DNA from: a virus
Taxonomy: Duplodnaviria; Caudoviricetes
Length of the DNA stretch: 53,370 nt
Reading direction: 5' to 3' (one strand)
Virus record (IMG/VR): IMGVR_UViG_3300010362_000020
Coordinates: 1 to 53,370 of that record
The notes under the pieces were generated by a model. The model did not search any database and had not been told where the DNA came from. It was given only the letters and a program-made list of their open reading frames with translations. Within the stretch, counting starts at the first letter, position 1. The number at the start of each line of letters is the position of its first letter. Below are positions 1-53,370 of this stretch, one piece after another. A program made the position numbers and the translations under genes.

Positions 1-1917
1 ATGCAGCCGGTCGTCGACATCCAGCCGCCGCTCGGTGCCCTCGACGTAGGTGCCCTTCACTTTGCCGATGGCTCGGTAGTCGAGGAGGGACTGGTAGAAG
101 GGGTCTCCGGTGGTGCGGGCGAGGCGTTCGAGGGTTTCGCGGTTGGTGCTCTCCTCGCTCTGGCTCTTCTTGGCGCGCCCGGGTTTGTGCTTGCGGGACT
201 TGATGTAGGCGAGGACTTGCGGGACCGAGTCGGGGTTGAAGGGCTCCTGCCAGAACCAGCGGTGGACGCTGACGACAGCGAGATCAAGTCCACCACCACC
301 TGATTCAGCTTGTCCTTCAGCTTCCGCAACAGCGGGGCGTGGGCGGGCCACTCCACGATCCAGTCGTCCAGCCGCTGGTGCAGGGCAACGATGTTTTCGA
401 GATACTTCGATAGCACCGCATCCTCGGCAGACGAGGACCTCGCGGAGGACGATCTTCTCGATGACTTTCGCGCGGGCATACAGCTCCTGTTTCAGTTCAG
501 CGGTGGGTTTGCCCTTCCGTGGCGTCCCCTTCCGGGTGAACGCACTCGCCTTGACGTGGAGCACGGTGGCCGCGGGTGGACGCGTCAGGCCTTGCTTGGG
601 GGTGAGCGGTGCCAGCGCCTCGGGCACGCAGGCCTGGAGCGCCTGGAGCCGCTCGCGCGCCTTGTCGGCGAGCTCCTGCTTGAACACCAGGAGCCGCGGC
701 CGATCGACCTTCAACCCGACCAGCTGGGCGGGTCGCAGCACCTCGGAGAGCAGCTTGTGCGTGTGGCGCATCGCCATCGTGTACTGGCCCTGGGCGATCA
801 GGTCGCCCACCACGCCGAAGCCGACGCGGTGCGTCTGCAGGCCGTCGACCGCGCCGTAGGTCGCGGGGTCGTCGTCGGCGGTGTGCTTCCACGGCCCGTA
901 CGCACTGTAGAAGGGCGCCCAGAACCCGAGCCCCCGCGGCAGGTCGCTCTGCAGGAAGTGGGCGAGCCACATCAGGTCGACCACCTGCACCGAACCGGCC
1001 TCGGTCATCAGCCTCGCATGCACCTGGCGCCCGAAGTCGTACTCGCGGTTCCACATCCATATGCATCCTGGCGACGCATACAGGCGGCGGAGCTCGTCGA
1101 GATACGGCCCGGCGTGCGGCACGGTGATCCCCTCATCGGGATGGCACGCCAGGTTGTGCCGGAGCAGCTGGTAGCTGACGTCGTCGGCGGTGATCTCGCC
1201 TTCGTCCTTGCCGCCGGCCTTGTCCGGCGTCTCGACGTCGCTGCTGATCGGATAGGCCGCCGGGTCCTGCATCCGCGCCGCTACCACCGTATCGACCCAG
1301 GCGCGGAACCACTCGACCGGCGGATCGATGACCAGGGAGTGCTCGCTCGCCGGCTTCCCGTGGTCGCGCGCTTCCTCCGCGCGCCGGAGATCCCAGAGCA
1401 CCGTGCCGATCAGGTTCGTGGCGCCGCGCTGCAGGAAGCTCGGGTGATAGGTCGGCACCACCCAGAAGCGATCGGTCGGGTCGCGGACGATCGAGCCGTG
1501 GAAGTCCTGCACCCGCACCTTCCGCTTGTGCTCCAGGTGCAGCACGCGCCGCAGCGCGCTCGCGCCCATCGCCACCACCACCGGGTGCCGCTCGGCGAGC
1601 GACGTCTCCAGGTAGGGGCAGTGCGCCATCGCGCTGTAGTACCAGGGCGCGCGCTCGTCGAACCAGTTGCCGGGTGGCTGACAGCTGATCGTGTTGTGGA
1701 CCCGGATCGCGTCGCGGCTCCACCCCAGGAGGTTCAGCAGGCGCGTCAGCATCCCGCCGGCGTCGCCCATGAACGGACGCCCGACCGCCGCCTCGACGTC
1801 GCCGAGCGCTTCGCCGACCAGGAGCAGCCAGCTGCCGCTCGGCCCATCGGCCGGGGCGAAGCCGCGCCCTCGCTCGTCGAGCACGCAGCCGCGGCAGCCG
1901 GGAGGATGCGGGAGCAC
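1..1917 (-). CDS. polA: Family A DNA polymerase with N-terminal family-4-like uracil-DNA glycosylase and 3'-5' exonuclease domains (SPO1-type architecture), partial at the left edge
   Basis: Manual translation from GTG 1917, which overlaps the upstream TAG. UDG motifs: CRGC, LLVGEALG, GRPFMG, HNTISCQPP, TYHPS. Exonuclease motifs: SDVET, WNREYD, YGAVD. PolA region: FNPDS...LLDYR..KVKGTY..DDRLH. The frame has no stop inside the window. Confidence 0.9.
   Translation of the reverse strand, partial: MLPHPPGCRGCVLDERGRGFAPADGPSGSWLLLVGEALGDVEAAVGRPFMGDAGGMLTRLLNLLGWSRDAIRVHNTISCQPPGNWFDERAPWYYSAMAHCPYLETSLAERHPVVVAMGASALRRVLHLEHKRKVRVQDFHGSIVRDPTDRFWVVPTYHPSFLQRGATNLIGTVLWDLRRAEEARDHGKPASEHSLVIDPPVEWFRAWVDTVVAARMQDPAAYPISSDVETPDKAGGKDEGEITADDVSYQLLRHNLACHPDEGITVPHAGPYLDELRRLYASPGCIWMWNREYDFGRQVHARLMTEAGSVQVVDLMWLAHFLQSDLPRGLGFWAPFYSAYGPWKHTADDDPATYGAVDGLQTHRVGFGVVGDLIAQGQYTMAMRHTHKLLSEVLRPAQLVGLKVDRPRLLVFKQELADKARERLQALQACVPEALAPLTPKQGLTRPPAATVLHVKASAFTRKGTPRKGKPTAELKQELYARAKVIEKIVLREVLVCRGCGAIEVSRKHRCPAPAAGRLDRGVARPRPAVAEAEGQAESGGGGLDLAVVSVHRWFWQEPFNPDSVPQVLAYIKSRKHKPGRAKKSQSEESTNRETLERLARTTGDPFYQSLLDYRAIGKVKGTYVEGTERRLDVDDRLH
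57..416 (-). CDS. Possible overprinted small protein in an alternative frame of polA
   Basis: GC3 bias switches to this frame over about 270-416. GTG 416 is preceded by GAGG (alternative ATG at 479). Helical-looking LSKYLENIVALHQRLDDWIVEW..LLRKLKDKLNQ. Confidence 0.3.
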   Translation of the reverse strand: MLSKYLENIVALHQRLDDWIVEWPAHAPLLRKLKDKLNQVVVDLISLSSASTAGSGRSPSTPTRSRKSSPTSSPASTNPGAPRRARARRAPTAKPSNASPAPPETPSTSPSSTTEPSAK

Positions 1918-2312
1918 TACTCGACCTGCGCCGCGCGCTTCCAGTCGACGATCCAGGTGTGCAGCACACCGGGCTGCGTGTCGTAGAAGATCGGCAGGCC
2001 GAGGTCAACCGCGAGCTGGTGTTCCGCACACGCGCCCTGGCTCGCTTGCCAGTCGCTCACCATCAGCACGGCGTCGCTGCGCCGGAGCAGTTCCAGGTCC
2101 CCGAGCAGCCAGACGTCGTCGGCCGCCTCGCCGTCGAAGAGCATCGTGTTGCCGTGGGGACAGAGGGCGACCGCGCCCGCCCTCCACACCATGAGCGCAG
2201 CGTCCTGCGCGCGCCAGATGTTGGCGAGCACGCGCCGCACCGTGGGCGCGCGGTAGGGGCCGGCGATGTAGACCACTGGCAGGATGAGCGGGGTGGTGGG
2301 CGAGGACGGCAT
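1917..2312 (-). CDS. DUF4406/DUF1937-like (nucleoside 2-deoxyribosyltransferase-like fold) protein
   Basis: VYIAGPY, CPH, DLELLRRSDAV, W..SQGACAE, LGLPIF motifs. Confidence 0.75.
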   Translation of the reverse strand: MPSSPTTPLILPVVYIAGPYRAPTVRRVLANIWRAQDAALMVWRAGAVALCPHGNTMLFDGEAADDVWLLGDLELLRRSDAVLMVSDWQASQGACAEHQLAVDLGLPIFYDTQPGVLHTWIVDWKRAAQVE

Positions 2313-2315
2313 CGT

Positions 2316-2624
2316 TCACCGTCCTCGCGGGTCCCAGCCCTCGTAGCGGCGTCGCGATCGGTAGTGGCCGTCGCGCGCGTGCTCGATGTTGTTGACCGCG
2401 CGCTTCTGCGCCTCGGTCACCTGCCGACGGTGCAGCACCGTCTCGCGGATGCCGTTCAGGGTCTCAACGGCCCAGTCGAAGTTGCCGCTCGCCTGCAGGT
2501 CGTCGATCAGGCCGACGAAGGAGTACCACTCTGTGTCACGGACGTCGGCGCTCTCCGGGGCTTCCACCCGGCGCTCGATCGGTGTATCGTCGAGCTTTCG
2601 GAGGTCGTCGATCCGTTTGCCCAC
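2316..2624 (-). CDS. Hypothetical protein; paralogous to the C-terminal domain of 5679..6059
   Basis: GGAGG RBS, operon position, shared T..Q..(A/S)V.NI motif. Confidence 0.7.
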   Translation of the reverse strand: MGKRIDDLRKLDDTPIERRVEAPESADVRDTEWYSFVGLIDDLQASGNFDWAVETLNGIRETVLHRRQVTEAQKRAVNNIEHARDGHYRSRRRYEGWDPRGR

Positions 2625-2639
2625 CTCGGCCTCCTTCCA

Positions 2640-2918
2640 CCCTGCTGAACCCGCAAAAAGTTCCAGTTGGATTCATGGCGGTGGACGGGCCGAAATACCT
2701 CGAAAATCCTCAGAAAAGTTGGCTTTTTCGTAAGCATTTACCCGAACCTGTAAGCCGTGTCGGTGCAACACGTTACGGGTTTTCAGTTGGGAAGTTGTGA
2801 GGCGATTGGGACCCCATTTCGAGTTGGGGAACTGTGCTGATAAGCGGGCATGCGGTCTCCCAACACGACGCCAATCGCAGGCGTACCGCAGGATTCTTCG
2901 TCTGTTGGTACTTCGCAG
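2640..2918. other. AT-richer non-coding region; probable attP arm/accessory sites
   Basis: AGTTGG at 2665, 2717, 2785 and 2822; imperfect hairpin at about 2746-2782; adjacent to the tRNA and integrase. Confidence 0.45.
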
Positions 2919-2995
2919 GCCGACGTAGCTCAATTCGGTAGAGCACCGGTTTCGTAAACCGGGGGTTATCGGTTCAAGTCCGATCGTCGGCTCCA
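2919..2995 (+). tRNA. tRNA-Thr(CGT), complete with encoded CCA
   Basis: Acceptor stem GCCGACG/CGTCGGC, D arm GCTC/GAGC, anticodon arm CCGGT-TTCGTAA-ACCGG, T loop TTCAAGT, 3' TCCA. Confidence 0.96.
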
Positions 2996-2998
2996 CTC

Positions 2999-4285
2999 TC
3001 ATTCCTGCCCCTTCGCGAGCAGGTTCTCTTCGACCAGCCGCACCCACTTGATGTAGTGCTTTCGGGTCGTCTCGGTGTCTTCGTGGCCGAGCATCATCGA
3101 CACCCACCCGAGCGGCTTCCCCTCCAGCAACGCGAGGGTCGCGAAGGTGTCGCGCAGGCAGTGAATCGTGAATCGCTTCCCCGTCTGCCCCTTGAGGGAC
3201 AGCGCCTCGCAGCCCTTGCGGAATGCGCCATACACGACCTTATCGGGGCGGCGCGGTGAGAGCACGCTCGTCAGGACGCAGTGCTGCGGTTCCTTGATCG
3301 GGCGCCGCCCGCGCTTCAACCAGGCCTCCCGGTTGGCGACCTTCAGCTTCCCGTACACTTCGACGACCCGTGGGCTCAGGTCGACGTACTGGTCGGCGCG
3401 GTGCGTCTTCGTATCCTTCTCGCCGACCCCGCGCTCATGACCGTCCTGCAGCTCCATCTTGCGGTGCGCTGCCGAAAACGCCTCGACGACGTGTCCTTTG
3501 CCGCCACTGAGATCCAGGTGGTCCCACTTCAGCGCGCAGGCCTCGCCGATGCGCGAGCCTTCGTCGGCGAGCCAGACGAAGAGGGGATACAGCTCGGGGT
3601 AATGCGCGTGCTGCCACTTCAGGAACGCGTCGACCTGCACGCGTGTCATCGGGTTCGGTTGTTGGTGCAGGACGATCCGCTTCTCGTTTTCGTTGCGGAC
3701 GTACTTGCCGATGCCTTCCGCGGGGTTGACGGTGAACTGCCCCGGCGGAAGCTCGTTCTTGGCCCACCCGAAAAACGCACTCAGCGTCGCCTGGCAGGCG
3801 AGCCGCGTCGGCAGCGGCACCTTGTTCTTCGCCAGCTGCACCTTCAGCACGTCCTTGATCCGCTGCCCGGTCATCGTCTCGTTGTGCATCGGCCAGCTGC
3901 GCATGATCGGCAGCAGGTGGTTCTTGAGCAGCCCCTTGTAGCCGAGGTACGTTGCCGCGGTACACATCTCCTTGACGTGTTCGGTGAGCCAACGCTGCGT
4001 CATCGTCTCGAACAGCACCGTGCCCTTGGGTGCCTGCGGCAGTGCGGGCACATTGAGCGCCCGCTTCAACCGCAGCTCGCGCTCGTACGACTCGCGCATC
4101 CCCATGACCTCCGCGGCGGCGTAGGGATAATGCGCTTCGGCTTCCGCCTCAGTCGCGAAGAACTTCGCCCCGGGGTGGCGTTCGCCGCCCAGACGCAGGT
4201 CGATGAAGACCCCCCAGGGGAGTTGTCCCCGAGCGGCGCGTTTCGCCTCGAAGCGAATCGTGAGGCCGGGCACCCGCGCTACCAT
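2999..4285 (-). CDS. int: Tyrosine integrase
   Basis: Catalytic set GSRIGEACALKW (R), KT, HCLR, LGH, ..HY; AGGAGG RBS; ends 3 nt from the tRNA CCA. Confidence 0.95.
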   Translation of the reverse strand: MVARVPGLTIRFEAKRAARGQLPWGVFIDLRLGGERHPGAKFFATEAEAEAHYPYAAAEVMGMRESYERELRLKRALNVPALPQAPKGTVLFETMTQRWLTEHVKEMCTAATYLGYKGLLKNHLLPIMRSWPMHNETMTGQRIKDVLKVQLAKNKVPLPTRLACQATLSAFFGWAKNELPPGQFTVNPAEGIGKYVRNENEKRIVLHQQPNPMTRVQVDAFLKWQHAHYPELYPLFVWLADEGSRIGEACALKWDHLDLSGGKGHVVEAFSAAHRKMELQDGHERGVGEKDTKTHRADQYVDLSPRVVEVYGKLKVANREAWLKRGRRPIKEPQHCVLTSVLSPRRPDKVVYGAFRKGCEALSLKGQTGKRFTIHCLRDTFATLALLEGKPLGWVSMMLGHEDTETTRKHYIKWVRLVEENLLAKGQE

Positions 4286-4294
4286 GACGCCCTC

Positions 4295-4609
4295 CTATTT
4301 GCCGAACGCGCGGCGGATCCAGCGGGTGTCGGTAATGGGATCGGGCGTCGGTTCGGCACGCGACGTCGGGTTGAACGCCCGCATCCACGCATCGAACTCG
4401 GTCTTCCGCACGAGCACGCGCCCGCGCGTCTTGCCCGCGATACGCACCTCGTGGTGCGGTAGCGGGTGCTCGGCGTCGTGGAGATAGCGCCGCAGCGTAC
4501 TCCGCGAGAGTCCGCTGTAGCGTACGAGCCGATCGAGATTGAAGTAACCCACGTCCTTGTCGTCGTCGTCGTCGTCGTGTGCATGCTTAGCCTCCACCTT
4601 TTCGCGCAT
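4295..4609 (-). CDS. xis: Excisionase-like (HTH_17/AlpA-type) DNA-binding protein
   Basis: YFNLDRLVRYSGLSRSTLRRY...RVLVRKTEFDAW; directly upstream of int; ATG 4609 preceded by GAGGT. Confidence 0.75.
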   Translation of the reverse strand: MREKVEAKHAHDDDDDDKDVGYFNLDRLVRYSGLSRSTLRRYLHDAEHPLPHHEVRIAGKTRGRVLVRKTEFDAWMRAFNPTSRAEPTPDPITDTRWIRRAFGK

Positions 4610-4799
4610 GTGGCACCTCGATCCCCTTCTCTTGTTCCGCCCAGAGGCGCAACGCACGCTCGATCTGGGCGCTGTAGGGGACGCCGTCCCGCTCACGGAT
4701 GGCTTCGAGCAGGGCGCGCGTCTCCTCCGTGACAGAGACGTTCATCTGAATCCTGTTCTTCCCGGTATGGGACCTACGTGGCTTCTTCGGTTGTGTCAT
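4587..4799 (-). CDS. Ribbon-helix-helix DNA-binding protein
   Basis: IQMNVSVTEETRALLEAIRERDGVPYSAQIERAL fits the RHH pattern. Confidence 0.7.
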   Translation of the reverse strand: MTQPKKPRRSHTGKNRIQMNVSVTEETRALLEAIRERDGVPYSAQIERALRLWAEQEKGIEVPHARKGGG

Positions 4800-4839
4800 G
4801 TAGGGCACTGTATCACACCGTGCCCTGCCGTGTCTTCCG

Positions 4840-4941
4840 CTACCTCCGGCGGCTCGCGTAGTGCCACCAGCGCTCGACGAGCACGCCGAGCACCAGCAGC
4901 ACGATCGCCGCGAGCAACCGCCCCCCGATCTCGATCTCCAT
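4840..4941 (-). CDS. Small membrane peptide
   Basis: MEIEIGGRLLAAIVLLVLGVLVERWW; TGATG coupling. Confidence 0.55.
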   Translation of the reverse strand: MEIEIGGRLLAAIVLLVLGVLVERWWHYASRRR

Positions 4942-5096
4942 CACGCCCCCAGCAGTCGGTCGATCTCCTCTTCGGCCTTCGCCAACGCGAGGTAGATCCG
5001 GCGCGCGAACTGCACCAATTCTGGGAGGTAATGCGGGACCGAGGCGTCCAACTGGCTCTCGATCTCGTCCAGCCACTGCAAGGGCACCCTATCCAT
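4941..5096 (-). CDS. Small hypothetical protein (51 aa)
   Basis: Manual translation MDRVPLQWLDEIESQLD...; RBS present; coupled to the downstream ORF. Confidence 0.55.
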   Translation of the reverse strand: MDRVPLQWLDEIESQLDASVPHYLPELVQFARRIYLALAKAEEEIDRLLGA

Positions 5097-5108
5097 CGTG
5101 TCCCCCTC

Positions 5109-5675
5109 TCATGTCCTCTCCGTGCGCCGGGTGAGCACCAGGCTCGCCAGGCTGTGGTCCTCCAGGTAGTTGCCGTGATACGTCCAGTCGGTCCCGCCGA
5201 AGGTCTCGAAGCCCACCCGCCTGGCGTCGCGGATCAACCGCTGGTAGCTGTGCGCCGAGTAGATCCGCAGCCGTTCGTCGTGCCCCGCCGCCGTGTCCTC
5301 GCCCTCGGCGTCCCAGTACGCGAAGGTCAGCACCAACAGCCCGTGCCGCCCGAGGATCTGCTTGGCCTGCGACAGGAACTTCACCGGCGCCTCGATCCGA
5401 TCGAGCACGCAGAGCCCGTAGACCGCCGGCACCAGCCCGGCCCCGTTGATCGGCTTCTCCTCGTCCCGCTGCCAGTAGGTCGCCGTCGGCCCCGGCGCCA
5501 GGAACTCGACCCCCGAGTAGTTCACGACCAGGCTCCCTTCCCGTGTGCGCAGATGCTGCGCCGCGGTCCACTGCGCCCAGGCCTGATCGGCCAGCTGCTG
5601 CTGCCACGCGGCGACGGTCACGCACTGCGGGAAGTCTCGGAGGTTGCACGTGCGGGACAACGGCAGCGTGACCAT
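5109..5675 (-). CDS. Class I SAM-methyltransferase-like protein (degenerate motif I)
   Basis: VYGLCVLDRI...FLSQAKQILGRHGLLVLTF resembles the C-terminal strands of Methyltransf_11; no clear GxGxG. Confidence 0.45.
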   Translation of the reverse strand: MVTLPLSRTCNLRDFPQCVTVAAWQQQLADQAWAQWTAAQHLRTREGSLVVNYSGVEFLAPGPTATYWQRDEEKPINGAGLVPAVYGLCVLDRIEAPVKFLSQAKQILGRHGLLVLTFAYWDAEGEDTAAGHDERLRIYSAHSYQRLIRDARRVGFETFGGTDWTYHGNYLEDHSLASLVLTRRTERT

Positions 5676-5678
5676 TGG

Positions 5679-6059
5679 TCACCATCTGCAGGCTCGGATG
5701 TTTTGCACGCTCCGCCACTGCTTCGGCGTAATGTGGTGTTTCGTACGCACCCACCGCCGCACACTCCGCAGGAAGTTGCCTCCGTACGCGTACGCGGGAT
5801 CCGCGAGTAGCGTCTCGATCGCCTTCAGTGCCGTCTCCCAATCGGGCGGCAGATCGTCGTAGCGCGTTGCCGCGGGTCGTGCTGGCGGCGCGTACGGCTC
5901 CTGCTGCTCTTGCCGCCTAGGACGCTGCCGCTCGACCACCTCGAACTCATGCGTCATGATGAGCACGCACGCCTTGCGAGCCGCTGATCGCGCCTCTTCC
6001 TCTGAGGGATTGTTCACCGCCAGGGCAATCAGCTTGCGCGTCTGATCGAGCACTTTCAT
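5679..6059 (-). CDS. DUF2786-like N-terminal domain protein
   Basis: RKLIALA..NPSEEEARSAARKA..L motif; ATGA coupling with the helicase stop. Confidence 0.6.
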   Translation of the reverse strand: MKVLDQTRKLIALAVNNPSEEEARSAARKACVLIMTHEFEVVERQRPRRQEQQEPYAPPARPAATRYDDLPPDWETALKAIETLLADPAYAYGGNFLRSVRRWVRTKHHITPKQWRSVQNIRACRW

Positions 6060-7600
6060 AGCCACTCCCGCAGCCGCGGGTCGGTCGTACACCGCTCGAC
6101 AATCGCCCCCGGGCTCCCGACCAGCCGCAACCCCGCCGCCGTCCGCGCCCTCGACAGCGCGACGTACAACATCCCCGGCGACTTGAAGAAGTGATCGCGG
6201 ATGTTGACCTGGACCTTGTCGAGGCTCAGCCCCTGGCTCTTATGCACGGTCGATGCATATGCAACTCGCAACGGCATGTAGCTGATGGCGCCGACGATCT
6301 CCCACTTGCCGTCGATGCGGTCGCCCTTCCCCTCTCGCAGCAGCTCGGCGCGCCGCACGCTGTCGCACGGCACCTTGACCTCGCGCGTCACCGGCAGCAC
6401 TTCCACCGTCTGGCGCGTGCGCTGCAGCCGCACCCAGGCGCTGCCGTCCTGCGCATCGATCACCGTGCCCAGATCGCCGTTGACGTACACCAGCTGTCGC
6501 GGGTGGTCCTCGGTGCGCCGGTTCGCCAGCACCATCACCAAGGCGCCGATCTTCAGCGGCAGCACCTCGGGGATGCCCCAGGTGTGCTTCGGCTTCTCCA
6601 GCGTGCCCCACTCGCTGCGGAGCTTCCCCCACCGCGCACTCGGGAAGTTCACGTCGTGTCCCGGCAGCTGCGCCATGCGGAGCCCGTTGTAGCGGTCGAC
6701 GCTCTCGTTCTTGGCGACGATCGTCGGGCCGTCGTAGCGGTCGTCGGTCTCGGCGGCGATCGCACTCCGGTCGCCGAAGTACTCCGCCACCTGGTGGCCC
6801 CGCCCGGCGCGGGCCGCGCGCAGCATCTGGATGAACTCCGGGTCACTCTGCCGGCGGATCTCGGTCAGCGTGACCGCGCTGCCGGCGAAGCGATCCCACT
6901 CGGGCGACTCAAACGCGTAGGTCGCCTTCACCGGCGCGAGCTGCAGGAAGTCGCCGACCAGCGTCAGGCCCATGGCGGGCGGCGGCGCGTCGTCGCCGTC
7001 GGTCCACTTGCCGAGGACGTAACCGCGGCCGTTCACCTCCTCGATGGCCTTCACCAGGTAGGTAAGCTGGTCGCCCGCCAGCATGCTCACCTCGTCGAGT
7101 ACCAGGCGCCGGACGCCGGCGCGCCACAGCCGTCCGAGCTGCGCGGTGAGCGCGCCGTTGATGTACTTCTCCTGCAGGCTCGCGGTGTCGAAGTAGCCGA
7201 GGATCGAGTTGATCGTCTCGCCGCCGAGATTGATCGCGGCGATCCCGGTGGTGGCGGCGAGCAGCAGCCCGGGCTCCTCCTCGGCCCAGGCCTTGGTCAG
7301 AAACGTCTTGCCGCTCCCGGCGGCGCCAAAGAGCCCGGAGAAGGGCTGGCCGAGCGCGGCCCGGATCTCCTCCGGCGTGCGCACCTCGGGGAGCGCGGCG
7401 GCGGGGAACGGCAGCGGCGGCTCCACCTCCACGACCGCCGCGCCTGTCGTCTTGCGGACGACGGGGATGACGGGCGCGGGCTCGGGGGGCGGGTCCTCGC
7501 GACGCCGCGGCATGACGACGGGCGGCGGCGCCGGGGAGACCGGGCCGCTCGTCCGTCCGAACACGAGCTCGGGATCAGGAGGCGCGTTCTGGCGGATCAT
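6056..7600 (-). CDS. Pif1/RecD-like SF1B helicase
   Basis: GAAGSGKT, DEVSM, GDFLQL, RRQSD, YASTVHKSQG, YVALSRAR. Confidence 0.92.
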   Translation of the reverse strand: MIRQNAPPDPELVFGRTSGPVSPAPPPVVMPRRREDPPPEPAPVIPVVRKTTGAAVVEVEPPLPFPAAALPEVRTPEEIRAALGQPFSGLFGAAGSGKTFLTKAWAEEEPGLLLAATTGIAAINLGGETINSILGYFDTASLQEKYINGALTAQLGRLWRAGVRRLVLDEVSMLAGDQLTYLVKAIEEVNGRGYVLGKWTDGDDAPPPAMGLTLVGDFLQLAPVKATYAFESPEWDRFAGSAVTLTEIRRQSDPEFIQMLRAARAGRGHQVAEYFGDRSAIAAETDDRYDGPTIVAKNESVDRYNGLRMAQLPGHDVNFPSARWGKLRSEWGTLEKPKHTWGIPEVLPLKIGALVMVLANRRTEDHPRQLVYVNGDLGTVIDAQDGSAWVRLQRTRQTVEVLPVTREVKVPCDSVRRAELLREGKGDRIDGKWEIVGAISYMPLRVAYASTVHKSQGLSLDKVQVNIRDHFFKSPGMLYVALSRARTAAGLRLVGSPGAIVERCTTDPRLREWL

Positions 7601-7613
7601 GAAGCCCTCCTCC

Positions 7614-7889
7614 TCAGAGCGCGCGCGAGATGTGTTCCGCGCGTTTGCCTCGCGGCACCTCCCGGCACTCGAACTCGACGAGGCTGCCCGGGAGCAGCTC
7701 GCGCATCGTCAACCCGCCGTCGAGCCCGCTGGTGTGGAAGAAGAAGTCCTGCCCGACGTCCTCCACGGCGCCTTCGGTACAGCGGATGAAGCCGAACCCC
7801 CGTTCGGGGTAGGTGTGCTGGACGGTACCCCGCGCCCGTCCAGGACTGATGGTTGCCTCTGGCTGTCGCTGCTGCTGCTTGCCGCCCAC
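7614..7889 (-). CDS. Cold-shock domain protein
   Basis: RNP1 RGFGFI and RNP2 DFFFH. Confidence 0.85.
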   Translation of the reverse strand: MGGKQQQRQPEATISPGRARGTVQHTYPERGFGFIRCTEGAVEDVGQDFFFHTSGLDGGLTMRELLPGSLVEFECREVPRGKRAEHISRAL

Positions 7890-7948
7890 GGTCGCCTCCC
7901 CTCTCATCGTTCGCACGAGGGCTGGGATCCCCCGTCGTCGTCGTTGGT

Positions 7949-8143
7949 TTACTCGCTCGCCGCCACCGCGGCCGCCATCGGCGGCGCCGCCTTCTTCGGC
8001 ACCGGCCGCGGCCGTGGCCGTGCGGTGGGCTGTCGGGCCCGCAGGACCTGCTGCGCGAGCGCCAGCGCCTGCTGCGCCAGCGGGAGCTCGGCCTCCTGGA
8101 AGTACTTGAGGACCGCGATCACCGGATCACGTTTCTTCGACAT
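7949..8143 (-). CDS. Hypothetical protein
   Basis: RBS and operon context. Confidence 0.6.
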   Translation of the reverse strand: MSKKRDPVIAVLKYFQEAELPLAQQALALAQQVLRARQPTARPRPRPVPKKAAPPMAAAVAASE

Positions 8144-8378
8144 GGGTGCCTCCTCTCAACAGGGTCTTCAATAGTTCCGGGTGCTCGTCGATCAGCTGGA
8201 CGACATCCCACACGCCCTGCAGGTAGCAGCTGCGCGCAACGCGCTCGACCATGTGCGTGGCAAGGCCGGCGTGGAGGCCGGCGCGGCGGACGATCGCGTC
8301 GATGCGGTGATCGGCGAAGTCCGCGTGGTGCTGGGGAATGTGCAGCGTCTCGATGTCATTCCAGGGACGTCTCGGCAT
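8127..8378 (-). CDS. Hypothetical protein
   Basis: Overlaps neighbouring ORFs; protein-like composition. Confidence 0.6.
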   Translation of the reverse strand: MPRRPWNDIETLHIPQHHADFADHRIDAIVRRAGLHAGLATHMVERVARSCYLQGVWDVVQLIDEHPELLKTLLRGGTHVEET

Positions 8379-8658
8379 CGTCGTTCTCCGGGCGAATCAG
8401 GAAGCGGGGCGTCGCCTCCCCGAGGTACGCCCCGATGGTGTTGAACGAGAACCACTCGTCGGCGTCGTCGGCGTCCATGCCGTCGGCGCGCATCGCGGCC
8501 AGGACCTTCTCCTGGTCGTAGAGGACCGCCGTCTCCTGGCCGAAGCCATGCACCAGGCCGACGATCGCGTGGTCGAAGTGCTCGGGTGGGTCGAAGAGAA
8601 TCAGCTCGACGTCGTGCTCTCTCGCCCACTCGTTGATCTGCACGCGGGTGATCGCCAC
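8356..8658 (-). CDS. Conserved-looking phage hypothetical protein
   Basis: FDHAIVG...YD..KV...DADEWFSFNTIGAYLGEATP, a motif common in phages. Confidence 0.7.
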   Translation of the reverse strand: MAITRVQINEWAREHDVELILFDPPEHFDHAIVGLVHGFGQETAVLYDQEKVLAAMRADGMDADDADEWFSFNTIGAYLGEATPRFLIRPENDDAETSLE

Positions 8659-8662
8659 GGCC

Positions 8663-8932
8663 TCAGCCCTGGTAGAGCAGCGTGCGCACCGCCGCGTCCT
8701 TGGCTTCGAGCAGCTTCCGCAACGTCACGGTGCGCTCGGGGTTCATCGGATACTTCTCCGCGACCTTGTGTGCCAGATCGCAGAAGTCCTTGCTCGCCTC
8801 CTGCAGCTCCGCCGGCAGATGCGCATAGGTGAAGAACTGGAGCATCCGATCGGGCTTGGGCGGCGTCGGCTCCAGGCGCAGCCGTGGCTCGTCGTCGGGG
8901 AACTGCTCGGGGTCGACCTTGAAGCCGCCCAT
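8663..8932 (-). CDS. Small helical-hairpin protein (possibly Acb2/Tad1-like)
   Basis: FFTYAHLP..LQ..SK.F..LA...PERTVTLRKLLEAKDAAVR. Confidence 0.6.
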   Translation of the reverse strand: MGGFKVDPEQFPDDEPRLRLEPTPPKPDRMLQFFTYAHLPAELQEASKDFCDLAHKVAEKYPMNPERTVTLRKLLEAKDAAVRTLLYQG

Positions 8933-8934
8933 CG

Positions 8935-9600
8935 TCAGCTCCGCAGGTTGTCGAGGTTGGCGAACGCCCTCAGCAGCGCGCCGCAGTTGCCGCACTGGAT
9001 CTCGTAGGGCACCTCGCCCCCCGCGTTCTTCGGCACGTCCTCCTGGTAGTAGGCCTCGCCGCAGCCCTTCTTGCCCTCGATGACCTGCACCTGGCCCTGG
9101 CCGTCCCGGGCGCGCACGTCGCGGTCCTTGCTGCAGCGCCAGGAGTACCGCAGGTCGGCGCCGAACTGCTTGCCGCCGTGCCGCTGCACGATCTGCATGT
9201 ACTCGCGGTTGCTCTTCGGCTTCTGCTTCTCGCCGAGTGCGCGCAGCAGGTAGTCCATGTCGGAGGCGGTGACGGCCTTGTCCTTGCCGCGCTGCCGCTC
9301 GTTGTTGGTGATGCGCGTCTCGAAGGGCTCCCCGTTCGACTTCCCCTGCGGACTCTGGACGATGAGCAGCGGGTGGTCCCGATCGAAGGTCGCCTTCACG
9401 CGCTGCGGCGGGGTCTTCTCCGGCGTGTCGAAGAGATCCCAGATCGCGGAGAGATCCCCGGGCAGCTGGAACCGGTAGGCCCCTGGCGGCGGCGGCGGCG
9501 TGAACGACCCGAAGGTCGGGAGATCGTCGAGGTCTTGACCGCTGGTTGGAAGGACTTCGTCTTTCAGTTCACTGGCGAGCTCTTGAATACTTTTGCCCAC
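8935..9600 (-). CDS. Putative ssDNA-binding protein with C-terminal Zn ribbon
   Basis: Follows the Sak4-like gene; PPPGAYRF start; C...CG...CGNCG. Function inferred from context. Confidence 0.5.
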   Translation of the reverse strand: MGKSIQELASELKDEVLPTSGQDLDDLPTFGSFTPPPPPGAYRFQLPGDLSAIWDLFDTPEKTPPQRVKATFDRDHPLLIVQSPQGKSNGEPFETRITNNERQRGKDKAVTASDMDYLLRALGEKQKPKSNREYMQIVQRHGGKQFGADLRYSWRCSKDRDVRARDGQGQVQVIEGKKGCGEAYYQEDVPKNAGGEVPYEIQCGNCGALLRAFANLDNLRS

Positions 9601-9743
9601 GATGCACCTCACAGACACGAAAGACACGATGGAACGGGGGAAGACACCACAGGTCTCGCACCGTTGTCGTCGTGGTCGTCGTCGTCAGCGTCGTCGTCGT
9701 TGTGGAGGGTGCAGCGGCGGCGTCCGTCGGAGAGGCGCGGGGA

Positions 9744-11180
9744 TCAGCTGCCGGGGAGCTTCGCCGGGGGCTTCATCCCAGGCGGCGGTGGAGGACCGGT
9801 GCCCGCCCCGACCGCAGCCGGCACCGGCGCCGGCTCGGACGGCTGCGGTGCGGCTGCGACGGGCGGAGGTTCGGCCACCGCGACCGCGGCCTCGACGCGC
9901 GGCCGGCGTCGCGCGGCGACCGGGGGCGGCGCCGAACCTCCAGTGGGCACCGGCGCGACGGGCGCCGGCGTCGGAGCAGGAACCGCCGCGGGCGGCGGCG
10001 TGAGCGGGGGCAGCGTCGGGCCTGGCGCCACGGCACTGGGCGTGACCGAGAAGGTCTCGCCGTAGGTGCTCGGCGTCTGCGCGAGGCCCGGCGCGCCGGG
10101 GATGTCCTCCGCCAGCGCGCGCTGCAGATCCTGGTCGAGCAGCGAGAACACCAGCCCGAGGTTCGCCTGCGCCCACGGCTGGCCGATCGGATCGATGAGC
10201 ATCTCGGGGAGCCCGGTCGGCGAGCTCGACGTCTTGAGCAGGTGCCGGCGGTTCTGCGCGTCGGTGAAGGGCCGCAGGAACAGTGTGAAGTGTTCCTTGC
10301 CCTGCTCGTCGGGCGTCTTGCCCATCTCGAAGACGTTGCCGAACCAGGAGCTCGCTTCGTCGGTGGCCGCGCGCCCCGGGAGCTTCGCGCCGACGATCGG
10401 CAGGCCGCCCTCGTCGGTCGCTTCCATGGAGAGCGCCGTGAAGACCGGCCCTTCGACCAGGTGCGGGATCGACAGGCTGTTGTTGACGAACTCGCGCCCG
10501 CGGCTCTGCCCCAGTCCGATGTCGGCGCGGTTGGTGCCCCCGAGCTTGATCGAGCCGCTGAGGACCGGGCCACCGAAGGCACTCTTCTCGCCGCCGACCT
10601 GGCCGGCGCCGCGCGCGTGGTCCATGAAGCTGAGGACCTCGTTGGTCATCGACGTCAGCCCGTCGTAGGCCACCCCGCCGACCATCTCGAAGCCGGGCGT
10701 GCGCTTCACCGTCTCGGTGACGTTCATCTCGCCGACGGGGTGGAGCGTCTTGCACGGCGTGCAGTAGGTCGGCGTGATCACGGCGCGCGTGGGCAACGTC
10801 GCCAGCAGCTCGCCGGTCTTGCGACAGGCGAGCGTGTAGAGCGTGGTGACGGGCGGCACGAGCTCGACGCCGGGCGAGGTCTCGCCGGTCTCGGTGTTGA
10901 TCTCCCGCGGCCAGTAGCCCTTGGTCGCCTGGTAGAGCGTCTCAAGGCCGAGGCCTTCGGCGCTCCGTGTCCGGGCGCGCCAGAAGCGGATGAGCCCCTG
11001 CTTCATCAGCTTCTGCAGGTCGGTGGGGATCGCGCCCCCGTCCCAGGAGTACAGCAGCAGCACCCGGTGATAGGTCTCCCAGAGGTAGCGGGCGAAGGTG
11101 GCAAGCAGCGACGTCTTGCCGGCGCCGGGCACGCCCAGCACCAGCGTCGCCGTGAAGATCCGACGCGCTTTATCCGGCAT
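9744..11180 (-). CDS. Sak4-like/AAA_24 ATPase (ssDNA-annealing protein) with Pro/Ala-rich tail
   Basis: LVLGVPGAGKTS Walker A, VAYDGLT Walker B, CxxC insertion; lies between the exonuclease and the SSB-like gene. Confidence 0.75.
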   Translation of the reverse strand: MPDKARRIFTATLVLGVPGAGKTSLLATFARYLWETYHRVLLLYSWDGGAIPTDLQKLMKQGLIRFWRARTRSAEGLGLETLYQATKGYWPREINTETGETSPGVELVPPVTTLYTLACRKTGELLATLPTRAVITPTYCTPCKTLHPVGEMNVTETVKRTPGFEMVGGVAYDGLTSMTNEVLSFMDHARGAGQVGGEKSAFGGPVLSGSIKLGGTNRADIGLGQSRGREFVNNSLSIPHLVEGPVFTALSMEATDEGGLPIVGAKLPGRAATDEASSWFGNVFEMGKTPDEQGKEHFTLFLRPFTDAQNRRHLLKTSSSPTGLPEMLIDPIGQPWAQANLGLVFSLLDQDLQRALAEDIPGAPGLAQTPSTYGETFSVTPSAVAPGPTLPPLTPPPAAVPAPTPAPVAPVPTGGSAPPPVAARRRPRVEAAVAVAEPPPVAAAPQPSEPAPVPAAVGAGTGPPPPPGMKPPAKLPGS

Positions 11181-11688
11181 GATGAATGACCTCTCCCTGG
11201 ATCTGACGAATGAGGGACGTGACCTGCTCGGCGCTGAGCCACTCGCCACTGAGGACTTCCTCAGGCGTGCCCGCGAGCACCTGGTCGCGAAACAGTTCGA
11301 GCGCCGCCACGATGGTGCGGTTGACGGCGAGCTCGGGGGTGAAGGGCTGCGGCGCGGAGGGAGCCGTCGCGCGCTGGGCGCGGCGCGCTTCCCGGATCCC
11401 TTCGACGTAGCCCGCCGTGAACGCCTCTTCGAGCGTGGCGTCGGGGTGCTCGTCGAGCCACACCTCGGCCACACTGCGCGTCGGGTCGGGCGTGGGCGGC
11501 GCGGGCTCGGGGGCCGGGGGCGGCGGCGGCGCCTGGCCGATGTGCCGCCCGGGGGCGCCGGAGCCGCACTGCGTGCAGCCCTGTGCGATCGGGCCCTGGT
11601 TCTCGGCGCCGCAGCGGGGACACTTCCAGCCCGCTTCCATCCCGAGCCCGCCGCCGACGTAGTGTCGTGAGCCGCCGACCGTGCCCAT
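11170..11688 (-). CDS. RanBP2-type Zn-finger protein
   Basis: WKCPRCGAEN....GCTQCGS. Confidence 0.65.
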   Translation of the reverse strand: MGTVGGSRHYVGGGLGMEAGWKCPRCGAENQGPIAQGCTQCGSGAPGRHIGQAPPPPPAPEPAPPTPDPTRSVAEVWLDEHPDATLEEAFTAGYVEGIREARRAQRATAPSAPQPFTPELAVNRTIVAALELFRDQVLAGTPEEVLSGEWLSAEQVTSLIRQIQGEVIHHAG

Positions 11689-11689
11689 G

Positions 11690-11908
11690 TCAGCCCTCGC
11701 TCCGGGCGGGCGGGAGCTTGCCCCGGCCGCCCCGCGACGCGTGGCCGCCCTTGCGTCCGGCCTCGGTGGCCTCTTCGCTGGTCCACTCGTGGGCGGTGCC
11801 CTTCTTGTGGGCCGCGATGCCCCCGAGGCTCGCGATGCGGCGGCGCTTCTCCAGCGGCATCGAGGCAAACCCGCGTCGGTCGATGTTGTGCTCCCGTCGG
11901 TCTGTCAT
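11690..11908 (-). CDS. KGG-repeat general stress protein (YciG/Con-10-like)
   Basis: RGFASM..EKRRRIASLGG..AH..GTAHEW.SEEA.EAGRKGG. Confidence 0.85.
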   Translation of the reverse strand: MTDRREHNIDRRGFASMPLEKRRRIASLGGIAAHKKGTAHEWTSEEATEAGRKGGHASRGGRGKLPPARSEG

Positions 11909-11943
11909 CGGTCCCCCTTCTTGACTGACTCGATGCATATGCA

Positions 11944-13374
11944 TCACTCGTCGTCCTCGACCGCCGCCGCTTCCGCCGGCAGCAAGCCCCGCGCGACGGC
12001 CTGCTGGAGCTCGGGGTCGTGGTGCGGCAGGCGCGGCTGGTAGTGGCCGCTGCCGAGCGGGTCGTCCCAGCCGGTATGGCGGTGACAGATCGGGACGAAC
12101 TCGCACTCGTGCTCCTTGCCGAACGGGCGGCACGCCCAGCTGCACGGCACGAGCTCGTCGAGCCGCGCCTGGAAGCGCTCGCTCGCCCACCCGTGGCCCT
12201 GGGTCTGCAGCTCGTAGAGGGCCCAGAGAATCTCCTGCCAGCGGCGCTCTTCGCCGAGGAAGCCGCGCAGCAGCCCCTGCAGCTGCTGGTCCTGGCGATT
12301 CATCGGGCCGAGAATGAAACAGACCTTGTCGAGCACCGACTCGGGCAGGAAGCGGACCCAGAACTCTTCCGGCGTGAGGCCTGGGTTGGACGATGCATAT
12401 GCTTTCCAGATCGGCCAGTCGCTCTCGTCGAGCGTCCACACGCCGCGGCGCCGGTGCGCCTTGGTCTTGCGCTTGGTCGTGCCGTCGTCGGCGATCCACT
12501 CGTAGCTCGGGAGCCAGTCGTCGGGCGCGAGCGGCGGATTGCCCGGCCGGCAGTAGCCGTAGCAGAGCGCCGACTGCTGCTTCTTGCGCTCGTCCTCGGC
12601 GCCGTCGTAGCGGTCGCGCACCCGTCGCCCTTTGTTCAGCCCGACGATGTAGAGCTCGGTGACCTCCCCGCCCCACACCTTGTCGGCGTCGACGGTGCCG
12701 AGTGCGAGCTGCGCATCGGTCTCCCACTGCTCCGCCCAGGCGTCGGACTCCCACCCCGTGGTCTTGCACTCGAAGTAGGCGAGGTTCTGCCCGCCGCGGC
12801 GCTGCGTCAGCAGGTCGGTGCGGATCTGGATCGCCTTCCCGCTGCACCCGCGGCGCAGGTGCTCGGCGGCATCGAGCGGGGGCGCGCCGCAGCTGCAGTC
12901 CAGGAAGTGCAGGCGCTCCTCTTCGACAGCGATCACGCGGTAGGCCTGGTGGAGCCAGGGCAGGAACTTCAGGCGCAGGACCCAGCCGAGCCCGCTGATG
13001 AGCGCACTCTGCTCGGCGATCGTCTCCTCGGTGTCGGGCCCGCCGAGGATGCCGCGATAGCCGCGGGCCTCGACCTCCGCCACGTACTCGGCGACCAGGG
13101 TCGCGATGATCGCCCGCACCTCGTCGAGCCCCGGGAGCCGGTCGACCACCATGAGCCGACTTGCATATGCTTCGAGGATCCGATGCACGTAGATCCCGGT
13201 GACCAGCGGCAGGGCGTGCTTCCGCAGCGTGATCCCGTAACTGTTCCCGGCGTGGTAGCCGAGGTAGCGGGCGCGTGGGCAGCGCTGCGTCCCGAGTTTG
13301 AAGCGGGAACGGTCGGTGAACCAGAGGAGCGGGATGGGCGTCGTCGTCGTCGTCGTCGGTGGCGTGATCGTCAT
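11944..13374 (-). CDS. PD-(D/E)XK exonuclease (Cas4/RecB-like)
   Basis: CPRARY, GIYVH, E, RTDL, ECKT, and C-terminal C..C.....CEF..IC cluster. Confidence 0.8.
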   Translation of the reverse strand: MTITPPTTTTTTPIPLLWFTDRSRFKLGTQRCPRARYLGYHAGNSYGITLRKHALPLVTGIYVHRILEAYASRLMVVDRLPGLDEVRAIIATLVAEYVAEVEARGYRGILGGPDTEETIAEQSALISGLGWVLRLKFLPWLHQAYRVIAVEEERLHFLDCSCGAPPLDAAEHLRRGCSGKAIQIRTDLLTQRRGGQNLAYFECKTTGWESDAWAEQWETDAQLALGTVDADKVWGGEVTELYIVGLNKGRRVRDRYDGAEDERKKQQSALCYGYCRPGNPPLAPDDWLPSYEWIADDGTTKRKTKAHRRRGVWTLDESDWPIWKAYASSNPGLTPEEFWVRFLPESVLDKVCFILGPMNRQDQQLQGLLRGFLGEERRWQEILWALYELQTQGHGWASERFQARLDELVPCSWACRPFGKEHECEFVPICHRHTGWDDPLGSGHYQPRLPHHDPELQQAVARGLLPAEAAAVEDDE

Positions 13375-13403
13375 TGATCGCCTCCGCAACGGAACCAGGG
13401 TGG

Positions 13404-13730
13404 TCAGGGATGGACCGGGGCGGCCCCCAGGGCGGGGTCGCCGCGGCTCAGCGGCCGCCGCCGACGGGGTGGCGGGGTCGCCTTCGCCGCGGTCTTGCCG
13501 ATCTTCGTGGCCAGCAGCGCCTTGAGCGGGACGCCGGTGACGGCGTGGAGTTTCACCGCGAGCCCGGCGGAGGGCACACGCTTGCCGCGCGCCAGCATCG
13601 AGATCATCGACTGGTTGCAGCCGATGGCTTCGGCGAGCGCCCGCTGGGACACGGGTGGCGGGCCGACGAGGTACGCCCGGAGACTCGGGGGCGGGGTGCG
13701 CCGAGCGGGCGCCGTGATGCGTTTCGTCAT
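13404..13730 (-). CDS. Cro-like XRE-family HTH regulator
   Basis: SQRALAEAIGCNQSMISMLARGKRVP; divergent from the cI-like gene. Confidence 0.85.
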   Translation of the reverse strand: MTKRITAPARRTPPPSLRAYLVGPPPVSQRALAEAIGCNQSMISMLARGKRVPSAGLAVKLHAVTGVPLKALLATKIGKTAAKATPPPRRRRPLSRGDPALGAAPVHP

Positions 13731-13762
13731 GAACTTGTGCTGCGGGCGTTATGAAAGAGCGG

Positions 13763-13792
13763 ACTGTAGACCGAGGCGCCTGGCCCTGTCAA
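13763..13792 (-). promoter_or_regulatory. Sigma70-type promoter for the cro/replication operon
   Basis: TTGACA-N18-TACAGT on the minus strand. Confidence 0.6.
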
Positions 13793-13991
13793 GTCCGCGA
13801 TGTGGCCCGGAGGGGCCGCTGTGCCTGGCACCGAAGGACGGGGGCTGTAACCGGTTGATTCGGCGGAAGAACGACACACCGGCAAGACACACCGATGACT
13901 CGGCAGATGCACACCTGCCACAGTGTCCGCGCTGCCGGGCGGTAGACGCCCCGGTGTCCTTCGTGTCCTCTGATGACAACTTGTGACACTA

Positions 13992-14020
13992 TTGCCAGTG
14001 ATGACTCGTGGTGATATTCT
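13992..14020 (+). promoter_or_regulatory. Sigma70-type promoter for the cI-like gene, with TGATGAC in the spacer
   Basis: TTGCCA-gtgatgactcgtggtga(17)-TATTCT. Confidence 0.55.
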
Positions 14021-14089
14021 TGTAGGCCCTCGCCTTTGATGCCGAAGCGGTCTCGTCGGAGAACGACTGACAAACGGAAGGAGCAACCG

Positions 14090-14719
14090 ATGTTCGCCTC
14101 TGCTCCACCCGCTACGCCCGCGACCCTGTCGCAGGCCTTGAATCAGAAAATTCGCGAGTTCCTGGAGACCCAGCGCCTGTCGCAGCGGGAGTTCGCGGCG
14201 GAGCTCGGCGTTACACAAGGCGCGGTGAGTTACATGCTCGCCGAGAAACGACGTGCCTCGGTCCTCGACTACTACGAGCGGCTCGCCCGGATCTTTGACC
14301 TCTCGCTCAGTGCGCTGATCGCGGACCTGGAACAGCGCGTGAGCAAACCCGAGGGAGGCGCGGCCCCGTCGGAGCAGGTGGCGGCACAGCACCTCGCGCA
14401 CACCATGCTCGCGACGGCCCAGGCGCACCGTGGTCGCATCGACCAGACCCAGGCTCTCGGCCTTGTTCTCGACACCATGATTAGCGCACGCCTCGACGCG
14501 CACGGCGCCCATGTCGCGTCCCTGCTCGCCGAGGCGCGAGCCGAGGTCGCCAAGGCGCGCGCCGAGGCGCGAGCCGCGCGACGCGACCGCGACGCCGCGG
14601 CCCCCGCACGTCGCAAGCGCAGCCGCCCGACGCCGCGGGAGCGGACAGACGATCGCGTGGTGCCTGGTGCGATGCATCAATCGATTCTTGCAGAGGACGA
14701 CGTGCTTGATGCTGGGTGA
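14090..14719 (+). CDS. CI-like XRE-family repressor (no S24 peptidase domain evident)
   Basis: LSQREFAAELGVTQGAVSYML; AAGGAG RBS; helical C-terminus. Confidence 0.8.
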   Translation: MFASAPPATPATLSQALNQKIREFLETQRLSQREFAAELGVTQGAVSYMLAEKRRASVLDYYERLARIFDLSLSALIADLEQRVSKPEGGAAPSEQVAAQHLAHTMLATAQAHRGRIDQTQALGLVLDTMISARLDAHGAHVASLLAEARAEVAKARAEARAARRDRDAAAPARRKRSRPTPRERTDDRVVPGAMHQSILAEDDVLDAG

Positions 14720-14768
14720 CGGCGCCGCGTCCGATCGACGGCGCCGGGCGCAGTGATCCGCACCGCGC

Positions 14769-15224
14769 TCACGCGGGGCGTTGCCGGAAGGCGTAGTAGG
14801 TCTGGCCGCGCCGTGTGGTCCGCTGCAGGAAGCCCGCGCGTACGTAAGAGACCATGCCAGTGAGCGAGCGGATGCCCTGGGCGCGCGCGGCTGCCTTGAG
14901 CTCGCCGAGCGGCATCGGCTTCCCGTAGCGCTCCACGATCGCGAGCACCACGTCCCGTTTCTTCTCCCGTCGCGCCGCAGTCTGTTTCCACTTCGAGAGG
15001 CGTGGCGCACGCGGCTCCGGCTCGTCGTGTGGGGCCCCGCCGTTGCGCCGGGCGTGCTGCTGCGCGCGCCGCACCTTGATCGCCTGCGCCATCGTCTGCG
15101 CCGCGGTGGCGCGCTTCTGCTCGTGCAGGTTGCCATCGAACACCGCCGCGGCCAGGCGCAGTGCAGCCGCCTTGTGTTCGAGCTCCTCGGCCTTCGCGAG
15201 CATCTTGCCAATCATTGTCGTCAT
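14769..15224 (-). CDS. Hypothetical protein, possible C-terminal winged helix
   Basis: Strong RBS; VLAIVERYGKPMPLGEL...YVRAGFLQRT..G.TYY. Confidence 0.6.
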   Translation of the reverse strand: MTTMIGKMLAKAEELEHKAAALRLAAAVFDGNLHEQKRATAAQTMAQAIKVRRAQQHARRNGGAPHDEPEPRAPRLSKWKQTAARREKKRDVVLAIVERYGKPMPLGELKAAARAQGIRSLTGMVSYVRAGFLQRTTRRGQTYYAFRQRPA

Positions 15225-15258
15225 CGTCGATCCCCCCTCCTCCTCCTCTAGTCCTCCG

Positions 15259-15753
15259 TCACAGGTGCGCTGCCACACTCGCCCGTTCGGGCGATCGCAC
15301 GCTGTAATTGCGTCGTTCGCGGCGCCGCCGCCTGCGGGTCTTGAGCTCGGCGGCGAGCTCGCGGTGCTTCAGCGTCTGGAACGAGACCATCGCCTCTGCG
15401 GCGTTCGCGCGTCCGGGCCCGGCGTGCTTCCGTACCCAGGTCTCCAGCGGCGTGTCGCCGCCGATTCGCTTGGCCTCGAAGGCCGCCCCGAGCACGGCGA
15501 GGCTGATCGCCCCCAGGTGCGGCAGGGCCAGGGCCGTCGGCGGGAGACGCGCGTAGAGGTCCGCCAGGTTCTTCACGGGGACGCCCTTCAGGATCGCCGT
15601 GAGGTTGCGCGCGGCCGAGAAGTTGAAGCAACCCACGCCGGCGAGCTCGGCACGCGTGAACCGGTCGCTGCCGACTTCCAGGATCCAGGCGCTGCCCGTC
15701 GCCTGCAGTTGTTTGACGGCCGCCGTACCGAGGATCGTGGTCGAGAGATTCAC
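15259..15753 (-). CDS. Hypothetical protein with RNAP alpha-CTD-like HhH segment
   Basis: VKNLADL....ALALPHLGAISLAVL; GTG coupled to the stop of a 12-codon uORF (MMTNPIALAGGR). Confidence 0.55.
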   Translation of the reverse strand: MNLSTTILGTAAVKQLQATGSAWILEVGSDRFTRAELAGVGCFNFSAARNLTAILKGVPVKNLADLYARLPPTALALPHLGAISLAVLGAAFEAKRIGGDTPLETWVRKHAGPGRANAAEAMVSFQTLKHRELAAELKTRRRRRRERRNYSVRSPERASVAAHL

Positions 15754-15823
15754 CGGCCACCTGCCAACGCGATTGGGTTTGTCATCATTCGTCCTCCGGG
15801 GGAGCAGGGTTCTCGCCCGGCGC

Positions 15824-15852
15824 AGCGTAATCGGCTGATGACAAACTGTCAA
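15824..15852 (-). promoter_or_regulatory. Sigma70-type promoter flanked by three TGATGACAAAC sites
   Basis: TTGACA-gtttgtcatcagccgat(17)-TACGCT. Confidence 0.6.
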
Positions 15853-16112
15853 CCAAGCTGATGACAAACCCTAGCTCAAGTGACCACAGGCATACCGCGG
15901 CGTACCGCCATCTTGGGGCGTGCGCGACCCCGGCCACCAGGGGCTGGGAGGATCTTGATCTCCGGGAGAAGAATTCGATAGAACGGGCGCTTTCCAGCGC
16001 TGTTACACGCCTGAATTCTTAGGGCGTACACCACGAGGGGGCGGCCCCGGTGTTGACTCCTCCCGAGCAAGAAGAGTCCGGTACCGCCCCCTTTAACCGA
16101 CAGGACAGAACG

Positions 16113-17090
16113 ATGACCAAGGATGCCCCAGATAGTCCCACCTGTCAACTAGATGCCCCCGCGGGGGCCTCGCCGGGGAGTGATGACCTGCTCCCGAACA
16201 TCATCCCGTGCGGCAGCGTGTCCCTCCTCTCCGGGGCCGCCGGCCTGGGCAAGACGGCCTTGCTGGCGGGGATGGCGAAAGCATTCCGGGAGGGCCGTCC
16301 GGTCTTCGGGCACCAGCCGACCCCGATCGCCGAGATCGGCATCATCGTCACCGACCGAGGCTGGGACCGCGGCGCTCGCGTGTGGTTCGAGCGGGTCGGC
16401 TTCCCCGAGATCCGGCACTACTCGATGCCCGACGATCCCAGCTTCGACCCGCGCTGCCTGCGGAAGAAGTTCGACCGGACCTCGCGGCTCGGCGACTTCA
16501 TCGACAAGCTGACGCTGCCGCGCCGCTCCCTGCTCTTTGTCGACCCCATCGGGCTGTTCCTCGGGGGCAACCTCCTCGACTACGACAGCTGCGCGGTAGC
16601 CTGCCACGAGATCCGCGTCCTGCTGCGGAACCGCGGGCTCACGCTGATTGCGACCGCGCACAGCGGGAAGCTCAAGGCCGACAAGAAGGACCGCTACGCG
16701 CGGCTCCAGGATCAGATCCTGGGGAGTTCGGCGCTCCTCGGCTTTACCGACACCCAGATGGTGCTCGCCTCGCCTGACGAGACCGGCCAGCGCTTCTACA
16801 CGTTCCTGTGGCTGTCGCACCTGGCGCCGCCGGAGACCTTCCTGCTGGAGCGGAACGAGGACGGGGTCTTCGAGCTGGCCCGGGATACCGACGGCGGCAC
16901 GACCGCCCGCATCCTGGCGCTCTTCCCCGCCGACGGGGCTGAGACGACCCTGGGCGAGCTCAGTCAACTGGCCGAGGCCATCCCGCTCACCATGAAGACG
17001 GTGCAGCGCGCGCTCGCCCAGCTGGTCACCACGGGCGCGGTCCTGAAGGTCCGCCGAGGCGTGTACCGGCGGGTACAGGTACTCCACTGA
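16113..17090 (+). CDS. RepA/AAA_25-type (SF4-like) helicase with C-terminal HTH
   Basis: SGAAGLGKT, LFVDP, TAHSGK, LGSSAL; C-terminal TVQRALAQLV..G.V.KVRRGVY. Confidence 0.8.
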   Translation: MTKDAPDSPTCQLDAPAGASPGSDDLLPNIIPCGSVSLLSGAAGLGKTALLAGMAKAFREGRPVFGHQPTPIAEIGIIVTDRGWDRGARVWFERVGFPEIRHYSMPDDPSFDPRCLRKKFDRTSRLGDFIDKLTLPRRSLLFVDPIGLFLGGNLLDYDSCAVACHEIRVLLRNRGLTLIATAHSGKLKADKKDRYARLQDQILGSSALLGFTDTQMVLASPDETGQRFYTFLWLSHLAPPETFLLERNEDGVFELARDTDGGTTARILALFPADGAETTLGELSQLAEAIPLTMKTVQRALAQLVTTGAVLKVRRGVYRRVQVLH

Positions 17091-17138
17091 GGCGTCGTAC
17101 GGGGGTGCCGGTTTCGCCCCGCCTGGCGAGGCACTCCC

Positions 17139-17348
17139 CGCACACCCCCCTGTTTTGTGTCCAGAAGGCTCGCGGTACAGTAATAGTCAAAGTTCTGGAC
17201 ATCGCTCCGGACATTGTCCCTTCAACCTGTCCCGAATGACCGTTTGGACGGTCTTCTGGACAGGCTCTGGACATGGTCATGTCCACCTATAACCTCTTGT
17301 CCCCGGAGGGGTTATCACACGAATGGACACAAAAACGGGGGGTGTGCG
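17139..17348. repeat. Ori-like element: 25-bp terminal inverted repeats enclosing GGACA/TGTCC repeats
   Basis: 17139-17163 and 17324-17348 match 23/25 as an inverted repeat; about 8 internal GGACA/TGTCC copies. Confidence 0.6.
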
Positions 17349-17373
17349 CCATCTCCTTCGGAGATGGCCCCGG

Positions 17374-17886
17374 CTATGACACACTTTCGCCCCCCTCCAG
17401 GGTCTGGTTCCCGTGCAGCGGGCAGACCGGATCGATCCCCTGGTCCGGGCAGCTGCACTCCGCCTGGACCACCAGGTTGGCGTGCTCCTCCGTCCGCCGG
17501 CCGCCCTTCTTGAACCAGCCGCCCCCCAGCCGGCGCATCTCGGCGACCTCCGCGGCGGTCGGCTCGACGTCGGGCGCGGGCGTGAGAATGCGGCGGGAGC
17601 GCTTCTGGACCGGGTAGAAGACCAGACCGACCGTGAAGACATGGTCGCACCAGGGGCACGCGAGGCGCTGCGTGTAGGGGTTCCAGAACATCCGCAGCAC
17701 CGACTCGGCGCGGGGGCGCTGCTTGGCGGCGGCGCGGGCGCGGTTGTTCTCGACCAGGCGCTTGGGCAGGTAGCGCTTGTCGATGCCCGCGAAGATCAGG
17801 CGCCCGCAATGCGGGCACGCGCACTCGAAGCGGTCGATCCGGGCGAAGCAGCGGCGACCAGGGGGCATCCGGGGCACGTCAGGCAT
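17374..17886 (-). CDS. Zn-finger protein
   Basis: CPHCG, CPWCD, CSC...CPLH; AGGAGG RBS. Confidence 0.7.
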   Translation of the reverse strand: MPDVPRMPPGRRCFARIDRFECACPHCGRLIFAGIDKRYLPKRLVENNRARAAAKQRPRAESVLRMFWNPYTQRLACPWCDHVFTVGLVFYPVQKRSRRILTPAPDVEPTAAEVAEMRRLGGGWFKKGGRRTEEHANLVVQAECSCPDQGIDPVCPLHGNQTLEGGESVS

Positions 17887-18029
17887 GGGCTCCTCCTTCG
17901 TTCTCTGCCCCTCGGCCTCGTACAGCGGGAGGTACACAGGTACGGCGGGGACGGGAGGGACGGTAGCACGCCTCGGCTCCCCCGCTCGCTGCGCTCGCGG
18001 GAGTCGCACTCGGCGCATCGGGACGGGGG

Positions 18030-18254
18030 CTAGAGCGACCAGACCTTCCAGAGGATCGCGAGCGTCAGCGCGAGGGTCACGACGAGCATCCAGCGGATCG
18101 TGCGGATCTGGCGCTCGATCACGTCGAGCGGGTCGAGCGGGTCGTCGTCCGGTCTCACGATCACCCGCCCGGCGCGCTGCGCGGCGAGCGCATCGAGGTC
18201 GTCGGTGAGCTGCGTGATCGCCTGGCGTCGCCGCTCGACGTCGTCATCGCGCAT
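18030..18254 (-). CDS. Small protein with C-terminal TM helix
   Basis: WMLVVTLALTLAILWKVW; TGATG coupling. Confidence 0.6.
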   Translation of the reverse strand: MRDDDVERRRQAITQLTDDLDALAAQRAGRVIVRPDDDPLDPLDVIERQIRTIRWMLVVTLALTLAILWKVWSL

Positions 18255-19192
18255 CAGCGGGTGACCGAGAAGATCGACCGCGTCGGCGGCTTGAGGGGCT
18301 TGTCCTTGGGCCCCTTGACGTGCGGACGCACCGGGACGACGCGCCCGCTCGCCAGATGCCGTTGGTGCCCGCGCACGAAGAACCGACAGTGCCGCTCGCG
18401 GGCGGCGGCGTCCGTTGGTGCCGTCGGACTGCCCTCCAGCGCGCGGAGGGTGACCACGTGAAAGAGGAAGGGCGCCAGGTCGGGGGCGTCGTGCGCGAGC
18501 CGCTTGCGGGCGTGCCGCTCGATGGGCACCCGCTCGGGGCGTGCCAGCTTCGTCGCAACCCACGTGCTCAGGAGATGGAAGTACAGGCCCGCGCGCACCA
18601 GGTCGCCCTCGGTCGTCGCAAGCGGTTCGTTGTTGAGGGCATCGAGTGGGAAGGACTCGAAGGGAGTGCCATCGCCGTCGAGGGGGACGAGCCGAGTGAC
18701 CGGGTCGCCCTCGCGCCAGATGAGCGTCTCGCCGTGGTACAGCATGCGCTGGGGGCGGTCCTTGAACTTGACGTCGTCACGTGCGGTGAAGAGGTCGTTG
18801 AGAATCAACGTGGCGGCGACGTGATCCGGCGTCGGACGCCACACGAGATAGCCGCTGTGCTCTACTTGCCCGTCGGGCAACTCCCGGACAAGCCAGCGTC
18901 GATCGATCCAGATCGTCAGCGGGAGATCCAGATGGCACGTGGCGACGAGCGTGGTCAGCGGAAACGCATGGAGCGAGTGGGCGAATGCGCGATCAATCTC
19001 CTCGGAGACGTACATCGGTGTGGCGCGGGCGAGAATGGGCAGGCGCGTCGCGAGCCACGCCCGGTACTCGGGCTCACCCCTGGTTGCGGGCCGGTGTAGG
19101 AGCTCGCGGTCCAGGAGCTCGATCAGATCCTGGCCGTTCCGGTACAGATGCAGGTGTTGCTCGCACGCCCACGCCGGTCCCGTCGTCTCCAT
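18254..19192 (-). CDS. Hypothetical protein with C-terminal VRGHxR...VRPH.KG motif
   Basis: Long GC3-biased ORF, RBS. Confidence 0.75.
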   Translation of the reverse strand: METTGPAWACEQHLHLYRNGQDLIELLDRELLHRPATRGEPEYRAWLATRLPILARATPMYVSEEIDRAFAHSLHAFPLTTLVATCHLDLPLTIWIDRRWLVRELPDGQVEHSGYLVWRPTPDHVAATLILNDLFTARDDVKFKDRPQRMLYHGETLIWREGDPVTRLVPLDGDGTPFESFPLDALNNEPLATTEGDLVRAGLYFHLLSTWVATKLARPERVPIERHARKRLAHDAPDLAPFLFHVVTLRALEGSPTAPTDAAARERHCRFFVRGHQRHLASGRVVPVRPHVKGPKDKPLKPPTRSIFSVTR

Positions 19193-19263
19193 GGTCACGG
19201 CTCCTTCTCAGTGCCCGTTAAGGGGTGCGGGGGATGCGGGCCCGCGCTGGCGGTGCCCGCCGC

Positions 19264-19389
19264 TTAGCGCGGGAGGCCGAGCCGCTCGCGGGCCTGGCGC
19301 TCGCCCTCGCGGTCGCGCCACTCGGGCATGTCCTGCAGCAGGACGGGCACCACGATCAGAATGAGGATGCTCAAGAGGATCACAGTCAT
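19264..19389 (-). CDS. Small membrane peptide
   Basis: MTVILLSILILIVVPVLL; GGAG RBS. Confidence 0.45.
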   Translation of the reverse strand: MTVILLSILILIVVPVLLQDMPEWRDREGERQARERLGLPR

Positions 19390-19418
19390 GTCGGTCAGTC
19401 TCCCATTACTCGGTGTCA

Positions 19419-19664
19419 TCAGCTAGAGGGGGGCCACGGGATGTCGATGTCGAAGTTCGGCCGCGCGACGACGCCGTCGGGCGTCCACAGGTACACGCGG
19501 TGCGCCAGGTGCTCGTGCTCCTCCGGCGCGGCGCACCAGCAGGCGACGAAGAACGCGTCGCAGCTGCGGCAGTAGTGGCGCACCCGCGGCCCGCCACAGG
19601 TGCAGCAGGGATCACCCACGGGGCCAAGCATATGCATCCGGTCTGCGATGGTCAGGCTTGGCAT
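19419..19664 (-). CDS. Cys/His-rich (B-box-like) small protein
   Basis: CCTC..HYCRSC....C.C....H..H. Confidence 0.6.
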   Translation of the reverse strand: MPSLTIADRMHMLGPVGDPCCTCGGPRVRHYCRSCDAFFVACWCAAPEEHEHLAHRVYLWTPDGVVARPNFDIDIPWPPSS

Positions 19665-19666
19665 TG

Positions 19667-20209
19667 TCAGTGGCCGTAGGGATGCGGGGTGATGCGCAGC
19701 GCGCCGCCCCGGTAGTGCGCCCAGAAGCGCCGGTGGATCTCGCGCTTGATCTCCTGCAGCGCCCGCTGGAGACCCGGCACCGCCGCCGCCAGCTGCACGG
19801 CCGGGACGGCCAGGCTGCGGTGCAGCAGGCCGGCCCGGTCGCCGGCATCGACCGCCACGCCGCAGTCCTCGCATGCCGCCCAGTCGCCCAGGCTCGTCGC
19901 GTGGGTACGCGTCCCCGGCGGCTGCGGCATCTCGAAGCTCGCGCAGGGGACGACCCAGGTCACCGGCCGCGCGCTGCAGAAGTCGCAGCAACTCATATCC
20001 GCCGCGCGCTCCCGCTCCAGGTCGAAGCCGTGCCAGCGCAGCGCCCAGACGTGGTCGGCGGTCTGGGTGAGCACGCCGCGCTCGATCAGCCGGTCGCGCA
20101 CCGACGGGGCGAAGGCCTGCACCTGGCCGTCGAGGTCGCGGGCGAAGCAGCCGTGCCCGATGGCGTCCTGGCAGTAGTCGGCGGGGGTGAGATCGTCTTG
20201 CATATGCAT
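19667..20209 (-). CDS. Hypothetical Zn-binding protein
   Basis: CDFC...WAACEDC. Confidence 0.7.
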   Translation of the reverse strand: MHMQDDLTPADYCQDAIGHGCFARDLDGQVQAFAPSVRDRLIERGVLTQTADHVWALRWHGFDLERERAADMSCCDFCSARPVTWVVPCASFEMPQPPGTRTHATSLGDWAACEDCGVAVDAGDRAGLLHRSLAVPAVQLAAAVPGLQRALQEIKREIHRRFWAHYRGGALRITPHPYGH

Positions 20210-20216
20210 CCTCGGC

Positions 20217-20471
20217 TCAGCGGCCGTTGAGGCGCTCCCGCAGGGCCTGCAGGTCGGCGCGGTGCTCGCGCAGCGTCTGCCCCTGCTCCAGGATCAGGCG
20301 CTTCAGTTCGTCCTGCGATTCTTCAAGGGCGTCGAACCGCGCGCCGAGTTCGGCGAGCGTCTGGGTGAACACCGTCTGCACCTGCCCGTAGCTGCGGAGC
20401 AGGTCGAGGACGTCGGTCTGGAACTGCTGGTGCGCCGCCGCCATGCGGTCGCGGTACTCGTCAAGATTCAT
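20217..20471 (-). CDS. Coiled-coil protein
   Basis: Heptad pattern; GGAGG RBS. Confidence 0.65.
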   Translation of the reverse strand: MNLDEYRDRMAAAHQQFQTDVLDLLRSYGQVQTVFTQTLAELGARFDALEESQDELKRLILEQGQTLREHRADLQALRERLNGR

Positions 20472-20695
20472 CACGCCTCCCCCCGCGCAATCGCCTCGGG
20501 GCTGTGCGCGTCGATCCCTTCGTCGCAGTGGAGGCACTCGCCGTTGTGATCCGGCTGGAAGACGGGACAGGCGTTCGCAGGTACCGGCGCCGCGCCGGGC
20601 GCCTCGACGGCACCGACTGGCTCGCCGCAGACCAGGCAGTAGCCGCGCGCGTTGGGCACCCCGCTCTTGCCGTACGCCTGACAGCTGCACATCAC
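20471..20695 (-). CDS. Cys-rich small protein
   Basis: CSC..CLVCG..CPVF..CLHC..H. Confidence 0.55.
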   Translation of the reverse strand: MMCSCQAYGKSGVPNARGYCLVCGEPVGAVEAPGAAPVPANACPVFQPDHNGECLHCDEGIDAHSPEAIARGEA

Positions 20696-20850
20696 CAGGC
20701 CCCCAGGACCGCGCCGCCGAAGTAGACCGCGAAGGCGCAGACGCCCGTCAGCACCGCAAGCCCCAGCAGGACGTAGACGCCGTCAATGACCTCCGGCACG
20801 ACTTCGACCACGACGATCAGCAGCACGACGTAGAACAGGATCATCAGCAT
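20692..20850 (-). CDS. Small two-TM membrane protein
   Basis: MLMILFYVVLLIVVV...VYVLLGLAVLTGVCAFAVYF. Confidence 0.55.
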   Translation of the reverse strand: MLMILFYVVLLIVVVEVVPEVIDGVYVLLGLAVLTGVCAFAVYFGGAVLGAW

Positions 20851-20877
20851 GAACGCCCCCTCGGGCCTCGACGCGAC

Positions 20878-20906
20878 ATTCTATGACTCCTAGTCATCAG
20901 TGTAAA
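20878..20906 (-). promoter_or_regulatory. Sigma70-type promoter with TGATGAC in the spacer
   Basis: TTTACA-ctgatgactaggagtca(17)-TAGAAT. Confidence 0.65.
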
Positions 20907-20932
20907 CGACACGCTCATCGGGCGGGCTTGAG

Positions 20933-20968
20933 CGGCACCCCGGGCCCACCGACGGGCCGGGGGTGCCG
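20933..20968. terminator. GC-rich hairpin, probable terminator
   Basis: CGGCACCCCGGGCCC...GGGCCGGGGGTGCCG just after the 20974 stop; no clear U-tract. Confidence 0.45.
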
Positions 20969-20973
20969 GGGCT

Positions 20974-21561
20974 TCACCGGTACCGACTGGGCGTCTCGAT
21001 GCGATCCAGCACCCGGTCGAGCAGCCGTTCCGCTGCGGTCTCTCGGGGCCCTTTCAGCAACTTGTAGCTGCCGATGGACGAGTCCAGGTGTTCCTCGATG
21101 TTCTTGAAGACGTCTTCAAGGGTTCTGTTCGGATCGTCGGACTCGAAGTGCGCGCGCACCGCCTCTTCCAAGTCGGCGGGCACGTCGTAGATCTTCACCT
21201 CGTAGGCCATGATGCGGAGTCGACGGCCCGGCGCGTCGAAGTACTGTCGGGCGCAGTCGATGCACCGGGATGGATATGCATTCACGCGGTGCTCCTCGCA
21301 CGCCGCTTTCTTGCAATCGGCGCAGCGTTGCGCGTGGTGCGGGTGCGCCTTGAAGTCGTAGATGTTGAGGGAGCATTCCGTACCGCAGAACGCACAGGCG
21401 ACGACGTCCGTCGGCTTCGGTGCGTGCTCCAGGCAGCTGGGACAGGTCACGCGCGCCCAGTCGCTGGTCGCGCCGCCTTTGGTGCGCCGATGGCAGATCT
21501 TCTCAACGTTGGGTTCGTCGTCGAACATCTTGTAGTGCAGTACTTCCTTCTTGGCTCTCAT
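20974..21561 (-). CDS. Multi-Zn-finger hypothetical protein
   Basis: VTCPSC, CAFCG, CADC..ACEEH, CIDC. Confidence 0.7.
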   Translation of the reverse strand: MRAKKEVLHYKMFDDEPNVEKICHRRTKGGATSDWARVTCPSCLEHAPKPTDVVACAFCGTECSLNIYDFKAHPHHAQRCADCKKAACEEHRVNAYPSRCIDCARQYFDAPGRRLRIMAYEVKIYDVPADLEEAVRAHFESDDPNRTLEDVFKNIEEHLDSSIGSYKLLKGPRETAAERLLDRVLDRIETPSRYR

Positions 21562-21618
21562 GGGGGTCTGTTCCTTTGCCTTGTTGTAGTTGTCGTCGTG
21601 GTCGTTTCCAGCGCACTG

Positions 21619-21849
21619 CTACCGTCGGCACGCCGCCGCGCTGTAGGCGACGTCCGCGGCCACGGTCGCCTGGGCCTCGCCCAGGCTCGCGTAGGGGCCG
21701 CTCCAGCACGCAGAGGTCCGCCACTTCACGTACCAGTGGCGCGCCTGGCGCTCGATGGCGAAGTCGGGAACGCCGTCGCGCTGCTCCGTGGAGACCGTGA
21801 GCGCGGCGCTGACACGTACCCAGGTCGGATAGTCGTTCGTCTGCTTCAT
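21619..21849 (-). CDS. Hypothetical protein
   Basis: WSGPYASLGEA; ATGA coupling. Confidence 0.6.
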   Translation of the reverse strand: MKQTNDYPTWVRVSAALTVSTEQRDGVPDFAIERQARHWYVKWRTSACWSGPYASLGEAQATVAADVAYSAAACRR

Positions 21850-22067
21850 CGCAGGTCACCTTGCCCTGTCGTGGTTGGTTGCATATGCTTCTCCGTCTCA
21901 CGGTCGTGACACGCCTTGCAGCAGTACCGCCGGTCGTCGGCGCCGGTCCAGTGGTACGGCTCGATCACGGGGTCGCCGCAGGCGGCGCAGGCCTCCAGGG
22001 CGGGGCGATGCCGGACGCACCGCCCCGTGCTCGACTCCCGGCATTCGCAGCAGCGGGGTCGGGGCAT
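21846..22067 (-). CDS. Cys-rich small protein
   Basis: CCEC..C..H, CAACG..YCCKAC. Confidence 0.55.
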   Translation of the reverse strand: MPRPRCCECRESSTGRCVRHRPALEACAACGDPVIEPYHWTGADDRRYCCKACHDRETEKHMQPTTTGQGDLR

Positions 22068-22070
22068 CGC

Positions 22071-22355
22071 TTAGTCCTCCGCCCAGAAGTAGCGCCAGGC
22101 CTTGCCGCGCTGCTTCCAGGCGACCAGGCGCTGCTCGCCGCTCGGGGCGTCCCACGCGCGCCAGACCTCCTGGCTCCCGTCCGAGAAGTGTTGCCAGTGG
22201 AACGTGTCGCCTGCGGCGTCGTCCCACTGGTAGTGATCGATCAGCCCGGTGGACGGGTTGACGTGGCGCGCCTCGACGGCCAGCGCGGCCGCGCGCGACT
22301 CGCGGGTGCCCATCAGGCGGGGGATCTGCTGGATGACGGTGGTGCGGAGCGTCAT
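22071..22355 (-). CDS. Hypothetical protein
   Basis: Coupled ORF, Trp-rich. Confidence 0.6.
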   Translation of the reverse strand: MTLRTTVIQQIPRLMGTRESRAAALAVEARHVNPSTGLIDHYQWDDAAGDTFHWQHFSDGSQEVWRAWDAPSGEQRLVAWKQRGKAWRYFWAED

Positions 22356-22888
22356 AGCCCACCCCACGACGTCTGGCCGCACTGATGGCTCCCCCGGTGC
22401 CCCAGGCGAAGCTCGCAGCGCCCGTGCGCCATGTAGCGGTCGCACTGTTTCGCCAGATCAGTGATCGCGCGCGGCGCGCCGGGCTTGTCGCGCAGCGGCG
22501 TCTGCACCTGGGCGCTCGCGATGTTGTCCGCGTGGACCCAGATGCCGACGACGGGGTCCGGCCAGCAGACGCCGCCACCCTCGGCGGGTGTGCCCAGGAC
22601 GTCGAGCACCAGGAAGCACGCCGCCTCGTCGCTGTCCTCCTCGATGCCCTCGGCCCACAGGACGAACAGGTCAGCGGGCGCCTGGAGCGGATGCTGCGCG
22701 TCGTACTGCACCTCGGCGCGGATGCGGAGCGGGGTGCGGAAGGTGTAGAGCCGTCGGCTGCGCCGCTCGGCGAGCGTGGCGCTGCGGCTTACGTACGAGC
22801 CGTCGTCTGTGGGCTCCGGTTTCTCACTGGCATCGGCGCGCACGCCTGCGCTGTAGGCGGGCTCGTAGTTGTCGTGTCCAATCGGCAT
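22352..22888 (-). CDS. Hypothetical protein
   Basis: AAAGGA RBS; C-terminal C..CEL..GH.G.H motif. Confidence 0.65.
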   Translation of the reverse strand: MPIGHDNYEPAYSAGVRADASEKPEPTDDGSYVSRSATLAERRSRRLYTFRTPLRIRAEVQYDAQHPLQAPADLFVLWAEGIEEDSDEAACFLVLDVLGTPAEGGGVCWPDPVVGIWVHADNIASAQVQTPLRDKPGAPRAITDLAKQCDRYMAHGRCELRLGHRGSHQCGQTSWGGL

Positions 22889-22961
22889 GGTCCTGTCCTT
22901 TCCGTCGTGCGTGGGTGTTGCGCGTGAACTCCGTACGCCCAGGTGCTCGCCGGGGCGTCCG

Positions 22962-23315
22962 CTACTCCGCCGCTGTCTTCCGGTGGCAGTGGCAGTCGCT
23001 GCCGTAGTGCCCGCACACGGGACACTGCCCGTGCTGCCGCGCCGCCGCGCGCTCGGATGCCGCCGACGGGACGACGACGTCGGCCTCTTCGTCCTCGTCC
23101 TCGTACTCCTCGGCGTCGGTCACCGCCTCGTCGCTGACGCTGTCGCTCTCGCTGTGCCAGCTGCCCGCGTTGACCAGGTCGCAGTACGCCTCGCTGTCGC
23201 CGCCGCTCGCGAGCAGCTGCTCGACGTAGGCCTGCGCCGCCTCGACGGAGTCGGCTTCCACGATCACCGTGGCGTACTCGCGCACGCTGCGCCCCATCGC
23301 AATTCTGACCTTCAT
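22962..23315 (-). CDS. Acidic hypothetical protein
   Basis: TVIVEADSVEAA; strong RBS. Confidence 0.65.
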   Translation of the reverse strand: MKVRIAMGRSVREYATVIVEADSVEAAQAYVEQLLASGGDSEAYCDLVNAGSWHSESDSVSDEAVTDAEEYEDEDEEADVVVPSAASERAAARQHGQCPVCGHYGSDCHCHRKTAAE

Positions 23316-23316
23316 C

Positions 23317-23772
23317 TCACTCCTCCTCCTGGAGACTGCGGTAATGCACCGGGTACTTCAGCAGCCGCCCGTCGTCGCCCACCGGGACGCCCGCCGCCTG
23401 GGCCAGCGGGTACGCCGCCTCGTCGTCGGCCAGGAGGCTCTGCTCGTCGTCGCGCTCGACCTGCCACCAGCCGTACCGGTCGCTCTGGCTGATGCACCAG
23501 CCTTCCCGGTCCATGCGGGCCTGCATCTCGGGGGTCACGACGAAGATCCGTTCCATCCAGTTGGTGCCCGTCGTCGTCGCTTGCTCTGGCTGCGCCGCCG
23601 TTGCGCGCGGCTGTTCGGCGATGTACGCCGCCAGCTGCGCGACGGACGACGTCGCGTAGGGTCCGCGCCAGGTCGTCGGGCGCCGGTCGTGGTACGGCCC
23701 GTGCTCCACGACCTTCCGCACGCGCCAGCCGCCGCCCCGCGTCGGGGCAATGAAGTAGATCGCGTCTTTCAT
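23317..23772 (-). CDS. Hypothetical protein
   Basis: RBS; first gene after the 23814-23842 promoter. Confidence 0.7.
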   Translation of the reverse strand: MKDAIYFIAPTRGGGWRVRKVVEHGPYHDRRPTTWRGPYATSSVAQLAAYIAEQPRATAAQPEQATTTGTNWMERIFVVTPEMQARMDREGWCISQSDRYGWWQVERDDEQSLLADDEAAYPLAQAAGVPVGDDGRLLKYPVHYRSLQEEE

Positions 23773-23813
23773 GGCTCTGTCCTCTCTCGTTCGTCGGTGG
23801 TGGTCGAGCGCTC

Positions 23814-23842
23814 ACTCTACCAGATGCATATGCATCTGTCTA
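23814..23842 (-). promoter_or_regulatory. Sigma70-type promoter whose spacer holds the perfect palindrome GATGCATATGCATC
   Basis: TAGACA-gatgcatatgcatctgg(17)-TAGAGT; 18-bp palindrome at 23821-23838. Confidence 0.65.
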
Positions 23843-23845
23843 CCG

Positions 23846-23880
23846 GCCGGACACCCGCCGCTCGAGTACGGGTGTCCGGT
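23846..23880. terminator. Hairpin, probable terminator
   Basis: GCCGGACACCCG...CGGGTGTCCGGT. Confidence 0.45.
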
Positions 23881-23888
23881 CGCGGGGC

Positions 23889-24155
23889 TCACGGCCGGTC
23901 GGGTTGCGACCGCCGCGCGTGGTGCGCGGCGCTGCGGGCGTAGCTGACGGCGTCCTGCAGGCTCAGGTCGCTGCGGTCCTGCCACATGCGGATCAGCGTG
24001 TCATCCTTCTCGGCGTCCCCGGCGTCCAGCGCCCGCCACGCGTCCGCTTCCCGCTGATGGAACACGGCGTGCTGGATGGCGCGCACGCAGCGGACGCCGT
24101 ACCAGCGCGCCTCACGCCGCGCCTGCCGCTCCTCCCAGGACATGCGCGCCATCAC
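23889..24155 (-). CDS. Hypothetical protein
   Basis: Coupled ORF. Confidence 0.6.
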   Translation of the reverse strand: MMARMSWEERQARREARWYGVRCVRAIQHAVFHQREADAWRALDAGDAEKDDTLIRMWQDRSDLSLQDAVSYARSAAHHARRSQPDRP

Positions 24156-24439
24156 GCCTCCTCCACGGTCAGCGCGGCCTTGATCGCCAGGGCCACCCGC
24201 TCGATCACGGCGGGATCCTTGGACGAGAACCGCACGATCAGCGTGTCGGCGATCTCCCGCTGGTACGCTGGCTTGAGGGTCCAGTAGTCCGCCGCACGGA
24301 TCACCAGCCCCGCGTAGCTCGGGTGCGTCTCGTCGGTGTTGACGCGCGCGTCAATCTCGCGCGCGACGTCGCTGGTGCGGTCGTGAATGGCCTGCACCTC
24401 GCGGATCTCCGCGTCGGTTCGACGTTTGACGCGCATCAC
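24152..24439 (-). CDS. Hypothetical protein
   Basis: Coupled ORF. Confidence 0.65.
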   Translation of the reverse strand: MMRVKRRTDAEIREVQAIHDRTSDVAREIDARVNTDETHPSYAGLVIRAADYWTLKPAYQREIADTLIVRFSSKDPAVIERVALAIKAALTVEEA

Positions 24440-25050
24440 GCCACCCCCGCCGCGCCCGCCGCGCCCGTGCGCTCGCGCTCGGTGACCCAGGTACGCACCA
24501 GTCCATCGACGTGGTAGATCCCGTCGCGGATGTCGCGCACCCGGTACTCGTTCTCGCTGTAGCTGCTGCTCGACCCGCTCTCGCGCGTGACCATCGCGGT
24601 CGCGCCTATCGCTTCCGCCACGCGCGCCAGGTACTGCCCGAAGGTGGCCGGGGCGCCGTACTTCGCCGCCAGCTTGTCCAGTCTGGTGTCAATCGCCCGC
24701 AGCGTCTTCCCCATCGCCTCGGCGGTCGTGCGGTCAATCGTGTAGACGTCGTGATAGCGGCAGTCGAAGCCGTACAGGTGCCGCGTCTCGTCGTCGCCAC
24801 AGCCCTGCGAGTCGACCCGCAGGTTGTTCAGCAGGAGCCCGCCGATCCGCTCGTCACTGCAGTTCCGCACACGTTCGTACGGGATGCTCAGGCGCTCGCC
24901 CTGATCGATGCGGCGCATCTCGTCGGCGGTCGGGTCGATCACGACGACGGTCGCCCGCACGTGGTAGTAGTCGCGCCAGGAGCGGTCCCGCTCCTCGCTG
25001 ATGAGCAGGCCCAGCCGCGGGCCGGTCGTCCGTTTGGTCTGCTTCGCCAT
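24436..25050 (-). CDS. Hypothetical protein
   Basis: GGAGG RBS, GC3 bias. Confidence 0.75.
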   Translation of the reverse strand: MAKQTKRTTGPRLGLLISEERDRSWRDYYHVRATVVVIDPTADEMRRIDQGERLSIPYERVRNCSDERIGGLLLNNLRVDSQGCGDDETRHLYGFDCRYHDVYTIDRTTAEAMGKTLRAIDTRLDKLAAKYGAPATFGQYLARVAEAIGATAMVTRESGSSSSYSENEYRVRDIRDGIYHVDGLVRTWVTERERTGAAGAAGVA

Positions 25051-25134
25051 TGGTGCTCTGTCCTCCGTGGTTGCTCGGTTGCCGGTTGTCGGTCGGGCGC
25101 GCCGCCGCGGTGCTCGCCGCCGCGGCGCGCCGGT

Positions 25135-25428
25135 TCAGTCTCTGGTGCCCCCGCCCGCCGGTGGCGCCGGGACGAGCATAGGCAGGCGCTCGGGCGCCAG
25201 TTCCCACGCCCACAGCCCGTGCGCTGTGTCGCGCGCCGGGACGCACCGTAGCTCGCCGCGGCGCGCCAGCCAGTCCCCCAGCGGGCCGAATCCCTGGATG
25301 GCGCGCCGGTCCCGTCCGACGCGCCACCAGCCGCCGCCCCGCACCTCGATGGCGCCGGTGCGCTTGGCGCGCCGCAGCCACGCCGCGATGGCGCGGTCGC
25401 GGGTGGCGTACTGCCGGGGGGCGCTCAC
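25135..25428 (-). CDS. Hypothetical protein
   Basis: GTGA coupling; GGAGG RBS. Confidence 0.55.
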   Translation of the reverse strand: MSAPRQYATRDRAIAAWLRRAKRTGAIEVRGGGWWRVGRDRRAIQGFGPLGDWLARRGELRCVPARDTAHGLWAWELAPERLPMLVPAPPAGGGTRD

Positions 25429-25916
25429 CGGTCCTCCCTGAGGTACCAGCCGCCGAAGGTGTGCCCCTTCGTATGGCCGGAGTAGTGGATGCACCGACGC
25501 TCGCTGCGCCCGTCCCTCGACACCTCCCGTGCCTCGCAGCGCGGCCAGCGGTAGGGCGCCGCGTGGCGCTCGGGCGCCGGGGTTGCCTCGGGCGCCGGGG
25601 TCGCCTCCTCCGGCGGCACGATCTCCGCCCATGTTTCGTGCCCGTGTTCGACGTCGCGGTGGATGGTCGCGCAGCGCAGCACGCGCTGCTCGCGGTCATA
25701 GGTCGTCGTGATCACACAGCGCGGCTCGGGGTTCAACTGGCAGTAGGGCCAGTGCGCCTCGGTGACGGTCGTTTCGAGGATGCGGGTCTGCCCGTACGGC
25801 CCGATGCAGACCTGCGCACGCAGGCGGTCGCCGACGTGGATCCGTTCCCCGTGGCGGTCAACCACGGGGAACCGATCCGCGCCGCCGGTCACGGGGACAC
25901 GGTCAGCGGGCGCCAT
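25425..25916 (-). CDS. Hypothetical protein
   Basis: DRHGERIHVGDRL (SH3-like start); C..C.H..GH...H tail. Confidence 0.6.
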   Translation of the reverse strand: MAPADRVPVTGGADRFPVVDRHGERIHVGDRLRAQVCIGPYGQTRILETTVTEAHWPYCQLNPEPRCVITTTYDREQRVLRCATIHRDVEHGHETWAEIVPPEEATPAPEATPAPERHAAPYRWPRCEAREVSRDGRSERRCIHYSGHTKGHTFGGWYLREDR

Positions 25917-26434
25917 CAGAAGCCCCACTGGTCGGCGGGCACCTGCGGCGCCGCCGGGACAGGGCGCGCCACGGGGCGCACCGGGGGCTTGGGCACGGTC
26001 AGGGCCGCAGCAATCCGACGCGGGTCGCGCAGCATGTCGCTGGTGGCCTGGAGTGCTGCGGCTGGCGCGGTCGGCGCCACGGGCGCAGGCGTCAGCGGCG
26101 CGCCAGGACCCATCCTGGGTGTGTCGACGCCTGCAGGCTGGGGCTGGGGCTTGGGCGCCTGCGGCGCGGCTTGCTCGGCGTCTCTGGCGCGCAGCGTGGC
26201 GCAGATCAACGCCCGCACATCCGCCAGCCGCTCGGCGGCGACCACCAGCAGATCCGGGCCGCTAATCGCCAGCGGGAACACGTGATCGGCCAGCTGCAGC
26301 CCCTCCCGGTCCACGGTGGCAGTAACCCCCGTGGCGGTGACGAAGCCCAGCGCACGCAGCCCGTAGGCTTGGGCGCTCTCGCCCTCGGTGCGTGGCGTCA
26401 GTTCAGGGAGTCTCGGGTAGCGTGGGAAGTCCAT
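25916..26434 (-). CDS. Hypothetical protein, Pro/Ala-rich tail
   Basis: GAGG RBS before MDFPRY. Confidence 0.6.
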   Translation of the reverse strand: MDFPRYPRLPELTPRTEGESAQAYGLRALGFVTATGVTATVDREGLQLADHVFPLAISGPDLLVVAAERLADVRALICATLRARDAEQAAPQAPKPQPQPAGVDTPRMGPGAPLTPAPVAPTAPAAALQATSDMLRDPRRIAAALTVPKPPVRPVARPVPAAPQVPADQWGF

Positions 26435-26558
26435 CGTCGTTTGTCCTCTCTCGGTTCGTGGGAAGCGTTCAGCGCTCCAGGCCAGCCACCGGGTGCCGGT
26501 GGCTAGGCTGCAGCGCCGGAACGCCCCAGGACAGCCCTGAGGCGCTCCAGCGGCGCTC

Positions 26559-27668
26559 CTACGCGGCGACCAGCTGTCGCCCCTTGGCCAGCACCTTGGC
26601 CGCCAGCTGGTCCAGGGCGAGCCGGTCGTCCTGGTAGCCGCTGGCCTGCGAGGCGCGCGTGAGCCCCTGCGCGATGCCCCAGCAGCTGCGGGGGTTGCCG
26701 TCGAAGTACTCGACCGCCGTGCGGTACGCCGTGTCGGCGTCGGCCTGCGTGGCGCCCATCTTCCGCAGTTCGTCAACCAGCCCCTCGCGGGTCTCGGCCA
26801 GTTCCAGGTTGATGAGCGAGCGAATCAGCGCTTCGTCGGCGCTCGCGGGGCGGTTCGCCAGCTTGCGCGCCATGGCGCCCACTTCCCGTACGACGTCGCG
26901 CAGCACCTGCGTGCCGACGTGGCGCCGCTTGAACTGGTGGCCCATCACGGCGCCCCAAAAGTTGTGGTTGCCGCAGATGTACTGATAGAGCACTTCATCG
27001 AGCCAGACCGACGTGAGCCCCACCTCGGAGTTACGCAGCATCAGCCCGCGGTACATCTGGCCGTTGCCGTTCTGGGCGCTCGGGTCGTTGACGATCGAGC
27101 CGCCGTGCGTGAGCACCAGGAAGCTGTCGCGGTCGGAGAGATACGCCCCGGCGGGCTGGCCGTCCCACGTCGGCGGCGTCGACCAGCCCTGCGCGCAGAG
27201 GCTCTCCACCACAGGCGCGTAATAGTCGGCGTCCCACAGACGCCCGTAGGTCTCGCTGGTGATCGCACGGGCCGTGACCGTGCCGGTGGCGGGCGTGCGC
27301 TCGGCCAGAATCACGGCTTTCTGCCCGATCTGGGTCGCCTGCAGCCCGTGATTGAGTGCCGCCGCGGCTACGTCGGAGGGCAGCGTCCGCACATACGCCG
27401 CCGGGGCGCCGACCAGCCTGCACAGCTGCCCGTGTGACCACGGCGTCAGGTCCGCCTGCCCACGGGGCGACGCCAGCGCCACCCGGCCCTGTCGCCCGTC
27501 CCCGCTCTCGACCGGGACCACCTGGAGATCCTTGGCGTTCCAGGTGATCTCGCGGCTGTTGCGCTTGCGCTCGGCGGCGACCTGGACCAGGTGCTCCGGC
27601 GACTCCATGCGCTCGTCGGCGGGGCGGCTGTAGTACTCGGCTGCGGCGGTAGTGATCACTGATGACAT
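26559..27668 (-). CDS. DUF932-like protein; first gene of the leftward early operon
   Basis: SRPADER, WSHGQLC, RAITS..YGR.WD, RNSEVG, ICGNH motifs. Confidence 0.75.
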   Translation of the reverse strand: MSSVITTAAAEYYSRPADERMESPEHLVQVAAERKRNSREITWNAKDLQVVPVESGDGRQGRVALASPRGQADLTPWSHGQLCRLVGAPAAYVRTLPSDVAAAALNHGLQATQIGQKAVILAERTPATGTVTARAITSETYGRLWDADYYAPVVESLCAQGWSTPPTWDGQPAGAYLSDRDSFLVLTHGGSIVNDPSAQNGNGQMYRGLMLRNSEVGLTSVWLDEVLYQYICGNHNFWGAVMGHQFKRRHVGTQVLRDVVREVGAMARKLANRPASADEALIRSLINLELAETREGLVDELRKMGATQADADTAYRTAVEYFDGNPRSCWGIAQGLTRASQASGYQDDRLALDQLAAKVLAKGRQLVAA

Positions 27669-27811
27669 GGCGACCTGCTTTCTGTGTTCTGGCGCCTAGC
27701 TGGGCTGGCGCGGTTCCTGTTGGTTGTGGTCGGCAGGCGCTCGGGGTGCTCGCCCCTCGCTTTCTCGTTGTGAGTTGCCCGCCGCCCCGCTGAAGTGCTG
27801 CGGGAGCCCCG

Positions 27812-27841
27812 ATCCTACAGGTAGGGCAATGTAGCTGTCAA
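27812..27841 (-). promoter_or_regulatory. Sigma70-type early promoter
   Basis: TTGACA-N18-TAGGAT on the minus strand. Confidence 0.65.
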
Positions 27842-28275
27842 GAGGGCGCTAGACGGTGATAAAGTCGCCTGCACGGCAGACTACTGTGTAGCGGAACCAG
27901 ACACATCGGCATACCCCCCTGGAGCATGCGCTACTTTTGCATCACTTAGCCTGTGGAAAACGCCGCTAACTTAGGCAAACCGATATGGCCCTAGAACGCC
28001 CTACGCTGCCCTACGTTGCACGCGCGGCGTTTTCGGCCATCTCGGTATGGCCGGGGCCGAGATCTCGCGTCCTGGACGAAATACCGATCTAGGCAGACTT
28101 CCGGGTTTCGGTGGCGTCCTGGCGTCCAGGCGGGCGCCAGTTGGAAGGGCGCAGAATTGGGGATCCTGCGGTACGGCGTCGCAACCAGCACTAGTAGAAC
28201 GGGATCCGGCGGTGCGCTCGACCGCGACCCGCCCCGGCTCCCAACTGAGACGGCCAGCCCGCCCCGCCCGACCGC

Positions 28276-28353
28276 CGCGCCAGCGTGCAAGGGGCAGCGC
28301 GCCAGGATGCAGCCCAGCGCGCCAGCGTGCAGGGGGCAGCGCGCCAGCGTGCA
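28276..28353. repeat. Four direct repeats of CGCGCCAG(CG/GA)TGCA
   Basis: Starts at 28276, 28298, 28318 and 28340. Confidence 0.85.
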
Positions 28354-28526
28354 GGCGGGCGCATTGTCCGCGAGGTGGGGCGCGGGCGGCGCGCGAGCGC
28401 ACGCGCCCGGCGTCAGATCAATTTTGAAAATTGTGAAAAGTTGTGGGGCCCCGGGGGCGGGAGGTGGTGAAGATGCCATCACAGACGCCGGGCGTCGCGA
28501 TGACCGAGTGTGATAGCCTCCGGCGC

Positions 28527-28820
28527 ATGCCCGCCCTCTGGCTCGCGCAGCTGCTCTGCCCCGCACGCCACGCCATCTGCGCCCTGGCCTACGACGCCGA
28601 GACGACCGCCCCCGCCGACGTCGACGCCCAGTTACTGCGGGTCGTCGACGGCACCCAGGGAGTCAATCCCTGGTGCGGGCTCTGTGGCAGCCGGGAGCTG
28701 CACGTCGAGCACGGCAAGCTCCGCACCAATGACTGGGAGGAGGCGACGCAGCAGCTGCGTGAGCTCGAAGAGCGGCAGCTGGCGACGCGGCTCGCCCTGG
28801 GGGAGGCGAGCAGGAACTGA
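28527..28820 (+). CDS. Hypothetical Zn-binding protein
   Basis: LCPARH...NPWCGLCGS; start uncertain (28500 or 28527). Confidence 0.65.
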   Translation: MPALWLAQLLCPARHAICALAYDAETTAPADVDAQLLRVVDGTQGVNPWCGLCGSRELHVEHGKLRTNDWEEATQQLRELEERQLATRLALGEASRN

Positions 28821-29086
28821 TGCCGCGCATCGAGCTGCACCTGGTCGACGGCCGCGTCTTCGACCTGACGGGGTTCACCGGCGAGGCGGTCGTCGATCTC
28901 CTCACGCGCGAGGGGATCAGGCCGGGCGACATTCGCCAGACGCGGCACATCCTCGACCAAGATGTGGTGCCGTCGATCATCTGCCCGCGGTGTGGCTGGC
29001 GCTCCTACAACCCACACGACATCGCCGAGCGCTACTGCGGCCACTGCCGGGAGTTCCACGACGCCCTGATGGACAGGGGGATCTAG
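28820..29086 (+). CDS. Hypothetical Zn-ribbon protein
   Basis: ICPRCG..SYNPHD...YCGHC..FH. Confidence 0.7.
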   Translation: MPRIELHLVDGRVFDLTGFTGEAVVDLLTREGIRPGDIRQTRHILDQDVVPSIICPRCGWRSYNPHDIAERYCGHCREFHDALMDRGI

Positions 29087-29126
29087 ACACCGCCGCGTTT
29101 TCGCCCCCAAGCTGCGGCCAGCCATC

Positions 29127-29489
29127 ATGCTGCGCCGCTTCGCGACTGCGCTGCTCTTCCGCCGCGCCTCGCGCGACCTGACCGACATCGCCGCCGCCCT
29201 GCGCGTGCAGAACGCGCTCCTCACGCGCCTGGCCGATCGCTTCGCCCCGATCGACCCGCCCACCGAACGCGCCGAGGTGCGCGAGGACACCGGCGTCAGC
29301 CACCTCGATGTCAACGACGCGCTGCTCGCGCTCGACTACGTCGCCCGCACCCAGCGCGACACCGGGCACGTCCCCGACGACGACGAGGTGCTCATCTACC
29401 TGGCCGACGAGAAGACCCACGACCTCCATGCGCGCCTGGTCGCGCGCGACGGCGAGCTCGAACGGCTGCGCGAGGGACGCGCGTGGTGA
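29127..29489 (+). CDS. Hypothetical protein
   Basis: GC3-biased ORF. Confidence 0.65.
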   Translation: MLRRFATALLFRRASRDLTDIAAALRVQNALLTRLADRFAPIDPPTERAEVREDTGVSHLDVNDALLALDYVARTQRDTGHVPDDDEVLIYLADEKTHDLHARLVARDGELERLREGRAW

Positions 29490-29647
29490 CGAAAGACGCG
29501 CCCACCCCCGCACGCCCCACCCCGACCCGCGAGAGCGATCGGCTCCTGCGGCCCCACCCCCCGGCGCCCGTCCCCCCGCGGGTACACCTGGCGCCCCCAC
29601 CGAAAACGCTCGCCTATGCGCTGCTGGGCGCGCGGGTGGTCAAGTGA
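29486..29647 (+). CDS. Small Pro-rich hypothetical protein
   Basis: GTGA coupling at both ends. Confidence 0.4.
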   Translation: MTKDAPTPARPTPTRESDRLLRPHPPAPVPPRVHLAPPPKTLAYALLGARVVK

Positions 29648-29796
29648 GTCGCCTCGATCGCCTGTGGTGGTGGATCGCGATGCGCGTGCCGCGGCGGCTG
29701 GCGTATTTCTGCTTCCTCCGCGTCCACGCCGCCTCTGAAGCCTGGTGGCCGTTTGACGCCGTGGCCCGGCAGTGGGAGCAGGGAGGATGCGCGTGA
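29644..29796 (+). CDS. Small Trp-rich hypothetical protein
   Basis: GTGA coupling at both ends. Confidence 0.5.
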   Translation: MSRLDRLWWWIAMRVPRRLAYFCFLRVHAASEAWWPFDAVARQWEQGGCA

Positions 29797-30506
29797 GTCG
29801 CGCCCGCGGCCGGCCTGCGACCGCCACTTCGGCGCTCGTGCCCGCCGCCGCGCGCCGCGACACGGCCATCGCCGACCTCGAAGCGGTCCTCAACGCGGAT
29901 GCGATCGAGGTGTTCGCCAAGGCGGTGGGCGGCCGCGAGCAGCTCGCCGACACCCTCGCGGTCACCGGCACCGGCAGCGAGATCGAGCGGATCACGACCT
30001 TGCTGCTCGACCCGCGGTATGCCCAGTGGAGCCTCGCGCGGCTCTGCCAGACGGTCGGCCTCACGGTCGCCGATCTGTTCGCGACCTACCGCAAGGCGCT
30101 CATCGCGCGGGCGCACATCGAGGCCAGCCACATCATCGCGGCCAAGCTCCCGCCGGTGGTGACCGACGTGATGGACAAGGCGATCTCGGATCCGACGGTC
30201 GAGCGCCAGAAGCTCGCGCTCGAACTCGGCCAGCTCCTCGAAAAGAAAGGCGGGCTCATCGTGCAGCAGAACGCGATTGCCGCGAACCTGACCGCCACCG
30301 CACCGGGCGCGCTCGAACAACTCCAGCAGGCGGTCGGCGACCTGCTCTTCGGCGGGGCCCGCGCCCAGGACACCGACGAAGTCGAGCGGCGCGATCCGCC
30401 GGTGGAGCTCCCCGACCGGCCGGGCGAGGGCGACGAGGAGGAGCCCCCGCTGCCCTTCGAGGACCCGGCCGATCCACCCGGCCCGCCGCGCGTGCCCGAG
30501 CGGTAG
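29793..30506 (+). CDS. terS: Putative terminase small subunit
   Basis: HTH-like SLARLCQTVGLT, helical core, acidic tail; directly upstream of terL. Confidence 0.6.
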   Translation: MSRARGRPATATSALVPAAARRDTAIADLEAVLNADAIEVFAKAVGGREQLADTLAVTGTGSEIERITTLLLDPRYAQWSLARLCQTVGLTVADLFATYRKALIARAHIEASHIIAAKLPPVVTDVMDKAISDPTVERQKLALELGQLLEKKGGLIVQQNAIAANLTATAPGALEQLQQAVGDLLFGGARAQDTDEVERRDPPVELPDRPGEGDEEEPPLPFEDPADPPGPPRVPER

Positions 30507-30512
30507 ATACAT

Positions 30513-32804
30513 ATGTATCACCCGGATGTGATCGCGGAGCGCGAGGCGGCGGCGACGCGCCAGTTCGGGAGTGCCTTCCCCGGCGGCGTGATCCCCCGCT
30601 ACTCGGTGCGCGAGAGCGCCACGCTCACCGCCTCCGCGATGGCCGCGGTCGACGACGAGGGCACGCAGACCCGGCCGCTCACCGAGGACGAGTCGCTCTT
30701 CGTCTCCAGCGCGCGGGTGCGCGTGATCTTCGACTTCCCCTACTTCGCCGAGCGCTTCTGCTGGATCGACATGGAAGGCCACGGGCTGCGCCGGCTCACG
30801 CCCTTCTGGGAGTCGCAGCGCCTGGTGCTCGATCAGCTCGGACGCATCGAGCAGGCGAACCGCGCGAGCGGCTCCCCCGACGGCCTGCTCCTCAACATCC
30901 TCAAGGCGCGGCAACTCGGGGTCTCGACGCTCAGCGAAGCGCTGGTCGCCCACCGCATCTGCACCCGCGCGCACATCCGCGCGCTCTCGGGCGCGGACGT
31001 CGAGGAGCAGGCGGCCTACCTCTTTCGCATGGTGGTGCGGATCTACGACCAGCTGCCCTGGTTCCTCAAGCCGCGGCGCGTCTACTTCAACAAGAACCGC
31101 GAGCTCTCGCTCGCCAACCAGTCGTTCCTCAAGACCGCCTGGGGCAAGTCGACCCGCGGTGCGCTCCAGGCCACCTCGGGCCTGGAAGGATCGAAGGGCT
31201 CGATCGGCCGCGGGCAGACCTACTCGGTCGTCCACATCTCCGAGCTCCCGACCTGGGAGAACCCCGAGCAGCTCGACACCGCCCTCCTGCCGGCCATTCC
31301 CTACGCGCCCGACACGCTGGTCCTCTACGAGGCGACCGCGGAGTTTGCCGGCGACTGGTGGCACAAGCACTGGCTGGCCTCGGGCGCCGGCGAGGGCCGC
31401 TTCAAAAACATCTTCATTCCCTGGTGCGCGGAGCCGAAGAAGTACTCGCTCCCCGCGCCCCTCGACTGGACGCCGCTCACGACCACCACGCAGCACGCCG
31501 CCAAGTGCGAGCGCGACTCCCCGAAGTGGTTCGCCGGCCGCACGGTCACGCTCACCCGCGATCAGCTCTATTGGTACGAGAAGACGCGCTCCTTCTACGA
31601 GAAGAAGGGACAGCTCTACAAGTTCCTCAAGGAGTACCCGGCCGACGATCTGGAATGCTTCCAGTACGCGGGCCGCTCGGTCTTCACCCTCGAACAGCTC
31701 GAAGCGATCGACCAGGCGGGATCGCGGCCGCTCCTCGATGTGTGGGCGGTCGAACCCGCGCTGGAGATCGCGCAGCTGCGGCGCGACCCGGCGACGCCCT
31801 CCGCCGACCTGCAGGCCCGGCGCGTCGTGCCGCCGCTCGCCCCGCACCTCAGCCCGCGCAGCTCCGCGATCGCGCACGAGACCACGCCGGTCCCGCCCGG
31901 CTACGGCTTCCGGCGCCTCGACAAGGCGCAGCTCGCCGCGCTCCCGAACCTGCGCCAGGGCGTGCTCGCCATCTGGGAGTACCCGCGGCTCCGCGGCCCG
32001 CGCCGCTACATCCTCGGCGTCGACGTCTCTGACGGCCTGGGCCAGGACTACTCGGTCGTCGACGTCATCCGCCAGCCGACGATCGAAGAGCCCGCCGAAC
32101 AGGTCGCGCAGTACGTCACCAACGTCCTCGATCCCAAGGCGCTCGCCTTCATCTGCGACGCGGTCGGCCGCTACTACTGCGACGGCGACGGCATCGAGGC
32201 GCTCGCGGCGATCGAAACCAACAACCACGGGCTCGCCACGCAGGACACGCTGCAGCTGCACCTGGGCTACGCGCACTTCTACGTCTGGGAGTACGCCGAT
32301 GCGGCCTCGGTCGAGCGGCGCTACTCGACGCGCATCGGGTGGCTCACCTCGCCGCGCACGCGTCCGCTCCTGCTCGCCAGCTTCTACGGTGCGGTGACCG
32401 CCGTCGATCCGATCACGCACCAGCCCGACTTCATCCTCAACAGCCCGATCACCCGCGGCGAGCTCCGGCACTTCATCACCGCCACGACGATCGGCGAAGC
32501 CGAAGCCGCCCGCGGGCAGCACGACGACGGCGTGATGGCGGCGGCGATCGGCCACTACGTCGCCTGGCGCATGGCGGGCGGCGAAGTCGAGCCCATCGCC
32601 GAGCGGCGCCGGCGCAAGACCGCGCTCGACGCCCTCGCCAAGGACCGCCAGACCATCCGTCCCGACTACCGCAACTCGCCGGCCACCACCGAAGACGCCG
32701 ACGACCTGGAGACCGACTATGAAGAGCGCGTCAGCAGCGACGAGTTCTACAGCCTCAGCGACGAAACCGCGGGCCTCTACTTCGACGACCGCGATCGTGC
32801 CTGA
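30513..32804 (+). CDS. terL: Terminase large subunit
   Basis: ILKARQLGVST, VHISE, YEAT; nuclease motifs GVDVSDG..DYS, IETNNHG, HDDGVMA. Confidence 0.93.
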   Translation: MYHPDVIAEREAAATRQFGSAFPGGVIPRYSVRESATLTASAMAAVDDEGTQTRPLTEDESLFVSSARVRVIFDFPYFAERFCWIDMEGHGLRRLTPFWESQRLVLDQLGRIEQANRASGSPDGLLLNILKARQLGVSTLSEALVAHRICTRAHIRALSGADVEEQAAYLFRMVVRIYDQLPWFLKPRRVYFNKNRELSLANQSFLKTAWGKSTRGALQATSGLEGSKGSIGRGQTYSVVHISELPTWENPEQLDTALLPAIPYAPDTLVLYEATAEFAGDWWHKHWLASGAGEGRFKNIFIPWCAEPKKYSLPAPLDWTPLTTTTQHAAKCERDSPKWFAGRTVTLTRDQLYWYEKTRSFYEKKGQLYKFLKEYPADDLECFQYAGRSVFTLEQLEAIDQAGSRPLLDVWAVEPALEIAQLRRDPATPSADLQARRVVPPLAPHLSPRSSAIAHETTPVPPGYGFRRLDKAQLAALPNLRQGVLAIWEYPRLRGPRRYILGVDVSDGLGQDYSVVDVIRQPTIEEPAEQVAQYVTNVLDPKALAFICDAVGRYYCDGDGIEALAAIETNNHGLATQDTLQLHLGYAHFYVWEYADAASVERRYSTRIGWLTSPRTRPLLLASFYGAVTAVDPITHQPDFILNSPITRGELRHFITATTIGEAEAARGQHDDGVMAAAIGHYVAWRMAGGEVEPIAERRRRKTALDALAKDRQTIRPDYRNSPATTEDADDLETDYEERVSSDEFYSLSDETAGLYFDDRDRA

Positions 32805-33156
32805 GGTCGTCAGCCGCTCGCCCGAGGCGATCCTCGACGAGATCGAGCTGCTGCTCACGCGGATGCGCCGGCAGCTCGCGCCGCCCGCGCCCGCGCCCGG
32901 CCTGCATCTCACACCGCGCGAGACCGACCAGATCGCCGAAGCGCTCGGCCTGGGCGCGCGGCCAACCGCGGCCTCGATGCTCGCCGCGATCGATCGCCTG
33001 GCCTCGGTGCGCATCGGCGACATCCGCATCCCGTTCACGCCCGGGCAGCTCGCCGAGCTCCAGCACCGCGCCGCCAAGCGCGGGCGCACGGTCGACGCGG
33101 AGATGCGCGCGGTGGTCGCGCGCGTCGAAGACGAACTGTTCTACAAAGGTGGATAG
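32797..33156 (+). CDS. Protein with C-terminal Arc/RHH-like domain
   Basis: IRIPFTPGQLAELQHRAAKRGRTVDAEMRAVV. Confidence 0.6.
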   Translation: MPEVVSRSPEAILDEIELLLTRMRRQLAPPAPAPGLHLTPRETDQIAEALGLGARPTAASMLAAIDRLASVRIGDIRIPFTPGQLAELQHRAAKRGRTVDAEMRAVVARVEDELFYKGG

Positions 33157-33160
33157 CGCG

Positions 33161-33379
33161 ATGCCGCCGCGCAAGAAGCACGCGCCTCCCAGGAGGACTC
33201 CTGTGCGTAACGAAGAACACGACGAACACCAAGAGCACAAAGAGCACGCCGCGACGGGTCAGCCCGCCTCCGTGCCCGCGCCCGATCCCACGCCGACGGC
33301 CCCGGCGCCCCCGCCCGCCGACCCGCCGCCGGCGCCGCCGCTCGATCCGTCCGCCGTGCGCCCGATCGGATCGATCTGA
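33161..33379 (+). CDS. Small Pro-rich hypothetical protein
   Basis: TGATG coupling to the next gene. Confidence 0.5.
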   Translation: MPPRKKHAPPRRTPVRNEEHDEHQEHKEHAATGQPASVPAPDPTPTAPAPPPADPPPAPPLDPSAVRPIGSI

Positions 33380-33864
33380 TGGCGCTGCACGACTTCTGGT
33401 GTCAGGTCTGCGGCCAGGTGCTCGTGGACGTCGATGTGCCGATGGCGATCGGCGCCACCAAGGGCGCGCCGCTCCATTGCGGGAGGCCGACCGCCTGGAT
33501 CCCGCAGGTCGGGCGGATGGACGCGCTGGAGCCTTTCCAGGAGTTCGAGGTCCGCGATGGGCAAAACCACCTCGTCACGATCGACTCGCTCGCCAAGCTC
33601 CGCAAGATCGAGCGCGAAAGCGAGCAGCAGTACCGCAACGGCGAAGGGCAGCCGCTCGTCTGGCGGCGCTACTCGAACGACGACTCGAACAGAGACGTCC
33701 ACGCGCTCCACCCGGACTGGTCGGGCGGCGCGCGGCCCGACCCCGACTGGGTCCGGCGCCACGGCGCCGAGCTCCGCCGCGACGCGACGGTCGCCGACAC
33801 CGACTATGGGCCGGGCGTCAGCGACGCCACCCCCTCAGCCCTCGATGCTCTCTCGAAGGAGTGA
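33379..33864 (+). CDS. FmdB-like Zn-ribbon protein
   Basis: MALHDFWCQVCG...HCG; usual position between terminase and portal. Confidence 0.65.
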   Translation: MALHDFWCQVCGQVLVDVDVPMAIGATKGAPLHCGRPTAWIPQVGRMDALEPFQEFEVRDGQNHLVTIDSLAKLRKIERESEQQYRNGEGQPLVWRRYSNDDSNRDVHALHPDWSGGARPDPDWVRRHGAELRRDATVADTDYGPGVSDATPSALDALSKE

Positions 33865-33868
33865 CGCT

Positions 33869-34180
33869 ATGCCACAGACCGATTGGCAACCCACCGACCC
33901 ACCGCCGACCGATGGCCGCGACCGCCTGGTGGTGTATGTCCCCGGGGGACGGCAACTGGTCGCGCGCTTCGACGTGACGCAGACGGCCTGGGTCGCCGAC
34001 GGCGTGGGCCCGCTGCGCCCGGGGCCGACGCATTACCAGGAGCTGCCGACGCCCCCCGAGCCCGAGCCCGAGCCCAAGGCCAAGCCCGCACCAGAGGCCA
34101 AGGCCGCGCCCGAGGCCAAGCCCGCGGGTAAGCCTGCGCCCGAGGCACCGGACCCGTACGCCGACACGAAGAAGAAGTAG
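33869..34180 (+). CDS. DUF551-like protein
   Basis: WQPTDPPPTDG...PTHYQELPTPP. Confidence 0.6.
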   Translation: MPQTDWQPTDPPPTDGRDRLVVYVPGGRQLVARFDVTQTAWVADGVGPLRPGPTHYQELPTPPEPEPEPKAKPAPEAKAAPEAKPAGKPAPEAPDPYADTKKK

Positions 34181-34192
34181 GGAGCGCCGCCC

Positions 34193-36346
34193 GTGGCCGA
34201 CTTCTCGCCCTCCGGGGTCTACGCCCTCCCGCGCACCAGCGCCGAGCAGCTCCAGTCCGGGGACCCGCGGGTCCTCGGCTGGCTGCGCGAGTGGGTGCAG
34301 GAAGGCGATCTGATCAACCGCCAGGATCCCTCCTACGACCTGATCGGCAAGGCGCAGGACTACATCGTCGGCCAGCAGCTCTCGCCCGAGCAGTGCAAGC
34401 TGAAATACCTCCCGCAGGTCGTGATCAACGAGACGCGCAAGGCGATGCAGGCGCACGTCGCGGCCATTACCGACCTCAAGCCGGTCGCCGGCTGGAAGAC
34501 CAACCCCGAGTACCAGGTCCAGGCCAACATGCTGAACCAGTACCTCATGGCCGAGTGGATGACGACCATGATGGACCTGGACCTGGGCGACTGCGTCAAG
34601 TACTCGCTCGCCGGTGGCACCGGCGACCTCGTGATCGACTGGGACCCGCACGCCCCCCTCGGCGGCTCACACCAGCTCACCGCGCGCGACCCGCGCGACA
34701 CGCTCCCCCTGCGCCCCTCCTTCGGCCGCTCGAACCAGCTCTGGGAAGGGGTCTGCTTCCGCGAAGAGCACACCGTGAATGTGCTGCGCGGCATGTACCC
34801 CGCGAAGGCGCAGCTGTTCAAGGCCTCGCCCGACACGCTGCTCGGCCAGGTGATGGGGCGCTTCCGGACGGGCCTGAGCCGGCTGATCTCCCCGGCGGAC
34901 CCGCTCGACTCCATTGCCTGGCCGGGCTCGGCCGCGACCACGCGCCGCGCGCGCGCCGGATCGATCGTCGTCTACCGCGCCTACTTCCGCGATCGCACGC
35001 GCAACCTCACGCCGCAGGCGATCCCCATGGGCACCCCCGGCGCCAACTGGGCCTACCTGGTGCAGCCGCAGCAGCCGCTCTACCCCCGCGGGCGCCTCAT
35101 CGTCGCCACCGAAGACACCCTCATCTACGACGGGCCCAACACCTACTGGCACGGGATGTTCCCCTTCTGCCGGTTGAAGCTCTGGTCGGTCCCCTGGCAG
35201 TTCCTCGGCGTGCCGCTCTTCAACGATCTGCTCCCGCTCCAGGACGCGATCAACGACACGATGCACGACGTCCGCCTGGCGATGCGGCAGTGGACCAATC
35301 CCGACATCACCTACAACCGCACGGCGGTCTCCGAAGCGACGATGAAGCTGATGGACCCGCGGCGCCCCGGCAAGCGCGTGAAGGTGATGCCCGGCTTCGG
35401 CGATCCCTGGAAGAAGGAAGAGGGCCCCAACCCCTCGATCATCCAGATGGGGATCGAGATGTGGGAGAAGCTCACGCAGAAGTTTGCCGACCTCAGTGGC
35501 ACCGCGAACCTGCAGGCGCTCCTGCAGCTGCGCCAGATGCCCTCGGCCGACACGATCCAGAAGTACTACGAAGCGCTCACGCCCGAGATCCGCTCCGAGG
35601 CGCGCCAGGTCGAGCTCTTCCTGCGCGACTTCAGCGAGATGGTCAAGATCAACTACTTCCAGTTCCTCTCGCAATCGAAGCGCGTGCAGATCCTCGGGCA
35701 GGGCGGGCAGATGCTCAACGAGTTCGACTTCGACCCCGAGCAGTTCGTCCCCGCGCTCCTGCCCGGGCAACCGGGCTACACCCCCGAGCTCGATGCGCGC
35801 GAGACCACGCGCGACCAGCGCGCACAGTTTTTCCACAAGCAGTTCGTCTTCATCGTGCAGCCCAACTCGGTGCTGGCCATGGACGCCACCGAGCGCAAGA
35901 TGATGCGCGTGCAGCTGGCGCGCATGGGCTACTACGACTTCTGGTCGCTGCACGAGACGCTCGAAACCCCGAACGTCGGCGCGCCGCCGGCGATCCCGCT
36001 CCCGCCGCTCTCGCCGCCCCCCGCCGACGTGCTCTCGAACATGATCATGCAGGTGCAGCAGACGCCCGGCGCGCTCGGCGTGATGTCGACCGGCGCGATG
36101 GGCCTGCCGCAGTACACCGACCCGGCGAGTCAGCGTACCTTCACGATCGATCCGATGAGCGGCCAGATCCTCGAAGTGCGCGTCCCGGTCACGGTGACCG
36201 AGCGGCTGCAGGCGCAGGCCTCGCTCGGCATCGGCCAGACGGTCAACCCGGCGGGCCGGAAAGCCTCCGGCCAGGCACCACCGTCGTCGGAGACCAAGAA
36301 CGACGAGCCCGGGGGCCGCGCGACGATCACCGAGTCAGAGAAGTGA
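34193..36346 (+). CDS. Portal protein (P22-like size and position)
   Basis: 717 aa after terL; YWHGMFPF, G......PLQDAIN, disordered C-terminus. Confidence 0.85.
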   Translation: MADFSPSGVYALPRTSAEQLQSGDPRVLGWLREWVQEGDLINRQDPSYDLIGKAQDYIVGQQLSPEQCKLKYLPQVVINETRKAMQAHVAAITDLKPVAGWKTNPEYQVQANMLNQYLMAEWMTTMMDLDLGDCVKYSLAGGTGDLVIDWDPHAPLGGSHQLTARDPRDTLPLRPSFGRSNQLWEGVCFREEHTVNVLRGMYPAKAQLFKASPDTLLGQVMGRFRTGLSRLISPADPLDSIAWPGSAATTRRARAGSIVVYRAYFRDRTRNLTPQAIPMGTPGANWAYLVQPQQPLYPRGRLIVATEDTLIYDGPNTYWHGMFPFCRLKLWSVPWQFLGVPLFNDLLPLQDAINDTMHDVRLAMRQWTNPDITYNRTAVSEATMKLMDPRRPGKRVKVMPGFGDPWKKEEGPNPSIIQMGIEMWEKLTQKFADLSGTANLQALLQLRQMPSADTIQKYYEALTPEIRSEARQVELFLRDFSEMVKINYFQFLSQSKRVQILGQGGQMLNEFDFDPEQFVPALLPGQPGYTPELDARETTRDQRAQFFHKQFVFIVQPNSVLAMDATERKMMRVQLARMGYYDFWSLHETLETPNVGAPPAIPLPPLSPPPADVLSNMIMQVQQTPGALGVMSTGAMGLPQYTDPASQRTFTIDPMSGQILEVRVPVTVTERLQAQASLGIGQTVNPAGRKASGQAPPSSETKNDEPGGRATITESEK

Positions 36347-36363
36347 TCGCACGTCTGCTTCTC

Positions 36364-36693
36364 TCACGCGGACCAGAGCAGCTTGAAGAGCATCGCGGTG
36401 CCGCAGCCGACCCCGATCAGCAGCGCGTAGGTCGTCGCGTCGGCATTGGCGGCGACGGTATCGAGCGCAGACATCGGCACCCGGCCAGTACGCGCGTACT
36501 CCGAGGCTCGAATCGACCCCCACACATCGCCCTCTTCCCGCAGTTCGTCCGACCGCGCCAACCCGTTCTTGATGACCCGATCGACTTGGCGGTCGAGACT
36601 CCATTCGTACAACCTGGGCCTGGCGAAGGCAAACAGCGCAACGGCTAACACGAGCGAGAGGGCGACACTCAACACAATCCGCTGGGATGACAT
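36364..36693 (-). CDS. Moron-like membrane protein (two TM helices), antisense to the late operon
   Basis: Hydrophobic N- and C-terminal segments; lower GC; GGAGG-like upstream sequence. Confidence 0.6.
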   Translation of the reverse strand: MSSQRIVLSVALSLVLAVALFAFARPRLYEWSLDRQVDRVIKNGLARSDELREEGDVWGSIRASEYARTGRVPMSALDTVAANADATTYALLIGVGCGTAMLFKLLWSA

Positions 36694-36855
36694 CCTGGGG
36701 GAACCTCCGGCTGAACCTTAGCTCATCCGTCCGGCCGCGGCAACCCCCCGCGGGGGCGCCTTCTCCAGCGACCAGGGTCGCGCGCACATTGAGGCGGTGA
36801 CGCGCGCCAGGGGGGATCTTGACGGCCCCCCATTCTCCCCTGACGCTACCCCTCC

Positions 36856-37023
36856 ATGCCGCTCACCCCGTCCGGCAGCAAGGTCCTCGCCTCGATGCGC
36901 GACCAGTACGGGCCCGAGAAGGGCGAGCGCGTCTTCTACGCGACGGCCAACAAGAAGCCGGCGCTCGGGCGGAAGTGGCACGGCAAGTCGTCCACGGCCC
37001 CGCGGTCGCTGAGCAAGAGGTGA
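36856..37023 (+). CDS. Small basic protein
   Basis: MPLTPSGSKVLASMRDQYGPEKGERVFYATANK...PRSLSKR. Confidence 0.7.
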   Translation: MPLTPSGSKVLASMRDQYGPEKGERVFYATANKKPALGRKWHGKSSTAPRSLSKR

Positions 37024-37026
37024 GCG

Positions 37027-37278
37027 GTGGCAGAGAAACCCGGGCGGCCGATGCTCGACAAAGACCTGAACGAGGATCTCGGGGTCAAGCGGTACCCAAA
37101 CCTCCCGCTCAATCACGAGACCGTCCGGTTGACGCCGGAAAGTCGGCACCAGGTGCGCGACATCGTGCTGGGCCGACGTCAGTACGAAGGGATCCAACCC
37201 GGCGACATCGAGTTGAAGCCCGCACGCACGCGCGAGATGCGCCGGAAGTCCCCGGCTCGGAGCCTGTCGAAGCGATGA
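37027..37278 (+). CDS. Small basic protein
   Basis: GAGGTG RBS; ends PARSLSKR. Confidence 0.7.
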   Translation: MAEKPGRPMLDKDLNEDLGVKRYPNLPLNHETVRLTPESRHQVRDIVLGRRQYEGIQPGDIELKPARTREMRRKSPARSLSKR

Positions 37279-37412
37279 GCAAAGAGACCTTCGACCAGAT
37301 GATCGCGCGCGTCACCGCGAAGCGATCGGCCCCGAGCGCGGGGCCACCCCCGCCGCCGCCGAAGCTCGCGCCGTCGCCGGTCAAGCTCCCGGTGCCGTCC
37401 GCGAAGAAGTGA
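37275..37412 (+). CDS. Small Pro/Lys-rich protein
   Basis: ATGA coupling; MSKETFDQMIARV. Confidence 0.55.
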   Translation: MSKETFDQMIARVTAKRSAPSAGPPPPPPKLAPSPVKLPVPSAKK

Positions 37413-37422
37413 AGGAGCGATC

Positions 37423-37590
37423 ATGGCGTTTCCCTACAAGCCGACGACGAAGGACGCCGATCCGCACGCCGCCCCCGCCGCGCCGGCCTTCAGTAAGAAG
37501 TCCGCGCGCAAACGGAAGCAGCGCAAGGCGGCGCCGATCCAGAAGTCGATGATGCAGTCGGGGCGCTCCCTCTCGGGTGGGAGCCGCTGA
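37423..37590 (+). CDS. Small basic protein
   Basis: AAGGAG RBS; MAFPYK...GRSLSGGSR. Confidence 0.65.
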   Translation: MAFPYKPTTKDADPHAAPAAPAFSKKSARKRKQRKAAPIQKSMMQSGRSLSGGSR

Positions 37591-37760
37591 TGCCGCGCGT
37601 CACCGTCACCAAGGCGCCCAGCCCCGACAACGCGGTGGTCGTGAGCAAGAACATCAGTCCGTCGCTCGCCAAGGGCTCGGTCGGCGCGCAGGACTTCAAC
37701 AAGCGGACGACCGCGACCCGCCCGATCCGCGGCGGGCGGTCCCTGCAAGGGAGACGCTGA
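37590..37760 (+). CDS. Small basic protein
   Basis: TGATG coupling; ends GRSLQGRR. Confidence 0.6.
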   Translation: MPRVTVTKAPSPDNAVVVSKNISPSLAKGSVGAQDFNKRTTATRPIRGGRSLQGRR

Positions 37761-38173
37761 TGGCCTTCCCCGCGGCTGGCTTCCCCGGCACCGGGCCCAC
37801 GCCCGGCGCCCCGGCGCTCGACTACCCGCCGCCCTCGCCCACGCCGATGGGCGACGCCGGCTCCGGCTTCTCGATGCGCGGCATCGCAGGCCCCGGGCCC
37901 GGGCCGGCCGGCCAGATCCCGACACAAGGGATGCCGCCCGAAGTCCTGACCGGGATCACGCAATCGGCGCAGGCGATGTCGGACCTGCTCGACAGCTGGG
38001 CGCAGATCACGCCCGACCAGGGCCCGCAGCTCGCGCTCATCAAGGACATGGTCGCGCAGTACCTCGCCACGCTCATGGGCGCGGGCGCGGGTCCGGTCGC
38101 CCCGACCGCGCCCGGCTCCGCCTTCCCGGGCGGCGGCATGGACCGCGGCATCCCGGGTCCGGGCACGGTCTAG
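37760..38173 (+). CDS. Gly/Pro-rich head-region protein
   Basis: TGATG coupling; central helical hairpin. Confidence 0.7.
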   Translation: MAFPAAGFPGTGPTPGAPALDYPPPSPTPMGDAGSGFSMRGIAGPGPGPAGQIPTQGMPPEVLTGITQSAQAMSDLLDSWAQITPDQGPQLALIKDMVAQYLATLMGAGAGPVAPTAPGSAFPGGGMDRGIPGPGTV

Positions 38174-38328
38174 ATCCATTCCCACCGACGACGACGCCCA
38201 CTCCGACGACGACACCGCCGACGACCACCCCATTCACCCCCAGGTGAGAGGAGCGCTCGCCGCCCTTGCCCGCTCGCGCGGAGGGGCGCCGGCTGGCTCT
38301 TGCCTCAGCCCGGGAAGGAGTCAGCGCC

Positions 38329-39129
38329 ATGGGTGCATTCGAGTCGGGTCAATCGTTCCTCGCTGGCGTGCTCGCCAAGCTCCCCACGGAGCAGCGCGCA
38401 CAGGCCGAGGCGATCTTCAACGCCGCGGAGGCCAAAGATGCCGTCACCCTCCTCGGGGACGGGGCGCTCGCCCGCAGCGACTACAGCCGCTCGATGGATT
38501 CGCTTCGTGAAAAGGAAAGCGCGTTGACGGAGTACTACACGCGGCTCGATGGCTGGTACACCGACAACAAGGCGGCGCTCGACGCCGCGCGCGCGGGCGG
38601 GGGTGGCGACCCCGCACCGGGCCCCGCTCCCGCCCCGGCCCCTGCGCCAGCGGCGGGCGGGAATGTCGCGCTGACCCAGGACGACATCCGTCGTATCGCC
38701 AACGACGCGATCAACGAAGCGGGCCGCGACTACATCGCGGTGTCAGCGTTTCTCGCCACGCAGGGCGCGCGGCACTCGCATCTGTTCGGCGAGCCGCTCG
38801 ACATGACCGAACTGGTGGCGAACCCCAAACTCGGCAAACCCGTGTACGGCCAACCCGGGCGGGTCTACTCGCTCCAGGACGCGTATCTCGAAAAGTACGG
38901 CGAGCGGATCCAGCAGAAGCACAAAGAGGCCGAAGACAAGCGGATCAACGACGAAGTCGACAAGCGCTGGGCCGAGCGGCTCAAGCAGACCCAGAGCGGG
39001 CATCCCTTCCCGCTCCGGCAAGAATCCTCGCCGCTCGACGTCCTGCAGACCAAGGAAGGCCCCGCCCAGCACACGCTCGACTCCGCGGTCGCGGAGTACG
39101 AGCGCCTGGTCGCGGCCAAACAAGGCTAA
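38329..39129 (+). CDS. Putative capsid scaffolding protein
   Basis: Helical, DYSR motif; directly upstream of the MCP. Confidence 0.7.
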   Translation: MGAFESGQSFLAGVLAKLPTEQRAQAEAIFNAAEAKDAVTLLGDGALARSDYSRSMDSLREKESALTEYYTRLDGWYTDNKAALDAARAGGGGDPAPGPAPAPAPAPAAGGNVALTQDDIRRIANDAINEAGRDYIAVSAFLATQGARHSHLFGEPLDMTELVANPKLGKPVYGQPGRVYSLQDAYLEKYGERIQQKHKEAEDKRINDEVDKRWAERLKQTQSGHPFPLRQESSPLDVLQTKEGPAQHTLDSAVAEYERLVAAKQG

Positions 39130-39179
39130 GCGCCTGATCGCCGCCGCCGTCGCGACGAGTCCGCATTGAGGAGGCTCCC

Positions 39180-40232
39180 GTGGCAATTCAGCTCGACGAA
39201 GTCAACACCACTGTGACCAAGGAGATCGAGCCCGGTGTGGTGGACGGCTATTTCAAGGCCGGCCCCTTCATCGCGATGGCGAAGTCCCGTTTCAATCGGA
39301 AGTGGATCGGGCCGCAGATTCAAGAGAACTTCATGTACAAGCCGATGAAGGGGGGCGCGTACAAGAAGGGCTCCAGCTTCGACATCACCCGCCGGCAGAC
39401 GCGCACCGGCCTGCTCTTCGGCCCGCGCTACTACCAGGTCGGCATCACCGAGTTCCTCGAAGACCTCGAAGTCGAACTCGCCGGGCCGCGCGCCGCCTTC
39501 TCGGTGATCCGCACCGACATGGCGCAGGCCTCCCTCACCATGTCCGCGATCCTGGAGATCGCCGCCTTCCATCACGGCCAGGCGCTCGCGGGCGACGACC
39601 GCTCGATGGAGCTCAACGGCCTGGAAGAGGCGCTCAACAACGGCACCTCGGCCTCCTGGGCGGGGAACATCTTCCCCTCCTACGGCGGGCAGACGCGCGT
39701 GGACGTCAGCCCCGCGCTCGATCCCCCCTCAGGACTCATCGCGCAGGATCTCGGCGGCGCGCCGATCTCCTACCGCGTCCTGCGGCACAGCTACTTCAGC
39801 GCCATCATCGGCAACGAGGCGCCGACGATCGGCATCACGACCAACCGCTGTATGGGCTACATCGCGGAGAACTTCCTGCCGCACCAGATCATCGACACCA
39901 CGCAGCCGGAGATCAACTGGCCGGGGATGAAGTTCGACAAGGCGACGATCACGATGTCGCAGTACTGCCCGGGCGCCGACGGGGTCAACGATGCCGATCT
40001 CGGCGGCTACTTCGCGCCGAACGAGACCTTCTGGTGGCTCAACTTCGGCCCGCAGGGCGACGACGCCTACATCCGGCTCTACATCGCGCAGTCGCGGAAG
40101 TTCGCCTTCGGCTTCACCGGCTTCAAGGGCGCGCGGCAGGACAACCAGGTCGCCGGGCAGATTCTCTTCGCCGGCAACCTCACCGTGAAAGCCCTCCGGC
40201 TCTCGCGCGTGATCTCGGGGATCGGCAGCTAG
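39180..40232 (+). CDS. Major capsid protein
   Basis: 350 aa, strong RBS, position, NGLEEAL and FGFTGF..RQDNQ motifs. Confidence 0.85.
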   Translation: MAIQLDEVNTTVTKEIEPGVVDGYFKAGPFIAMAKSRFNRKWIGPQIQENFMYKPMKGGAYKKGSSFDITRRQTRTGLLFGPRYYQVGITEFLEDLEVELAGPRAAFSVIRTDMAQASLTMSAILEIAAFHHGQALAGDDRSMELNGLEEALNNGTSASWAGNIFPSYGGQTRVDVSPALDPPSGLIAQDLGGAPISYRVLRHSYFSAIIGNEAPTIGITTNRCMGYIAENFLPHQIIDTTQPEINWPGMKFDKATITMSQYCPGADGVNDADLGGYFAPNETFWWLNFGPQGDDAYIRLYIAQSRKFAFGFTGFKGARQDNQVAGQILFAGNLTVKALRLSRVISGIGS

Positions 40233-40272
40233 CCGCTGGGCTAGATGCATAGGCATCTCAAAGGAGTTCATC

Positions 40273-40839
40273 ATGCCCAGCGTCTTTGAACAGAATGCCG
40301 TCTACCTCCAGTCGGGTGACCCGACCAAGGAGGACGCCGCCAGCCTGATGGAGCCCGGCACCCTCGGGGCGCGCTTCTCCGTGCAGCACCCCGTCAGCCG
40401 CGCGACCCCGGCGACCCCGCCGCGCACCAAGCGCTTCCAGATCGTGCGCATCGACCCGGCCGCCGCCGCGGCCCCCAAGAGCGGCCAGCCGGTCTACTGG
40501 TCCGACCGGGCCAACTACGTGGTCACCACCGCCGGCGGCGCCGCGCTCAACCAGGTCGCCGGCGTCGTCAACAACGCCCCGACCCGCGGCAACTACAGCT
40601 GCATCCAGATCGGCGGACCCTGCCTGGTGCGCGCCAGTGACGCCAACGTCACCGCCGCCGTCGCCGGCGCCGACCTGCTGGTCGGGGGCGCCACCGATCT
40701 CGCCGTGCTGGTCGCGGCCGGCACCGCGCCCGGCACCAAGCCGCTCGGCGTGGTCTCGACGCCGAAGGTGACCGACGTCACCGGCGGCACCGGCAACCAG
40801 AAGGTGCAGGTCGACCTCGACCTGGGCGAGACGCTGTAG
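40273..40839 (+). CDS. Capsid cement/decoration-like protein
   Basis: Gly/Ala/Val-rich; directly after the MCP. Confidence 0.6.
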   Translation: MPSVFEQNAVYLQSGDPTKEDAASLMEPGTLGARFSVQHPVSRATPATPPRTKRFQIVRIDPAAAAAPKSGQPVYWSDRANYVVTTAGGAALNQVAGVVNNAPTRGNYSCIQIGGPCLVRASDANVTAAVAGADLLVGGATDLAVLVAAGTAPGTKPLGVVSTPKVTDVTGGTGNQKVQVDLDLGETL

Positions 40840-40848
40840 GAGGCCGAC

Positions 40849-41166
40849 ATGCCACTCGATCGTTCGGTCGGGAACTACTTCGATAGCTCGTCGAGCTTCC
40901 TCCGCCGGGTCGCGGTCTGGAAGGGGCCCAACCCCTACGCCACCGGGGGCGAGGCGGTGACGGCGGCGACCTTCGGGCTCGGACGGATCCTGGCGTTTCT
41001 CCCGGGCACGGCGGTCGACGCCGCCGGCGCGGTGCGGACGCTCTTCTACAACCCGGTGACGCAGAAGATCCAGTGGGTCAGCTACGGCGCCTCGGGGGCG
41101 TCCGAGGTTGCCAACGGCACCGACCTCTCGACCTTCGCGGCGCCCTTCGAGGTGATCGGCCAGTAG
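40849..41166 (+). CDS. Virion structural protein
   Basis: YATGGE...EVANGTDLS motif. Confidence 0.65.
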   Translation: MPLDRSVGNYFDSSSSFLRRVAVWKGPNPYATGGEAVTAATFGLGRILAFLPGTAVDAAGAVRTLFYNPVTQKIQWVSYGASGASEVANGTDLSTFAAPFEVIGQ

Positions 41167-41184
41167 CCTGGCCGACCGGCCCCG

Positions 41185-41898
41185 ATGGCGGAAGACTTCG
41201 GCTATGCGTGGCGGACGGTGCGGCTCTACTGCCCGTCCGCCCCGACGTTTCTCGCGCGCGAGTGGGTGCAGGCCGCCTGGAAGCAGCTCCTGGCCGCGCG
41301 CCGCTGGAGCTTCATGCGGGGCACGCTCGCGGTCCCCTACGACGGCAGCTCGCCCTACGTCACGATGCCCTCCGACTTCGCCTCGTTCGACATCGTGGTC
41401 GATACCGCGCAGCAGAAGAAGATCTGCACCGACCAGTCGCTCGCCGAGCTCACCTGCGCCGATCCGATGCACGCCGTGACCGGCCCGCCCCGCGCGCTCC
41501 TCCCGGCGACCCCCGGCCCGAACGGCGAAGTGCGCTACGAGGTCTATCCGCACGGCAGCGCGGCGACCTTCAGCGGGTATTACAACCGCCAGGGCCCACG
41601 CCTCACCGACGGGCAATTCTTCTCCGGGGTGCTGGCCGATGGCGCCGAGGTCCTGGTCGCCGGTGCGCTCGCGCAGGCGGCGCTCTGGCCGGGCACCGGC
41701 GAGAAACCGAACCCCTACTTCAACGCCGGCCTCGCGCAGACCAAGGCGAACGAGTTCAAGTACGGCGTGCAGATGCTCTCGCTGCGCGACGACGAACAGG
41801 CGCCCGCCGATCTCTGGGACAGTTGGGAGCAAGCGGACTGCGGCTGCGGCTGCAGCGCCGGCGGTGATCCACGCGCCACAGATGCCTGTGCATGGTAA
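41185..41898 (+). CDS. Head-tail adaptor/ring-like protein
   Basis: RWSF, MPSDF, GPP, VYP, LVAGALA pattern. Confidence 0.6.
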   Translation: MAEDFGYAWRTVRLYCPSAPTFLAREWVQAAWKQLLAARRWSFMRGTLAVPYDGSSPYVTMPSDFASFDIVVDTAQQKKICTDQSLAELTCADPMHAVTGPPRALLPATPGPNGEVRYEVYPHGSAATFSGYYNRQGPRLTDGQFFSGVLADGAEVLVAGALAQAALWPGTGEKPNPYFNAGLAQTKANEFKYGVQMLSLRDDEQAPADLWDSWEQADCGCGCSAGGDPRATDACAW

Positions 41899-41908
41899 GG
41901 AGACTCCA

Positions 41909-42202
41909 ATGCCTGATCTCAAAACCTTCTGGGACAACCCGGGGATGCCGAAGACCTACGACCTCAGCGCCGACGGCGTCGTGTCGAGCGGCACCGATCC
42001 CGAGGTGACCATCGACGCGCCCAATGGCCTCGCCGGCGAGGTGCTCTGGCCCGCGCCGCCCGTCCCTGGCACCGACGGCCAGGAGTCGCCGAACTCCGTC
42101 TCCGGCCTGCCGGCGCTGCCGAACCGCTTCGAGTCCTCCGAGCAGCCGCCGCCGCCCCCGACGCTGCAGGACCGCCGGCCCGGCACGATCGACGAGCGCT
42201 GA
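41909..42202 (+). CDS. Hypothetical acidic Pro-rich protein
   Basis: AAGGAG RBS. Confidence 0.6.
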   Translation: MPDLKTFWDNPGMPKTYDLSADGVVSSGTDPEVTIDAPNGLAGEVLWPAPPVPGTDGQESPNSVSGLPALPNRFESSEQPPPPPTLQDRRPGTIDER

Positions 42203-42203
42203 G

Positions 42204-42509
42204 ATGGTCGCGGTCTACACGCTCGCGCTCGCGGCCTCGGCCAAGCGCCTCTCGGACGTCCTGGGCGGCACGCCGGGCACGCCCGACGAGACCAAGAACG
42301 TCCCGTTCCGGCAGCTGCTCTTCACGGCGACCGGGGCCGCGGCGACGATCGGCGGCGCCGGCGTCACCACGACGACCGGCGTCACCGTCGCCACCACCGC
42401 GCCCCTGCCGCTCTCGATCGGCCCGTTCCCCACCGGCGCCGTGAAGCTCTCCGATCTCTATGCGGTCGGGACCGGGGCGACGCTCACGGTGCTGGGCGTG
42501 CCGTACTGA
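42204..42509 (+). CDS. Small beta-rich virion protein
   Basis: GVT...G....LSDLYAVG. Confidence 0.65.
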   Translation: MVAVYTLALAASAKRLSDVLGGTPGTPDETKNVPFRQLLFTATGAAATIGGAGVTTTTGVTVATTAPLPLSIGPFPTGAVKLSDLYAVGTGATLTVLGVPY

Positions 42510-42524
42510 CCGAGGGAGGGCCCG

Positions 42525-43583
42525 ATGGCGCTGCTCTGGATGGACAGCTTCGATCACTACGCGACCGCCGATCTGGTGGACAAGTACGGGGCCACCGGCA
42601 GCTCAATCGGCGGCAGCAGTCAGACCATCGGCAGCGGGAATGGCCGGCGCGGGAGCAACGGCCTGCTGGCGCGGTTCGGCTCGGGCATCTCTCGGTCCTT
42701 CCCGGCGGCGTCGACCGTCATCGCCGGGTTCGCCGTGCGGCACAAGGATGTCGCGGCGCGGGTCTTTCTGACCCTCGGCGAGACGGGCGCGGACCATATC
42801 AGCCTCCGGTTGAACGCGGATGGGTCGATCGCGATCCTGCGCAACACCGGCTCCGCCTCCTCCTTCGGCTTCAACAACAACGGCACGGTCGTCGCGACGA
42901 CGGCGGCCGGCCTGGTCACCGCCACGACCTACAACCAGCTGCAGCTCAAGGTCATCATCCATTCGACCACCGGCCTGGCCGAACTGCGGCTCAACGGCAC
43001 CACCACCCCCGTGGCGACCTTCAGCGGCAACACGCGCAACGGCGGGACGGGCAACGCCACCTTCCTCAACGTGGGGGTCTCGGACGGCACCTCCACCGGC
43101 GCCGACTACGACGACTGGTGGATCTGCGACGGCACCGGCCCCGCGCCGACGAACGACTACCTCGGGGACTGCCGCGTCGACCCGCGCTTTCCCACGGCCG
43201 CCGGCGCGCTCACGCAGTGGACCCCGTCGGCGGGGGCGAACTGGCAGACCGTCGACGACGCCGCGCCGAACGACGACACCGATTACAACAGCGCGACGAC
43301 CGTCGGGCTCGAAGACACCTTCACCGTGCAGGATGCCCCCGTGCCGGGCGCCACGCTCTACGGGGCCCAGGTCAACATCAACGTCAAGAAGCTGGATGCG
43401 GGCGTCTGCGAGATCGCGCCGGTCACTCGCGTGGGTGGCACCAGCTACCTCGGGACGAGCCTCAACCCCGGCACCGTCTACAGCTACTTCACCGACGTGC
43501 GCGCGACCAATCCCGCGACCGGGCTCGCGTGGACCGAGGCGGAGTTCAACGCGGCGGAGTTCGGCTACCGGAAAACGGCCTAG
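42525..43583 (+). CDS. Virion protein with ConA/LamG-like plus C-terminal beta-sandwich domains (paralog 1)
   Basis: DSFDHY, ELRLNG, YDDW, NWQTVDD, NPATG.AWT....AAEFGY. Confidence 0.7.
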   Translation: MALLWMDSFDHYATADLVDKYGATGSSIGGSSQTIGSGNGRRGSNGLLARFGSGISRSFPAASTVIAGFAVRHKDVAARVFLTLGETGADHISLRLNADGSIAILRNTGSASSFGFNNNGTVVATTAAGLVTATTYNQLQLKVIIHSTTGLAELRLNGTTTPVATFSGNTRNGGTGNATFLNVGVSDGTSTGADYDDWWICDGTGPAPTNDYLGDCRVDPRFPTAAGALTQWTPSAGANWQTVDDAAPNDDTDYNSATTVGLEDTFTVQDAPVPGATLYGAQVNINVKKLDAGVCEIAPVTRVGGTSYLGTSLNPGTVYSYFTDVRATNPATGLAWTEAEFNAAEFGYRKTA

Positions 43584-43601
43584 CGCGGGGGCGGGCATCT
43601 C

Positions 43602-44246
43602 GTGAGCGACGCCCGAGTCACACAGCTCCCCGTCGAGACCCTCACCCACGCGCCGCTGCCGGCGCCCGCGGCACGCACCACGCAGGTCGCGACCGACCTC
43701 CTCACCCATGCGCCGCTGCCGGCGCCCGCGGCGCGCACCACGCAGGTCGCCGTCGACATCCTGAGCGGCGCCGTCCCGCCACCCCCGGTGGCGCGCGTGA
43801 CGCAGGTCGCCGTCGACGTCCTGACCGCCGCGCCCCCGGCGCCTCCCGCGGGGGTCGTGACCCAGGTGGCCGTCGACACCCTGACCGCGGCTCCGGTGCC
43901 CGCGGGGGCGACGCAGCTGGCCGTCGACACCCTCACCGCCCTCCCGCCGACCCCGCCCGGCCCGGAAGCGGTCACCCAGGTGGTCGCCGAGCTCGTCCAC
44001 GTCCTGCCGAAGGCGCCGCTCGCGGCGAGCCAGGTGGTCGCCGAGCTCGTCGCCAAGCCCCCCGAGGCACAGGAGGCGCGGCTCACCCAACTGGTCTGCG
44101 AGCTGATCGTCATCCCGATCGTCCCGCCGCCGGTCGCCGAGGTGGACTTTCCCGTGGACGACGTGGTCGGCGGCACCTCCTGCGCCACCGACTTCCCCGT
44201 CGACACGCCGAGCGGCACCGCCTGCCGAACCGACTTCCCGATCTGA
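43602..44246 (+). CDS. TQVAVD-repeat virion protein
   Basis: Nine (R/V)xTQ(V/L)x(V/A)(D/E)xL units with Pro-rich linkers; three DFP(V/I) at the C-terminus. Confidence 0.75.
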   Translation: MSDARVTQLPVETLTHAPLPAPAARTTQVATDLLTHAPLPAPAARTTQVAVDILSGAVPPPPVARVTQVAVDVLTAAPPAPPAGVVTQVAVDTLTAAPVPAGATQLAVDTLTALPPTPPGPEAVTQVVAELVHVLPKAPLAASQVVAELVAKPPEAQEARLTQLVCELIVIPIVPPPVAEVDFPVDDVVGGTSCATDFPVDTPSGTACRTDFPI

Positions 44247-44262
44247 GAAAGGACACCCGCCG

Positions 44263-45321
44263 ATGGCCCTCCGCTTCCTCGACAGCTTCGATCACTACGA
44301 CCCCTCGCTCGGCGCCAACCAGGCGACCTGGAAGTGGACCAACGGCGGCGGCTTCCGCCAGCCCGGGCTCCACGGCTACGGGCACGTCGGCGGGCTGAAC
44401 AAGGGGATGGTCTTCGACCCGCCGACGATCATCATGGAGGCCTACATCAAGACCAACGGGCCGGCGTCCTACTTCGCGCTGCGCGACACCGAGTTCAACC
44501 AGCAGATCGCCATCGGCCGCACCAACGACGGCCGGATCGAGGTGACCCGTTGGGGCGATACCAGCGGCGAGCATCTGGACCGCGTCATCTTCACGGACCC
44601 GGACCTGATCCGCGGCGACACCTGGTATCACCTCGGGTGGAAGGTGTTCGTCGATCCCACCGACGGGTCCGTCGAAGTGCGGCTCAATGGCGCCGTGGTC
44701 GGGACCTACACCGGGCCGACGACCACCCTGATCAGCCTCGGCGGTGTGCCCTTCTGGAGCGGGGCGATCGGCACCTTCGCGCTCTCCGATCCCTTCAACG
44801 GCACCGTCTACGACGACCTGGTCGTGATGGACGCGCAGGACGACGGGATTGACGACCCGCGGCTCCCCGGCGGGGGTGGCTTCGACAAGTTCCTCGGGCC
44901 CGTCGAGATCATCGTCCGGGTGCCGGACGCGCCGGGCCTCCTCGCGGAGTGGACGCCGGCGCCGACCGTGCCGAACTGGCAGAACGTCGATGACCTGCCG
45001 CAGCCCGACGTCGACGCGACCGTCAACGCGGCGGCGCCCGAGGCGCTCGGCGCGACCGATCTCTTCGCCATGCAGGATCTCCCGCCCGACCGGGATGTCG
45101 TCGCGGTGCAGTCGCTCGTCTGCGCGCGGAAGACCCAGGAAGGGGTCGCCGCCATCGCGCGGCTGATTCACGAGAGCGGGACGACGACCGTCGGCGCCCC
45201 CTACTACCTGCCGAGTACCTACACCTACCTGCTCGCGATCGAGCCGACCTTGCCGGATGGGTCGCTGTGGACGCGCGTGCAGTGGAACGGCATCCAGTAC
45301 GGCTACCGGCGGATGGCCTGA
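44263..45321 (+). CDS. Virion protein, ConA/LamG-like (paralog 2)
   Basis: DSFDHY, WYHL, EVRLNG, YDDL, NWQNVDD, WT.....IQYGY; same length (352 aa) as paralog 1. Confidence 0.7.
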   Translation: MALRFLDSFDHYDPSLGANQATWKWTNGGGFRQPGLHGYGHVGGLNKGMVFDPPTIIMEAYIKTNGPASYFALRDTEFNQQIAIGRTNDGRIEVTRWGDTSGEHLDRVIFTDPDLIRGDTWYHLGWKVFVDPTDGSVEVRLNGAVVGTYTGPTTTLISLGGVPFWSGAIGTFALSDPFNGTVYDDLVVMDAQDDGIDDPRLPGGGGFDKFLGPVEIIVRVPDAPGLLAEWTPAPTVPNWQNVDDLPQPDVDATVNAAAPEALGATDLFAMQDLPPDRDVVAVQSLVCARKTQEGVAAIARLIHESGTTTVGAPYYLPSTYTYLLAIEPTLPDGSLWTRVQWNGIQYGYRRMA

Positions 45322-45371
45322 CCCCAGGGGGATCTTGCCAGCGGTGATCGCGCACCAGAGACTGGAGCCCC

Positions 45372-46103
45372 GTGCCCTACACCACCACGACCCTCGACGA
45401 GCTCCAGGCGCTGCTGGCGCAGCGCTGGGATCAGGAGGTCTTCTGGACCCCTGAAGAAGCGCGCCTCGCGCTCAACGAGGCGCTGCGCGAGTGGAACCTG
45501 CTGACCGGTCGGTGGCGCACGCGCGTCCCGCTTGCGGCGCTCGCGGCGACTCCCGAGATCGCGCTTCCCGGGCTGCTGACCTACGCGATGCGCATCACGA
45601 CCGCCTCGGGCGCGGCCGTCATCCCGAGCTCCATCCTCGAACTCGATCTCGCCGAGCCGCAGTGGCGCGCGCAGACCGCCTCCGCCCCGATTCTCTGGGC
45701 GCCCGTCTCCCTCACCCAGATCGCCATCTGGCCCTGCTACGCCGCTGCCACCCCGGGCGCGCTCCTCTGCGACGGCGTGATGCGGACGCCGGTCCTCGTC
45801 CTCCCCACCGACACGGTCGATCTCGGCGACGAGATCATCGACGTCGTCGCCGACATGGCGCTGCACGTCGTCGCCTTCAAGGAAGCGGGCGACCGGTGGC
45901 GCGCGACGCGGCCCTACTTCGAGGCGTTCCTCCAGGCCGCGGCGGACGAGAACAGCCTGCTCAAGCAGAACCAGGCGTATCGCCGCTGGGCCGGGCTCGA
46001 TCGCCGGCGCGACATGCAACCCTCGACCGGCGCGCCCAACCAGCTGCAGGGTGTGGTCGCGCAGTTCTCGCGGCACGACCAGGCGGAGACCGCCAATGAC
46101 TGA
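45372..46103 (+). CDS. Head-tail adaptor/ring-like protein
   Basis: FWT.EE...ALNEA, IWP pattern. Confidence 0.6.
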   Translation: MPYTTTTLDELQALLAQRWDQEVFWTPEEARLALNEALREWNLLTGRWRTRVPLAALAATPEIALPGLLTYAMRITTASGAAVIPSSILELDLAEPQWRAQTASAPILWAPVSLTQIAIWPCYAAATPGALLCDGVMRTPVLVLPTDTVDLGDEIIDVVADMALHVVAFKEAGDRWRATRPYFEAFLQAAADENSLLKQNQAYRRWAGLDRRRDMQPSTGAPNQLQGVVAQFSRHDQAETAND

Positions 46104-46737
46104 CCGCGAGCTCCTCAGCGAGCTGCAGTACGTCCTGATCGAACCGCCCGACGGCGGCGACGCCTGGCCGTCCCTCATCTGGACGCGTGACGAAGTGCTC
46201 GACGCCCTCAACGCGGGCGTCCGCGCGCTCATCCGCGACACGCACCTGGTCGTCACGCGCGTGGAGCTCCCGGTCGCCGCGCTCGCCACGCGCATCGATC
46301 TCCCCGCCGACTGGCTCGCGACCGCGCACCTGGTCTGGCGCGCCGCCGACGGCACGCGCACGCCGCTCGGCCCGGTCGACGCCTTCGAGGGCGACCTCGC
46401 GGTGCCCGGCTGGGAAACCACGCCCGACCTGCCGCTCGGCTACGCCGATCTCGATGGCCCCACCCTGACGCTGCGGCTCGTGCCCACCCCCGAGGCGCCC
46501 GGGACGATCGAGCTGCTCTACATCGCCAAGCCGCCCGAGGTCGCTCCGGTCGTCGGCGGCCCCGAGCTCGCGCTCCCGCTCGCGCCCGAGTTCGACTCCG
46601 CGCTCAAGTACTCCGCGCTCGGGACGCTCCTCCGCAAGGTCGGGCGCCTGCTCGATGACGAGCGCGCGCGCTACGCCGAGCGCCGCTACGAGCTCACCCA
46701 GACCGCCGCGGCGATCCTGCTCGGAGGGTGGGCCTGA
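46096..46737 (+). CDS. Head-tail adaptor/ring-like protein
   Basis: WTRDEVLDALNAG, LPADW, LVPTP, Y...P, FDSAL. Confidence 0.6.
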   Translation: MTDRELLSELQYVLIEPPDGGDAWPSLIWTRDEVLDALNAGVRALIRDTHLVVTRVELPVAALATRIDLPADWLATAHLVWRAADGTRTPLGPVDAFEGDLAVPGWETTPDLPLGYADLDGPTLTLRLVPTPEAPGTIELLYIAKPPEVAPVVGGPELALPLAPEFDSALKYSALGTLLRKVGRLLDDERARYAERRYELTQTAAAILLGGWA

Positions 46738-49700
46738 TGGCCGAGCAGATCAGCCGCCGCGCCAACAACGTCACCACGGCGGCCTTCGACTCGCCGTTCG
46801 AGACGCACACGGTGCGCTTCGGCTCGGGCACGCTCAACCTCAAGGACTCGCTCGATGCGATGGAGGGCTGGTCGCGCCACACCAACGTCTGGCACGAGCA
46901 GGAGAACGAAGCGACCGCGCGCCCGGGCGAGACCGTCGTCGCCACGCACGGCGCGACGAGTGGGACGGTGCATTCGATCCGCAAGCTGCGCGACCCCGAC
47001 AGCGACGTCACCACGCGGTTCTGGGGTGTGGAAGGCGACCTGCACCGCGGGCTCTCGGGGGCGACCACGGTCGTCTCCTCCGGCTACAGCGGCTTCCCCC
47101 TCGCCCTCCTCCCGCACCGGCCCACGCTCTCCGGCGAGCCCTGGCTCTTTGTCGGGGACCGCGCCAAGATGGCGAAGGTCCGCGCCGACGGCCTGGCGCT
47201 GCCGATCGGCCTGCCCATCCCCACCGGCCTCACCACCGCCCTCGGCACCGAGTACACCCGCCCGATCGCGCTCTGCGAGTCCGCCGACAGCACGCAGGCT
47301 GCGAACTGGGTCCCCGCGCCCGGGCACGACAACGTCACCGGCGCGGTGGTCGGCACGCCCGACGCGCCGCTGGCCGATCCCGGCGACTCGCCCTCAGGGA
47401 CCGAGGGGATCTACTGCGTCACCAACCCGGGCACGACCACCGGCGGCTACGACTCCTGGTGGGGCGTCGCCGTCACGCGGGATCTCACCCAGCTCAATGA
47501 AGTGGGCGGCTCGGGCCTGCTCGAAGCCAGCGACGACGATCTCGTGCGCGTCTGGATGAAGACGTCGCACCCGCACCTGATGGCGGAGATCCGCATCTAC
47601 ATCGTCTGCAGCCCGAGTTTCGATCCGCTCGTGCTCCCGGGCACGCCCAACGACGCCGGCAGCAATCAAGATGCATATGTAAAGGCCTTCCGCCCGAACG
47701 ACTACGTGCAGTTCTTCCAGGCGCAGCAGGCGCAGATCGACGCGGCGGAAGCGGCGCGCATCCACGCCCTGCGCGACGCCGATGCCAAGGCACGCGGCTA
47801 CGACGACACGCGTCCCAGCTGGCAGACCACCCGCGAGCAAGCCGACTCGGCGCGCGCCCAGTCGTTCCAGATCGGCGCCGGCTCGCAGCAGTGGTTCGGC
47901 TACGGCTTCACCGGCGCGCCGCTGCGCCGCGGCGACTTCCAGCGCATCGGCAACACCCAGGGGCGCGACTGGTCGACCGTCACCGGCGTCATCCTCTACG
48001 TCCGCACCACCGAAGACGGCAACGGGCCGATCGCGATCGGCTTCGACGATCTCGCCCTCACCGGCGGCTGGGGCCCCGACACCGCGCAGCCGGGCGCGCA
48101 GCCCTACGACTACCGCATCACCAACTACGACCCGCGCACCGGCGCCGAAAGCAACGGCAGCGCCGAGCAGCTCGCGACCGCGGTGATCGATCCGCTGCGT
48201 CGCCACATCAGCGTCGACCCGCCGGCCTACGGCGACTCCGAGATCCGCCAGCGCATCTACCGCCGCGGCGGCTCACTCATCGACGACTGGTACTTCGTCG
48301 GCGAGAACGACGGCGACGGCCAGGTCTTCGACGACGGCCTGAGCGACGCCGAGATCGCGGCGGCCGGGACGCTGCCGACCGATCACTTCCAGCCCGTGCC
48401 CACCCTCCGCGACACGACCGGCGAGACCGTACTCGCGCAGCCGCTCCCGGCGCTCTGGGGCCCGGTCGAAGGGATGCTCTTCGGATGCGGCGATCCGCAC
48501 CGGCCCGGGCACGTCTACTTCTGCATCGCCGGCCAGCCGGATCACTGGTCCGCCTCGGGCAACGTCGAAGTGTGTGCGCCCTCCGAGGAGCTGATGAACG
48601 GCGGGATCCTCGGGCACCAGGCGTTCGTCTTCAGCCGTCTGCGGCTCTACTTCCTCTATCCGAATCTCACCGGCGCGCAGGGCGTCACGGCCACCCCCGC
48701 ACTCTGCACGCGCGGCCTCGTCGCGCGGTGGGCGTTCTGCACCGGGCCCGGGGGATTCGTCTTCTTCGTGGCCGAGGACGGCGTCTTCGCGACCCAGGGC
48801 GGCCCCGAGGACTGGCTCTCGGAAGCGATCAACCCGCTCTTCTACGGCACCGCCGTCAACGGCTACGTGCCGATCGACAAGACCGTCCCCGAGGCGCTGC
48901 GCCTGACCTGCTGGGAGAACGATCTCTTCTTCCAGTACCAGGACGTCGGGGGCAATCGCCAGGTGCTGGTCTTCTCGATCCTGCAGAAGTTCTGGCGGCA
49001 TTACACGTTCGGCCGGCCCCCGGCGGTCCTCCAGGGCGAGGACGAGGACGTGCTCCTCATCGGCGGCCGCGCGACCGGCGCGAGCTACTCCCATGACGGC
49101 ACCTCGGACGACGGCCTCCCCATCGCGTGTCGCATCCGCACGGGCTCGGCCTCCGGCGGCCGGCGCGAGGAGAAGCTCTTTGGCGATCTCTTCCTCGACG
49201 CCGATTGCGCCGGCACCACGCTCACCGCGCAGGTCTTCCTCAACGAAGAGACGCACGCCAACACCGCGATCGCCGTCAGCGGCGGTGGCAGCGGCCGCGA
49301 GCGCTTCCTGGTCGATGCCTTCGGGGTGAACCCGCAGAAGGCGCACTCGATTGCCTGCGAGCTCTCCTGGTCGACCGCGGGCCCGCCGCCGACGATCTAT
49401 CAGCTCGGGTATGCGATCACGCTGCAGCCCGATCTCACCAACACGCGGGTGACCAACTGGGACGACCTCAACTCGCCCGACGAGGTCTGGCTCACCGGCG
49501 TCACGATCGACTGCGACGCCGGCGGCGTGACCAAGCACGTGCTCATCGAGCGCGACTTCAGCGGGGTGCGGACCCTGGTCGCCGAGTTCGATGTCCAGAG
49601 CGACAACCGGCACAAGTTCAAGTTCTCCTGGCCGGCGGTCCCCGCGCATATGGTCCGCATCCGCCCCGAGGCCGACTGCGTCCCGTGGCTGCTCTACCGC

Positions 49701-50741
49701 GCCGACTGGATCTACCTCGAAGAGCCGCCGCGCATCGCCGGGTGGGACATCCACTTCGAGAACCAGTGGGACCAGTACTACACGGGGCTCGATCTCTACT
49801 GCGACACCGGCGGCGTCGAGAAGCAGATCGAGGTCTACGTCGACGACGTGCGCCTAGTGAACCCGGCGACGAGCGAGCCCTTCTGGCGCGTCACCGCGCT
49901 CGGGCGGCAGGTCGTGCATCTGACGCTCCCGTGGGGGCGCGGCCACGTCTTCCGCTTCGTGGCGATCGACCCCAACCCCGGGCTGCTCTACACGCACCGG
50001 TGGCACCTGGACCCGGAGCCCTCGGAGCAGACCAACTGGAACCAGAACTTCTCGATCCTCGGCACACGCGCGGACAAGTGGCTCAAGGCGGTCATCTTCG
50101 AGTGCGACACCTACGGGCAGGACAAGCAGGTCCAGGTCGAAGTCGACGGCACGGTGGTCGAGACGCTCACCGTCAACACCACCGGGCGGCGCGTCGTGCA
50201 GCTCGCGCTCGCCGACCAGCACCTCGGACGCGTGTGGCGTCTCTTCCCGGTCGACGCGCACCCGGGCCGGCTCTACTCCGCCGAACCGATCTTCGATGAA
50301 GAGCCCTTCCAGCTCACGCGCTGGGAGACGCAGGAGACCAACCACGGGCTGCCGGGCTGGTTCTACCCGCTCTACGGCCACATCACGCTGAAGTCGACCG
50401 CCGAGGTCACGCTCACCACCGCCGTGCAGCACAACCAGGTCGGCGACACCACGACACATGCATATGCAATCCCTGCCACGGGCGGACAGAAGCAGCGCCG
50501 GTTCCTCCACGGCTTCCAGGCCGTCAAGGGGGTGCTGATCAAGTACGTGCTCACGAGCGCCGCGCCCTTCTGGCTCTATCGCGACGAGACCGTGATCGTC
50601 ATTCAGCCCTGGGGCGCGGCCCGCGCGATCACCGTGCAGCCCTTCGGCAACGACGACCTCGACCCGTCCCGGCCCATGACCCACGCCGTGCTGGCCGCGC
50701 AAGCCAGTGGCGGCGCTGTTCCCACCGCCGCGCCGGGCTAG
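46737..50741 (+). CDS. Large tail nozzle/hub-like protein
   Basis: 1334 aa; RIYRRGG, beta-propeller-like centre, tandem C-terminal repeats; follows the adaptors. Confidence 0.65.
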
Positions 50742-50745
50742 GCCG

Positions 50746-53370
50746 ATGGCGATCAAGGTCACGCCCCCACCCGCCCTCACCAAGCAGTACCCGCACGTCG
50801 ACGACATCGGCGACTGGCGGGCGCAGCAGTCGATCCGGTTGCTCTGGGACCGGGCCTTCGACCTGGAGGCGCGGCTGCAGGGCACCGAGCAGACGGCGGG
50901 GGACCTGGCCGACGCCAGTAATGAGCAGGAGCAGACGATCGCGCAGCTGCAAAAGCTCGCGGGCGAGGCGCTCGCGCCGACCCAGGAGGTCACCTCCGAC
51001 GACGAGGACGGGGATGGCGGCGACGGGACGCCGGGTCCCCCTGGCCCGCCGGGACCCGCCGGCCCGACCGGGCCTGCTGGACCCGAAGGCGCCGAGGGAC
51101 CGGCGGGGGCGACCGGGGCGACCGGACCCGAAGGTCCACAAGGCGACACGGGGCCCGAGGGGGCGCAAGGAGACCCTGGCCCCACCGGGGCGCAAGGCCC
51201 TCCAGGCATCCAGGGCATCCCAGGCCCGACCGGCCCCGAAGGACCCCAGGGCCCGCCCGGGACTGGTATCGCGATTCAAGGCACGGTGCCGAGCGAGGGT
51301 GACCTGCCGTCGACCGGCGCGCCCGGCGACGCCTGGATTGCGGCCGACACCGGACACCTGTGGGTGTGGGACGCGGACACGAGCAGCTGGCTGGATGCGG
51401 GCCAACTCCAGGGGCCGCCAGGACCGACCGGCCCGACCGGCGCCACCGGACCCGAAGGGCCGCAAGGTCCCGAGGGCCCGCAGGGTGCGACGGGTGCCAC
51501 CGGGGCGACCGGCCCCGCCGGCCCGCAAGGCGATCCCGGCGCGACGGGCGCGACCGGGCCGACCGGCCCCGAAGGGCCGCAAGGACCCACCGGCGCGACA
51601 GGCGCCACCGGCCCCGCCGGGCCGCAGGGTGACCCAGGACCCACCGGTCCTCAGGGACCGAAGGGGGACACCGGCGACACCGGGCCGCAGGGCCCGCCCG
51701 GCACACTGGCGCCGCACGCGGCGACCCATGCGAGCGGCGGCAGCGACCCGGTCACGATTGCCGAGAGCCAGGTCACGAACCTGACGACCGACCTGGCGAG
51801 CAAGGTGTCCACCTCCGACCCGCGCCTCTCGGACGCGCGCACCCCGACGGCGCACGCGACCACGCACAAGAGCGGCGGCAGCGACCCGATCAAGCTGGAC
51901 GAACTCGCCGCGACGAGCGATGTCACGACGCTGAACGCGACCACGGGCGCGCACGGGCTCCTGCCGAAGCTCTCGGGCACGACGACGACGTTTCTCCGCG
52001 GCGACGGCACGTTTGCGACCCCGACCGCGACCCCGAGCGCTCATGCCACGACCCACCAGCCCGGGGGCAGCGATCCCATGGCGGTGGACGCCGCTGCGGC
52101 GACCGGGTCCCTGCGCACCCTGGGCACCAGCGCGACGAGTGCCTGCGCGGGGAACGACAGCCGGTTGACCAACGCGCGCACCCCGACCGCGCACGCCTCG
52201 ACGCATCAACCCGGGGGCAGCGATCCCATGGCGGTCGATGCGGCGGCGGGTACGGGGTCGCTCCGCACGCTCGGCACCGCGGGGACCAACGCCTGCGCCG
52301 GCAACGACGCGCGCCTGACGAATGCCCGGACGCCCACGGCCCACGCGACCACCCACCAGCCAGGCGGGGCGGACCCGATGGCGGTCGATGCCGTGGCCGG
52401 GACCGGCTCGCTGCGGACGCTCGGGACGAGCGCCACCAGTGCGTGCGCCGGGAACGACAGCCGTCTCACCAATGCCCGGACGCCGACCGCGCACGCCTCG
52501 ACGCATGCGAGCGCCGGCAGCGACCCGGTCAGCGTGACAGGGCTCGCCGGCTATCCCGGCGGCACGACCAACTTCTTGCGCGCGGACGGCACCTTCGCGG
52601 CGCCTCCCGGCGGCGGTGGGACCGGCAATGTGGTCGGGCCTGCATCAGCCGTCGACGAAGGGATTGTGCGGTTCGATGGCACGACCGGGAAGCTGATACA
52701 GAGTCATCCCGGTCCCTGCATCAACGATGCGGGCGCGATCTACAACGCGACGGACTACTACGCGAGCGGCAGCATCAACGTCGCGAGTGTGCATGCATCC
52801 GCCAGCATCGACATCGCCGGGAACCCCGTGGTGGTCGGGCCCGCGTCGGCCACCGACAACGCCGTCGCGCGGTTCGATGGCACGACCGGGAAGCTGATTC
52901 AAAACTCGGGCGTCACCATCGCCGATGGCGGCGGGATCACGGGCCCGAGCTTCCTGCAACTGGGCGATGCGATCTACCTCGAAAACTCTAAGGCGATTAA
53001 CTGGAAGAGTGCTGACGGCACCACGTGGATCGGGGGTCTCTACGTCGGGGGCAACAACGAGGTCATCCTCGGCGACGGCGCGGCCTACGTGCTCTACCGC
53101 GCGAATAACCTGCCGTATCCAGACGCCTCCATTGACCTCGGCTCGACGGGGCTGCGCTGGCGCAACGGCTATTTCAGCGGCAACATCTCCACGAAACATG
53201 TCAACGTCACCAGCCCGGATGCAGACGTGAAGTACAGCGCGACCGGCGCCGCCGCGAATCAGCGCGTGTGGAACGCGGGGGCCTATAGCGATGGGGTGTT
53301 CTACATCTGGACTGAGGACGATGCGGGCACGCAGCAACCCGGCGAGTTTCAGTTCAAGCGTGACGGGACG
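50746..53370 (+). CDS. Collagen-like tail fibre, partial at the right edge
   Basis: Manual translation from ATG 50746: coiled coil, two Gly-X-Y blocks, HAxTH-GGSDP repeats, two [11 protein letters not shown] motifs; open to the window end. Confidence 0.88.
52041..52530 (+). repeat. About three tandem 150-bp (50 aa) repeats in the fibre gene
   Basis: PGG(S/A)DPMAVDA units at about 52061, 52211 and 52361. Confidence 0.85.

Follow-up and report, generated by a model that had tools for sequence, protein, structure and literature searches.

A dispersed 14-base palindrome in an uncultivated soil phage and a candidate ribbon-helix-helix (RHH) binder encoded downstream of the DNA polymerase gene

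The record of an uncultivated soil phage analysed here (53,370 nt, referred to in full as the window) carries a 14-base palindrome, GATGCATATGCATC, dispersed along its length. The motif consensus is approximately S-W-W-GCATATGC-W-W-S, and GCATATGC is its core. Genes were called with a simple GC3/codon model. The features are as follows, with a strand for genes and promoters and none for copies of the palindrome, and with mismatches counted against GATGCATATGCATC:

1 to 1884, minus strand: 5' part of a UDG-PolA fusion gene, cut off by the left edge of the window and continued on contig L153.
1054 to 1067: intragenic copy, two mismatches, in the UDG-PolA fusion gene (GGA TGC ATA TGG ATG).
6252 to 6265: intragenic copy, one mismatch, in an SF1 helicase gene (V-A-Y-A-S; rare codons GTT GCA TAT GCA).
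11932 to 11945: perfect copy on the stop codon of a 476-aa gene (11944-13374, minus strand), upstream of a small KGG-repeat gene.
12392 to 12405: intragenic copy, two mismatches, in the 476-aa gene (K-A-Y-A-S), peculiar to this record.
13160 to 13173: intragenic copy, three mismatches, exact core, in the 476-aa gene (E-A-Y-A-S), also in relative G005.
19625 to 19638: copy with two mismatches and exact core, between the genes at 19667-20203 and 19419-19583.
20197 to 20210: copy with two mismatches and exact core; a 178-aa Cys-rich gene starts at its central ATG.
21269 to 21282: intragenic copy, two mismatches, core GGATATGC, in an ORF found only in this record.
21878 to 21891: intergenic copy, two mismatches, exact core, in the early accessory region.
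23814 to 23842, minus strand: promoter-like site TAGACA-17-TAGAGT, leading leftward into the variable early accessory genes between 23.8 and 19.4 kb.
23823 to 23836: perfect copy GATGCATATGCATC, which occupies the spacer in that promoter-like site.
30506 to 30519: weak copy GATACATATGTATC, two mismatches, core ACATATGT, over the terL start.
40244 to 40257: copy GATGCATAGGCATC, one mismatch, after the capsid gene stop and ahead of the next gene's ribosome-binding site.
41881 to 41894: weak copy GATGCCTGTGCATG at the 3' end of the gene at 41185-41898; doubtful.
47670 to 47683: weak copy, three mismatches, effectively a half-site, in a 1334-aa gene; doubtful.
50457 to 50470: intragenic copy, three mismatches, exact core, in the 1334-aa virion gene (H-A-Y-A), also in G005.

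A preliminary description of the window had labelled several of its genes. The helicase (Pfam), terL (PHROG_2) and MCP (tblastn to annotated major head proteins) labels stand, while the “exonuclease” (11944-13374) and “nozzle” (46737-50741) had no family match in family searches, and we therefore treat these two labels as putative.

At up to three mismatches, GATGCATATGCATC matches 15 sites in the window, against a mean of 0.86 and a largest value of 3 in 100 dinucleotide-preserving shuffles, and the core occurs nine times (0.21 expected; largest value 2 in 100 such shuffles). The same description had reported about 14 copies, with perfect ones at 11932 and 23823, and nine cores against about 0.4 expected. 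All 14 positions and all nine cores were recovered, with a lower expectation by shuffling, and the weak match at 41881, absent from that list, is the fifteenth. Motif words are the top-enriched 8- and 10-mers of the record among those that codon usage does not explain. Under a codon-preserving null, the coding sequences hold eight sites (up to three mismatches) where 0.41 are expected and four exact cores where 0.06 are expected, and none of 300 synonymous shuffles reached either number. The palindrome is genuine, and it is maintained by selection even within genes.

The preliminary description had pointed to rare codons in the intragenic copies, with GCA-TAT-GCA as its example, and rare they are. 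Among the codons for its amino acid, GCA accounts for 4.1% (Ala) and TAT for 11.8% (Tyr); the figures for ATA (Ile) and GTT (Val) are 0.5% and 1.4%. One of the three ATA codons in the whole record sits in the 1054 to 1067 copy. In relatives, where the same peptide is encoded, the rare codons that spell the motif are found only in motif-bearing genomes. The helicase peptide PLRV(A/G)YAST is present in 7/7 relatives, and the motif is spelled only in motif-bearing G000, G001 and G005; G002, G003, G004 and G006 have GCC/GCG and TAC, or GGG, instead. The sequence at 1054 is identical in G001 and G005, and is GGC CAC/AGC/GCG ATC in motif-free G002, G003 and G004. The copy at 40244 is an insertion, found in 8 of 19 genomes, all of them motif-bearing, and in none of nine motif-free ones. 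Of the doubtful copies, the one at 47670 (GAT GCA TAT GTC) is shared with G001 and missing from G005, and the place equivalent to 41881 in G005 has GATGCATGTGCATG. Whole genomes hold 3-10 cores when motif-bearing and 0-1 when motif-free. In these sequence comparisons, the sites are maintained at the DNA level. The copy over the terL start is a special case: its right half is ATGTATCAC, and ATGTATCAC or GTGTATCAC begins terL in motif-free relatives too, its positions +/-4, where specificity appears to lie (see below), are A/T, and it is probably not a true operator.

Across nine genomes (relatives included), the sites gather at gene boundaries, where 64 of 83 are found. Adjacent sites are often phased: among 25 pairs no more than 70 bp apart, 16 are spaced 20-24 bp and eight exactly 22 bp, which fits cooperativity on one face of the DNA. 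By our own ORF criterion, the central ATG is the likely start codon at 22/83 sites, with a Shine-Dalgarno sequence adjoining the motif. At 20197 to 20210 this is a GAGGA ribosome-binding site, and the ORF downstream of the 19625 to 19638 copy might alternatively begin at the central ATG of that copy. This placement would suit an element acting in RNA, as a small hairpin or a translational operator near start codons. We nevertheless regard such an element as the most improbable of the readings weighed here, since the possible stem is just 5 bp, the outer positions vary without compensation (e.g., GATGCATATGCAAG) and the core sequence is fixed, the copies in promoter spacers are upstream of the transcript, and the 22-bp phasing points to DNA.

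Only one of the 15 window sites is located in a promoter. The copy reported earlier to fill a -35/-10 spacer does so in TAGACA-17-TAGAGT (23842-23814, minus strand), which is one of five promoter-like sites in the 11-29 kb region (0.7 expected). In G005, TTGACA plus the motif at position 64348 is the positional analogue of this copy, and the 23823 to 23836 site appears to serve an early leftward promoter as its operator.

Within the window, clear DNA-binding domains are confined to the cI-like (14138-14719), Cro-like (13404-13652) and Xis-like (4295-4609) HTH proteins, and dimeric HTH repressors typically have symmetric operators, so that one of the three might act on the palindrome as the immunity repressor. 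Several observations make this quite unlikely. The 485-bp cI/cro interval contains its own repeats and two promoter-like sites and, as had been remarked before, no copy of the palindrome; relatives of the cI-like and Cro-like proteins occur in motif-free G002 and G003; and the integrase/Xis pair is missing from motif-bearing G001 and G015. These proteins also lack the residue-to-base covariation that the RHH protein described below displays. On the first two of these grounds, neither the cI-like nor the Cro-like protein is the likely binder. A weak FitA-like RHH match in the window (32797-33156) is not the likely one either, its relatives being present in 8/8 genomes compared, motif-free ones among them.

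The best candidate binder is likely an unannotated RHH-like protein of 62-91 aa, encoded just past the left end of the window. In complete relatives, its gene is the last of a short operon directly downstream of the DNA polymerase gene. A clustering of 20 genomes found it in eight, all of which (8/8) carry the core and the region downstream of polA. The operon is preceded by a copy of the motif in 8/8, directly after a TTGACA -35 box in 6/8, and the best-conserved placement of all is within the spacers of TTGACA-TAnnnT promoters, where another operator follows 22 bp further down. The operon partners of the gene vary between genomes, and none of the eight scanned (0/8) matches a toxin family, as a partner in a type II toxin-antitoxin pair would.

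For the phage of the window itself, metagenome contig L153, analysed over 5,845 of its 16,976 bases, overlaps window positions 1-123 at 100% identity and carries the polA reading frame on as far as a stop codon at 1260. It has three or four copies of the palindrome, with sites at 1286, 1332 and 1370, the last within TTGACT-18-TAAGAT, and after this operator cluster it encodes an RHH protein of the S-G type (2657-2857). The only public run that contains the window also contains L153, with 0 differences. The 123-base identical overlap, the continuity of frame and the co-occurrence in one run make it likely that the RHH gene belongs to this phage. The preliminary description had proposed that one dimeric protein binds along both early and late genes, and this is still the best reading, although none of the proteins it listed as candidates is the likely binder.

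The RHH assignment comes from predicted structure. The AlphaFold monomer (pLDDT 76.8) has an extended segment at 21-28, followed by helices at 30-43 and 47-61. Its top Foldseek matches are mostly RHH proteins (MatP, ParG, CopG, Arc, omega, AmrZ), with MatP first, which superpose with an rmsd of ~1 A at E-values (0.7-9) that are not significant. As a homodimer it scored 0.78, compared with 0.00 for the best of three controls, a mark reached by 20/30 proteins solved as one-chain pairs and 1/23 solved as single chains, and one that may mirror likeness only, because solved structures include many RHH dimers. Contact agreement between runs was at least 93%, and partner pLDDT at least 76. The predicted dimer contacts are 24-24, 25-23 and 28-21/22, which form an antiparallel ribbon, together with 25-51, and residues 22, 24 and 26 are on the outer face. 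A beta-strand with two helices and a ribbon-joined homodimer, which characterize RHH proteins, are thus present in the prediction. In sequence searches, the protein fell outside the curated RHH families, as one of eight members hit Pfam ParG at an E-value (0.011) that misses the cut-off, and a PDB sequence/profile search with the protein returned chance-level matches only.

The identity of these matches raises the possibility that the RHH protein binds the sites and has a mainly architectural role, bridging or condensing the DNA or marking it for segregation or packaging, as in MatP/matS or ParG/omega. In E. coli, MatP reads a 13-14 bp palindrome with its RHH domain at a couple of dozen dispersed sites, and uses extra domains for tetramerisation and MukBEF contact to organise a chromosome macrodomain. 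The MatP RHH domain and ParG are among the best Foldseek matches, one of eight members weakly matches Pfam ParG, and the sites extend across early and late regions and into genes, where promoter control makes no sense. The phage protein, however, is a bare RHH of 62-91 aa, whose AlphaFold model consists of the RHH core and has no additional bundle or coiled-coil domain of the kind that would support MatP-like oligomerisation. Its best-conserved sites, in promoter spacers with an operator 22 bp downstream, have the layout of a repressor's, and most genomes with the RHH family have only 1-3 sites. A ParA-like partner is also missing, with no ParA family member among 50 window proteins scanned. 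A parS-like centromere is unlikely on this account and in view of the scatter of the sites (over 50 kb, rather than in clustered repeats beside a ParA gene as in ParG/omega systems). Altogether, we consider an architectural role improbable, though less so than the HTH proteins.

Protein and palindrome also covary. Residues 24/26/27 of the RHH protein were compared with the core found up to 2.5 kb upstream for 71 loci (57 distinct RHH sequences), which had been fetched by a peptide pattern permitting only [KR]RYLL[DS][GQS]IP. Sequences with L-S-G have GCATATGC in 21 cases (21/21 informative) and another core in 0, with one having no core and six too little upstream DNA. With L-D-Q, the core is TCATATGA in ten and TCATATGA plus CCATATGG in one (six none; two with short upstream DNA); with L-D-S, it is TCATATGA in four (one none); with L-D-G, it is CCATATGG in three and TCATATGA in one; and with T-D-Q, it is ATCCATGGAT. 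The three residues track the core bases in 41 informative sequences without crossover. Eight of the 57 sequences have sufficient upstream DNA and no core, and at one D-S locus GCATATGC lies 3.4 kb upstream, away from a promoter context. Whole-genome counts agree: TCATATGA is absent from every S-G genome, and GCATATGC from 8/10 of the D-type genomes searched, with two copies in G043 and one in G049. In a tree built with residues 24/26/27 masked, the D-S/TCATATGA sequence L142 falls within the S-G clade, and D-G/CCATATGG arose at least twice. At least one co-switch of residue and core is independent, and on this tree the covariation rests on few deep events, namely one basal split and a handful of switches.

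Such covariation bears on the idea that a host factor, either a global regulator or a nucleoid protein, reads the motif and that the phage gathered sites to exploit it. The core shifts together with residues of a protein that the phage encodes, even within one clade, and that protein's own operon has the motif in its promoter; a host factor is accordingly very unlikely as the reader.

We consider it probable, on these sequence patterns, that the palindrome is the operator of a small phage-encoded dimeric RHH protein that represses itself and at least one early promoter, and that it has spread to genome-wide sites. The RHH protein would repress its own promoter through operators in and beside the -35/-10 spacer, and at least one early promoter of the window (23.8 kb). 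The operator would have expanded in this lineage to about 13-18 sites per genome, put where the cost is lowest, i.e., in intergenic DNA, on start and stop codons, and in A-Y-A codons recoded with rare synonyms. When occupied, the extra sites may damp read-through transcription, giving either delayed negative feedback in lytic growth or silencing of a prophage. The RHH protein alone does not account for the expansion, because some S-G genomes (G040 and G050) hold one copy each. A bolder version, to which we give tentative credence, well below that of the repressor reading, is an unrecognised RHH family with a recognition code, in which S-G, D-Q/S and D-G at 26/27 would specify G, T and C at +/-4 and residue 24 the centre. 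In one phage lineage it would have become a genome-wide network for elongation roadblock and silencing, a symmetric RHH counterpart of the stoperators, with sites that recoding, not only synonymous but also non-synonymous, placed in start codons and essential genes.

RHH repressors that regulate their own synthesis include P22 Arc, Mnt, CopG, MetJ and plasmid omega, which are small beta-alpha-alpha dimers with an operator in or beside their own promoter and neighbouring dimers about two helical turns apart. The predicted dimer and the own-promoter operator of the phage protein resemble this class, and the 8-bp palindromic core recalls the MetJ box. It differs in having no detectable sequence relationship to these proteins, a conserved N-terminal arm (RPYS..YTA), and a regulon enlarged to 13-18 sites that are dispersed over a 70-kb phage and include some in ORFs and over start codons. 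The phiC31 repressor, from a high-G+C temperate phage, offers a further parallel, since it binds conserved inverted repeats (CIRs) at many positions in the early region; the sequence, length and repressor class differ from those here.

Multi-site phage repressor networks are known, and the present case is a variant of them. In L5 and other Cluster A mycobacteriophages, the gp71-type repressor has many short sites across the genome, both in promoters and in the small intergenic gaps within operons, and these stoperators are proposed to stop both initiation and elongation (PMC9283540). Each L5 site is an asymmetric 13-mer oriented with transcription, and the repressor binds it as a monomer that has an HTH and a second domain (PMC9283540). 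The likeness lies in many short sites for one phage protein, as we infer it here, with 64/83 of ours at gene boundaries. The differences are that our site is a symmetric 14-mer, that its apparent binder is a 62-91 aa RHH dimer rather than the cI-like protein or a monomeric two-domain HTH repressor, and that several sites are inside coding sequence and held there by recoded codons. L5-type networks have more than 20 sites; here there are 13-15 in the window and 3-4 more on L153. The SAS/ESAS of Cluster K mycobacteriophages is a lineage-specific repeat tied to ATG starts of non-structural genes, and it is a non-palindromic 13-mer that includes the ribosome-binding site, 3-7 bp upstream of starts and in one orientation, with an unknown partner (PMC3203893). 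Our motif is likewise a short lineage-specific repeat associated with ATG starts, but it is a palindrome that contains the start codon, it also occurs in promoter spacers and genes, and it has a candidate cognate protein.

If the repressor reading is true, this phage would represent a second, mechanistically distinct route to genome-wide self-silencing, with an RHH dimer and symmetric sites in place of the monomeric HTH protein and asymmetric sites of L5. Within essential genes, codon choice in this phage yields to the putative regulatory sites. The case would also illustrate that a motif found all along a window can have its binder encoded outside the assembled fragment. Natural variation between S-G, D-Q/S and D-G, paired with GC, TC and CC cores, would form a specificity series for testing base recognition by RHH proteins and, later, for engineering.

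The network formed by the 14-base palindrome with core GCATATGC is a real feature of this genome. Every copy listed in the preliminary description is present in the window, and matches at ≤3 mismatches number 15 against 0.86 expected, with nine copies of the core against 0.21. Once codon-driven words are set aside, the top enriched 8- and 10-mers of the record are words of the motif, and non-coding DNA, 12% of the record, wholly or partly contains seven of the 15 sites. Eight sites are fully intragenic against 0.41 under the codon-preserving null that had been proposed as a check (0/300 synonymous-codon shuffles reached eight), and exact intragenic cores number four against 0.06 expected from such shuffling. 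Seven of these eight sites are read as GAT-GCA-TAT-GCA-TC, the sole frame without Met/His or Cys/Ile(ATA) runs, and the codons at intragenic copies are as rare as had been claimed (GCA, 4.1% of Ala; TAT, 11.8% of Tyr; GTT, 1.4% of Val; ATA, 0.5% of Ile). The shuffle nulls and the word enrichment rule out the view that the motif is an artefact of chance, codon usage or composition.

The record (53,370 bp, linear class, ∼77% complete, G+C 69.5%) carries 74 genes as called with a simple codon/GC3 model, arranged in two blocks:

1-27,659, leftward gene block: UDG-DNA polymerase A fusion, integrase, helicase, cold-shock-domain protein and HTH pair
Within 1-27,659: SF1 helicase
Within 1-27,659: divergent Cro-like/cI-like HTH pair
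28,467-53,370, rightward gene block: terminase large subunit, capsid protein and tail fibre (off the right end)

Between the blocks, a 22-bp unit, CGCGCCAGCGTGCAGGGGGCAG, is repeated 3.9 times in tandem at 28276-28360 and is followed at 28420-28445 by an AT-rich AATTGTGAA repeat; the 28276-28445 repeats may serve as an origin, as a pac site or as a regulatory array. The cro/cI interval contains direct repeats (TGATGACAACTTGTGACACTATTG / TGATGACTCGTGGTGATATTCTTG, 13971-14022) beside two promoter-like sites, and these are likely the cI/Cro operators, distinct from the palindrome. A tyrosine integrase and an HTH_17 (Xis-like) gene (2999-4609, minus strand) sit amid the replication genes; the pair is present in only four of 20 compared genomes and so looks like a mobile lysogeny cassette. 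The early genes also include a KGG-repeat stress-protein homologue and a cold-shock-domain protein (11690-11908 and 7614-7889, both minus strand). Megablast with both window halves found no DNA-level relative among 50,697 deposited phages, and the capsid protein shares just 25% identity with those of two Tunturiibacter phages. Neither the capsid protein nor the RHH (ribbon-helix-helix-like) protein considered below had a relative in a host search of 185,579 species genomes.

Relatives were collected as eight records of ∼70 kb via a 476-aa protein and 29 further records via the capsid protein. At ≤2 mismatches the motif occurs in three of the first eight and 10 of the further 29, and it is missing from several complete genomes. 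Among 20 full genomes (G numbers), exact cores number 3-10 in ten, one in G012 and 0-1 in nine motif-free genomes, from which CATATG is nearly absent. Most genomes with the RHH family have one to three operators, and it is the ∼70-kb phages of the window's group that have expanded to 5-10 exact cores. Within genes, enrichment is clear in G000 (the window's own phage) and G005, weaker in G001, G009 and G015, and nil in G008 and G018. Synonymous sites in the helicase bear out the conservation that had been suggested as a check: all seven genomes encode PLRV(A/G)YAST, and the motif spelling GTT GCA TAT GCA is used in G000, G001 and G005, with GTC GCC TAC GCA, GTG GCG TAT GCG or GTG GGG TAC GCG in G002, G003, G004 and G006. 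Similarly, polA reads GGA TGC ATA TGG in motif-bearing genomes versus GGC CAC/AGC/GCG ATC TGG in the others, and the motif copy that follows the capsid gene is inserted sequence, seen in eight of 19 genomes, all motif-bearing. These comparisons establish, at the level of sequence, that the motif is selected as DNA.

Three relatives contain repeats of other kinds. G026 (L113-L116) has tandem 10-bp units, TCAGTACTGA, that make up GATCAGTACTGATC arrays in intergenic DNA (15 half-words; for example, 37660-37690 and 38372-38392), which may be a further lineage-specific operator system. Throughout the G020 record (L109-L112), CACGCGTG occurs 31 times against ∼4.5 expected, with 23 of the 31 inside coding sequence, and one promoter, with its AAAGCATATGCTTC operator, is present there three times over. 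The motif-free G002 (L023-L026) shows strong enrichment of an asymmetric word, CGGTGGTGATC, with 19 copies of CGGTGGTGA on both strands against 0.8 expected.

For nine genomes, 83 sites were assigned a placement by regex and ORF position. This set excludes G010 and G014, which nearly duplicate G005 and G015; heavy overlap is also seen for G008 and G018. Twelve sites lie in promoter spacers, 22 have their central ATG at the likely start codon, 26 are otherwise intergenic, four lie over stops and 19 are intragenic. Sequence analysis establishes both the enrichment of the motif and its placement in promoters. For 16 of 25 adjacent pairs the spacing is 20-24 bp (exactly 22 bp in eight), which fits dimers cooperating along one face of the DNA. 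In the window, the copy at 23823 does fill a -35/-10 spacer, as had been noted (TAGACA-17-TAGAGT), and four more sites follow within 4.4 kb downstream of this promoter, where the early genes are unique to the window's record. Among the window's four “start” sites, 20197 makes a convincing case; 11932 and 19625 are ambiguous, as better-placed starts lie downstream, and the copy at 30506 is probably not an operator. Since the motif contains ATG and the flanks between the ribosome-binding site and the start are free, gene starts are the cheapest places for planting sites, which may explain the start-codon association without a translational role.

Three small proteins were considered as the binder of these sites. 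The gene of a 178-aa Cys-rich protein (19667-20203, minus strand; CCDFCSARP...WAACxxCG; 26 metagenome homologues) has one site over its start and another after it, and the protein showed an apparent correlation with the motif in the first eight relatives. It was rejected because a profile search found it in only two of 29 records and because complete motif-bearing genomes lack it. Despite a confident AlphaFold model (pLDDT 88) it has no fold match in the PDB, and tblastn against deposited phages gave no match. An 89-aa protein (8663-8932) was likewise rejected, being in just three of 29 records. When proteins from 20 genomes were clustered, a single small family, the RHH proteins, stood out instead, with members in G001, G005, G009, G010, G014, G015, G018 and G020, all core-bearing, and in none of the nine motif-free genomes. 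The motif-bearing records without it (G000, G008 and G012) are all fragments, and G000 ends inside polA. The RHH gene always closes a short operon situated immediately downstream of polA, which encodes a uracil-DNA-glycosylase/PolA fusion of ∼1,000 aa conserved in the whole group, and it is convergent with the tail-fibre genes. A toxin-antitoxin module was rejected as an account of this operon, as the eight partners scanned include no toxin family. Each of the eight motif-bearing genomes with the RHH gene has a motif copy upstream of the operon, directly after a TTGACA -35 box in six. Profile searches also detected diverged homologues in the motif-free G017 and G007: that of G017 has RRYLLDS in place of RRYLLSG, and the same promoter position carries AATCATATGATT and a second site, CCATCATATGG; that of G007 reads KRYTLDQ, with AATCCATGGATT at the promoter position.

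The window's phage itself very probably encodes an RHH protein, as judged from L153, a metagenome locus overlapping the window's left end (the initial 5,845 bases of a contig of 16,976). The 123 bases at the start of L153 match window 123..1 exactly, and the polA frame is unbroken across the join (587 window codons plus 419 on L153, ∼1,006; 967-1,269 in relatives). The relevant features are:

Window 1-1884 plus L153:1-1260: UDG-PolA fusion, off the window's left end
L153:1286, 1332 and 1370: motif sites, after the polA stop at 1260
L153:2657-2857: RHH gene, S-G type, 66 aa, last of four ORFs after the sites

A degenerate extra site lies just ahead of 1286, and the site at 1370 is inside TTGACT-18-TAAGAT. 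The sole public run that contains the window also contains L153:1-3300 with 0 differences, and one contig of that run extends 1,129 bases past the first base of L153; since the run is possibly the source sample itself, this agreement does not count as independent evidence.

Using the family profile, we assembled 28 viral and 43 metagenome loci (71 loci, 57 distinct sequences), grouped them by RHH residues 24/26/27 and scored cores within 2.5 kb upstream. The pattern used for fetching loci limited the strand variants that could be found and was blind to the operator.

Upstream operator cores by RHH residues 24/26/27
L-S-G: 21 with GCATATGC; 0 with TCATATGA or CCATATGG; 1 with none; 6 with too little upstream
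L-D-Q: 10 with TCATATGA; 1 with both TCATATGA and CCATATGG; 6 with none; 2 short
L-D-S: 4 with TCATATGA; 1 with none
L-D-G: 3 with CCATATGG; 1 with TCATATGA
T-D-Q: ATCCATGGAT

Many of these operators are directly preceded by a TTGACA box. In whole-record counts, TCATATGA is at zero in every S-G genome and GCATATGC at zero in eight of the 10 D-type genomes searched (two copies in G043 and one in G049). A maximum-likelihood tree with the three residues masked separates an S-G clade from a D clade (support 96/94); the G017 sequence (D-S/TCATATGA) falls inside the S-G clade, and D-G/CCATATGG arises at least twice, few independent events being counted because the tree is built on 49 columns with many forks unresolved. 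These data demonstrate that the operator core covaries with a phage protein predicted to be an RHH dimer. The possibility that the motif is a restriction or methylation site was set aside, since it would leave both this covariation and the promoter-spacer placement unexplained; for such sites avoidance is normal, not enrichment.

Sequence searches of Pfam and the PDB did not recognise the RHH protein. Its AlphaFold model has an extended segment followed by two helices, and the great majority of its Foldseek neighbours are RHH proteins (MatP, ParG, CopG, RHH antitoxins, AmrZ, Arc, omega, CdbA and PutA), matched at ∼1 Å rmsd over ∼34 residues with non-significant E-values. Homodimer prediction gave a score of 0.78, compared with 0.00 for the highest-scoring of three controls; this is a predicted result, from a type of model that knows RHH dimers well. 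Of proteins solved as one-chain pairs, 20 of 30 attained the homodimer mark, as did one of 23 solved as single chains. Contacts agreed to at least 93% between runs, with pLDDT of at least 76. The predicted contacts 24-24 and 25-23 describe an antiparallel ribbon, and contact 25-51 would place L25 in the core and hence, by alternation, R22 and residues 24 and 26 outward. The outward-facing positions are those that covary with the operator centre and position ±4.

We infer that the RHH protein binds the motif sites. It would repress its own promoter and the 23.8-kb promoter, and single sites inside operons would impede RNA polymerase. The position of the RHH gene at the end of the early unit fits action late in lytic growth; action in a prophage would resemble that of P22 Mnt. 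Arc, Mnt, MetJ, CopG and omega are alike in fold and autoregulation, without a dispersed network.

The nearest concept is the L5 stoperator network, which, as described in PMC9283540, consists of asymmetric, oriented sites for a monomeric HTH immunity repressor, two defining features that the palindrome lacks. The start-associated sequences of Cluster K share the start-codon association but, unlike the palindrome, are asymmetric, RBS-containing and orphan (PMC3203893). A literature search at the level of titles and abstract openings found neither this motif nor an RHH-based genome-wide phage network described. The RHH proteins and their operator variants provide a testable series for protein-DNA recognition.
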